Origin: Ginglymostoma cirratum
Lineage: Eukaryota
Direction of reading: 5' to 3'
NCBI GenBank assembly: GCA_024137785.1
Contig: JAHRHZ010000002.1
Location: forward strand, 14,053,250-14,117,249
Length of the DNA: 64,000 nt
The first letter of the stretch is position 1. Every line of letters starts with the position of its first letter. The translations under genes were made by a program, and so were the position numbers. Under the pieces are notes generated by a model, which worked only from the letters and a program-made list of their open reading frames with translations, did no database searches and was not told the DNA's origin. Below are positions 1-64,000 of the stretch, in pieces.

Positions 1-74
1 GCAGCTAGAGGTGAAATCAACAAGAAGAACAAAAAGAAATCAATGACTTTGGGATTATGACTGGGAATACATGT

Positions 75-132
75 TCTGAAGATGTATGACTGGACCTAAA
101 ACATTGACTCTAATTTCTCTTCGCAGATGCTG
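75..132 (+). mobile_element. Degenerate PLE terminal-repeat (pLTR) tail fragment, interrupted and resuming at about 660-710
   Basis: ctgaagatg...ggacctaaaacattgactctaatttctcttcgcagatgctg resembles the copy at 41651-41790; 'ggacctgctgagtttttaacagcaatttctg' near 669 continues the same consensus. Confidence 0.6.
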
Positions 133-660
133 AATTAGCTTTATTGTCATGTGCACTCGAATGAGTGCAGTGAAAAGTTTACAATGTCACCACTTATGGA
201 ACCATCTTTGTTACAAGATATCTAGGCACAGATATTTAAGTATTTGGTGCAGGTTTGAAAGAATAAATAAAATTTCAGCCTAAGGATAAAATGTTTACAA
301 CCCTTTTCACCAAGTCTGCACCAGCAATTATCCTCCAGAATGCACCATGCCCAGCTTCCAGACCATGGCAGGTTTCAAAGCCCAATGCTTCACTTCCATC
401 CCACGAGGACCTTGACTCCCTGCACCGGCATGTGAACTGGGAAAGGCCTCCTGTGCCAGCCTTCGATCCAAGACTCCTCTCCCACGTTGACCTGATGTGT
501 GGCTTGCCTGATTTGACCTCTGAGTCACCTCCTTAATTTCCACCTGGGTAAGGTTATGACGTTAAAAGTTTTTAAAAAATCACCCCAGCAAGGAGAAAAA
601 AAAGATAGAAAGGAAAAGAACGTGCGGAGCAGAGGAGCTGTGGCCGGAGCATCCCACTCA
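133..660 (-). mobile_element. Non-autonomous interspersed repeat, possibly Rex1/Babar-derived, inserted in the pLTR fragment
   Basis: Begins gctttattgtcatgtgcactc (aataaagc on minus strand); resembles a shark repeat as recalled; no coding motif seen. Confidence 0.35.
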
Positions 661-835
661 GCAGCTGTTGGACCTGCTGAGTTTTTAACAGCAATTTCTG
701 CTTCTATTTCGAATTCATGAGATAAACACACTAACAATGGAATGACGGAGCTGTTCCAATGGCACGGGCCCCCAGTGAATCATAACCAAATTCTCCTGGT
801 GAATTGCATAACTAGTGCTGCAGATACAGATTTTT

Positions 836-935
836 GGATTTATTTATTCATGTTTGTGAGACATGGTATCATTGGCTGGCTGGCCTTTATTGCCCATCCC
901 TACTTGCCCTTGAGAAGACGTGATGAGCTGGTTTC
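836..935 (-). mobile_element. 3' tail fragment of the tRNA-headed LINE/SINE family
   Basis: ggctggcctttattgcccatccctacttgcccttgagaag is the reverse complement of the tail at about 25915-26000. Confidence 0.7.
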
Positions 936-1284
936 TTTAACCACACCAGTCCCCCAGATAACATGTGTATAGAGGGTTGGGGTGGTTCAGTGCTGGCTCA
1001 TGGAAAATTATAGAAAACGTAAAAGGCCAATGGAGGGTAAATGCTCAGTAGAGATTCATAAAGATTACAGAGCAGGTAATAGGACAATGTCTCCATTCTT
1101 CTACATCAAATTCTTCATCCAAATAAACCTGGAATGTCCTTTTTTTATCTCCATCAACAATCTTCAATCACTCCCCCTCAATAGACTTAGATTTTTGTCA
1201 TTCAATTCATACATTTTGATAAAATTCAAAGGCAGACAACGTGCAAAAATACGTCCCTGGAATTAGAAGTACAGAACAAAAAAG

Positions 1285-2180
1285 TAAACAGAATTTCCAG
1301 GGAGAAAAAAGTTCAGCATGTCTGGCAGCATCAATGGAGAGAAAGTAGAATTTATATCTCAGGTTCAGTTAACCTTCTTCAGAACTGAATTAGTGAAGAA
1401 AATGTTACTAGAAACGCTGAAGTTGGGATGTGGAAGGGGCAAGGATTGGGACGATATGATTTTGAGGGAATTGGGTATGGTAGAGATCACAAGATGCAAT
1501 TGAATTTGTGACCATTGTGGACAGAATACCTTGATTTTCAATGGTGCGACCATGGTCCGGGGGAGGTTTGAAGATTTGTCCGAGAGCTCATGCTCACCCT
1601 CCACACCCTGTCAGTATGACAGACAAAGACAGTACCACCATTCTCGGCAGGCTTGATTAAAAAGTCAGGGTTGGATATAAGAGCATCAAGTACAGTCAGC
1701 TCAGAGGGAGATAACTTCAAACGGTTAAGAGTGGCAGAGAAATTGAGGCAATTAATGTCAGTTCAACAGCTCTCAATAAACTGATCGAGTTCAGTAAAAG
1801 GCAGGAGGTAGGGCTCCGGCTGGAGGCAGTGTGGTGGAGGCAGTTGAAGACATCTTTAGGGCGGCAAGAGGACTATTTTCTAAAGAACTAGGCACTGAGG
1901 TAAAGGCGAGTGACAAACAGTTCATCATCACGTTGTTCCTGAAACTCATTGTGGTCAGTGTGCAGGGAGATAAAACTAAGACCTTTTCTGAATACAGAGT
2001 GTTCAGTATCGGAAAGCAGAATTTATGAAGGGGTACTAAATAAGTGACACGAGATGGGGTTTAGAGAGGGCATGCTGTCAAAGACAAGGGGGAAGAAAGA
2101 AGTTTACAGAACGGTATGGTTATCTCTAAGTTGTTGTATCTTGCATTTCTGAATGCCAGAAAGGACAAAAATTGTTTATT
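1285..2180 (-). mobile_element. Penelope-like element remnant (N-terminal/pre-RT region plus pLTR tail)
   Basis: ORF 1538..1720 LSPSELTVLDALISNPDFLIKPAENGGTVFV matches the PLE IKPADKGGAVV motif; minus strand near 1950-2030 reads LSDTEHSVFRKGLSF; pLTR-like tail at 1290-1390. Confidence 0.8.
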
Positions 2181-3385
2181 GCCAGAAGTTCCCTCTCCCG
2201 TCCATAATTGGAAAAGTTCATGAATTTTTCTTTCGATTTCCATCCTGTGCTTAATTTAATCTTTTCCGTCTCTGATTCTTTCCTTTCACTTCTCAGCAAC
2301 TCCATTTCCATTTCTCGTGATTTGCTCCCTACCAATATCCACTAGAAACTCACTGACTCTCACAGTTACTTTGACTATAGATCATAACGCCCTGCTTCCT
2401 GGAAACACTATTCAATACTCCCAGTTCTTCAATCATCGCCACACCTGTCGACCTTGCCACCTTCGAAAAAGAGCCTCAGAACTGTCTACTTTCATCCTCA
2501 ATAGAGATTCTCCACCAGTAGTTGATAAGATTCACCGACATTTCAGACTCATTTTCTGCACTTCTTCCCTCGAACCTTCTCTTCCCTCCCACAACAGCAA
2601 TACGGTATTCGTGGTCATCACTTTCCACCCCCTCCACCCCACGAGGGTCAACATTCAAAGAATCATTAACCAGTATTTCCACCATGTCCAACGGGGTGCA
2701 ACCACCGAGCGTTAGTTCCTATCTCTTCCCTTGTCAGCCTTCCCATTCACTTCAGGATGCATTGGTCCATTCTTATTCGACTATCAACACCCCTTCAGCA
2801 ACTTCGCATGTATTTGGTAAAGGTCTAACACCTGATTACTTCCTCCCTCCTCACTATCCAGGCTCCAAACACACCTTCTAGTTGAAATTGCAATTTTCCT
2901 TTACTTCACTCAACGTAGTCGACTGCATTCAATGCTATACATTGGGGAGGTAAAACGCAGACCGATCTGAAGAACACTTACTTTCTGTCCACAAAAATGA
3001 CATTGAACTTCCTGTTACCGCTAGTTCAACACACCACTGTTATCCATGCCAAAATTCCCTGTCTCAGGCTTGCTGCAATGCTCCAGCAAAGGTCAGCACC
3101 CGTTGACATCTCCTCTTTTCACTTGGACTGAATATCGAATTCAACAATTTTATGTTCTGGGCATCTTCTCCAATCCCTTTAATCTTAACTTCTCACACCA
3201 GCCCTTGTCACATGGACTGCTGTGGCACTCAACCCATCGTCAGCTGTTAACAGTTTCCATTCTTTGATATTGATTTCCTCAGGCTGACCTTTACCCATTC
3301 CTTTGTCTGGCTAACTGCTTTTCTCTTCCCCTTCGGCTTTATTTCCGTCTTTTGTTTACTTCTCTGATCTCCCCTTTCCCTATTG
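2180..3385 (+). mobile_element. Penelope-like element remnant (RT C-terminus and GIY-YIG endonuclease)
   Basis: Degenerate TNIxxKxTDSHSYxDY at about 2331-2380, YSQF in ORF 2317..2715, NVVxCIxC...YIGE at about 2911-2955, then pyrimidine-rich 3' region. Confidence 0.8.
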
Positions 3386-4899
3386 TTACATATGTATATC
3401 CGTTTGTGGGTGTATATATATACGATTTTTCAAAATGATCTGAAACATTTTTTCTTGTATGTTACTTCTCCCCATGTTAAAGGTAGTGTTTTTTTTTCTC
3501 CTAAGCACATTTACTTCCTTATGGCAATTTAATATTTTTCTGTTACCCAAAGACTTATCAATTTGTTTGGCCAATCTCTCTCTTTCCAATGATTTTTTTT
3601 CTTTCCTATGTTCAAACCATTTCTTCTTTGGAAGGTAGCGATTAGTCAGCTATCACTTTTCCTGCCCACTACTCAATCCAATTATGCCAACTTAGATCCA
3701 TGATTAAGTTAAATTTCTCCTGCTTGCCTACCTTCTTCTGAGACATTTTTCTTTTACATAGTGATTCCAAACCTCATAATTCAGTTATCATTATTTCATG
3801 AATATTTTTCACAGACACTTGATAATTAGTCCATCTGATTGCCACGATCTAGATCTAGCATTACTTTAATTTTTTTTTGGATGAAAATATTTTTTCATTC
3901 ATTTCAGTCATTCTTCAGAGTGCACTGTGGGAGCTCTTATACCAATCTCCCATTCCCACTCATCCTAATGTTAAAAAAAGAAACTGTTTAATACAGTTCA
4001 GGATATAATTTCAAAAAAAGAAAATCACCTATGAGTGTCTGCTTCACTGACTATGGCAGCATTTACTATCCGGTGCTGACTGTCCTTGAGAATGTGCTCG
4101 TGAGCTGCATTTTTGAAAGTCTGAATTCCATTTGCTGGAAATCTATCCAATTTAACACAATGGCTGTGCAATATAATATGCTGCAGGGTTTTTTTCGTTT
4201 TAAACTTTAGATTGTCTCAAAAATCTACAAAAAGTAGTCTTCCTGATCCTTTTTTAAAAATGAAAACGGGGCAGGTAGGCAGATTGCTGAATTTAAACTT
4301 TTACTTTCGTCCGTTCCTCCATTACCTACCCGAGCTCCATGATAGAAGCAATGCCTTTTGGAAACTCAGTCAGTAATGTTGCTAATCTCTATAATGGATA
4401 AGACGCCTTACCCACGGTTCCTTCTGAATGTTTCACAGTTTCAATGTTTCCTTAATAGTTGTTTTAATCATGGAGGAGTACGTAACTATCAACTGTTGGC
4501 AGATATGTTGATCCTAACCCTAACCCAAACCTTGCTTACATTTGCTGTGATACCATGAGACTTCATAGAACACAATAATCCTGACGACAGTTAGGCCATT
4601 TTGTTCTCCAAATTTATAACAGTGTCGCCACATTAATTAGACATGTACTAATGCATGTTAGACAGACAATGCTGTGCTTTACAGTGGGGATTGGCCTGTA
4701 ACGTACGAATCCGTGGACTATGATAAGATTAGTCTGCTGTTTACTGGTCACAGAACTCCAGGCAGAGACAAAAAGAAACACTCCACAACTAACCTCTGTC
4801 TTCTATGTCCAAACCGATTTTGCACCTATATTTCCGACTCCAGGATCCAACATGACTTAATCTTCTGGGCCAGTTTACCGTAAGGAACCTTGACAGATT

Positions 4900-5690
4900 C
4901 TTTAGACAACATTCACTATCCTACCCTCATCAACGATTGTCATTGTTTCCTCAAAAGAAAATCAATCAAAATGTGAGCAAAATCACTCTCTCACAAAGCC
5001 ATGTTGACAGCCCTCAGTAAGAGCTGTCTTTTTGGAATGCTTGTCCAATAATTTCTCTACCACTGATGGAAGGCTCTTCGGCCTATCATTTCCTGGATTA
5101 TCGTTGGTGTCCTGCTTAAGCAAAGGAATGACATTGGCTAGATTTCAGTTCTCTGGACCTTGTCTGCTGTTAAGGAGGGTGCAAAAATCTGTCCATGCCA
5201 CGCACTTGTCCTCCCTCACTTGCTTCAGTAATCCAACGTTAAATATCATTCGGTCCTTAACATTTTTAAAGGGACCCAATACCTCCTCCTTCTTCATATC
5301 GACATACCATAGAATTCCAACGTATTCCTCCTAAAGACTAGCATCAACTGTGTTCTTCTCCTTACCAAATACAAATGTGAATTTTAAAAAATCACTCACT
5401 TCCTCCAGTTCCATAGACAAGTCTTTCCATTGCCTGGAATGGGCCTGCCTTTACCGGGGCTAATCTAATTCTCTAAATATACATGTATATTTCCTTGCCA
5501 TTTTCACTAATCCAACTTATGAAAAGTATTTGAATGGTCCCTTTCAGCCTCCAAATTCCTTGTAGAATATCTTTCCTTCTTCCTTTATATTCCTCAAAGT
5601 TCTTATCTAATTTCAGTTTCTGGAACCTTATATATAGTTTTCTTCTTTTCTTATTTGACTAAACGCACAACATCTGGAATATTTTTGGCA
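4900..5690 (-). mobile_element. Degraded CR1 LINE ORF2 fragment
   Basis: Similar to 31190-32000 (acaaagccatgttgac, cctatcatttcctggattatc); ORF 5032..5334 is its antisense shadow. Confidence 0.7.
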
Positions 5691-5859
5691 TATGTTTGGT
5701 ACATTTCGTCCATTTGTTTTAGAGGTATTAGATTTTTTTTTAATTGTCATTCATTTTTTGGTGTTTGCGTCCTACTGACTCTGCCAATATCCTTATTTCC
5801 CTGAGAGTAGTTAGCACTCAATCACATTGCTGTGCATCTGAAATCACCGATCATCCACA

Positions 5860-6060
5860 ACAAGTAAGGATAGTAGATTACCTTCGTTTCACGTTATTAA
5901 TGCACTGGATGGATTGTGATGACAATCAATAGCAGTTATCTACTGCAGTATGGATTCCAGGTTTCATTGAATGCAATCTTCACCTTGTCAGAATTCTAAC
6001 CCATTTTTATTGAACATTGAATGGATTTCCAGTCCCGTGATACTTCCACTGTATCACCGT
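5860..6060 (-). mobile_element. Degraded tRNA-head SINE related to the 5' end of the LINE at 22810
   Basis: Weak reverse-complement similarity to 22820-23000 and to 56715-57040. Confidence 0.45.
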
Positions 6061-6606
6061 TTTCACAATGGGAAAATTAATGTATTTGACAAACAATTTT
6101 AGAGCAAAACTTAGTAAGAATCGAAGTAATATTCCAAGATCTGAATTAATATTCTCGATAGTGTCCTTTATGGTCACATTTTTACGTGGTGTTCTATCCT
6201 AATATTTAATAATTTATTTTATGCCTGATGGCGAATGGTGTGACAAAAAGCGACAGTTTCAGAATTTAAAAAAGTGGTATCATGGACTTGAGTTTTCTTT
6301 TGTAAATAATTGGTTTAGGATTGCCTTCCATTTTTATATGTACAATAAGTGAGTAAACGTGACCTCAGCTTAACATTCGTTTGATAATTTAAGATTGCCA
6401 TAAATGTTCAAATGCTAATATTCCATTGCAGTGTCTGAATCATAATACCTGATTTCTTCTAATGAAAACATTATTGCAGAATGGGTACAAGTTCATTCTA
6501 AGAAATTCAGAATATTGTGCACAAAAACCTACTTTAATTCCTTTCACTTCCAGTTCAAAATGGAAAATTGGTTATTGTTGAGTGGAAGATTGTTACGGAA
6601 ATAACG

Positions 6607-6923
6607 GAGATAACAAGGTGTAGATCTGGATGAACACAGCAGGCCAAGCAGCATCATGGGAGCAGGAAAGCTTGAAATTTCGGGCCTAGACCCTTCATCA
6701 GAAATGCAGGTTTGTCCGGAGGGAGGAGGGTAACTTCTTCAGGGTAGGCATCCGTAGAAGAGGCGTCGCCGTGGGGTTAAAATTGTTTCAGAAATAATAA
6801 GAACTGCAGATGCTGGAGAATCTGAGATAACAAGGTGTAGAGCTGGATGAGCATAGCAGGCCAGGCAGCATCATAGGAGCAGGAAGCCTGACGTTTTGGG
6901 CCAGGACCCTTCTTCAGAAAATG
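6607..6923 (-). mobile_element. Tandem pLTR-spacer-pLTR miniature Penelope derivative
   Basis: Direct repeats gagataacaaggtgtaga...cttca(t/g)cagaaa(a)tg at about 6607-6706 and 6825-6923, each ending in a decayed hammerhead motif on the minus strand. Confidence 0.85.
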
Positions 6924-7565
6924 ACGGATTCATTATGGAATCCTTGTAAAGACTAAAGAACGCCCTCGCTGTATTGGTTAGTGTGGTAATTGAAAAGTGA
7001 TAAAAAGCCAGTTGCAGCTGTTTGTCAATTCTAGTAAACAAATTTTCTGGAAAAGAGCGGTGACGTGCTGTATACGAAAAAAAGTAATATTTTGTTAATC
7101 TGTGCATAATTTGAAATAACTATGATATTAATTCGTTTCTTCAATCCTGTGCATAATGTGAAATGACTAACATACTTTTAAAATTAGGCTTCAACTACGA
7201 ATTGCTCAGATATTTTCACTAGCTACTTGTGTCCCAATGCTCTTAAATGCACTTTTGTTCCAACCTATCCCATTCTCAATTTTCATCTAATATTATTTCA
7301 AATCTACCCGAATATCATTCAATTCTGCATTTTTCTCATCATTACTCACCTCCTCCTTTTATCTGATGAATAACATCTGAGGGCAATCATTCAGAAGATA
7401 AAAAAAAATAAGTACAGATTTTATGAGGAAGTAGAAGTTTAAATTTCAAGACAATGGATTGGAAGCTCACAAATTCATAAGCATTAATATGCTAATTAAT
7501 GTCAGCTTTCGTGACAACATAATTTCCGTGACACATCTTGCTTCAGTGTTTTCCATTATCACGGA

Positions 7566-7600
<35 letters not shown>

Positions 7601-7624
7601 TACACACAAACATATACACACACA
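7566..7624. repeat. Compound microsatellite (CT)n(CA)n
   Basis: Direct reading: tctctctctctctcacacacacacac... Confidence 0.95.
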
Positions 7625-8099
7625 AATTGTCGAGATGGATAGAACCCATCGAACTTTTTCCAGTTTCAAAGAAAAGGGTATTTTTTTTTGTAAGTAGTTG
7701 CACAATGTGGAGAGCCTTGAGCATGTGTGACTTCGTTATTGTCATTGTATTTCAGGTATGTTAAGATGTTCATTGACTTAATCTAGCAAGCATTGTTGTT
7801 TCTACAGATCATATTTCCTATTTCATAGGAATCAACTAATCATTAGCTGGGCCAGAACAATAATTGGGAGACATATACTTATCGTGTACTAATTTGGAAA
7901 CGATAATTTAGCTATGCCTGTATTTGTTTGTTTAGCTTGCCTGCACCATGGAGAACCGCATTGGCTTTTTCTAATTCTGGAAGAAAATAAAAGTTAAGAT
8001 GCTTACAAAGTCTCAGATGTGATCATGCTCAAAATGCATATTTTCTCCTTTTCTTCCAGACAGTTGAGCAATTAGGTTGAACAAATCAAATTCATTCTT

Positions 8100-10130
8100 A
8101 CTTCCAAATATGGCACATGATAAAACATCACGAAACCCATGACATTGAGTAAATGAGACCATTCTCATCTGGTCTGGTCAACCTTTGACTGCAAGGCAAT
8201 ATTATTCTCTATGACTCTTAAATGGCCTCTAAACTAGTTTGGCAAGTCAATCATTTCAATTGAATGGCTAACACTTTTTAAAGGTATGAATCAGAACATC
8301 CCAACTGTTGGACATAGGTGCCAGAAACAACAACAAACTCATCACCTTAAATCCTTTAAACCTGTCCATACTGATACTTGGTAGAACGTGCAAATGCTAG
8401 GGGAAAAGTCAAACTGATTGCAACAAGCAACAAATTGACATGGTCATCCTTAGAGAATTGTATCTCATAATAATTCCACAGGAAAACTATCACAATTATT
8501 ACGCTTGATCTGTTCAGTGGGAGGACAGACACAATATGTATGACAGCATATCTACATATAGTCAAGAATGAGGTGCTGGGTGAATTTTCAAAATTGACTC
8601 CTAGTTCCTTGATGTCTCACCACGTTAGGTCGAAGATAATTAAAATGAACAAACTACTCTCCTGTTCAACTTAGCTGATATAGAAGTGAAGAATTCCTTC
8701 ATACTGTGCATCACTTTGACGGAGCTGTCAATTTGGAGAGGGCGCAGATTGCACTTAGACGAAGGGACTTTGGTAACCATCAACCCCAATGAATCTGCAG
8801 CATGTCTACTGGCTGGTATGGTTGGGACTTAGATGACATTGATGCTTCAACCAGGCATTTGCCGAGCGAGGAGGTAACCAACAGGACGGAAAATAAAATA
8901 CTTGACCCCATTAACCCGTCACGAGGGCATCTGTACAAGGCTGTTTTTGTGGGATTGCTCGATTCAGTCAGTGTGGAAATAGAAACCCATCTTCATATTG
9001 AAGATTTTCTTCTGAGTATTGCATAGACCTATCCTGATGCAAAACAGCCTATACTTTGAAAATGTACAGAATGTCAGGATTGTGCATCCACGACATTTTA
9101 GAACCTCCATGGCATTGCAAGTATGTTCAAATATAATCAATCACATCATGGACCAGTGAATGCATGTGTTAATCTTCAATGGAGAGATAGAGGTTCAACA
9201 CATATTCAATGAATTTTGCCGGACAGCACGTCTGGAATACCTTGAAATGAGATGGTAATCTGATGAATCTACAGCATATTACGTTTTAATGGCCAAGCAA
9301 AAGAAGCAGCAAGTCACAGTGAAAGATCTAAATGATTTCACAAACAACTGTCCAGATAAAAGCTCTGCAGTCCTGTTGCTTTGAGCTGTAGATGCTGGTG
9401 GGAAATTAAACAACTCAGTGAAGTATGACGTTGCACAGATATCACATTTGGAAACAAAAATATAGGGTTGAAGCATGTGGAAAAAAGAAACTATTCAGAT
9501 GTGAATAGTTTAACAACCACTTGGTTAATGTCCTGAGGGAACTTCATTCAATTTGGTTCAGTTCTCGTAATTTCACTGTTCACCTGAAGAAACTGCATCG
9601 TTTTCCCTCCATGATGACTCCAGATGTCATAAAATTCACTTAAATTCAGTACCATTAATGACACCTCTGATACAGAAGCATTTCATTTTGAAATATAATA
9701 TGTGGACAATACAGATACTTCTGCTGACAAACGTTAAGTCAAATTTGTTCTATACAAGTGCCAGGAAATTAATATGTCCAACAAGTGTAATCTAACCAGC
9801 CCATCTTGACATTCAATGACATGAATGCGTTGCTATAAATATCTATGGGAAACTGCAGTCCAGAAACAGATTTGTTAGCCACCTACATACTACAGCTAAA
9901 CAGCAGGTAAATAGCTAGAAAAAACTTATAGCGAATAAAGTATCTTTTCGGTCTTGAATTTCTCTTCACTATCTTCATGGAAAAATGCAGAATCTGATGG
10001 ATGACTTCCAACATTTATGCATCAAAGTAATTGTAACAAAATTCGCAATGGTTGACGGCTTGCAAGATAAAGCAAATTGGTTTGTGACGCCACATATACT
10101 GAACATTGGCTGCATGTAGCATCCATGCGC
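8100..10130 (+). mobile_element. Highly degraded copy of the ORF2-only LINE family (as at 22810-26015), probably interrupted by another insert at about 8560-9050
   Basis: 8165-8250 resembles 22985-23080; 9750-9825 (tacaagtgccagg...aatctaaccagcccatcttgacattcaatg) matches 25260-25330. Confidence 0.55.
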
Positions 10131-10169
10131 ACTAGAAGTATTAAGTGAAATAGTCAACTTGGGAGAGAG

Positions 10170-10700
10170 AAAATCTTGAAAAGTATATAAATAACCACGT
10201 CAGAGATGCTGCAATTGTGATTATCTTCAAGAATGGAGACAGGTCTGACTGTGGAAATTGTAGGGAGGATTTCACTGCTGTCTGCCACAGGAAATGCTCC
10301 CAGAAATAATCCTCAACAGGATGATGGAAATCTCAGTGTAGTTTCCTCCTTGTCAAAAGTCACAATGGCTAAATTTTAATATGTAGCAAATCCAAGAGAA
10401 GTATAGAACCAATATCAATCTTTATGCATAACCTTCTTTGATCATCACACCAATTTTGTCATCACTGTCAACCGGAATATAGTCCTCAAATATGGCTATC
10501 TACAGAAGTTTTTTTTCACTATTCTCTCGCTTCTTTAAGATGATATACAAACTGTAATCCGCATGAACGGATCGACTACAGACACAATGCGAGTACACGC
10601 ATGGTTGAAGCAGGCTCGTTTTATCACAACAACTTTCCCTGTACATTCATTGTCACAACACTCTACATCATCACACCCCACACGGGAGTAAATCCGAGCG
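10170..10700 (+). mobile_element. RTE/BovB-like LINE RT fragment
   Basis: 10203 onward reads RDAAIVIIFKNGDRSDCGNCR then ISLLSATG after a frameshift, matching RTE DAxIVTIFKKGDxSDCGNYRGISLLS. Confidence 0.75.
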
Positions 10701-11501
10701 CTTCCGGGCCAGAAGAAAGACAATTACATTCAATTTTGGCAAAGGGACAATCTAACTATTTAAAACGGGAGCCTTCGGAATATTTGCAAAGTAACTCAGA
10801 TGGATTGATGAAGACAACATTAAAGTCAAGCTTTTAGATTTTTTTGAACTAAAACTACTAGAACCACTATTTTGAATAATGTACCTTGTCGGGGGAAAAA
10901 ATACAAACTGGACAGCATAATACCATTCACTTTGAATTGGAAGTACCGGCTCCATTGTTGAACTCGATGAGAAATATTGATTCATAATAAATGAGTATTC
11001 AATTAATTGTGAACTGGTACACTTTTTTTCAGCGTGAGCAATTTCACACATTCACAGAAGCACAGAACTTGAATGGCGCATGAAGAAGTAGTTTTACCCA
11101 GCATTTCTGTTTTGTTTCTTCAGATGGATATCATTACATCAAGCCAGTCACTTGTGTTTTCTCAGCACCCTTGTACATTACCTTCATTTTAATAGTCACC
11201 TAATATTATCTTCAAAACCCCTATTCAAACTGCCTCTACCACACTTGCAGGCAGCCCATACCCTAATTATTCTCTGAGTGAAAACTTTTTTTCACAGCCC
11301 ATATTATCGTGGTTTCTTTGTCAGACCATCCAAAATCTATGCCTCCTCACTCATTCATTTTGCAAACTGGAACTGTTTCTCCCTATTTACTCTATCTTCT
11401 GTAAGGTTTCCTTCTCCTATTTTCTCTGCAAGTCGAACAGTCCCAACTTCTGCCATCGATCCTGACATCTGAAGTTCCTCACCCATGGAGACATTCTTTT
11501 A

Positions 11502-12064
11502 AGATAACAAGCATGGGGCTGGATGAACACAGCAGGTCAAGCAGCATCATAGGAGCAGGAAAACTNNNNNNNNNNNNNNNNNNNNNNNNNNNNNNNNNNN
11601 NNNNNNNNNNNNNNNNNNNNNNNNNNNNNNNNNNNNNNNNNNNNNNNNNNNNNNNNNNNNNNNNNNNNNNNNNNNNNNNNNNNNNNNNNNNNNNNNNNNN
11701 NNNNNNNNNNNNNNNNNNNNNNNNNNNNNNNNNNNNNNNNNNNNNNNNNNNNNNNNNNNNNNNNNNNNNNNNNNNNNNNNNNNNNNNNNNNNNNNNNNNN
11801 NNNNNNNNNNNNNNNNNNNNNNNNNNNNNNNNNNNNNNNNNNNNNNNNNNNNNNNNNNNNNNNNNNNNNNNNNNNNNNNNNNNNNNNNNNNNNNNNNNNN
11901 NNNNNNNNNNNNNNNNNNNNNNNNNNNNNNNNNNNNNNNNNNNNNNNNNNNNNNNNNNNNNNNNNAGTTTTCCTGCTCCTATGATGCTGCTTGACCTGCT
12001 GTGTTCATCCAGCCCCATGCTTGTTATCTCGGATTCTCCAGCATCCGCAGTACCTTTTATCTCT
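11502..12064. mobile_element. Head-to-head palindromic pLTR insertion with 16-bp flanking direct repeat
   Basis: Perfect 64-bp inverted arms 11502-11565 and 11966-12029; gagacattcttttaag at 11488-11503 and 12065-12080. Confidence 0.85.
11566..11965. other. Assembly gap (400 N)
   Basis: Run of N. Confidence 1.
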
Positions 12065-14834
12065 GAGACATTCTTTTAAGGCACTTTCGAAAATGTTACC
12101 ACTCTTCCTCTAATTTGATGGTCATTACAATGCACAAAACTCCAAGTGAATTCAGACAAGTGACTTACATATATTTAAGTTTACTTTCCCAATCATATAC
12201 TCTATGCCATCTTACTATAGCTGGGAAAGCTGTGTGCTTTATCGACTGCTGTTACCACCTATCATTTCAACTTGAATGATCTGTGGACAAAGACACATAG
12301 GTTATTTTGCTCCTGTGTGCCATTCAGAATTGTGCCCCATTTTCTGGTCCTTAAATATGAGTTGCCTAGTAAAATGCATCATTTAAGTTTCATTCACCCT
12401 CTATCCGTCTACTCCACCAACTTTATTGGGCTCTTTTGGAGTTTTATCCAATTGTCCTCACTGTTGATAAACCTCACGTCATCTGCAAAAATTTAAACTG
12501 TCCTAGCACAGCACTCTTTCTCTCTTTTTCACTTTTTCAGTGCAAAATACCCGAAAAGTCGTTGAACATTGCTCTGATTCCTGTCAACGTACTGTTCATC
12601 CACATGGATATGGTTCATTTTATTTCTCAACTTTTATCTTACTCACAATTCTTTTGAATACCATTGTATCAAATATCTTCTTAAAGTCCATATATGCCAC
12701 ACATGCATCATTACCCTCATCGAACACTTCGGTTAACTTTTCAACAAACTCCAGTAAGTTATATATTATTTTTGGTTAGAAATCAATGCTTAATCTTCAT
12801 AAATAAAATGCATTTCTTAATGTAACGTCTGACTATATTTCATGAACAGCGACTAAAATTAATGATTAAAGTATTCTTCCAACTGATGTTATGATTCTTG
12901 CGATTTGATTAATCTGTTTTGCCAATTCCTCAGCCACAAACAATTATTTTTAAATGTATTATGTACTTAATCGATAAAACATGTAGCAATGGCTGCATGA
13001 GTGATTAATCCACTGTCCTAAGTGCAGGTTACCTAGACTTCCAAGCTATCAGCTTTGTCACATATTGCATGATTGAATTGTCAAACAACCAAACTATCAT
13101 TGCCTGTAATTCTGCTGAAGAGAATCAAATGGCGATGGAAAGTATGATCAGCCCTTAGTTTTCTGATAGCTGTGTTGCTTCAATGAGACACCAAAAGTTA
13201 AATTTGAAGTTCTGGAACATATCTATTTTCATGATATTCACCGTGAGGCACAAATGCAAAACCATAGCAAATGAGACTAGAGAGTTATACAGACCTCCTT
13301 AAACAGAAATAGGCCTTTCCATCCATTATACATATGATTATGCTTTATACACTAAAGTAGGCATTTCCAACCCTTTCTAACTTAGCCATGCCTTTCATAT
13401 TTTTATGTAATATTATCGATCATAAATCTTGTCATTTAATGAATTTAGGCATTGTATTCAAATGATGCAGGGAGATGACGTTCCCAAAACTGCCTATATG
13501 TGGAATGTTGGCTTAAATACCTTTTATATTTGCTTGCTTGACTTGCATACGTGTATGACAACTTGTTGGACTTTGTAATAAAGAGAAAAATAAAACATCT
13601 AAAAGGTAATTTTTCGTTACATTGACACCATTTTTTCCTGATGTTCTCTTTGAAATTCATTAAATTGAAGACGTTTTTAAACAAAATTGGAAATATTTAT
13701 GAAGGAGAAACTCATTGTCTATTTCATTGTAAGTTTTTTTTTTTAATTTATCATATGATTTATGCTACAGCAGAAAGAAAGAGGTAACATCCAGAAGAGG
13801 ACAAGTAAGAGCTGTGCATTGCAAATTGATGTTAACTGTGCAACCTCTTATTTTAAGAATACACCCTCTTGTCCTAGACTCTCCCATTAGGGCAAGCAAT
13901 GTTTACACTTCCACCCCGTCACGCCCCCAGTTAAGATTTACATTGCAATACAACTCCTTGCAGTACAAATATGCAAGGTAACTAATGCTGATTACAATGG
14001 AAGGTCATGTTATACTATTGACAGTCTCACAATTTATGTGACACTATCGTAAAATCTAATGAATCATTACGAAAGTTCAGCTTTTATTAAGGTGAGAAGT
14101 AGATGCGAATATTTTATTGGTTTTACGTTCTGCATTATGTTTTAACTGACCATGATTTATGCATGACAAAGTTTTACATTACAGCTCTAGAAAACAGGAT
14201 TCTATTTTTTGAACTAAAAAGCACAATAAGAAGAATTATTCAACAATTGACTGTACTTTAATCTCACTATTTGATTATTCATAAGTGGTTGCTTTAATAC
14301 TGAGGCAGATATAATGGTATGGAGTTGGCCATTGACAAATTTGCATTTTCTAACATAATTAACTATTACAAGATCAAATTAATTTGCCTGGCATGAAAGT
14401 GATCAGAACGACCTTCCACTTTGAAAAATAGCAGTTTACTAGTTATTGTCATACAAAGACACTGCAAAGCAATAGATACACTCATTCACTCAACTTTTCC
14501 CAATAAAAGTGAAGAATCTCTGCATCCTCCTTGCAGTTCATATTCCTACCCCAGCTATGTGAAGAATTCCCTTTGCTCAGCGGGTGATGGAAATTTGGAA
14601 CTCACAGCAGGAATGATTGAATGAAAACAAAACGTTAGTAATGTTTAAGCGAACTTTAATTTTTTGCTTGCATTCAAGAATATAAAATGTGATCAGTGTG
14701 GTCAAATTTTCTTTGAGTGAAGTCGATACAGTTAACAGATTTTTCTCCACCTGTTTTGTAAACGTTCAAAGAACGAAAGACTTAACTTGTCTCATATTCC
14801 GTAGCCTTTTACATGCATAACAACATTCCAGATA

Positions 14835-14925
14835 TATTCTAGGCAACCTGCTCAGTGACGTCATTACGGAGCAGTGGGACTTGTATTCGGTCTTCCTGAC
14901 TCTGAGGTAGGGTCACTAAGACAAT
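14835..14925 (-). mobile_element. Short tRNA-derived SINE head fragment
   Basis: Reverse complement contains degenerate B box (gaatacaagtcccactgctcc) preceded by gaccctacctcagagtcaggaag. Confidence 0.45.
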
Positions 14926-14939
14926 ACAAGAACAATAAC

Positions 14940-15690
14940 ATCATAATCATTGGCGATCCCTCACAGACGAGAATGACTAATTTCCATGCTCAGTGCGATT
15001 CCACAGGTGACTGTACAGTCTGATGTGGCTTCCATAGATTCTTCCACACTCGGTGCAATGTAGGTGTGTGAAGACATGGGTGGGACAGTAATGTTGCACC
15101 TCGCCCATTCCACTGTTTTTGCCTGGCTTCTGATTTTTCCTTAATGGCAAGTCTCCAGGTGCTCGACACTTTCCTAGATGCCCCATCTCTACTTTGGATG
15201 GTCTTGGTTCAGTGACACCTGAGCATTGAAGAGAATGCCATACTTCACCAGTGAGGCCTTCAGGACATCCTTTAAGAGTTTGCTCTGTCTAGCTGTTTTT
15301 TGCGCGCCATTTCAAAGCGAGGAATACAGGGCCTGTTTGGGGATGTTCGATTTAGGTTATGCAGACAATGTACCCAGCTCATTGCAACTTATCAAGGGTG
15401 GTCAGGAGATGTTGCCCTGGTCGAGAAAGCTGATATTAGAGTATCCATCTTTCCAGTGGATTCGCACGATCTTGCACAGGCAGTGTTGGTGGTACTGTTC
15501 CAGCATCTTAAACAGGTTGCTGTAGACAGTCCATGTCCCACAGGCATATGATCTGTATACCACAAGCTTGATGTCAGTTCTGATGTTGTTTTCCTCAAAT
15601 ACCCTTTTCCTCAGGCAGCAGAAGGCTCCATTCACACCCTAGTAATAGTGTGGGATCTGTTAATCAGCATCTGATTCGGCCATCAGCACA
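14940..15690 (-). mobile_element. RTE/BovB-like LINE, 3' part
   Basis: ORF 15402..15635 AFCCLRKRVFEENNIRTDIKLVVYR...WTVY...LEQYHQHCLCKIVRIHW; C-terminal CTECGRIYGSHIRLYSH (ORF 14977..15186); short cat-repeat tail. Confidence 0.9.
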
Positions 15691-15694
15691 CTCA

Positions 15695-15915
15695 CTGCTG
15701 ATGAACTCCTTGCTGGAATGGAGCTAACCTGCAGAACCAGCGGGAAATTATTTTTCCTCCCTGTCTTCAAGCTAAAACCATTGTCATCCAGTTGCAGTTC
15801 GCAGGTGATGTTTCCTCATGTGAAAACTCAGAGGATGAACTCCAGACCATCACGAGCAACATTAACACAGGCATATGAGAGCACGAGTCTCACGCTGAAC
15901 ATCAGCTGCAAAGCC
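15695..15915 (+). mobile_element. Inverted 5' segment of the same RTE LINE (RT catalytic region)
   Basis: ORF 15718.. ELTCRTSGKLF and LTQAYESTSLTLNI; cagttgcagttcgcaggtgat = QLQFAGD (degenerate LQYADD). Confidence 0.8.
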
Positions 15916-16889
15916 ACAGATTCTAACATATCATTGACAAGCTCTTTCCCACAACGCAAACATCCTGAATTTGTGTTTGTTCACCTTGTTAGTTCTGTTT
16001 TCAACTGCCTTGTACCAAATCTCGAGAATTATCACTTTGAGACTTCTTTTCCTTTGAGCTGTGTTTTTAAATTAAAAAAGATTTCATTATAACTGAATTC
16101 CAATTTCAAACTTCTGCCCAGGTGCAACATTTCAGTGCATGCTTTTTTATTTTCTGTCCTTATCCCTGATCTATGAATCACACGTGGAATGCTATGGGCC
16201 ATGGTAAGCATTAACGCCATTTATAACCAATAAAGTAGCGGGATTAATTATTCCTTGCTTGTAGAAATAGTAGCTTACATGAGAGACATAGGTTCTCTGA
16301 TGTGGCAGAAATGTGGTGTATTTTGTTGAAAAGGGAGTAAATAAATCACATTCTGATATTTTGTGATGGTATTGCTTTTTGCAGTAATGAGTGCTGTCAT
16401 TTTTATTTTGGCTTAAGTTGCTGATAGGCACACGAGTCGAACGTTTAAACAGTTTTGCATGCGTCACACAATCTGTATCATTAAAACATGCCCAATGTTT
16501 GCATTAATCTGAAATCTCTTCATGACTTTGCTATGCTAACTAATTTGCATATATTTTGCATTTGCTGCATTACTAGTCCTACCATTTGGGCAAATATGTA
16601 TTAGGGCCATCATGCAATAATGATTGTCCGCAGATTAAGCACACCTCTTTCTTCCAAGCTTTCTTTCATTAGTGCTATTTTATAAATAAAAGCATGTTAA
16701 CATGATAAGTTCTTAATAGGAGAAGCCTATGTTAGAAACGTAAAAGGGTATGCTTGGATGAGACTATTTCAATACACTGAAAGTAATTGCTACTTACATG
16801 AACATTAAACTTAACATCAAACAACATTGATGTCACTGTTCAACTTTCTACTTCCAAAAAAAAATTCAATATCGTATTATTTTAATTTC

Positions 16890-17460
16890 TTTTTCATGTG
16901 CAGGAAGCTGATAATGTCCTTTTCTTAGGGTAAAGTTTCGAACTGTGTGACCTGATGTGGATGCTATCCTTATATATGGAATAAAATATATGGTGTTGGA
17001 GGCAGTCCAAGTGTGGAGAAAAACTGTTCTATCAGGAATGGTTGCGTATATTGGATCTGCATTCGATGAAATACAAAGGACCATTGACAACCTTATTGAA
17101 ACATACAAGATTCTTTGGATGAATGATAATTTAGATATGGAGAGGTTACTCTCTCTGGGGCAGCGTGGATCAGAGACACTAAATTCATAATAAAGCGTCA
17201 CACATTTAAGGCCGTGTTGGAGAGGAATTTCTTCCCTCCAAGGACATTGCTTTGTGGAATTTGTTATTATAGAAGCTGAGTTATTAAGTATATTCAAGAC
17301 TGAGAATGATAAAATTTTAATTAGTGAAGTAATTATGTGTTATGAAAAAAACCATAAAAGTGATCTTGAAGGTTTTCTGAGCAGCCATAATCAAATTAAA
17401 TGTGGAGCAGACATTACTGGGTGAATAGTCTATTTCTGTTCCCATGACTTTTTGGCTTCT
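16890..17460 (+). mobile_element. CR1 3' fragment
   Basis: ORF 16957..17190 LEAVQ...NLIETYKIL...DMERL matches the CR1 ORF2 C-terminus; typical 3' UTR follows. Confidence 0.8.
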
Positions 17461-17959
17461 TGTTTTATGAACTTAGGGTGGAAGCCTCTAGATGATTTGT
17501 CAGCTATAGTTGTGGATAAGTGTGCAAGTGTTGGAAGTCGGGAGGAATGGAAATGAGAAGAGGTTTACTTTTGATAAAGGCTTAATTTTCATGAAAAGTT
17601 GTTGTATTATCAGTCAATGATAATTTTATTGAACACTAATCCTGTATAGCAGTTATATTTGCCTGTTGTTTTGCTACTTTCATGAGGATCAGCCTTTATT
17701 GATGACTTTTGAACAAACGCACATTTCTTTAATTAAGTTTTCTGTGTTTGCTTTCTTGAGTTCTGACACAGTTAAAGAGCAAAGGAGACTACATTTACAA
17801 GGAAGCTTTCTGACTATCCAAATTTGCCATCTCCTCTTGTTAACGCTGAGCTGTTCTATTAGTTACATCCCCAATATCCTGCATCAAGATGGTCAAGCAG
17901 CATTTCTCTTACATATATCCCTGTTGATGTTATGGAATTACTTTCTGTTATCACAGTAT

Positions 17960-20900
17960 TGTCTCCTGTTACCACATCTATAATGAATATTGAATGGGCA
18001 GATTGAAGCAAAGGCAAACTAATCCACCCACTAGGAGGGAGGGCTTCAGATATGTGGATCGTTGGGATATCTTCTCGTGCAGGTGACACCAATAAACTGA
18101 AGATGAATTACACCTAAACTGGAAAGGCACCAATATCATGGCACGAGGGGTTGCTAGTAATATTCAGAGGATTTAAGCTAAGATGGCAAGCGATAGAGGA
18201 AGTGGCAGCGGAGAAGAGTGGGTGAGTGTGGAAACCAGGGCACCAGGCCAGCAAGTAACATGACTGAGGAGGAATCACAGACTAAGGCCAGTAAGGCTGA
18301 GAGGAAGTAAAGACATGGAAAAGTTACTGTACGAGGCAGGGTTGGCTGTCTAAGATGTATTGGTTATAATGCAATTAAAATGACAGGTAAGACAGATGAC
18401 ATTAGGGCTTGGATTAGTACATATAACTATGAGGCTGTTGTTATTAGAGAGACTGATTCAGTTGATTCAGATAGGAGTAAGACTTGTCGTTTTACAATCA
18501 TGGATTTACGTGTTTCTGGCGAGATAGAAACAATATAAAAGAGGTGGGGGCATTATGTTGATGCGAATAGATATTATCGCACCTGTAATGATGGAGAACA
18601 GGTTGGAGGACTCATACACCGAGGCCATGTTGGTGGAACTCATGAACAGGCATGTTGCAAGCACTTTATTGGGCCTGTGCGTCTGGCCTCCCAATAGCCA
18701 GCAGATGAAAGAAGAACAGATGTGTGGATATATTATGGAAAAATGTAGAAATAACAACGTTGGTATTCTAAGCTATATTATCTTGTATTTCACTTAGCAC
18801 CAGAGACTTGAGTGAGAGTGGGGGTGGGGCGAAGTGAGGAAGTTGTTAGGTGTGTCCATGATGAGGCCATGCTAGACTTGACATTGGGAAATGAGCCTGG
18901 CCCGGTGATTGAAGTTTCACTGGGGGAGCATTTCAGGAAACATCATTCTGATGTTTTGTTACTAAACTATAAGAATATGAATAATCTTCTGGTGAAAGTA
19001 CTAAATTGGAGGAAGTCTCCCTACTGCCATATTAGGCAGGAATTGAAGAATGTAGATTAGGAGTGGCTGTTTGAGCATAAGTCCCCATCTGGTATGTGGC
19101 TATCTGTTAAAAAAAAGAATAGTGATTAGAGATCAGGACTAGCATGTTCCTATGAAAATGAGGCATAATGATAGCAAAATTCTGGAAATGTTATGAGAAA
19201 TTGAGAGTTGTGTCAAAAAGAAAAAGAGTAATAAATAAGTTGTAGGAAATTGAAGACTTATTGAACACAAGGAGAATATGAAGGTAGCAGGAAAGAACTC
19301 AACCAAAAAATGAGTAAATCTAAAATGCACACAATTAAGGAAAATTTCAAGGCTGTTTTATACATAGGATATAATAGGAGCAAAAGGGTACTTAAGGAAA
19401 AGGTAGGTCCACTCATAAATAAGAGCTAATGCATGGGTCGAGCAAAGGACATGGAGGAGGATGCTAATGAAAACTTCGCATCGACAATCACAAAGGAGAA
19501 GAACACAGTTGTAGTGAGATTTGGGATAGGCATGTCAATACTTAAAATTAAAATAAGAGGTTTTGGATGTTTTGGAAAACATTAAGGTAGATAACTTCTC
19601 GCAACCTGATGTGAACTATGCCAGAACGCTGAGGGAGACAGATGAGTAAATTGCTGTGGTCTTACATAAGATTTTCTTGTCCTCTTTAGTCAAAGGAGTG
19701 ATCACAGAGGACTGCAGATTAGCCAATGTTGCTCGTTTGTTCGAGAAGGGCAATAGGGACAATATAAGAAATTGCAGTCTGGTATACCTCATGACAGCAG
19801 TAAGGAAAATATTGGAAAAGATTACTAGGGATAGGATTAATCATATTTGGCAAAAAAAAAGGTGGACGTTTAGAGATAGGAAGTGTGGATTTGTGTGGTG
19901 AAAATGGTGTGTCACAACATTGTTTGTGTTTTCTTTTGAGAGAATAATAAAAATGATTGATGAGTGCAGGTACTGTCTGCAGGGACAGCAGAAAGGTCTT
20001 TGACAGGGTCCCTCATGGAATTCTAATACAAAAGGTGAAGTCACATGCAATCTACGTTGGGCTGGCATAATGATTACAGAAATGCTCAGTCACAGAAGGC
20101 AGAGAGTAACAATGGACGAGTATACTACAGAATGGCGATCTGTGACAAGAGGTATTCCAGAGGGATCAGAGATATGTATGATTTGCAGGAGGAGATTGTC
20201 TGTGACCTGATTAATACATTTGCAAACAACACACAGATTGTGGCCGCTGAGGGTAGTGAGGAGGATTGCCAGAATATACAGCAGGATATAGATAGGCTAG
20301 AGACTTTGGATGACAAATGAAAGATGGAAATTAATGTGGTCAAATGAGAACTGATACATTTTGGGAGATCTAATGCAGGACTGCTGTTTACAGTAAATGA
20401 CAGTATCTCTTGTAGCCTCAACATACAGTGGTATCTAGAAGTACAGATCCACAGTTGACTGCAAGTGGCAACACTAGTGAATACGATTATCAAGAAGGCA
20501 TATGTCATGCTTGCCTTCATCAGTCGAAGCATACAGTACAAACATTGTTATTGCATTTTGAAGCTGCCTCTACACTAGTTGTGCCACAAAGGTAGCAAGA
20601 ACTACAGATGCTGGATTTATGAATTTCTGAAGAAGGGTCGCGACCTGCTCCTCTGATGCTGTCTGCCTGCTGTGTTCCTCCAGCTTCCCAATTTGTTATC
20701 TTGGTTATACCACAAATGCAATATTCTGTTAGTTATGGTCGTCACACAGTCAGAATGATGTTGCGGCTTTGGCTAGGGGACAGAAACGATTTAGCAGGAT
20801 TTGTCTTCTTTGGAGCGTGTTAGCTATGCGGAGAGATGTGACAAACTTGGCCTGTTTACACTTGAACATCGAAGAATGAGGAGCTACTTGATGGATATTT

Positions 20901-21280
20901 GAAAAGTTATGAGAGGCATGGATATAATGGGCGGTTAGAGTCTTTACCAGGGTCGAAATGTCAATTACTTGGAGACATAGGTCTAAGGTAAACAGGGTTT
21001 AACTTTAAAGAAGATGTGAAAGGCGGTGTTTTTTTTAACACAGAGGTAGCTAAGTGACTGGAGTATGGTGCCAGATGAGACGGCGGAGGCAGGTATAAAG
21101 GCAACATTTAAGGTATCGCTTGATAGATATTTGAATTGGCAGGGAATGCAAGGACAAGAATAGTATAGATCCAAAGGATTTGAGTTTAGAAAGGTATTAT
21201 GTGTTAAAGCAATTTTGGTGAGCCTAACAGCCTGTTCCTCTTCTGTACTGTTTTTGGTATTTTTTTCTTTTTGTTCTTTG
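17960..21280 (+). mobile_element. Degraded CR1 LINE: end of ORF1 (SGNH-esterase-like) plus APE-RT ORF2 and 3' UTR
   Basis: REGFRYVDRWDIF and DELHLNWKGTNI near 18035-18140; AMLDLTLGNEPG (18812..), EDCRLANVARLFEKGNRD (19656..), FANNTQI...QQDIDRLE (20045..); many stops and frameshifts. Confidence 0.92.
20591..20701 (+). mobile_element. pLTR-derived insert nested in CR1, with short inverted 5' piece
   Basis: agcaagaactacagatgctgga (inverted) then tttctgaagaagggtc...ctgctgtgttcctccagc; flanks gttgtgccacaaa / gttataccacaaa. Confidence 0.75.
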
Positions 21281-21909
21281 AGCCCGTTGCTTCTAAATAC
21301 ACATTTCTACTTAGTGATCTAACCGAAGATTGTACAACATAATAACAGAAAAAAGTGGATTAATCATATAATTTGTTTCATTTTTTTGAGTACCATGTTA
21401 TTAACTGTAGGTCATTATATAGAGTAGTTTTCACACAAGAAAATGTAAGTTATCATTGTTATTTTATTGAAATGTTCATTCAGTATCAGATTTCATCTCG
21501 TTCTCAGCTATTGAAATAAAACATAGAATATCCCAGCGTGCTTGCAAAGAACCAAAATTTTGCCAAACTGTTCCTTACCTCCACACTTAGGTGGATACAT
21601 TTATGGAAGCATACTTTGTGGCAGAGAATCAGGATATCGCAGAATTATTAGGGTGCCAAAGGTGGCCATTCAATACATCATGTCTCCACAGACTCTATTT
21701 TCTAATGTCAACCTTCTGCCTTTTCTGCATATCACTGTACACCATTATTACCCAAATAAACATGCAATGGCCTCTCAGATGCCTCAATTTACCGTGCCTC
21801 TATCACATTTACAGGGAATGTATTGCAGCACCTAACAACTTGCTGTGCCAAAAGGTTTAGCTCTGATATCACCCTTGCGTCATTTCCATATCATTTTTAA
21901 TCTGAACAA

Positions 21910-22800
21910 TATCATAGAAGATAGGACATTACAGCACAGGAACTGGCACTTCAGCACACTATGTCTGTGCCCATCATGCTGCCATTCTAAACTAATCCTA
22001 TCTGTCTGCACATTGTCCGTATATCTCTATTCTTTCCGTTCATGTATCTATCAAAATATCTTTTATACTTTGCTATCATATCCAGTTTCTCGCCTGGCAG
22101 TGTGTTCCAGGCAGTCAATACTCTCTGAGTAGAAAACATTCCTTGCAAGTCTCCTGTAGATGTTCACCTCTCACCTTAAACGTATGGCCCCAGCATTTTA
22201 CATGTCCCCCCTCGCAAAGAAACCCGAATATCCACCGTAATCATATGTGTCATAATTTTGCAAGCTTTTATCAGGTTGCCCCACAGCCTCTGATATCATA
22301 TTTATAACAGTCCAAGTTTGTCAACCACTGCTTGTAGGTAATACACTGCAAGTCAGGAAAGAAAAAGAAAAATCTTCTGCATCCCCTCCAAACCCCACAC
22401 CCCTACATCCCTCTCATAGTTTGGCGTGTAGAACTGCGCTTATAACTCCAAATGTGGCCTGAACATATTCTCATACAGTTGATGCAAGACTTTCCAAATT
22501 TTATACTCAATGCTATGACCAATGAAGGTAAAAATGCTATGTGCATTATTTACCACATTATCCACTTGTTCTGCCATTTCAGGGAACTACAGACTTAGAC
22601 CCCAAGATCCCTTTATGTCAAAGTCCATAAGTGTCCTAAAATTTAGTGAATAATTTCCTTTTGCCTTTGACCTCACATTGATCTGGATTAAACTCCAGGT
22701 GCCAATTCTCTATCTCTCTATACAGCTGATCTGTATCTGCTACATCATTTGTCGTTATTCCTCATTATCTACAATTCCAGGAATTATCACATCAACCAGA
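21910..22800 (-). mobile_element. CR1 3' portion (continues at 26020)
   Basis: atcatagaa...acattacagcacaggaac tail; aactccaaatgtggcctga (RPHLE) at about 22445; collinear with 30030-30920. Confidence 0.85.
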
Positions 22801-22809
22801 ACCACACGA

Positions 22810-25800
22810 GGAGTCATGTTTTGTGGTATTATGGTCTGATGATTAATCAGAATCTCAGCTAATACTCTGGAATCCAGGTTCAAGTCCTCTGAGATGTTGG
22901 AATTTCAACTAAAGTTTTAAAAAAAAGCAAACTGAAATTAAGATAAATTCATTGCCGATTGTTGGGGGGAAAAAAACACACACTCTCGCCTGGTTTGGCT
23001 TACATATAACTGCAGACCAACAAAAATGGGGTAGACTCTTAACTGCAGTCCGAAATGGACTTGTAAGACATTTGATTGGGTCAATCGCTGCAATATCTCA
23101 AAGAAACGACATCGAGTGAATCACTTGGCGTTGACCTAGACACAGGAAAAGACAATGGGAGAAGCAGCCCTGAAAAACCTGCAAAGTCCACCTTACTAAC
23201 ATCCTAGGGCTAGTGTCAAAATTGAGAGATTTGAGGTTTTGGAGTAGATTTGAAAGATTTGACTCACAGACTACTCAAACAACAGCCTGACATAATCGTA
23301 CTCATGGAATAATAACTTACAATGTCCTAGAAACCACCATCACCATCACTGTTGTTGTATATGCCCTGTCACATAAACACAATAGATGCAGAGAGGTGGT
23401 GGTACAATGTTGGGAGGTAGTTGACCTGGAAATTCTCAATATTGACTCTGGACCTCTTGAAGGCTCATGGCTACAGCTTAAACACATGCAAGGAAATATT
23501 TTATTGATTGCCATGTATGGTACTCCCTTACCTGATGAATCAGTACTCATCTATGTTGAACAACAATCAGAGGAAGCACTGAGAATGGCAAGTGCTCTAC
23601 ATGTACTCTGGATGCAGGAGTTCAGTGTCCACTACCAAGGATGGTTCAGCAGCAGTATAATTGATTGAGCTGCTAGGATCATAAAGGACATAGCCTTTAG
23701 ATTGGGATTGCAGTAAATGACAAAGTAAGCAACAGAGGATAAAGCATACTGCCAGCTACAGATACATCTGTTCATGACAGTGTCAGTAAGAGCGAACACC
23801 ACACAGTCCTTATGGAGATGAGGTCTTGCCTTTACATTGAGGAAAATTTCCATCTTGCTGTGTAGCAGTATCAACTTGCTAAATGGGGCATACGTGGAAC
23901 AGACATATCGACTCAAGATTGGGCATCCTTGAGGTCCTGTAAGCAATCAACAACCGGAGGATTTTACCCCAGCACAATCTGTAACTGAATGGACCGGTAT
24001 ATCCCCCTTTAAACCATTACATCAAGCCAGGGGATCAAACCTGGTTCAACTTAAAGTCAAGGAGGACATGCCAGGAAAGCATCAGGCATACCTGAAGATG
24101 GAGTGGGAATCACTGAAGCCACAAAACAGGATTATTTACACGCCAAACAGCATACGCAGCAAGTGATAGACAGAGCTATGCAATGTGACATCCGACAAAT
24201 TGGACCTGAGTTCTGCAGTCCTGCCTCGCCCAGTCGTGAAAGATAGTTGTCAATTAATCAACTCACTGGAAGAAGAGTCTCCACTAAAGTCCCCATTCTC
24301 AACGATGGAAGAATCCAGGCCATCAGTGCAAATAATAAGGATGAACTTTACAAAACGATCTTCAGCGGGAAATACTGAGGGGAAATTCATCGCAACCTAA
24401 TTTAGTGGCCTCCAATATTACAGATGCTAGTCTTAGCGAATTCGATTTATATCACGTGATATCAAGAAACGATTGGAATGACTGGATACTAAAATGTTTT
24501 CGGACCCTGACAACATTATAGCAACAGAACTGAAAACTTGTACTCCAGAACTTGTTGCTCTCCTAGCCAAGCTATTCCAGCACATTTATAACACTGTCAA
24601 ACACCTAACAATGTTACAAATTGCCCAGGTATGTCCTCTGCATGAATAGAAGGAAATTCCAAGCCAACTTGGAATTTCCATCAGTCCATCAACTTGGACT
24701 GTTCCATCAGTCTACACTTGATCATCAGTAAAATGATGGAAGGTGTCAACAACATTGAAATGTCGCAACACCCCTACTCCAGTGGCCCCTACTTTGGGTT
24801 CTGCCAGGGCCACTCAGTTTCTGCCTTCATTCCAGCCTTGGTTAAAACATGGATAAAAGAGGTGAATTCAAGAAGTAAGGTGATAATGACAGCCCTTGAC
24901 ATGAAGGATGCATTCAAACGAGTGTAACATCAAGGACCCCGAGCAAAACTGGATTCAGTGGGCATTAAGATGCAAACTGTATGGTTGTTGGTCGTGGTTG
25001 TTAGAGGCCAGTCATCTTAACTCCAGGACATCTTTGCAGGAGTCCCTCAGGGTGGTGTCCTGGGCCCATGACTTTCTGCTGCTTCATTAAAGACCTTCTC
25101 TGAATCATGAGGTCAGAAGCGTAGATGCTTGCTAATGATTGCACTATGTTCAGCACCCTTCAGGACTCCTCAAACACTGAAGCAGTCAATGTTCAAACGC
25201 AACAAGATCTGGACAACATCCAGGCTTGGGCCGATAAGTGGCAAGCAACATTCGCGCCAGACAAATGCCAGGCAATGACCATCAGCAATAAGAGACAATC
25301 TAGCCACCGCCCCTTGTCATTCACTAGTATTACTCGCACTTAATTCCCTACTATTAATATCCTGGGGGTTATCATTGACGAGAAACCCAGCTGGACTCTC
25401 CACATAAAAACATGGGATACAAGAGCATGTCAGATGTTCGGAATATTGCAATTAATTAACTCACCCCATGACTCCACACAGCCTATCCACTATCTAAAAG
25501 ATACAGCCAGGAGTGTGATGTAATACTCATCACTATCATCGATGCGTGAAGCTCCAAACAAATAAAAAAACCTTGACAACATCCAAGATTAATTGGCACA
25601 ACAGTCACACGCATCACTCCACTCTCCGCGGACGGTCAGTAGCAGCTTTACGTACGACCTACAAGATGCACTACAGAAGTTCATCAAAGATCCTCAGACA
25701 GCCCCTTCCAAAGCCAGCACCTCACTTCCTTCCAGAAAGACAAAGGCAGCAGATACACAGGAGCACTATCACTTTCAAGTTCCCCTCAGGATCACTAACC

Positions 25801-26015
25801 ATCCTGACTTGAAAATATATTGCAGTTCCTTCACTGTCGCTCAGTCAAAGTCATAGAATTCCCTCCCTAATGGCATTGTGGTTCAACCCACATCTGTTGG
25901 ACTACAGCAGTTCAAGAAGGCAGTTCACCACTACATTCCCAAGCGCATCTAGGGATGAAGAATAAAGCCTGGCCAGCCGTCAATGCTCAAATCACACAAA
26001 TTAATTAAAACAAAA
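22810..26015 (+). mobile_element. ORF2-only non-LTR retrotransposon (CR1/L2 superclade) with tRNA-like 5' head
   Basis: B box GGTTCAAGTCC 22877-22887; APE LLKQQPDIIVLME at about 23270; GFCQGHS, ALDMKDAF, GVPQGGVLGP, MLANDCT, QQDLDNIQAWADKWQ; tail gaaggcagttcaccac...aataaagcctggcc and A-rich end. Confidence 0.88.
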
Positions 26016-26019
26016 AGTT

Positions 26020-27240
26020 AATCAGATCATAGGTACTTTTGTAACACCACTGAACACAGACCTTCAGTCACAACCACAACCCTCCGCACATGTCCTCTAT
26101 CTTCTACGGACAATTCATCATGGGTTTCATGCTATTTTATCTTGCCAATCAGTCTTCGATGAGGGACCGTGTCAAATGCCTTAATACAGTCCGACATAAC
26201 ACTCACTGTGTTACACATATGAGTTATCTTCATCATTTTCTGACAAATCGAAATCAAGGTTATGAGACAAAACCTTTCTTGCGCAAAGTCATACTGACTA
26301 CTCATAATAAGCCAGTTCTTCCTCCAAATGAAATGAATCGTATCTGTAAAAATCTACTCCAATAAATTTTTCAATAAATTTTCACTGGCCTATAATTTCC
26401 AGGGTTATCCTTGCTGCCCTTCTTGAATACATGAGCAACATTGGCTATCTTCCATTTTTCTCAAAGCTCACCTGTGGCTAAGACCGATATGAAGAGCTCT
26501 ATCAAGGCCCCAACACCTTCTTCTTTTTCTCTGTTAGTATACTGGGTTAGATCCCAATACAACCTGAGGACTTACCTACCTCTTACAAGAGAATAAATAA
26601 CTCCTCCTTCTAAATATCGACACACCTTGGAGTATCAACAGACTCGCCTCTAAACCAAACTTCTTCCATGTCTATATCCTTGGTGAATGCTGATGTGAAA
26701 TACTCATTAAGGAGCTCACCCAATCACTTTGAGCCGACGCATCAATTTCCCCCTTTCTCCTTCATTAAGTCTACATTTTCCCTAGTAGCTGTACTGCTCC
26801 GAATGAACATGTGAAAATACCTTAGGATTCTCTTTAATCCTACTTACCAAGGACAATTCATAGTCCTTTCTAGCTCACTTAATTACGTTTTAAGATTATT
26901 TTCTTATCCTTTCATACTCCTCAAGAGCCTTGTTCGCTTTCTGTATCCTAATTTATACACATACATGGTTCCAGAATCTTGCTGTCCTTATCTTTCATGC
27001 TGACACCAGCATGCTGGTGCGGAACACTCTGCTCGACTGGCTTTTATGAGAATGCCAAATGTCAGATCTGGATTTGGCTTCAAATAGCTGCTTCAGTCCA
27101 TTTTATTCCGGGTCCTACCTAACAGAATTGGAATTAGCCTTCCCCCAGTTTAGCACTTTCACCGAGGAACCCTCGTATTTTTTTTTCCATAACGAAGTTA
27201 ACACTTATGTTTGGTATGTGTACATATGGAAAACCTTCCA
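26020..27240 (-). mobile_element. CR1 ORF2 continuation (split from 21910-22800 by the nested LINE)
   Basis: aacaccactgaacacagacc (GVPQG region), cactggcctataatttccagggttatccttgctgcccttcttgaa (FKKGSKDNPGNYRPV). Confidence 0.85.
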
Positions 27241-27299
27241 CGTTATCTGTCATGCCCGCTCATGATTTTGAAAATCTCAATCAGCTCTAATTTCAGGAA

Positions 27300-27700
27300 A
27301 CCTTTCTCAGGGAACAATCCCAACATCTCCAATGACACTACATAATTGATCTCACATTCTATGTTGTTAGTTATAAAGCAAACAAAAACCTATTATATGT
27401 TTTATTTACTGCTTTATGCACCTTTCTAAAAACTTCATTGATCTGTGAGCATATAAACTCCAGTCCCTCTGCTTCAGCACATGCTCTAGAATTCTATGGA
27501 TTAATTATTGATTTTTTAATTGTTCTTTCCAACAAATCACCTCACCTCGCACTTCTCTTCCTTTAAAGTCATCGTCCGTCTATTTGCCTACTGTACCGGC
27601 ATGATAATGTCCTTTTGGAGTTTGACAGTATCCTCCTCAAAGTTTACAGTTCTTCCAAATTTGCTGTAATGTAAAAACTTTGAAATTTACCCATGATCGC
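27300..27700 (-). mobile_element. Old CR1 fragment
   Basis: acctcacctcgcacttctc, ccaaatttgctgtaatgtaaaaactt parallel 30790-30930. Confidence 0.5.
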
Positions 27701-28579
27701 CAATGTACAACACTTCCTGGAAATGTTGAAAGTCAAAAAAGACTGCGAATGTCATTGCTAAAGAGATGGTATGTTTTGTTCACTGAATGGCATCTCATGT
27801 TAATAGTGCATTCAAGCACTCAAAATCGTTTATAATTACCTATGTCTTCATCTAGCACGTTTTCACCTGTAAATGGAGAAATAGCCTTTGGTAGTAAACA
27901 GTTAAATGGCAATTTTTTTCCTGTCCAGGGAACCATATTTTTTGCATAAAATTCAACAAACTTTCCTGTAAGAAAGTGAAAAATACATTTAAAAACTCAC
28001 TGTGAAATATAATTCAGCTCTAACATAACTGAAAAAGAAAGTTTTCATTTCTCGAGTGGCCCTGTGAACTGATATTTCATCAACTGCAAAGCACAACATC
28101 TTTTCTTCCACATCCTTACACGTAGGTTTACTTCCAAGATCTAAACATTTGTTGATTTTGTTTTGTTTCTTACAGCTGAAAGTTAGCTTATGTTATAATT
28201 GAGTAACTGACAGAAATTAAAATAATTTTAACTGGAACAGACAGTGTTTATTTATTAGTGTGCTAACCTTTTGCGTCAAGACGTTTGATCAGAGTTTCGA
28301 TTTCTGAAAAGGTAGAGTCTTTTTTGTAAATTTAGGAAGCTTCAACACACTGCATTTTCTCATTATTTCATTATATTGCATTTCATCTTCCAAACACGCA
28401 TAGCTTTGTTTGAAATTTCTTCGATTTGCCTTTGACTTGCAATAATTTATAGCGAATCCTGGAAAAGGGATGTTATAGAAATGCAAATGCGAAAGGCAAT
28501 ACAAATATCTCCCTATTTACCTATCCCTTTCACGTCTCTCTTGCTCTATCTTGGATCCATCACCAGCTATCAAAGCATC

Positions 28580-28785
28580 CTAGAATCATCGAATTGCTGC
28601 AGTGCGGCAGCATGCCATTTGACCGATCGAGTGTAGACCTACCTTCTGAAAAGCATCCCACCGTTCCATCCGCCCTGACATATCACTGTAACTCTGCATT
28701 TCCCATGGTTAATCAACCTACCCTATATATCCATGGATATTATAGGCAATTTAGCATGGGTCATCCACCTAACCTGCACACAACT
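28580..28785 (-). mobile_element. HE1/V-SINE-type 3' portion
   Basis: ggcaatttagcatgggtcatccacctaacctgcac is the reverse complement of 48100-48135; CR1-like tail tagaatcatcgaa. Confidence 0.75.
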
Positions 28786-28854
28786 TGAGTCTGGTCATCT
28801 CTCCCTCAACACCAAACCTCGTCTTCAGCATAAATATTACTTTTCCCATCTGCT

Positions 28855-28950
28855 GGCAGTTCTGATGAAACATCAACACTGCTTTCTTCCCACAGATGCT
28901 ACCTGTGCTGCTAAACTTAACCAGCAATTGCTGTTTTTGATTCAGAAAGC
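28855..28950 (+). mobile_element. Degenerate pLTR tail
   Basis: gttctgatgaaacatcaac...cacagatgctacctg (stem II deleted). Confidence 0.6.
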
Positions 28951-29249
28951 CGACCAGCTGCTTTATTTTATGTTAGCGTTTAACTCAGTACTAACTGTTT
29001 TTCAGTTGTGCAGATCTTGAACAATTTCTGGTCCACTGTTGGAATGGATTTCTGTTCTAACCTCCTTTTTTCTTGTTCTCGTTTTATTGTTGTTTTTCAT
29101 CCTAGTGTTTGGCAAACTGTTTGCCAGAACAATTTCCAACTGAAATATTATCCTTTGTGCGCCAAATCTACCCAAGGTATACATGATGTACAGCAGTCGT
29201 CAAACAATTATTTTAGCCGCAGCCTGAAACCCATACTCAATAATAAGCA

Positions 29250-30020
29250 TTACCATACGTATACTCTCGACATCTCTCTCTGTATCAACGCACATAACGC
29301 TGACTCAGAGCTCACAGTTGTTCGCCATTTCCACTTCACTCTCTGGATCGTTTGACATTACAAATATAAATCCTTTGATTTCCTATCAGGCATTAGAACT
29401 GCAAGCTCGAAAAACACAGAAATATCCACACCCTTCAAGAATGTCCCTCTCCTTCCATTCCCTGTAATAGTATCCATTTCCTGACACGGTCGCTTGCTAT
29501 CCTTCCTGAAATTCCGGTTCTTCACTGCTGAACAATTTGTACACAGCTAAGGTTTTAGTTTTATTCTTTTGCTTCCCCAAGTCAATGAATTTCGGGATAG
29601 ATACCACACTGTGAATTTACTCCATCATCTCCACCTCCATACCTCTTTATTTCCTGTCGTCATACCAGAGTTACCTTCACCCACCTCCAACACTTTTGCT
29701 GTAACTGGGCTTCTCCTCTGGCAATCCACCTGCACTCGATTTGTTAATTGAGAACTATCAACAGGCCAATTGTCTCTATCATTTATCTGCAGCACACCCC
29801 CTTACACAATAGAACTTATCAGTCTCTGAGCTGACTGTACTCTGTGCTGTGAGATCCAATCTTGACTTTATAATCAGGACTGCTCACAAGAATTGTACAC
29901 ATCCTTCTAACGTACTGGAATCTACATTATGGAGGATGACTGCTGAATTTGCGACACTATGTTTCATCTCCCTGGATCATGATCCGACGATGTGCATCAG
30001 GTAATTGACTCCAGGTAGAC
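29250..30020 (+). mobile_element. Old Penelope-like element, 5' part
   Basis: gctaaggttttagttttattc (KGLSF), aatcttgactttataatcaggactgctcacaag (degenerate IKPADK), LDHDPT at about 29971. Confidence 0.75.
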
Positions 30021-30031
30021 ATTAACCTCAT

Positions 30032-33029
30032 AGAACATAGAACATTACAGCGCAGTACAGGCCCTTCGGCCCTCGATGTTGCGCCGACCTGTGAAACCAA
30101 TCTGAAGCCCACCTAACCTACACTATTACATTATCATCCAATACGTTTATCCAATGACCATTTAAATGCCCTTAAATTTGGCGAGTCTACTATTGTTGCA
30201 GGCAGGGAATTCCACGCCTTTACTACTCTCTGAGTAAAGAACCTACCTCTGATATCTGCCCTATATCTATCACCATCAATTTAAAGTTGTGTCCCCTCGT
30301 GCTAGCCATCACCATCCGAGGAAAAAGGCTCTCACTGTCCACCCTATCTAATACTCTGATCATCTTGTATGTCTCTATTAAGTTACCTCTTAACCTTCTT
30401 CTCTCTAACGAAAACAGCCTCAAATCCCTCAGCCTTTCCTCATAAGATGTTCCCTCCATACCAGGCAACATCCTGGTAAATCTCCACTGCACCCTTTCCA
30501 ATGCTTTCACATCCTTCATATAATGTGGCGACCAGAACTGTATGCAATACTCCAAGTGCGGCCGGACCAGAGTTTTGTACAGCTGCAACATGACCTCATG
30601 GCTCCGAAATTCAATCCCTCTACCGATAAAATGTAACACACCGTACATCTTCCTAAGAAACCTATCAACCTGGGCGGCAACGTTCAGGGATCTATGCACA
30701 TGGACACTGAGAACTGTCTGCTCATCCACACTACCAAGTATCTTACCATTAGCCCTGTACTCTGTCTTCCTGTCACTCCTTCCAAAGTGAATCACCTCAC
30801 ACTTTTCCGCATTAAACTCCAGTTGCCACCTCTCAGCCCAGCTCAAGCTTATCTATGTCCCTCTGTAACCAGCAACATCCTTCCCCACTATCCACAACTC
30901 CACCGACTTTAGTGTCATCCGCAAATTTACTAACCAATCCTTCTACGCCCTCATCCAGGTCATTTATAATAATGACAAACAGCAGTGGCCCCAAAACAGA
31001 TCCTTGCGGTACACCACTAGTAACTGAACTCCAGGATGAACATTTCCCATCAAACATCACCCTCTGTCTTCTTATAGCTAGCCAATTTCTGATTCAAACC
31101 ACTAAATCACCCTTAATCCCATGCCTCCAAATTTTCTGCAATATCCTACCATGGGGAACCTTATCAAACGTTTTACTGAAATCCATATACACCACATCAA
31201 CTGCTTTGCCCTCATCTACCTGTTTGGTCACCTTCTCAAAGAACTCAATAAGGTTTGTGAGGCACGACCTATCCTTCACAAAACCGTGTTGCCTATCCCT
31301 AACCAAATTATCCCTTTCTAGATGATTATAAATCCTATCTCTTATAATCCTTTCCAACACTTTACCAATAACCGAAGTAAGGCTCACTGGTCTATAATTA
31401 CCAGGGCTGTCTCTACTCCCCTTCTTGAACAAGGGGACAACATTTGCTATTCTCCAGTCTTCTGGCACTATTCCTGTAGACAATGACGACATAAAGATCA
31501 AAGCCAAAGGCTCTGCAATCTCATCCCTGGCTTCCCAGAGAATCCTAGGATAAATCCCATCTGCCCAGGGGACTTATCTATTTTCACAGTTTCCAGAATT
31601 ACTAACACCTCCTCCTTATGAACCTCAATCCCGTCTAGTCTAATAGCCTGTATCTCAGTATTCTCCTCGACAACATTGTCTTTTTCATGTGTGAATACTG
31701 ACAAAAAATATTCATTTAGCGCCTCTCCTATCTCTTCGGCCTCCACGCACAACTTCCCACTACTGTCCTTGACTGGCCCTAATATTACTCTAGTCATTCT
31801 TTTATTCCTGACATACCTATAGAAAGCTTTAGGGTTTTCCTTGATCCTACCTGCCAAAGACTTCTCATGTCCCCTCCTGGCTCTTCTTAGCTCTCTCTTT
31901 AGATCCTTCCTGGCTAACTTGTAAAACTCGAGCGCCCTAACTGAGCCTTCACGCCTCATCTTTACGGAAGCCTCCTTCTTCCTTTTGACAAGAGATTCAA
32001 CTTCTTTAGTAAACCATGGTTCCCTCGCTCGACCACTTCCTCCCTGCCTGACAGACACATACTTATCAAGGACACGCAGTCGCTGTTCATTGATCAAGCT
32101 CCACATTTCAATTGTGCCCAGCCCCTGCAGTTTCTTTCCCCATCCTATGCATCCTAAATCTTGCCTAATCACCTCATAATTGCCTTTCCCCCAGCTATAA
32201 TTCTTGCCCTGCAGTGTTTACCTATCCCTTTCCATCACTAAATTAAATGTAACTGAATTGTGGTCGCTATCGCCGGAGTGTTAACCTACCTCTAATTCTA
32301 ACACCTGGCCTGGTTCATTACCCAATACCAAATCCAATGTTGCCTCGCATCTTGTTGGCCTATCTACATACTGTGTCAGGAAACCCTCCTGCACACATTG
32401 GACAAAAACTGACCCATCTAAAGTACTAGAACTATAGCGTTTCCAGTCAATATTAGGAAAGTTAAAGACCCCATAACAACTACACTGTTACTTTCGCTCC
32501 TATCCAGAATCATCTTTGCAATCCTTTCCTCTACATCTCTGGAACTTTTCGGAGGCCTGTAGAAAACTCCCAACAGGGCGACCTCTCCTTTCCTGTTTCT
32601 AACCTCAGCCCATACTACCTCAGTAGACGAGTCCTCATCAAACGTCCTTTCTGCCACTGTAATACTGTCCTTGACTAACCATGCCACACCTCCCCCTCTT
32701 TTACCACCTTCCCTGATCTTACCGAAACATCTAAATCCCGAACCTGCAACAACCATTCCTGTCCCTGCTCTATCCATGTCTCCGAAATGGCCACAACATC
32801 GAAGTCCCAGGTACCAAGCCGTGCTGCAAGTTCACCCACCTAATTCCGGATACTCCTGGCGTTGAAGTAGACACACTTCAAACCACCTTCCTGCCTGCCG
32901 GTACACTCCTGTGACCTTGAAACCTTATTCATGACCTCACTACTCTCAAGCTCCTGTTCACTGGAGCTACAATTCAGGTTCCCAACACCCTGCTGAATTA
33001 GTTTAAACCCTCCCAAAGAGCATTATCAA
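30032..33029 (-). mobile_element. Young 5'-truncated CR1 LINE (nearly complete ORF2: APE endonuclease plus RT) with 11-bp TSD
   Basis: ORFs 32418..32777, 31498..32172, 31094..31507, 30833..31060 ([15 protein letters not shown]), 30223..30846; (tagaaca)n tail; attaacctcat at 30021-30031 and 33030-33040. Confidence 0.97.
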
Positions 33030-33680
33030 ATTAACCTCATCACATTTCCGATCTCCCCACAACAGTCTTCAAGTTGTAGGCCCTCAAACAATTACAGCCC
33101 ACTTCTAATTTGTCACCAAAACCCACCAAAAATGACTACACAGGCGGACTAATTGTTTTGGCCTGTTCCTCTCCCACTAAATTTAACTCATAACTTGTCT
33201 CCATTTTTGTCTCCCATTGTCCACTTCCTTCTCACTTACATCCATGATTCTTCTCGTGCTTTACGTCACGTTCAGAACTACCAAATCATGGCCAGCAGTC
33301 ACTTTCTCTGCACCATGGACGTTCAATCCCTTTCCACATCTTTCTCCCAACCTGATGCTTTCAGGGTGCTCTACTGCTTCCAGTAAAGGAAAGCTCAATG
33401 ATTCCCATCCACCTCCGCTCTCCTCCACCTGCTAGATTTCGTCCTCAGTTTGAACAACCCGTCCTTTAACTTCTCTGAATTTTTTCAGCTTAAAGGATAT
33501 ATTTCACGAGTATTTGCAGTGACCCCAGGTGGACTACATTTCTAGCGCCAATCGTTCTCTGGATCCTTCCCACAACCCCTGATCTTCTATATCGATGGCG
33601 TCATCATTAACGCTGATATTTTTCCCCCACAGATGCTGGTAGACCTAATAAGTTTAATAGCAATTCGTTTTTGTTTGGAA
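33030..33680 (+). mobile_element. Old Penelope-like element, RT part (continuation of 29250-30020)
   Basis: ORF 33153..33386 FLCTMDVQSLSTS (PLE RT MDVxSLYT); tatatcgatggc (YIDG, from YIDD) at about 33588; pLTR tail 33620-33680. Confidence 0.85.
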
Positions 33681-35880
33681 CACAAATGTATCTTCATTAC
33701 ATGTTTTTCTAGCACACATAAATAGTAGTGGTAGCATTAAACAAAACATCCTGACTCTTGAGCAAGAATAGTTAAGTGCAAGTTATTTTTTCTGAAGTGC
33801 AGTTGCATGAACATTCAAATGTACATTGCATCTTTTTGATATTTCCTCCTTGTGCTATACGCTGTATTAGAGTTGGGAATCATAAAACGTGGTAGTGAAA
33901 TCTTTGGTTGGTATTTAATCCTGACCTGTGAAATGAATTGCGTTTAATTTGAATGGTCTAAGTAAAAGTCTTGTAATGATAACATCCTGGCAAATGTATT
34001 GAACGTTGTTTCGAACGTATTACTCAATAAAACATATCTGGGGATTGTTGTGACGAAATAACAATCCTGATTTGATTCATCACTTGACGTCTATAGATGG
34101 GAGATAATGAATTGAGTACGGCCTGCCGATTCATTATTGACTTTTTGTTCTACAATGTTAAAAAAAAGTTAGTTTTTCATTTACTTTGTTAAAACATTTG
34201 CGATTGGAGGCATAAGGAATGTAGCGAAGGAAATTGTGGTGTTGTATAGTCAGAGAAGGCCTATATTATGGCATGCTCATAGAACAAACCAGTGACCTAG
34301 ATAGTACAATAACTTTATGAGCATTTTGATAGTAATAAAAGTTTAGGCTGTCTTGAACCAAAACACTTCAGTTTAAAGAGATTAAAGGCGGTAATGCCCA
34401 AAATCCAAAATTGGGTCGGTAGATTATTTTGAGTGACATGAGAATGCACACGCGACTTAAGAAACTAAAGGCATGATGTTCATCAAGAATATTTTGTTCG
34501 TCATTCGGAGATTACCAACAGGTTGCCATTTTGAGAGCGATTATTAGATTTGTGGCGAATTTTGGCATTAATGAGTACTTGAATAGTTTGGCCAAACAAA
34601 AATACAGAAATTAAAACAATCCATAATATCTTACGTGTATTTTTTTCAAACAGGTCTGTTTCTGTAAGAGAACATTATCCCATTAAAATACTCGTCTGTT
34701 TGGACAATTTTGAAAAACTCAGTAATTCCCGTGCACACACGAACTGCGATTGTTCCTGGCCTTTAAGGTCTACGTTTCCTTCCTGTATCACTTCCCATAC
34801 TGTTGTGGGACTGTGCAAGGTACGCCGAGGCGTCTAAACATTTCTGCTTTTTGGAGCAATGATCTTACGACTGAACCTACTATCTGCTACTTAGTCAGCA
34901 ATTATTTTGCGTTGGAATCTGTCTTGGTAAATGTTAATTCTTTACAGAAAATGGATTTAGCTACCAATTACAATTAATTAAAGGTGCTATGCAAATCAGT
35001 AAAAATATACTCCTTTAATGAAACTGGTCGTCCAGAGACCCTATTATGAAATATTTCGTTGCCTAATTTTGCTTTTATAATCACATAAAGTGTTTTGGTA
35101 TGACACATACCATGCAAATATTATTCACACATTATTCTTCTTCATTTAGTGACTTACAACAGTCCTTTCAATGTGCCTGTATTTAAAATCCTGCCTGACC
35201 CCACTTACAGCTGAGCAGCTAACTATTCCACTTGGATAACAGTGAATCAAGCGTAAGTTGTGAGGGAAAGGAAATGTCCTCTTTGTTGCGCAACAACGTC
35301 AATAAAAACACGATTGCATGCTGTTTGTGTCATTTTGAAAGGACACTTTAAAAAATTGCTCATTTGATAAGTTCGGGTACTGCAAACACAGAATATTGAA
35401 AAATACTTATTGAAAGTGTAGAACGGTATCAAATATTTCGAAGCTGCCATAATATTGTTTTAGACAGTAAGTGATTGTCAACTGTGAGGCACGAATATCT
35501 TTGTATGTACCACAGTAAGATAGACAGTGAGATCCACAAGTGTTGGTATTATTTCTTTGCAAAACTGAAATATACATATGTTTGCTTCGAAGATTTGTGT
35601 TTTAATGCATTAATATGTAACAACGGGAATTATGAGTAAGTACGAATTAGAGGAGCTATTGTTATAAAAGGCTTAAGAGAGCCACAATTATGTGCTTCTA
35701 AATGGTTATTGTCACCCAGAAGTACACAAATAGCACTACAATTTTCGAGTATAGTCTTTTTTTACATATCTGATGGCATTAAAATACTTAAAAATAACTT
35801 GCGTTTAATGTTCTTTTAAAAAAGAAAAAAATCTGAATTTCAACTGGTCATATTAGTCTGTGCAAAAAAAGAGTTTTTGG

Positions 35881-36120
35881 TAAAACACAGTGTGGAGCTG
35901 GAGGAACACAGCAGGCCACGAGGCATCAGAGGAGCCGGAATGCTGACGTTTCGGGTCCGGACCCTTCTCTAGAAATGCTTCAGAATTCCATTTCTGAAGA
36001 AGGGTTCCGAGCCAAAACGTCAGCATTCCTGCTCCTCTAATGCTGCCTGGCCTGCTGTGCTCCTCCAGCTCCACACTGTGTTATCTCAGACTCCAGCATC
36101 CGCAGTTCTTACTATCTCTG
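35881..36120. mobile_element. Head-to-head palindromic pLTR insertion
   Basis: Inverted arms about 35881-35977 and 35989-36085, 11-nt spacer; flanks aaagagtttt at 35868-35877 and 36121-36130. Confidence 0.9.
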
Positions 36121-39100
36121 AAAGAGTTTTGATGGTATGATGGAAGTTTCTACAGTAGTCCTGAAGGTCTGAAATAATGTTCCAAATCCAATATGGTGAC
36201 TTTATTTTTGGCACTTTAACTTCACTTACTCAGTCATTTTTCTGAATTACACGATATGGAAATGGATAAAGATTGAATATTTACATTGGGGAGGAATATG
36301 TGTGGCTTTGCCACATAACGTAACACTGTGTTGCTCGTCCATCCAATTCCCACTTTAACCCATTTGCAGGTAATTATATTAGGTTTTGTAAAGTATCAGT
36401 TAGCCTGTCCACTCTAAAATGCCTATACTTCTCTAGAGCAATGAGGATCAATTAAGATTTTGGCTCCACCCAGGCACAATAATACATCCAGCGGATGGAG
36501 ACAGGAGAAAATAAATCTGCCCACTATTTTCTATTCTGACGCGAAATGTCTAGAGAAGGAAGTGACTCATAATTCTGGATAATCTGTGCCAAATGGAGGG
36601 CCCAAAATCAAGCTGTGACACCCGACTCTATCCTATGCTTGTTTCACTCAAAGCGGCTTTCCTTCCTTTTATCTTAGGTTTCACACTATTCCAACCTCAG
36701 AAGGTGGTGAAAAATCACTCAATGTAATTAAAATGCCTACCGTGGCAAAAGTAACTGCAAAAAGGGGACACAATCTCAGCACCAGGATGTCTTTGCTTAG
36801 CATAGAGATTAATTTAGAGCCTACAGCTCCTGCAGAGCACCGAGGATGTCGCAACCTCTGAGCCGAGTTCAAGTACCGATGATTTTGGAGATGTGCAGGT
36901 TGATTGCAAGTGAAAATGTGCCTGTGTTGTATTTCGTTTTGCAATATGTGGCCTAGTGCTTCATTATTGGGTGCAGTTTAAGAAAAAATGAGGTACATCT
37001 CTGATAGAATCACAGGATACTTGTAGCTAGGTGTAAATTATAGCTGGAACACAGGATAAGACATCAAAGTGCTAAATGACACAGTAGGCTGGACACACCA
37101 TTTGATAAACCTTTGCAAATTTTTCAGGTAATGTATTTTTCGTATCCAGACTAGCACGCGTAATGATGTGACGCTGAGGATTTATGAGATAAATGTAGCA
37201 TAACTAAGAGTTGCAGTTTTTGTTTAGTATTTACTTCAAACGTGTGCTTTTTTCAATGAAAACGATAGGGTCAGCAGAGATGAGAATTTACACATAGTGG
37301 ACAAAGAGACAGAAAATTGGTTCATAGCAGTATAGAACTGCATGAATTCAATAGACCCCAATTGGTGAATCCTTGTTTGATAAGTGAGACTTGAATAGCA
37401 ACATTTTGAAAATAACTTTTGGACATTTGAGCGGTGAAAAAAAAAGGTTTTATAGAGATGCAAGTTACACCACTTTTTCACAACTTGATCGAGGAGGCAC
37501 CTTGAGAAATATATTTTCACTAACTTCAATTATTCAGTTTTAATTTCAGTTATTGACAAGAGTCTGTTAAATTAGCGTAACATATCTTTTTCTGTTTTGA
37601 GACGTGACAGAATAAGAGAGAGCTACCAGTGCGTAACTCAGATGGAAAAAATTACATCGATATCATCAATCAAATAGTAGTAAGGTTTCAGATTATTTTT
37701 AAAGCTCCATATGAACAGATATTAATCTCCTTGCTACGTAACCCAGAAATGTTGATAATCGAATAAAAAATATTCTCATTAAACTGAGTGGCCATGGGAG
37801 GAAAATGAAGACCACTGTGAATTTCTTTTTCTCTTTCTCTTTCTCTTTCTTGGAGAGATGCTTTCAGTGTGATGATCCAAAGTTTAGAATCATGGTAGTT
37901 TCTATCACTTCTTAGGCATGGATGGAAACGTAAAATCACGCATTTAAAGTGTTTTGACAAAGAAAGTAGGCATTCAACTGAAAAGTTCACAATAAAGCGT
38001 CAAAATTCAGGACGATATTGGCAGGCTACGAAAAGAGCAGACATATTCCATTTGCAATATATTGTAATCAATCTACCTTCTATTACAATAAAAAGACATT
38101 GAAAGGTGTATGATATTATTCGTTAGTATTTTGAATATGTCCAAATTGTTTGGGAATGAGATAAATAAAGTTCAGGCAATTATTTTTCTTGAGGAAATGT
38201 GGGAGTTTTAAAAAAAGCAAGTCGATCTTTCTCCCCACTACTTTCTAAGCATTATGGCTGTCTCTCGCGAAACAAAAAGTTAGTTCTTTGGATCAAATAT
38301 GACTTCAATGTTACGTTAATATGAAATCCAGGATGGAGCAATTAATCTCTTGCCGGATGCTAATTTTCAGGATTAAAAGTTAAGCGTGTTGTTTTGATAA
38401 AATTGTCAATGAGAATAATTAGAATGAGAGGTAATCTTAGTGAAACATGGAATAATCTGGAAATTTGTGGATTCTTCATTCTCTGTGATGAGACAGGAAA
38501 TGAGGGCACAATTTCAAGAAGTCACTTGTTTATATTGGACGTAGGAACGATTTATTTCTCCAATGTCTCCAGAATTAAACACAGGCAATAAAATCTCTCG
38601 ATTGATATCTAACGCTTATACCTTCAACTCATGAGTCAGTAGGCCTCTACTTCAAACAACAATGAAAAGAAACACTGATTGTGGCGATTGTGTAAAGTGT
38701 GCTGTACGTTATGTTTTACTATGAACTGTATCACTTCTGTATTCCCAATAGTAATACAGCTATTTTATATCCTAAAAGAAATAAATGCTGGACTGGACTG
38801 TATTAACTATCGGTATGATCAAAACAGAGAATGTGCATGGAAGACACCATGCTCACCAACATAGAAGTTGCTCACATGTCTCCAACACAAATTTATATCA
38901 TTGATGAGCGATTAAAATTTTGTTCCTCATTGAGGATACTTTCTTTCAGATGGGTGGATTGTCAATGAACAAACCAGTAGATGTTGAACTAGTGTAGGAT
39001 TCAAGACATGCTGTGTGTCATTGTATACAACAGCTTCTTATACTATCGTGAGGCCTAATGTCAATGCCCAGTATGTCTTTGAGAATCCATCGTGCCAAAG

Positions 39101-40776
39101 ACGATACACTGAAACACGTACCAGCAGATGAAGGCAAAAAAAAAAAATAGATTGCTGTTCCAAACTCAGGGCGGAATGCAGGAGAGTCAATGGAAGCAGA
39201 GCTCAGCAATCACATAAATAACATATCCAAATCAAGCTCTGTAGTTTTGCCTGATCAAAACTGTTAATAACTACTTAAAAGTTTCAGAGGTGAGCAGCTT
39301 CCAGAAACATCCCACCTTTTGTGTGGGGCAATCTATGTATATGCACACAAAATAATATGCTGATTTGAGTAGCGACCTTCTTCCAGAGTGCTTAGTGTTT
39401 CATTCACCCTAGTCCCCCCTTGAGATTTCCACAATTAATAATGACATTTGTTTGCAAAATTAGTTCCTTGAGTTGATATGAACAAACGGCTGAAAACAAT
39501 TGATAATGCGAACTTTAATTGTTGTGAAAAGGTTTCCACAATAGTACTGTGAGGATATGCTCCAGAATTTTCTGCTTACATAGCCAAGAAATGTCTGCAA
39601 AGATTAAAACAATTTCTGCAAAGATACAACCTTAAAACCTCTTCTGCATTGGGTAAAATAGTCCGACCATGTACTGTTTCCAAAACAAAAACAGGCGGAA
39701 TTCAATATGACTAATTACTGGTACACCAATCTATTGTAGATTGTCAGCAAAGGGGAGGAGATCTGTGCCCGGCTGATGGAATGTATCATCTGTGACTAAT
39801 TTTACAAAATATATTCCACAGCTCTCTGAGACTTCCTTCGCAGCACGTCACAAATATGTAACGTGTGCTACCTAATAAGAAAAGAAAGGCCACAAATGCC
39901 GAAGAGTCTTACTGAATAGAAGTTATATTCCAAGCCATACAGCATACTGAAATTGATCTGGAAATAATTTACTACATTATGACGTGAAATACTTGGAAAT
40001 TTATTTTCACTTTAATCAGCGCTGTAGCTGTGTTTCCTCCAAAACCAACCATTTCTTTATAAGCCAAACACAGCAGTTAAAATGGGTCAAGAAAATAGCT
40101 GACTACTTATGCCGCCAGGGCAATTCAGAACGAGCAACAACTGTTGGCTGAGGCATTGACACCTGTATCTGATGAATATTTTGTTATTTTTGTAATAAAG
40201 TTATTGACCAGAATGAATACACTAATGAGCACTTATTGTGAAATAGACTTTTCTTGCAGGAGGTGACGACACGTATATAATAATTTTAAGTTGCTTAAAT
40301 TGATAAATCAAAAGCAGTAATAGAAGCTGTATGCATTGCATGGAGGAAACAGAATGAATGCGTTTTTATTTTGAAGAAACGTCTCCTGACAATGTATTGG
40401 ATTTTACTGGACATGAGAGACATAATTACCAACGAAATGTATCAGTTAACATGAAAATCCATGAGTACTTGAAGAACGTATACCTTTTGGAAGAAGTGGA
40501 TAGTTCTTCTGATTGTGACTTATTGGGCTGCAACCTTGAGACCCATCAAATACATCGTGTGCGCATGTCTGTAGTAACTGAAATATGTTATCTGTGAAAG
40601 TAACATCTCACTGTTCATCGAGGTTTGGATTTGATTACATGGAAATTTCTTGATGCAGTCGTCCTGGCAAAGAAGCATGCTTCATACTTTTCACAAAGTT
40701 TAAGAGAATAGCTACCAGGTTGATTGCAAGACAAATCACAACTCGGCTAATGAAGACAACAATTATACTCTATTTT

Positions 40777-40901
40777 CAGAGATAGCAAGAACTGCAGATG
40801 CCGGAGTCAAAGAGAACACGGCATGGAACTGGAAGATCACAGCAGACCAAGCTAGGAGCAGGAAAACTGACGTTTCTGGTCGGGACCTTTCTTTGGAAAA
40901 T
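40777..40901 (-). mobile_element. Solo pLTR copy
   Basis: agatagcaagaactgcagatgc...ggagcaggaaaactgacgtttctggtcgggacc, same family as 46820-46953. Confidence 0.85.
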
Positions 40902-41543
40902 AGTGTATATTCAGTTGCAGAACGTGTCATCCATTTTCTTACCTGTATCCTTAACACGTTTCCTCAGTGTTTCGATTTCTAAAAAAAAGGTACAAGTACC
41001 GTATGTAAATGCACGAGAAGTTTCAAGGAAAACTCATGGCGTGTAACCAACTTGAAGGAAATCTATGCTGATTGCTCAGACATAAACAATGACATATGGA
41101 AACAATGGCATGAAAGGCTGACGTCAAAGTAAATCATGTTAGCAACAAAACGATGATAACAGTTCAACATGTAATGATACATAGCAACAGATATTCACAT
41201 AATTTCTGAAGATAATGCAGCAAATAAACGAGCAAGGTCATAAAAAAGCAATAGATCCAAAGTAAAATGAACATCAAGGCGCAGGTTGAACGAAAAAAAA
41301 CCAATGTGAACACAGGCATTTTATTCTCAGAACGGGTTATGCAATCTCAGCACTATTTTTAGTTACAGTGGTAGACTACTGGACTAACATTTCCAATAAA
41401 GTGCATCTACACCACAAAATTTCGTCATTCGAGATGCACAGCCTTTTAACAGCAGGTACCTTGTTAAAAAGAAGACTGACCTTTTCTATTCACCGACACC
41501 TACAGTAGAGATTCAAGTCTGGAAGCTGCTTTTATGTATATTG

Positions 41544-41785
41544 AACAAAACAAAGTTGCTGGAAAAAGCTCAGCAGATCTGGCAGCATCTGTGAAGATAA
41601 AAAACCCGACTTAACATTTAGAGTCTGGTGACCCTTTTCTGAGACAGTACACTGAGGAAGGGTCACTGGACGCGAAACGTTAACTCTGTTTTTCTTCTTC
41701 ACAGATGCTGCCAGACCTGCTGAGCTTTTCCAGCAACTTTTGTTTTTGTTCCTGATTTACAGCTTCCGCAGTTCTTTCGGTTTTT
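41544..41785. mobile_element. Head-to-head palindromic pLTR insertion (second pLTR family)
   Basis: Arms about 41544-41642 and 41652-41751; flanks tttatgtatattgaac (41531-41546) / tttatataaattgaac (41783-41798). Confidence 0.9.
41652..41681 (+). ncRNA. Minimal hammerhead ribozyme-like motif
   Basis: CTGAGGA-A-GGGTC-ACTG-GACGC-GAAAC-GTT; core boxes intact, one stem II mismatch. Confidence 0.5.
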
Positions 41786-44460
41786 ATATAAATTGAACCT
41801 GAACTGTAATTAAGAGGAGTGGCCACTCCTAAACTTCCAGGCAGTCCTGAAACTTCAGGCATTCAACAATATCAATCAGCATTTGAGCCATATAAAAGTT
41901 AAATTATTGTGGTGTGGTTGTCATGGATAATCCGGCAGACGTCAATGGACGTATGGTACAGTCGATGAATTACATTTCATTCCATAGAATAGCGGTTAGA
42001 AGGGGTCACAATCTCGCCAGCCTTAAGATCAGCAGCAACCTCTTCTTGAAAGAGCAGTTGTAGATCACAACAGTCCCAATGCAGCCACGTGAAGCACTGG
42101 CTCACAGAATTCATTGTTTTTGTAGGCTTCTGTGCGGCAAGCTTTCAGCCTGAGACTGGAGATACCTGCCGACAATGACATGTTTTGAGGCTAAATAGGA
42201 CTGAAAAAATATTTTTTCGTGTAATCTTATTCGTGCGTATTTTTAAAGAATCAAAAGTTATTTTCCAGACGCAGCACGCCAGCAACTTAATTTGATCATG
42301 GTGCATAGACTGAAATGGCTGGTTAGCACTAAATTAAGATGTAGCTTCAGATTAAAACAGTTTTATACTGCTTCCCTACTACTGGACACTACACTTTTGC
42401 ATGGTAATGCAACCTTTTATTTGGTTTGTCAATAAATTTATGTTCTTCACATCTGAACTAATTATCTTAGTGAATGACAATGCCTGTTGCTCCGGCTAGA
42501 CTTTGAACCAAACTATTTTACACAGAAGCATCTGGAAACTTGCTTCCAGATTGAATATACAGAGTTTTGGAACAATATACACTTCATTGTCCGGTGTCTT
42601 AAGAAAATTTGCAGGATGAGTACAGGCATGAAGGACTTCAAAAACAAGCTTTGTTCTAGTAGTTTCTATTTCTCTCTGTCTGCGCCTCTCTATCACCTTT
42701 TGTGTTTCTCCCTCCCTGTTGTTGAAGATGACTAAACTGGAAAAAGATTTATTCAATGAGTGGAAATCATTGGTAGGATTAATGACGGTATTCAAAGTAA
42801 GAATAATTTAAGTAAGATGTCCCCCAAATATTCAGAGGAACACAATTGATGTTTTGAAGATTTTTTACGCTTGCTGGTTGAAGGCAGCTCTCATTTTAAA
42901 GTGCCGCAAGGACACAAAAACATTTGTACATGATTGTGTTCAACCGTTCAATAATTTGCAAAGAAATTTCGTGACAATTCTAAGGAATTACACTTCCCGG
43001 GCCACAGTGTTTTGAATAATTATTGTTTGCAACTGGACATCTGTTTTTTTTTTGTCCTGGAATCAAGTAAACATTCAGAAAGCTAACCAACAGTCTGTAT
43101 CTCCTGAAGATCTGTAGTCCTGATAACATCACCACGACCAGTCGTCATTTCTGGAACTTCAAAGTATCCAGAAAACATGTATCTCCACCGCTGGCTGGGT
43201 AAAAACAGAATCTGAAGTCGCCAGCAGGTATTGAGGCCACGGGATATTGAAGCTTTCGCAAAAAAAAAGTCGTCAAACGAATATACATTGCAAGCACAGC
43301 TAATGTTGGATTGAAGCTACTAATGGACATGAAAACGATCACATCCTGGACCAGGGAAAATTTCTGGACTTGCCCCCTAGTTCTGAATTCTGTAATCTGG
43401 AGGGTAATTCTCTGAATTTTTCCTGAAATTACCACATAGTACTTCATTTGGTGAAATAGTGGGCGGTGGAGACATCATCTGGCGTACTTAAGAGATCTGC
43501 ATCATTTCGAAACAAGACAGTTGCAAAGATAAAAATTTTCAGAAGGTAACTATTAGTTCAACACCACCCTTGTTGAATTGACATCAAAAGAGATATGCAT
43601 TTCTCATATATACTAGTTATAGCCTATGTAGTTTTATTTTCACTTTTTCCTGGCTTGTGAAAATCTGTTTGGAACAGAAAGAGCATTTCAGGTTTGTAAG
43701 TGACGTTTTTGTTCAGGAAAAGTGATAATTAAAGCTACCGTGAACACATGATTCGTTCATAGCTGCTCAACGTAATTTGATTTTCCTTTGCCTTGAAAAG
43801 ATAACTAATAAGTATTAAAGAGATACAATGCAGGCTATTAATTCACTCCTGCTTGATTTGACCTTCAGGACATATTCGCAAAACATTCTGGTTTACTTAA
43901 CATGCGTGCACTTCTAAAAATATTAAATATTTTTTCTGAGAGATGTTCAGATATTTACCAAAGTTGGTGAAAGTTGGTCAGCAACATTATTGATTAGAAT
44001 TATCTACATTTGATCCGTGAATAAACTGCACCTTGTGGGAGATACAGATTCTGAATATTATTTACCTGAATCTTTCACGAGAAGTTTATTTTCTGTTCAA
44101 TGGAAAACGTTAATACATAGGGATGCCTCTCATCACTATATAATAACACGGACTCTCAGAGAAGATAATTAATTAGGTTTCGCTGACACAATCAAAATAA
44201 GAAGAGATACAAAACATTTCCCAAAACGCTCCCAAAATCCCCCACGCACATGCAGGTATTGTGAGAACCTATACGAATTTTCAAATACCGAATTCTGAAG
44301 TACACATTATTATTGCTTCTTTCATTCCCCACAGGAAAAGAAAATGCAAGCATGAAATTCTTTGCATGGCTTTGAGTGTTAGCCGTATCTATTTACTCAT
44401 CTAAACGAGGTATGATCTAAATTAATGACTTGTTGCTCGGAATCAATTTGTCTTTCAGAA

Positions 44461-44610
44461 CCCTCTTCCCCTCCCCCATTTCTGATGAAGGGTCTAGGCC
44501 CGAAACGTCAAGTTTTCCTTCTCCTATGATGCTGCTTGACCTGCTGTGATCATCCAGCCCCATGCTTGTTGTCTCGGATTCTCCAGCATCTGCAGTACCT
44601 TTTATCTCTG
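44461..44610 (+). mobile_element. Solo pLTR copy, young subfamily
   Basis: 44511-44610 differs from 11966-12065 at only a few positions. Confidence 0.9.
44479..44512 (+). ncRNA. Minimal type I hammerhead ribozyme motif (intact core)
   Basis: CTGATGA (44482-44488), A, GGGT-CTAG-GCCC stem II, GAAA (44502-44505), C-GTC; short possible stem I TTT/AAG. Confidence 0.65.
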
Positions 44611-46819
44611 AATTAATAAATATGTTGCCGTATTACAATTTTACTGCAGTTTTGTCCCTCTCTTTGACTCAACATCTGGCATACGCTTGTTAACAGTGCT
44701 CCAAGTTTAATTAAAACAAACCGAAAACAGTTTTCAGTGTTTTTTTTTCTCTCTGTGCTGTTTAAAGTTCTACGATGTTTTAATAATAAATGCTGCTCCA
44801 AAAAGAAAACATTGCCCTTATCGCATGAGCTACCGGACAAAGAAAGGAAAATAGTTCTATGTACCAGCATCTTCAAGCTTTTGTTTCAGATCATTCGAAT
44901 CTGCAAGGGATAAGAAAAATAAACTTATAGTTCTTCTATTTTGTCTTTCTGGTTCCATTGTGATATTTTTAGATCCAAATCCTTTGACTATGGTGTACAA
45001 ATATGAAATGGCGTCTAAAACCTGAATATATTTTGCGAAATCTTATCCATCGAATTCAGTTGTATGGGTGCTGCTCTTGTTTGAGGATCAGAGATTATAG
45101 CCTGTTTTAACATGCGGAGGACTTCCACTTTGACAACGCTCAGAGCGATAAACGATTTTGCAGTTGAGTATAATAGCAAGTCTGCTGAGCTGACTTACTA
45201 GTAATTCCTAAACATTATTTATGTTTGCACCTCGTATTAGTCTTAAATTGGCCGTTTCTTGTTGACAGCTTAGATTAAACTAGGCGAGTGAATCATTCTG
45301 TCCAGTTTATTCAATTCATATCATTTTCAACTAATCTCGTGTACTTTATGCTGCTATTTGGGGCATAATTTATCCTTCTAAACCTATTGTTCTTATGACC
45401 TCAATTGGAATTTTTAAAAAAGTGTTGCTTCACATTTAGAAAGAAAAAAAGTTTTCAAAATCCTTTTGTCTTCCTGTATGAGATCCCTCCTTAAAAGATT
45501 TGTTTTTAAATTTTGAACAAGCTTCCTAAATTCGTTCAATTTGATTCGAAGTCACCTGTTTCCAAACTCTATAGGAAATCAAATCTGCACGTTGTGCACT
45601 CATTAAGGCACCCCAAATTGAATTATAAGCACTCTTTACAGTTTACTTCTGTAAAGAGAGTTATAAATCAAATAACTGGTTGACTTTGCTGCAAAATTAT
45701 TTTGTAGGCAATCATGCAATGATATTTAGATAGATTTTCAGTTTTTCTAAAGCAATTTTTCCACGTAAAATATATGTGTAGTTGGAAATTCGAAAAGATA
45801 TACTCAAATTAAATTCACTTGTAAAGTGTATTGCAACGAATATTCATTTCTGCTGATGTAATTATTACATAATGGCAACTGTGTAACGCAAAAAAAGCGA
45901 ATAAAAATGTCCACATTCCATAGATCACAAGTTCAATTTCCAGCATGTACAGTCTTTTTTTCTTCTTTTGTTATTCCTACCCAATGAGGTGAGCTTGTTT
46001 ATCATAAGTCAGGTATGTGCTTCAAAAGATTAAAATATGCTTTGAGTAGTGATCAAAGAACGAAGATTTTGAAAGCAGAAATTCCCCTCTGTACTAGGTT
46101 ATTGCAGTCTGAACTTTTTGAAACATGTTATAGTGACTCAAATGCAGTTCCAATTTTCTGTGTGTGCCTTACGTATTTTTTAGACATTCATTTGTTTTAC
46201 ACCAATGGATGGAGAATTCGGTGTGTATCTCCTGCCATAATAATTTAATGGTTGCTCCACAATTGAATCACTTACACAATGTTTTTCTCAGGACGGTCAG
46301 AGTAAGATTTGTATGCGCTTTATTTGGGCTATTCACGGAATAATACTGATGAAATATAAGACCGAAATAAAGCCTAGAATATATTAGAGAAGGGAGTTTA
46401 TGGGAATCTGGAGAACAGACAGTTAAAACATGGTTATCTTAATCTCTTGGTCTGTGCGGTAGTGTGAGCCATTCCTCATGAGTGCCCATGATGAGCAAAT
46501 GGTCTCGTGACATCAACACATCAGGCTATGCCTGACAGTAGAGAGGCAGAAAGGTGATTCTGCTCCTGTAATAGTATCATCGATGCATTGCTCTGCTTTG
46601 AAGAAAACTGAATGCTCATTAAAGGCAGGTATTTTAATTCTTATGCCCCCTTTAGTTTCTTCAAGTCAGCCGCACACAAATTTTTCAAATACACTACCAT
46701 GAATTTCGGAAAGGCCTCCTATTATGACCCTGTGAAGATCACCCACCAACACATTTCCAAAGTATATTTTAGCCTGACTCAAGTTGCAAATATCTTAATT
46801 CACAATCATTATAACAAAC

Positions 46820-46953
46820 AGAGATAGTAGGAACTGCCGATGCTGGAGAATCTGAGATAACAAGGTGTAGAGCTGGACGAACACAGCAGGCCAAGCAGCA
46901 TCAGAGGAGGGGGAAGGCTGACGTTTCGGGTCGAGATCCTTCTTCAGAAAATG
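46820..46953 (-). mobile_element. Solo pLTR copy with 12-bp TSD
   Basis: ataacaaacaga (46811-46822) / atgacaaacaga (46954-46965). Confidence 0.9.
46920..46947 (-). ncRNA. Minimal hammerhead ribozyme-like motif
   Basis: Minus strand CTGAAGA-A-GGATC-TC-GACCC-GAAAC-GTC. Confidence 0.55.
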
Positions 46954-47515
46954 ATGACAAACAGATGTTTTTCATAGGACCAAAGTGTAATTGGGCCCCT
47001 TTGTATTTTCAACTGCGTTCAGAGACCACACTTCAAAATACTCGAGCATACTTAGCTTTTGCTTCATCAATTTCTGGAGCTCCGAGGGTGACATGGAAGA
47101 TTAGAATTCATAGGGCAGAGGAGGGATTCCCATGGATCTTTTGCATGTTGATGAACATAAAATAATTTGTATTATTATTCCTTAGTCTATATACTTAAAA
47201 TAAATGTTCGAAGTACCAGCGAAAAAAAATTACTGTGTTTCTATTATTGAGAAGCTAAAAGATTATTTTAGATGCGGGATGTCGTAAAGAGAGAATGTTG
47301 AATACTTCTGGTGATGACATTATTTATTCAAGAATTGACAGCCTGCTTGTCAAGCTGTTCACTTTACTTTCAGTTGAATTAGTAGGTACATTTTTCCTAA
47401 GAAATAAAATTTTCTTTGCATGTATTTTGTCGATGACAAAGGAAGAATGTCTTCGCACAAAGGCAAAATAATCATCTGGGAATACATCAAAAAGAGTGCT
47501 TCTAATTTCTTGCAA

Positions 47516-47968
47516 AGTGTTAACCACTGAGCCACGATACCATCTTAAATATTGACGTAGCTGAATAAGAAAAATATTGGAGAAAATTTTGCATGCAGAG
47601 TTTAAACATTTAAGAAAATATGAGGGAGGCCAAGTGGTCACCAATTTTGGTGTGATATGCATTTGTTAGAATATTGGTATTATTCGAAGAAGTGAAGACA
47701 TGAAGGACATACATATACTAATTGTTTGACCTAAAAATTCCATCCTCCTGCTTTGCCTTTGGAAACAAAAACTTATCCCAAGCATCTGCTGTTGGTATGC
47801 TACATGCTCAAAATTGTCTTCAAATGTTAACTTTTTTTATTAGTGACCACCTGGGCTCTCTCATATTTTCTTAAATGTTTAAATTCTGCATGCAAAATTT
47901 TCTCCAATATTTTTCTTATTCAGCTCCGTGAATATTTAAGATGGCGTCGTGGCTCAGTGGTTCGCACT
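47516..47968. repeat. About 125-bp inverted repeat with about 200-bp spacer
   Basis: 47516-47641 vs 47843-47968; ORFs 47324..47662(-) and 47843..48145(+) share SYFLKCLNSACKIFSNIFLIQLR. Confidence 0.95.
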
Positions 47969-48235
47969 GCTGCCACACAGTGCCAGGGACCTGCGTTCGA
48001 TCCCACTTTTGGGCAACTGTCCGTGTGGAGTTTGTACATTCTCCCCGCATCTGTATGGGTTTCCCTGGGTGGTCCAGTTTCGTCCCACAGTCCAAAGAAT
48101 GTGTGGGGTAGGTGGATTGATCATGCTAAATTGCCCAGAATGTAGATTAGGGTCTGGGTAGTATGCTCTGAGGGTTGTTGTGGACTTATTGGGCTGAAGG
48201 GCCTTCTTCTATGCTGTAGGGGTTTGATAATGATT
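47942..48235 (+). mobile_element. HE1-type V-SINE (tRNA-derived, CR1-like tail)
   Basis: A box tggctcagtgg, B box gttcgatccc, V-domain gtgtggagtttgtacattctcccc...cccacagtccaaaga, tail tgggctgaagggcc. Confidence 0.9.
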
Positions 48236-48439
48236 TTCAAGACACTATGATGTTCATTTGGTGAAATCAAATCATGCACACCTATGACTTTGCTTATTAA
48301 TTTTTCACACTTGCTGCTTCACTTAGCAACACGCTGGCTCTAATGTTGTTTATCTTTCAAGTATTTTTTGCTTGTAATGGTTCTTTAGTCTCTTACTGAG
48401 AAAGGAGATATTTGCTTATCAACGTTTGTTTTCTTTGTG

Positions 48440-48890
48440 TTGTACTTTCACTGGAGTTCAGAACATGACGGAGATCTATACCATTTTAATGTAACGAGAC
48501 AAAACTAAACATAGGAATGATATTGCATAGAAGCAATTAACATAGGAATAGAACACTGCTTGGCCATTCGACCCTGCTCCACCATTTAATATGGCCGTGG
48601 CTTAGCATCCAAATAACATTTTTTCTCTCTTTATCTACGTATGTTTGATCCCTATAGATTGATGACTAGGGAACACAGAAGCGTGAGTTATTATCTAAGA
48701 AAATGGAGCCAACCATTGTAGAACAGAGATGAGGAGAAATTACTTCACACAGAGATTGGGAATTCTCTGACTTTCTTGCCACAGAAGGCATATATGGCCA
48801 ATGCATTGAATATTATCAAGAAAGAGTTAGATATCATTATTAAGGCTAGAAGGCTCAAAGGACACGGAGAGAAACTAGAAACAAGATGAT
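48440..48890 (+). mobile_element. Degraded CR1 3' fragments (with an opposite-strand tail piece at about 48540-48650)
   Basis: gagatgaggagaaattacttcacacagag (MRRNYFTQR). Confidence 0.55.
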
Positions 48891-51800
48891 GTTAGAATAG
48901 AGACAGGCAGCTCAATCAAACCAGCTTATATCTCACCACAGGAGGCAAAATTGAAATATTCAATGATCCTCATAATTGATCCTAACAATAGATCCTAATA
49001 AGGTGTTTTTTTTTGAAAAATCGATACTTGGCACCAAGTGAACAGTTTAAACAATTCAATTAACAATTCTTTGTTGTTATATTAGATTTGATACAGCAAA
49101 ATTCAGAAAAAAGGTAATCTGATGAATGTCTACAAATTTAATCTACTCTTATTTGATTCTATTCCCCAATAGACAGGCAGTAAAAAAAAATGAAGGAATA
49201 AGGGGTAGTAAAATAGAGGATAATGTAATGTTAGCAGATTCCATGACCGGCAATGCTACAGGAACACGGAATTCAACATTGTTAGATTTCTGAAGACATT
49301 GGTAAGTGCAAATATAATCAATTAATGTTCATTCGATGCTTTCATATTAGATTCTATTTCCCAAATATTGAATAAGTTGGTAATGGTATGGTAACCGGAG
49401 AGCAATCATACGTTCTGCCTGTAGCTTTGGTAGCCACAAGCCTTCTAATACTATAAAAAATGCACATTTCAAAACCAGGTCATACTTTGGGTTTTCGTTC
49501 TGCTTTTCCCCCACAATCTGTTTGTTATAATTCTTGGTACCGGAATCCCTCTAATGGCCCAAGTTAACGTTTAATCATCTTACATCTGTTTAAGCATCAT
49601 TCTACAGGACCAAATTACCTGTAATGTTTATTGAAGAAGAGTCAGTAACTTCAAGGCCTGACCCGAGATGCAAATATTCGTTTGTTCATGCTCCTCCTCG
49701 TGCATTAGAAATGAACTGCAGCTCACAGCTCAAAGGTCACCTTTATGTCTCAGTTCATCATTCTCAATCAAGAAAATAAAGACAAAGTCATTGAGTAATC
49801 TGACAGTACAGAGTTGGAGCATCAGCCATGGAGATGTTCAACGGTGTAGCCGCCTCGATAGACCAAAAGATCTATTCCTGGTGCGAGGCCTATGTTTCCA
49901 CAATCACATAACTTGTCTGGCTATCTCTAAGTCACCATGAAAAATTGAAATAAGTGAAACCCCGCCTTTAGTATTTTAGTACCCCCGCCAAAAGTACCAC
50001 TAATATGATGTAAATGTATTACCTGCATCTTTTAAATGCAACAAATGTTCTTAAGAGAAAAAAAAGACACATTTAAAAATAGTCCGTCGCAGACATTTCC
50101 TTTATATTTACCTTTCCCGACAAATTCATTAAATATTTAAATATCAATGACAACCCCGAAAATCAGTTATGCTATTTTACTTATTCAACCTGAATTTCTA
50201 GGGAGCTCTGCAATAAACGATAAATGCTAACTACGTGAAGACATAGCAACTTCTAAGAACAATGTTTATTATAAAATGTGTTAACGGTGAAAGGACGACC
50301 CAGATGCAGCAGAAATCGTAGCAGGTGAAATTTGGAGGCAGGTACAAAGTGCAACAGAAAGAAGGGATAAATCCCAGTCGATTAAAGAAGCTTTCGGAGT
50401 TTAACTTTAAGCAGAGACGGCGTAGTATAATGCAAATCGAATGAACACGTAACGCGAAACCGGTTCTATCATTGCAGGAGTCATTTGAGTACGCGAAAGG
50501 GTCGATCTAAGCCGAGAAGTGGATAAAATGGAAATGATGGTTTGCCAGGGAAAGAAACATTTCGGAGATAGAGGCACCAGACAAAATCATGTCAAGTTAC
50601 GTCACTTATCTATGCAATAGTCAGTTCTTCACGCAACCATTTTGATGGAGATCTACCGACTATGCAGACATTATTTGCGATTTTATTTTATGTCATTCTC
50701 AGAATACATAAACTTGAACAAATGGCGAGTTTTAATAAACGGTGACAATATTATTCGTTTAGACATCAAGTGTGTAAAAAGGCGAGAACTGTGAATCAGA
50801 AACTGGAGAAGTTAGATGAATGAAGATTCAACTGTTGTCACAGTGACATGCCCAATGTTTTTAGATATCATACAGGCCATGGAATAACTTCCATTATTAA
50901 TGCTGTTTATTTTATATATCAGGCTGAGGTGACAATATAGAAGTGACTTTTTATTTGAGTTAAGAATGATGCTTTGTGAGGTAAGCCAATTGAGGCAGTG
51001 AAACATGTGGAACACAGATGTGGAAGCGGACCTATAAGGCAGGCAAAATGCGAACAGTGCATGGTAAAGCCTATTAGAGAATATGGCAGGTAGCAACTTC
51101 ATTTGATTGCTCTATCAAATATTAACTGGTGAATTCTGGCAAGAACAAGTGGCATTCTAAATTTTTTTGTTGAAGCAACGAGAGATAATTGAAAAGAAAA
51201 TTTAAAAAAACACTCTTCAAAGTCAAATAATATGCAAGTAGTTAAAAATTCAATAACAAGTTACCAAGATTTCTGGCAGAAACAGCACGATTGAAGGGAA
51301 GTGAGAGTAGTACTGATAAGAATATGAATGGTTACACAGCGCACCTCAAAGTATTTATTTTGTGAAGGCTTATTATTATGTGTAAGGACGTAAAAATTCC
51401 TAAAGAATACTTCCTCCAGCGAGAAGAGAAGGCTTTTAGTTAAAACTCAATCCACAACAGTTTGCAACATGTCTATATCGACAAAAGTATATCACAGGGA
51501 TCTGAAAGTTCCTCCAACATAGCAAATGATCTGTTCTGGTCCAAGCTGATGCTATTACTGAACAAATCAGACTTCAGACTGAAATCTGGTTTAATAGATG
51601 TTTTTCTTTCTGTGAAACAGTTTGTCATACACTGAAACACAAAACAACAATGCTGCAAATCTGTTTGGAACAGTAGCACTGACATTCATGACACACAAGA
51701 GACGAAACTTTAACAAAAAGAAAAAAAATCTTGTATAGAACATATGTTTAAAGATTTCAGAACACTTAACTTACAACCTCAGTAGCACCTTTGCAGAATC

Positions 51801-54800
51801 CAAATACCAAAGACAATGCTTATTTAGAACTACACATAGGTTTCACACAACTGTAGCTTCAAGTTCTTCAGGTTTTAGATTTTTTTAAAACTGAGCTTAG
51901 CCTTCCGCAATTTGGAGCGCCCACTCCTAGCATTTAATCGGTCACGTCGGGTCTTGACATTCAAAAAGAAGATCCTTACATTGAGGTAGAATTGATTTTC
52001 CAAAAATTCACAAAAAAACACACTCTGCCTTTCTGAAGAAACTGTTAAATATATTTATCTTCAGCAAATGGATACGAAAAGCTTTAAAACATTTACAATG
52101 TATGGTATAACGCAATTTTCAAAACCTTCTAGCTGATGTCCAATGCATCACATGCTTTAGTTTATGCTGACGAAACTTGACCAGCGTAACTAGAATCCGA
52201 CAGGGCTTCGTGCAACTATCTATCTCTTGTTTCTTTCCAGTGAATTACCATGGCTCCAGAGCAATTTAGAGTTAATCATTTAGGCTCTTCAACAAACAAA
52301 ATTCTATCAATAATTCACTAGTTCAGAGTCCAAAAATAAAACAAATAAATGACTGAACTACACAGTATCTTGCTTTCCATAATTCTCGGTCTACTACATC
52401 ATGCAATGTCCTTAATAGCGAGCAATACCTCCAACATCATCTTTCAAGGTACACTCACAACTTAAAAATTATAGGTTTTGAGATTTATTCTCTACTGAAA
52501 CAAAAGCAAGTGTACATTTAATGAAATATTTTTAATCACATCCAATGAATGTGGTCTATATGAATAAGAATGTCTTCCTCATTGCTCGTAGTATATATTT
52601 GACAATTCTCGAAACGAAAAAAAATAGGCTTAATGTTTATATTTAAAGCTTTGTACATTCTCGTTGACATGCGGTTAGAATCTTTTAAAGTAACTAACGT
52701 GCAAATCAATCAACATCTTATGATCATGCAGTGAAAGGGACAAGCACCAATGGCAGCAAACAACATTAACAAGTAAATTGAAAGGCTTCTCATTTGTGAA
52801 CGTTCCAACAACTCACAGCCACCCCGCCACCACCACGCTCGCCACCTCCCCCCCAACCCAACCTCCAACAACTGTTTGCTGCTTCAGGAAATCTTGTGTG
52901 AAAAACCATAATGGTTAACAAATACTGAATGCTATGTTTGGTTTGAGATCGAATATTGGTATCTGAAATAAATTATATTTTAAAAAGTTTAAAGAAATTT
53001 GGAGCTTCCCCAAAGCCTGAGATATATTGTATAAATATGATGGATGAAATGTATCAGTGTAATTTTCTTTACTTTTATTTTATTCAGTTATATTTTTGGA
53101 AGCTCAATAATTCAATTTCTGAACCATTTCCCTATTTAACAGATTTCTTATCTTCATGGCAAACTTAATGTCTCTGATTTTATTCATGAGACATTAGAGA
53201 AACATAATAGGATGTTCGACCGGCAAAAATACAATTTTGTTTGCAAAAAGTGTTTGTCGTGCACAGTGTAGTCGAAACTACCAGGAAATTTTACAAAAAA
53301 TAATGTTTTATAAATCCAACTGCAAGCTCTCAAGAATCCAATTCATTCCTTTATCGAACACTGTATAATTATGCTGGTTTGCAACCTCCCTGTATAAACT
53401 TAATTAATATTTACACTTTCACTAATCCATCTGGAAGACAGATGCTATCGTAAATATGCAGAGGTGAGAAGCAGGCTTCAGCATCACACAATTTCTGTAA
53501 TTTTTCTCTTCCATGATGCAAAACGAAATTGAGTCTTGTCATCTTTGAAATAAAGTATGTAGAATTGAAAAGACTGTTTTCTTTACTCTGAATATCCTGA
53601 GCGATAACTCCTTCACATCATATTTCAAGGAAATATTTTCAGATTAAGTACCGCTTCATTTTTAATACCCGCACATATTTCTGAAAAACAAACCTTTTTT
53701 TTCTGGAGCGTCTTTGCACATTCTTATTCCTGCAATAAAGTTTTCATTTAACATCCAGGAATTGACTTTGATATGTATACTTACCTTACACCGGAGGCAT
53801 GTTAGCATTTTTTTTTGTAGACTTTCATATGTATTACTTTGCCATTCTTCTGTTTAGTCTCTATATCGTATACATCTTCCATCGACGGGATTTCCATTCT
53901 CTAAATTCCACGTGTATCCTCACGTATCCACATCACCCCCTAAATTGTAAATGCTTGATATCTTAGACATCTACAGGAAGTGTTGTTTCTTCGATCATCT
54001 TAAGCAACTGCTTATCTTTCTGCTTACGTTCGAGAGCACTGTATTGTTCTCTTTCGCCAACTTCAATTATCTTCTGTCCTTTACTTCTTTCTGACTCAAA
54101 TTTCTTCCTTTTTAAATTGCAGCTTTTCCTTTTTCAGCTGTGACTTTCCAATTTCAGGTTTCCGTTTTTCTCATAAAAAAAGTCTCATGTCTAGAAAACT
54201 TTTTTTTTTACTTTGACCTTAATTTATTTATCAATTACTTTAGTTTACAATTAGTGGAAGATTTGGAATAAAATTCTGTTGTATCTTTTACATCCTGATA
54301 ATTCTTAGGAACATTCGAAGCCATTTTTAAGTGCCTTAGCAGTAAACCTTAATACAAAACGACCGTTTACTAAATAAAGCAATCGCATAGCCGATATATT
54401 AACAAGAAATCCACGACACTTCTGAAATGTTATACTTTCAAAATTTAGATGAATGCGTTGCTGGATCACATCGCTAATGAAACAAAATGATGTATTTCAG
54501 CTGATAATACTTCACTGTTATAAAAACAGTTTATTGCAAAAAATATTAAGATAGCGGAGAATAAATAAATACATCGCATAAGACGTATGTATAAAGGCTT
54601 TTAGAAACACTGCAAACTCTAATCTCAATAATGACAACAACACACCTTTCCAGTACTCAAACATCAAAGAGTATTCTGTTTCCGATCATGCACAGTAGTT
54701 GCCTTTTGCTGCGTTTACAACTGCTCCTTAGTGTCTGGTTGCCACTTCCTTGAACCTTAGTACAGACATTCCTCATTTACGTTTCTTTTGTTTTAATTGC

Positions 54801-55379
54801 TGTTGTTACAGAAATAACTAGAAGTTGTAATTAACCTCCTTGACACATACAGCATACCAATATGCCACTGTTACAAAATCAAAAAAGTGTATGTTATATT
54901 GCAACATAGGTGAACATCTCAATTTATGCCACAATAAAAACAAAATAACTTAAACATACTGTATAGATATATGGGTGGAGAATTTGGAGAGTGTGAGGAA
55001 ATATAACAGCTTTGAGAGGAGAATCATAGTAATCCTTTGGTCCATTGGGACTGTGGGGACTTTGCCCTTTTTACAATTTTACAATTGCTTCACGAAGATT
55101 AAAGAAAAGACTTCAACCTTAACAGTGCTCCTATTATCAACAGGTATCTTAGTTTACGAAGACTCAGCATGAATAAAAGCTGCAGATGCATCATCAACTG
55201 GTGTAGATATAGGACTGTTACCATTCCTAGGTGATGGAAATCATACAGCAATTTAGTATGCATTCGTTACTTGGTGTGCACCCCAGCAAAGGAACATTTA
55301 TTTGAGCGTTAAATTTTGGAAACTGTGTTGGTTTGTAACAAAATTTCAGATTATGTCCTATGTCTAAAGTCAATCATTG

Positions 55380-56080
55380 AATTTGTTTGCATGTGTCATT
55401 TAATCGTTTAAATGCTAAACAACCAGCAAGAATAACATCAATAGAACAAACACTTTATGTCAACGCAGCATGGTGCTTAAGGTGATTATGTCTAAGGAAA
55501 CGGAATCTGCATCATTGCATTTTCATAGATTTCTATTCAACAAACTATGCTGGAATTAGAATCCAATATTGCAGCTGCTGGAATTCACTGGCCTGTCCTA
55601 ACAAAAGCCATATTTCCGAGATTGATAACTCGTATTTAAAAAGTCGGCTTATGAAGTTAGGTTAGACTTGAAGGGATTATTTTCGTCAGAGTTTGGAAGA
55701 ATGAGAGGTGACTTGACTCAATATGAAACAATATGGATGGTTCTGAAAATGACGATGTGGAAATAATATTTCCTCTGATACACCATATGGGAACTTGTTG
55801 GCATTGTTTAACATTAGGGGTGCCCCCTCTTAGTGCGTAACTTAGAACATATTGCGTTTTTTGCAGTGGCTTTTGTGATTTTGTAAGCACCTACATTCAA
55901 GGTGATTTAGGTAAACTCATTAAAAATGTTTAACACAATTATATGAATTCAAGAGTCTCAACGTTTATCAGAGGCGAATTGAATGTGAAAATTGAAACAC
56001 AATCGTATCTGAACAAATCGAATGGTGGAGCATTCCCAAATGGCTGAATCATTTCTGACTGTTCTGCTTTTGAACGTTCG
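55380..56080 (+). mobile_element. Degraded CR1 3' fragment
   Basis: tcagagtttggaagaatgagaggtgacttgactcaatatg (RMRGDL). Confidence 0.6.
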
Positions 56081-56714
56081 TGTAATTGGGAAAAGGTTTG
56101 AATGTCAAAAGACATAGACAAAACATGCAGGCAAGATTTGCTACAAATGATTCGATCGTTAAACTACAGTTAGCAGCCTTGCCATCTTAATGACTTGCTC
56201 ATATCCAAATATAGACTGGATGTTGTTCAAAGAATGCATCAATATTAATTAAACCTAGCAAATTTTCATTGCTTCTGAGTATAAACTGTGTTGTATCCAT
56301 GGATTTAAAGATCATAAGAAAATGTTTTGCTGATGGCAACATCTGCAAGATCAATGGTCCAGAAAAGTATATTCCATTGTAGCGAACATGGGCCAAAAAA
56401 AAATGAAATCAGCCAGATATCAAAAAGTCCAAGATGTGAAAATTAACGCTGTGAGCTATACATGAATACAAAAGCTTTGTTGATGTAAGATTTAATAAGA
56501 ATCAAACCTTGAACAATGCATTTATACAGCATATATCATTGGTCCAACGCCAAAACTAAATTTTCCGCATGATCAAGAATATGCTTTGGACACCATTGCA
56601 GCGGATGTTTGATTTTGACCATTTTATCTGACTTTATAGATGGGCAGTATTGTTAACTTTTTTTTCGGTTCGGTGGTAGTTTAATAGTTAAAATCATTAC
56701 TTTGTGTGAAGTGA

Positions 56715-57040
56715 ATGCAATTGCCTGGGCCATAATTTATCAACTATCCTGAATTGCCCACGACACTTTGAATAGTCAGTCACATTGCTGTGGTTCTGAT
56801 GTCAAATTTAAGGCAAATCAGGAAAGGACGCCAGAATTGCTACCCAAAGAGGACATGAGTAAAAAGATGGAGTTTTGCAAAAATTGACATTGTAACATGT
56901 TCGCCAACTGGACTTTATTTTTATGATTCAATATTCAATCCCATTTTTGGAACTCCTATGTTACGCTATAAAACCAGGTCTAAAGAAGAATATCTTTGTT
57001 TCCTGGGTTACGATTCCAGTGAATTTGAAAACTCACCCGT
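56715..57040 (-). mobile_element. Bipartite SINE-like derivative (head plus tail) of the 22810 LINE family
   Basis: Tail-like ggcccataatttatcaactatcctgaattgccc joined directly to agtcagtcacattgctgtggttctg...aaatcagg (reverse complement of about 22989-23045). Confidence 0.6.
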
Positions 57041-60013
57041 GACAAGTTTCTAAAGCAGTCTTTCAATTAATTCACCAAATTTCACACATTGATGAAAGCA
57101 CACAGTTTCAAACCTAATTACTGACACCAAAAGTTAATTGTCGGAAGATTTTTTTTTGAGGGAGGAACATTGTGTGGGCGCAGTAAAGTTCTATGCATAG
57201 TGAAGTGAAGGGGGATGTCTGCTTTTATAGTCACTAGAAAGGCAGTCAATTTAATAATATTATTTTCTTGGTTGCAACTGATGTATGTTTGCCTTTCAAA
57301 TGAATTTGCATTTTGTCGAATTGAGCATAGAAATAACAATCAGAATGAATTTTTTTGGGTCGTCAAATAAGCAGTTCATTCAGAACTTGTATCAGGAGTG
57401 GTGGAGTGTACCAATACTTTGATGGGGAAGAGCGCGCTGTAACTGGAATGACGTTAATCATGTGTAAGCTGACGTTATAGAGATACATGAAAGAACTGAA
57501 TCTACCCAATGACAGGGTCGATAGAACAAATGAATATATACGCATGCAATGCCATCGAGTCTGCTTTAATGGTGTCATAAGTAGGCACCCAGAATTCTAC
57601 ACTTTTTTTTAACAGAAAAAACAGTATTTTTAGGAAATTGCAAGGTATTCATGCTACTGAGCAGTAAGTTACAATCAGATGCCATTTACTTTTCATGTTC
57701 GTTCAGTATGCAGGTAGCATATGCACATCTGGCTTCCGTGAACATTTGGATTCATGTTGAATACCTAAATGCGTAGAGCGGTACAGGTCGAGACATCGAC
57801 AGTTAATGTGTAAAATAAAGTAGATCAGTCGCTGTAGGAGAGCATTGCGAAGGTGGAGTACGTTAGTCTACTTTTACCATTAAGTCTCAGTGTTTTGGAT
57901 AAACCAGGAAAAAGATGAGTTTCATTAAAACTAGTTGTCCAAACTGTTAATGAAGATTAAAATAATCCGCAAATATTGATTTATGCCAAAAATTTATGGA
58001 TTATACTGAACACAGTAGCGTTCTGATAAGTCAAATGACATGAATTTAGCAGACGTTTAGACCTAAATATGAAGGGGTGACTAAAAATAAGATATTTGGT
58101 ATAAATAATCCCGATTGCACATATCAGAAGAAATTAATGAATCTAGTCGGAGTATCCCAAAGACCATGAAACAAAAAAAATGTCAAATTCTGCTGTTGCT
58201 GGTTGACACATTTAACAATTCAAGCACTTCTTTTTAGATATACATGCAAATCCTGCTGAAACAAAAAAATGCAGTAAGCACTATTTTGTTTCCACTCATA
58301 TTTAATTTGTAGTCTACACCAGAATTTCAAAGAAATACGAATAAATCATTACATTGGGAATGTGCCAATGTGCTTACCAAGATCTTTACGAATGGCTTCC
58401 AGAGTGGCATTTTCTAAGAAAATAACAAGTAGAATCTCTGTAATTGTGTTGCGAGAAATGTTATCTATAGCACAGTGACATGTTTCGAATAGTTCATCAT
58501 TTAGCTTCTGGTTCTATTAATTTTCATCGAGGTTGTAAGTTTTTGTTTGCATTATGTTGGTATTTCTACTTATGCATCACAAGACGAAATTATTCAAACA
58601 TTGGACGTATTGCTAATGAAATTCCAACTTACATTTTAAAACCTTCACTTAATACCATTTATAATCGAAAGAAATAATTAGGCACACTATTATAATTGGC
58701 GTCCAGCATCCGTTGACTCGACAGTCCTATCGAAGGAGTTGCAACAATTCTGACAAACTACAAATATAATCCATAAAATTCAAAATACGCCTGATTGTCG
58801 AAGAGTTGCGGAAGTAATCTGGCTAATAATTGATTACAACATTGAAAATCTGAGTTTTTAACCATTTGCAGAGTATCAGGAATTCTAATGGAATTCACTT
58901 AGACTGTGAAATCCAGAGTTTGAATTCAACAGGGACCACCTAATCCGTCATCCACTGTGAAACTGAAAAAAATAAAATCACACTCAAGTTCCTGCGAATT
59001 ACATTGCCCTAGATTCGCTGCTTTGGATCAAAATCACTACTTCGGATGTAGATCACTTCAAAAGTTTCTTTCTTCTAGAATAAAGGAATACACTTAAACC
59101 AGATGTCTTTTCGCAGCAGTTTGCTTCTTGTAGGTTAATGATCAAATGCTGTTAGGCATGAGACATGGAAACTTTGTAAGATAATTCAATGACTGAGGAG
59201 GAAGATGCCTAATATAGTGGCATTGGAGGCAGGTACGTTTGTAGAAGGCAGATGGGTCACTGCTAGGATCCCATTTTAGTGACAAAGCAGAATGCCAGGT
59301 AAGCAAGGCTGTACAAAAGCAAGGAATGTTTGCAGCATTGGGAAAAGGAAGTAGAATGCCCTGCCATTCGTCAGGTGTTCTATGGCCGACTAGGTGGGGA
59401 ATAGCTCCACCGTGGGTTGGAAACTGCAGCGTGCTGCTGGGAGATTGGATAACAAAGATGGGATGCTTGAGTGCCATGTGAATGATGTCGACTGGTTTCA
59501 CTTCAGTTCAAATGTGCAAAGAGTTAATTTGCCAGGTATGTCACACACAGATATTAAAGGTGTGTTGTGATACAGGTGGTATATAAAAGAGATGCCAATG
59601 TAGCTGTTAATTGGAACATTACTAGGTTTATTTTGAAGCGCAATAGGGTCCTATTAATACGGGCACATTCAACTGAGTGTTGGTGCTGAAGTCAGGGAAT
59701 GTCATGTCTAAGGGGTGAATTAGGATGCAAAATTCAATTTGTAAAAAAAACTGGGAAATAGAAGTCGGTAGAGAGGGCAAAGTGTGCTTTTATCACGGTA
59801 GTTGGGGTCACTGAAGATGGTGGAGGGAGGGTATCACTGTGCTGGAGTTTGTGGTTTGCTGTTGATTTTGTATCCATTTCAGGTTAGGCCATGCATGATG
59901 GCATTTGGTGCTAGCTTTAATGAAATTTGGAGAGACATAATTATGCCCATGTAATGTTGAATGGGTAACCTGTCTCTTGAAGTAGCTGTAGTCATTATAA
60001 ATAAAAGCTCCAC

Positions 60014-60053
60014 CTAGAGTGCTTTAACATTGACTAGAGTGCTTTAATGTTGA
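60014..60053. repeat. Tandem duplication of a 20-bp unit
   Basis: ctagagtgctttaacattga / ctagagtgctttaatgttga. Confidence 0.9.
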
Positions 60054-60899
60054 CCTGAAGTAGGGGATTTTGGAAGGAAATTCATGTAGTTATTATGGAA
60101 GTGTGGATTGCATATTTGGCCTGAGTTGCGTGGATGAGTACGCAGAAATTATGATTTTCAGGCGATTTGGGGTCAGACAGGAATGCATCGTGGTCGTGTC
60201 AGGATAGAACTGGTGTTCATTTCGTGGGAAGCTGTCACTTTCTGAATGTCTTTAAGAAGTGAATGTTTAGCTTTGGGTGAGCAACTCAGGAATTAGTTTG
60301 GGTGTTGGCCATGACATCACGCATCGATTGACAAAACATCGGCCACTTTTTGCAGGGTTTGTAAATAGGACTTGTGATTTCATAGGCTTGGTTTGTTGTC
60401 TCAGAGTTACGCAGTGTTATGTACTCTCCATTCTAGTTGCTAAATATGCGGTTTAAATGAATTGGAATTATACAAATTCCAATTCAAACTGGGGTCTTGG
60501 GCTTTCATTTTGAAAGTTCCAAAGAATATGTGCCATTCCAAGATTTTAAGCAGCGTGGAGTCGGCTTTATAAAGATATTTGCAGTTTGGCGGTGTACTAG
60601 TACCTTTCACCCTAATGCACGTTTGAAGTTGCTATTGAAAGATATATACAATTCGAACACTGATGGTTAAAATCGGAATAATCCGTCTGTATGCATGGAA
60701 ATTGCCAAGTCGAGAACGTTAATAGATTTTACTGCCATTCAACGGTGCAATGATGGTGATGCTGTGAATGCAGCACTTATTAACTATTTTAAGTCTGGCT
60801 TGCATTGGACGTGATAATATTTAAAATAGATTAAGATTTTAGTTTCATGTTCTACATGCCAGAATGTTAAGAAAATGCGTGTGTGTCTCTTACTTCACT

Positions 60900-62060
60900 A
60901 TGAGTCTTAATCTGACATCTCTCTTAACCATCATTGAAAAATGTTAATTAAGGAAAATGTCACGAATGTTGTAATTACAAAATAGCAATCAGGCACATAA
61001 AATAAAGGGTAGGGGTTCGGCTAACTAAGAGAAAGGAAATAGCTCGGGAATTGGGGTGTTAAGACAATTTCAGTATGCTATTAGTGGAGTTCCACAGAAT
61101 TCAATGCAGCAATCACAATTATTTAGCACATATATACGATACTGCGAAGACAAAAGTGAACGTACAATTGTCAGATATTCAGAGGGCACAAAATAGTGGG
61201 CTGACCAAGGAGGATCAGGCAAAAAGAAATCTACAGAAGAATATAAACAGGTCAAATGAAAGTGTAAATCCTGACAGTAGAAACACAATGTGTTCAATGT
61301 GAGGCTATACACTTGGGCAAAAATATTAGATACAATCAATATAATTTATTTGGAGAACGGCTGCAGAATATTGCAGAAAAGAGGAAATTGACGTCGTCGT
61401 ACATGAACTAAAGAAGATGAACAAAGAATTTCGGCAGATAATAGGCAAGGCACATTTAATACCAAAGCTGTATTTCAAAGGGGATGGACTATCTAAAAAG
61501 GCACGTGATGTTAAATCTATGCGAGTCATGAGTTAGCCCACACTTCGTAGTATGAAAATAATTGGTCACCTTATCTGATAAAAGGCATATTTGCATTGCA
61601 GTGAGTCCACAAGGTTAACTAGGTTGATACTAAGTATCAATTTTATAATGAGGAGAGGTTGAGTAGGATTGGCTGACGCTGGTTGGAGTTCAGTAGAATG
61701 ACAAGCGAGGTTACTTAAATTGGAGACTTTGCAGGGTAAGTGCTGAAAGTTTGTTTCCCATTGAGGAAGATAAAACGGTACATTTCCAAAATAAGTTTTA
61801 CCTATTTGTGACAGCAAATGTGGAGAAATTTCTTTTCTCGGAGGTTATTGAATCTGCGGAATTATTCACTGTAAATACTGATAAGGTTATGTTGTTAAAT
61901 ATAAATCAAGAATGAGATAGGTTTTTAACCAGTAACAGAATCAAGCATCATAGGGAAAGGAACGAATGTGGAATCTAGGTTTATCAATTTAAGTCATGAT
62001 ACCAGTGAATGATGGGGGAGATGTTGTATGTTCTTATTGCTGTTCTAATTGATATTGTTT
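60900..62060 (+). mobile_element. Degraded CR1 ORF2 3' half and UTR
   Basis: agtggagttccacag (SGVPQ), ctacagaagaatataaacagg (LQKNINR), gttagcccacacttcg, ggagaaatttcttttctcggagg. Confidence 0.75.
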
Positions 62061-64000
62061 TTCTTCTTATTATTGTTTGAATACAGCAAGCTGAAAGAAG
62101 TCAAATAGCAGTTCTGATCGATCGCTCTCATGCAAATGCATGCATTTTAAACATTAACATTTCTTTATTTTATTAGAATGCTACCTCGTGTCAAGTATTT
62201 CCTACGTAGACTAATTTTCATTAAGTAAAACATCTGTGTGAAAAGATATAGCATAGTATCTACTGATAACTTCTAAATGTACCTGTTTTCCATTTACGCA
62301 TCTTATCTTCTGAAATTTCAGAATATTGAAAGAAGATGATCCTCAAAACTTTCATTTGTTCTTTGTTGATTCTTGTGCTCAAGCATGTATGTGCTCCAAA
62401 TTGCTACCACTCCACCCACATTGTTCCACTCTAGCCCCCACAACACTGACCATTTCTTTTATGTTGTACATACCACGTCAGAATGACAAACGTCCAAGCA
62501 CGTCATTTGTTTCTTTTTTTCTTGAACAGTTAAATGTCAATGAAATCTGTAAGCATATGTCAACGAGTTCGATTTGGATTTGTATATCAACAAATGGAAA
62601 TTGAACTCGATAGTGATACGTTGTAGAGTTACGAGAATTCCCAACACCATGTTAACTATCAGCCGTACTGGCTCAATTTGTTATTGCAATGTTTAGGTTC
62701 CAATTCGAAAAAAAAATGTTCATTAACACCGGATAGATTCTGTCCTTTTGAACAATGACATTTGCAGCAGTCGTTACCTTAAATATTTGCTATGCTTTTC
62801 TGCCTGCCGGATGCGTTTTGCTTCATATGTTGCTTTGTCACTTACCATCAGTCTGTAGGTGCTGTTTTAGCTCTGAAGTGATAATAATCATGTCATCTTT
62901 ATCGTTAGGAACAAACGTTGACATTGTTTCTAGCGCAAATTTAAACCACAGAAGCACGGAACATTGCATGATATGGCAAAATTAACATGTAGAGTGTATT
63001 AAATAGTTTGGTAAACACTATTACGTACCTACATCTCTGCGTTTCAGCTCGTCTACTGTTGGGAATAAAGCGAACACGTTATTACATATGAATTTTTCTT
63101 GTACTACTTCTGAGCAGATGTCGAACACGCAGTGACAGCTTTGACATTTTAAAATGGACAAACTGCTACTGCTGAACAGATTGTCCTGTTCCAAATCAAA
63201 ATATCCTCAACTCTACCTAACTAATTCCTACTGTTAGATGAAATCGCTGAACAATATTATTATTATTTATTCATTACCAAGGCAGCTGCCATTGTGAAAA
63301 CTTCATAGCATATTATAACATTTATAACTTACTTCGGATATAACTTCTGTGAATCCCACCATTTGAAGCAATAAGATTGTATTTTTTTCAGTGCTAATGT
63401 CATCCTACTTTTTGAAGATTCTTTTAAAAAGTCTCTCTTTTTTTCCATTGGACTTAGTTGCTCATGACTTTGCCAGTGTATTTGCCAAAATCTAATTACA
63501 GTTCAGAGATTTGTGCGGGCTACCTTTTTGACGATTTTTAGCCCATGTATTAGTTACACCCACAGTACTGTTACAAAGATCTCCGGAAATTCACACGATG
63601 TACAGTTGAGGATTGGTGACAGAGTCTGAAGGCACAGCTGTGTGTTTAAGGGGGGACTGTATATTTAGTGATTTTAATGCGTATCTTCTGCTTTTGTCCA
63701 CCGGATGGTAAATGTGTAGATTTAGAACGTGCTGTTGTGGAAACCTAGAGAGTTGTTTTCCTTTTCTGTATGTAAATTGTTACCTTTCAGAATCCGTGCT
63801 GGATGTATTGGATGATGACCGCACGTCAGACTAACTGACTGAGATAAGCTTGATAATACAACATTCCTTGTCTGATTTTGGAACAGCTCGCAAGCATGAA
63901 AATAAAAATCTTCCATCATACCCTACAATTGACTCTTACAGTTGCTGGCCAGACTTTGCAGTCAAGAGTTCTATAATTCCTCGAATAACGACACACTGTA

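Follow-up and report, generated by a model that had tools for sequence, protein, structure and literature searches.

The eight short repeats spread over the window (the whole 64,000-nt stretch of DNA analysed) are most probably dispersed, largely decayed insertions of the hammerhead-bearing terminal repeat (pseudo-LTR, pLTR) of an endonuclease-positive (EN+) Penelope-like element (PLE), likely made by the element's own protein with internal priming and run-off at the RNA 5' end. They are likely to be stubs of the PLE end module and not a separate mobile family. Taken as a family they are unremarkable remains of PLEs that can help in the annotation of genomes of this kind. Their value is that of a natural experiment: the 5' ends of all copies bear on the in vivo role of PLE hammerheads, on the use of cleaved RNA as template and on the start of PLE transcription.

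Insertions and their anatomy

Related repeat units were present at all eight positions of the original prediction (6607, 11502, 20591, 35881, 40777, 41544, 44461 and 46820). Twelve unit-sized nhmmer matches fell across these insertions (E values 2e-37 to 6e-13), and nhmmer added two older copies (28867-28949 and 1384-1307). The density in the 64-kb window is approximately one insertion per 7 kb, or 2.6% of the sequence. The copy at 20591 is 113 bp, below the expected 120-320 bp, and a 400-N assembly gap hides the length and core of the copy at 11502. The features are as follows.

Insertion A, 6607..6921, minus strand: partial tandem, period 216
A, 6921-6788: pLTR with tail; 6787-6708: PLE ORF start; 6706-6607: second pLTR, tail-less
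A, 6751, minus strand: ATG of the PLE ORF start
A, 6708..6751, minus strand: first 15 codons of the PLE ORF, resembling PLE protein N-termini
A, 6599-6608 / 6919-6928: direct repeat, 9/10 match
Unit A1, 6889..6917, minus strand: damaged hammerhead motif, CUGA at 6917, predicted cut between 6890 and 6889
Insertion B, 11502..12065: head-to-head palindrome spanning the assembly gap (N 11566-11965); arms identical (64/64), tail on right arm only
B, 11488-11503 / 12065-12080: exact 16-bp direct repeat
Insertion C, 20591..20703: 113 bp; lone inverted tail (about 20591-20620, minus strand), then tail-less pLTR (plus strand) with a deletion through the hammerhead motif
C, 20578-20590 / 20704-20716: direct repeat, 11/13 match
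Insertion D, 35881..36120: head-to-head palindrome, short inverted arm and direct arm with tail
D, 35868-35877 / 36121-36130: exact 10-bp direct repeat
Insertion E, 40777..40900, minus strand: one decayed pLTR with tail (nhmmer)
E, 40765-40779 / 40900-40914: possible decayed direct repeat, borderline, 12/15 match
Insertion F, 41544..41785: head-to-head palindrome, second subfamily; direct arm with intact core bases at 41652-41681
F, 41530-41546 / 41782-41798: direct repeat, 15/17 match
Insertion G, 44461..44610, plus strand: pLTR with tail, about 17 C-rich bases upstream, no TSD
G, 44482-44509: the sole strictly intact minimal hammerhead motif
Insertion H, 46820..46953, minus strand: single pLTR with tail; intact core, one stem II mismatch
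H, 46808-46822 / 46951-46965: direct repeat, 13/15 match
Older copy I, 28860..28950, plus strand: second subfamily, stem II deleted (nhmmer E 4.5e-5)
Older pLTR J, 1307..1384, minus strand: behind a C-rich stretch (nhmmer E 3.4e-6)

Two subfamilies can be distinguished in the window; the direct arm of insertion F is approximately 65-70% alike to the remaining copies. Both older copies sit behind pyrimidine-rich stretches. Inverted parts occur in four of the eight insertions (B, C, D and F), and A is a partial tandem. Measured from CUGA, the units have two 3' ends, at +94 and +129, which define an optional tail of 35 nt. The palindromes B, D and F carry this tail on one arm only, and in C the inverted tail stands alone.

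Flanking direct repeats (TSDs) were scored as length minus three times the number of mismatches, and 600 random site pairs served as background. The scores were 16 for B, 11 for F, 10 for D, 9 for H, 7 for A and C, 6 for E and 4 for G, while none of the random pairs reached 10, 0.5% reached 9, 1.5% reached 7 and 6.3% reached 6. The predicted flanking repeats were thus commoner than chance, six of the eight insertions exceeding the background; E was borderline and G had none. The TSDs were rich in AT (73%, compared with 62% for the window).

The family thus shows inverted arms, TSDs, a pair of alternative 3' ends separated by 35 nt and, in copy A, a run-on into a PLE ORF start; an optional tail, an inverted truncated copy or partial tandem, and short TSDs at AT-rich targets are the marks by which EN+ PLEs are recognised. 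In the accessible portions of PMC3846280 and PMC8557442, EN+ PLE insertion units likewise have a pLTR of about 130-220 bp, an optional 30-40 bp tail on one end, an adjacent inverted truncated copy, head-to-head palindromes, partial tandems, TSDs and solo pLTRs. The present family differs in that most insertions consist of the pLTR only, have TSDs of 10-17 bp and begin at one common 5' position, and in that the ORF does not start within the pLTR but some 37 nt beyond the tail. Tailed pLTRs in solo and inverted form, with TSDs of 8-10 bp, have been described (PMC3846280), and each of the features seen here (tail, inverted arms, TSDs, solo copies) is already known from the PLE literature. The question whether the solo or palindromic TSD-bearing form was new is largely answered, since solo and opposite-strand paired minimal hammerheads have been reported as truncated PLEs (PMC4209133, as far as its accessible text goes).

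Connection with the Penelope-like ORF

The repeats had been described as devoid of ORFs. This was wrong for the copy at 6607, in which 15 codons from the start of a PLE ORF are present (6751-6708), beginning approximately 37 nt after the tail. With a profile of PLE N-termini, which had been anchored after the likeness was noticed, the peptide ranked second among 54,596 six-frame positions; by eye, 8 of 12 residues were identical to the commonest PLE start. The peptide is short, and both BLASTP and a 45-column HMM missed the match. A search with the spacer peptide of copy A gave no match, and no named chondrichthyan N-terminal protein was among the 55 matches. In run X1 of a relative, 53 contigs had loose ends at 6708 (agreement 0.72), and in X1 contigs extending past this position the frame, read by hand, stayed open for ten codons with no stop. 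Judged from the sequence, the terminal repeat appears to adjoin the PLE ORF start in copy A, and the proposed link to PLE terminal repeats holds, copy A running into the ORF start and the frame continuing in the relatives' contigs.

Two decayed pieces of PLE coding sequence lie in the same window:

1568..3172: decayed PLE ORF; pre-RT piece 2055-1568 (minus strand), RT C-terminal part to GIY-YIG region 2079-3172 (plus strand)
33110..33653, plus strand: decayed PLE RT fragment (tblastn E 3e-19)

The first was detected by tblastn with PLE proteins (E down to 2e-17), and pLTR J lies 184 bp downstream of a PLE ORF piece, in the same sense. A pLTR-like match at the end of the second was weak (nhmmer E 0.07). 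Neither the PLE remnant in the window nor 10 short relatives gave a Pfam match. RT and GIY-YIG are present in relatives of the remnant, the nearest named ones being from rays and a bamboo shark, which supports the original prediction's assignment to a shark only indirectly. Only such decayed RT/GIY-YIG remnants, and no intact full-length element, were seen in the window.

The hammerhead motif

The core bases, stem II and palindromic, loopless helix III would together form a minimal type I hammerhead, strictly so in one of the ten visible units. The minimal-hammerhead reading of the original prediction stands, although the motif is mostly decayed: all core bases are kept in three of the ten visible motifs (44482, 46947 and 41652), and one (44482) passed the strict descriptor, with 0.03 expected in shuffles. 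The four stem II sequences quoted there were all found, but the stem is 4 bp long with a loop of 4-6 nt, and compensatory change was absent. In stem II 88.9% of the cells pair. In stem I, which is 2-3 bp long, 52.8% do, and just two pairs are regular.

Metazoan PLE minimal hammerheads (PMC4209133, accessible parts) share with these units the core bases, the extra base between 9 and 10.1, the G10.1-C11.1 pair, the lack of a helix III loop, the palindromic 15.2-16.2, and the occurrence mostly as single motifs with some opposite-strand pairs. They differ in stem II (7-8 bp in Schistosoma, 4 bp here) and in stem I (4-5 bp there, 2-3 bp here). The accessible text and supplements of that paper name no shark.

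The expected covariation was absent from the family alignment: none of eight pairs was altered on both sides in nine sequences, a small and decayed sample, and the observed score was reached by 500 of 500 shuffles. A consensus fold of five copies had a two-sided change in 1 of 22 pairs. The tandem copy A, both motifs of which are damaged, folded no better than shuffles (z 0.65). The Rfam scan that had been proposed as a check reported no hammerhead in the window, only two weak unrelated matches. Excess conservation of the core was not seen (6 of 77 core cells changed, compared with 100 of 870 in the rest of the unit); the core decays at about the same rate as the rest of the unit, and no selection on it was seen. 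The active fold is predicted to lie 6.7 kcal/mol above the minimum for the monomer and, with stem I left out, approximately 20 kcal/mol above it for the dimer. For cleavage, the ribozyme is predicted to need both a partner copy and the help of protein. PLE hammerheads have low activity in vitro (PMC4209133).

Unit ends and the origin of the copies

As predicted, most units begin a few nucleotides upstream of the motif. In seven of the eight visible main-family units the 5' end lies 4-6 nt above CUGA, and none begins at the predicted cut. This end may correspond to a transcription start inside the pLTR; in that case a short run-off product would be expected whenever the first pLTR in the transcript is the one used for priming. 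An Inr-like ACATT is present in a rotifer pLTR (PMC3846280). According to the scheme that we favour, the PLE protein would nick AT-rich DNA at the target, reverse transcription would be primed at one of two internal RNA sites (approximately 95 and 130 nt below the motif), and the enzyme would then run off at the RNA 5' end, whose predicted position is immediately above the motif. The two-site internal priming that would define the tail, on uncleaved RNA, is borrowed from work on the Poseidon element PAc of Anolis carolinensis, in which the tail is likewise set by two internal priming sites, situated about 100-150 nt below the hammerhead, targets are AT-rich and insertion uses uncleaved RNA (PMC11167929, accessible parts). 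The PAc ORF differs in starting at stem II. Inverted arms and partial tandems could result if the cDNA primes itself or the enzyme changes template while the copy is being inserted. A solo copy would not give rise to further copies, since the RNA around the ORF start, the presumed binding site of the protein, is missing from it. Ribozyme cleavage, reported to be dispensable in internally primed PLE insertion (PMC11167929), is predicted to be unnecessary for most of the insertions.

It is somewhat unlikely that the copies, although of the same PLE origin, are truncated long cDNAs primed at the 3' pLTR, whose 5' ends mark no start site but piled up at a pause of the reverse transcriptase in a C-rich run above the motif. 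PLE insertions are often 5'-truncated (PMC8557442; bioRxiv 10.64898/2026.07.22.740005, in the parts available), copy G and the loose-end consensus rows at 6920 run on into C-rich sequence, and the older copies I and J stand behind pyrimidine-rich stretches. However, seven of the eight visible main-family ends lie within 3 nt of one another, and pausing at ribozyme helices would be expected to place the ends on the lower side of the motif and not on the upper side, where they are seen. Some truncation of the ordinary kind also occurs: copy G and some of the relatives' copies continue upstream into C-rich sequence, the summed depth in relatives is highest over the 3' part of the unit and drops in the 5' direction, and among the places in the depth table for relatives there is none where many molecules begin.

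Loose ends in the relatives' contigs pile up at 6824, 6790-6801 and 6920-6921. At least four junctions begin at the predicted cut, 4 of 12 among the junctions listed, and these are a possible trace of cleavage in vivo; for PAc, the authors found no RNA reads that end at the cut (PMC11167929). We tentatively suggest that the genome records both 5' ends of PLE RNA, most stubs beginning at the putative transcription start just upstream of the hammerhead, and a smaller number at the base that follows GUC. The ribozyme, although it has no helix III loop and hardly any stem I, would then be active in germ-line cells, and the 3' cleavage product would serve as template for reverse transcription and insertion. 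If true, genomes would hold evidence that minimal PLE hammerheads work in vivo, and this evidence could be counted across tens of thousands of copies. The literature search, which excluded most subscription journals, Repbase and Dfam, found no report of PLE copies starting at the cut or of this repeat family in sharks.

The original prediction had proposed an independently mobilised ribozyme-SINE or non-LTR retrozyme, in which the hammerhead would cut the transcripts of short masters or tandem monomers, and PLE protein acting in trans would insert the products after their circularisation. Its claim of high copy number is borne out by very many matching contigs in two related species (31,594 and 55,775), and the sharp 5' ends, the 216-nt partial tandem with two motifs in copy A and short tandem junctions in relatives would also fit such a system. 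Metazoan non-LTR retrozymes are similarly non-coding, hammerhead-bearing and related to pLTRs, with dispersed monomers common (PMC7229834, bioRxiv 10.64898/2026.07.22.740005, accessible parts of both); the latter traces their origin to pLTRs and reports them from the only chondrichthyan in its sample. In the same sources their defining features are circular RNA and tandemly arranged units whose hammerheads are complete and as a rule canonical. In the window the unit forms no tandem array, copy A has damage in each of its two motifs, stem I is 2-3 bp, and neither excess core conservation nor covariation was found. Moreover, no tRNA or Rfam head was detected, the insertions have PLE anatomy and end at PLE tail sites instead of monomer borders, and the tandem spacer in copy A is the PLE ORF start. 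Independent mobilisation is therefore not supported and appears improbable. Recombination between the two pLTRs of full-length elements, as for solo LTRs, would yield fixed ends with TSDs and has been proposed for some rotifer solo pLTRs (PMC3846280), but it is very improbable here, since simple recombination does not make the inverted parts of four of the eight insertions or the ORF-start tandem, and the rotifer cases named in the accessible text have no TSDs.

The summed contig depth of run X1, which is not taken as a copy number, was 2e6-1e7 on the unit compared with 14.3 on the flank. In the search of sequencing runs no run contained half of the query words, and no RNA run was among those listed; pattern scans of viral, metagenome and prokaryote collections gave 0 loci. 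One contig of a relative (organism B) extends 27 nt into copy A, less than the 31-nt threshold, and a shared insertion is not claimed. The short tandems in relatives have periods of approximately 241 (X23) and 62 (X1), and may represent a non-autonomous tandem subset.

The repeat family and its hammerhead motif

The family is real. When the window was compared with itself, the units at all eight places named in the original prediction (insertions A to H, starting at 6607, 11502, 20591, 35881, 40777, 41544, 44461 and 46820) were linked to one another. A profile built from 10 units gave 12 unit-sized matches at these places and two older copies, at 28867 and 1384; the family occupies 1,651 bp (2.6%) of the window. 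Turned to motif sense, main-family units are 75-96% alike and begin with CATTT or ATTTT followed by CUGA, the first letters of the hammerhead motif. The 41544 copy represents a second subfamily. The flanking direct repeats (10-17 bp, AT content 73%), which we infer to be TSDs, exceeded a control of 600 random site pairs in six of the eight insertions, whereas that of E was borderline and G had none. The window's only assembly gap (11566-11965) is centred in insertion B, a young perfect palindrome with arms 64/64 identical; such palindromic insertions may break assemblies.

By its sequence the motif is a hammerhead. The best copy combines the core bases with an extra A, forms a stem II of 4 bp and has GAAAC-GUC without a helix III loop. 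The claim that the motif is shared was borne out in part: all core bases are retained in three of the ten visible motifs, but a strict descriptor matched only this best copy in the window (44482-44509; 0.03 matches expected from 100 shuffles), and Rfam detected no hammerhead motif there. In an alignment of nine motifs (copy C, with a deletion through the motif, was excluded and that of B is hidden by the gap) stem II pairing was present in 88.9% and stem I pairing in 52.8% of the cells. The covariation proposed as a check did not appear, no pair being changed on both sides in the nine motifs. Differing cells amounted to 6/77 at core positions versus 100/870 in the rest of the unit, and to 9/42 at CpG versus 97/905 at other positions. 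The differences between copies are neutral decay.

Cleavage of hammerhead dimers is treated in a review (PMC6765202). Further literature includes PMC7229834, on metazoan non-LTR retrozymes, and PMC6155905. The active fold lay well above the predicted minimum both in the monomer (-2.6 vs -9.3) and in the dimer (-13.3, stem I omitted, vs -33.8). In the consensus fold the CUGA region pairs with the short 3' end.

Relation to Penelope-like elements

The unit is tied to Penelope-like elements (PLEs) by three lines: its ends, the ORF start in copy A and nearby PLE ORFs. The features concerned are:

6607-6921, minus strand: copy A, a partial tandem of a pseudo-LTR (pLTR) with tail, a putative PLE ORF start (6751-6708) and a second pLTR
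1568-3172: decayed PLE ORF, with an older pLTR 184 bp downstream in the same sense
33110-33620: decayed PLE ORF

The 3' end of the unit lies at either +94 or +129 from CUGA. The palindromes B, D and F carry the extra 35 nt on a single arm each, and C begins with this piece alone, inverted. Known PLEs likewise have an optional tail and an inverted copy (PMC8557442; PMC3846280), and the tail of the Anolis element is the stretch separating two internal priming sites (PMC11167929). Both main-family 3' ends (6824-6830 and 6788-6795) come after a nearly identical short motif, TATCTC, a candidate marker of these priming sites.

The spacer of copy A contains an ATG at 6751 and 15 codons, and a closely similar peptide starts PLE proteins reached via the window's own ORF remnant. 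Rays and a bamboo shark supply the nearest named relatives of this remnant, indirect support for a cartilaginous-fish host. An N-terminus profile of 18 distinct blocks, from the 35 of 57 proteins having the anchor motif, ranked the spacer 2 of 54,596 positions. Because BLASTP and HMM searches both missed the spacer peptide, and because the profile was constructed after the likeness had been noticed, the case for a PLE ORF start, though good, falls short of conclusive. There are published descriptions of solo and inverted pLTRs that carry a tail and TSD (PMC3846280) and, for many metazoans, of single and opposite-strand paired minimal hammerheads regarded as truncated PLEs (PMC4209133).

The PLE protein would likely bind its own RNA near the ORF start, nick AT-rich DNA and prime at +94 or +129. 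On transcripts starting just above the motif, priming on the first pLTR would yield a run-off copy of 100-135 nt, which would explain the fixed 5' start of the copies; inverted arms and tandems would arise from self-priming and template jumps. The 5' start of the unit resembles an initiator when set against the vertebrate Inr consensus. A rotifer pLTR has been described with an Inr-like ACATT (PMC3846280), and the Penelope promoter sits inside its pLTR (PMC2377424). The Anolis element requires the first 172 nt of its ORF (PMC11167929). Solo stubs end before the matching point and so would be dead ends, unlike tandems such as copy A, which include it. At 6707 a single extra G (sense strand) separates the ORF start of copy A from its second unit, and the inverted arm of D also has a G before CATTT; found in only two of eight, it could be a copied cap.

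The main rival explanation of the 5' end, a pause at the C-rich run, is rather unlikely; it shares the PLE origin with the run-off explanation, and confidence in the two is not additive. Although relatives contain short tandems and one chondrichthyan is reported to have retrozymes derived from pLTRs (bioRxiv 10.64898/2026.07.22.740005), it is improbable that the unit is an independent retrozyme or SINE, as originally proposed: the window showed no tandem array of the unit, no tRNA or Rfam head and no excess conservation or covariation of the motif.

Copies in related species and the predicted cut

Contigs from four of 24 listed sequencing runs (two related organisms; at most 0.12 of words shared in the listed runs) were compared with 6690-7300, and 31,594 contigs of run X1 and 55,775 of run X12 fitted. 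The depth of the ORF start was far below that of the unit, indicating that most of the relatives' copies are without it. Among the 24 rows of loose ends listed (765 further), piles occur at 6920-6921 (5' start), at 6824 (short end) and at 6790-6801, where local mismatches break them and the consensus continues towards the tail end. Upstream of the rows at 6920 the consensus was C-rich but weak (agreement 0.34-0.44) and resembled copy G; some copies thus extend further 5'. At 6708, 53 X1 contigs continue with common sequence, its frame, read by hand, open for ten codons. At least eight junctions (12 listed), and copy A too, leave the ORF start within 6708-6718 or up to 27 letters beyond; this stretch, some 200-235 nt below the motif, may be a third site of priming or jumping.

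The family offers one testable lead, copies beginning at the predicted hammerhead cut, which falls between 6890 and 6889. The junction table for the relatives comprised 12 rows chosen by the software (47 further): five start at 6920-6921, one is unrelated, and six break at 6882 or 6886, positions where the reference departs from the common variant. Followed letter by letter, four of the six end at 6889, one of them with an ambiguity of 1 nt; a fifth ends 2-5 nt before reaching it, and the sixth is not assignable. For four of six at a site fixed beforehand, with 8-20 possible positions, p is 0.003 to 9e-5; for three of six, if two rows are one event, it is 0.03 to 0.002. Although they adjoin the assembly gap, both arms of B likewise end at, or one base past, the base immediately after GUC. 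Several observations count against the lead. None of the eight visible main-family ends in the window lies at the cut, nor do any loose ends among the 24 rows listed (765 further). In the seven opposite-strand joints to the 5' start, the second arm lies at 6834-6885. The table of shared molecule starts for the relatives' contigs was empty, and the Anolis study reports that RNA reads ending at the cut were not found (PMC11167929). We tentatively suggest, with somewhat less than even confidence, that some copies in the relatives begin exactly at the predicted cut as a trace of cleavage. The literature searched, with Repbase, Dfam and most subscription journals outside its scope, yielded no report of PLE copies starting at a hammerhead cut, or of this hammerhead pLTR family in sharks.

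Other features of the window

10753-10826: a SNORD95 match of low significance (E 0.25, with a score well under the gathering threshold), probably due to chance
29730-29883: diverged match to 1647-1794, within the decayed PLE ORF at 1568-3172, and so probably a further piece of a PLE
30223-32217, minus strand: broken non-LTR reverse transcriptase frames (RVT_1 E 9e-16), perhaps of CR1 or L2 type
47516-47645 and 47839-47968: inverted repeat of 130 bp, 119/130 alike and 193 bp apart, unrelated to the hammerhead family
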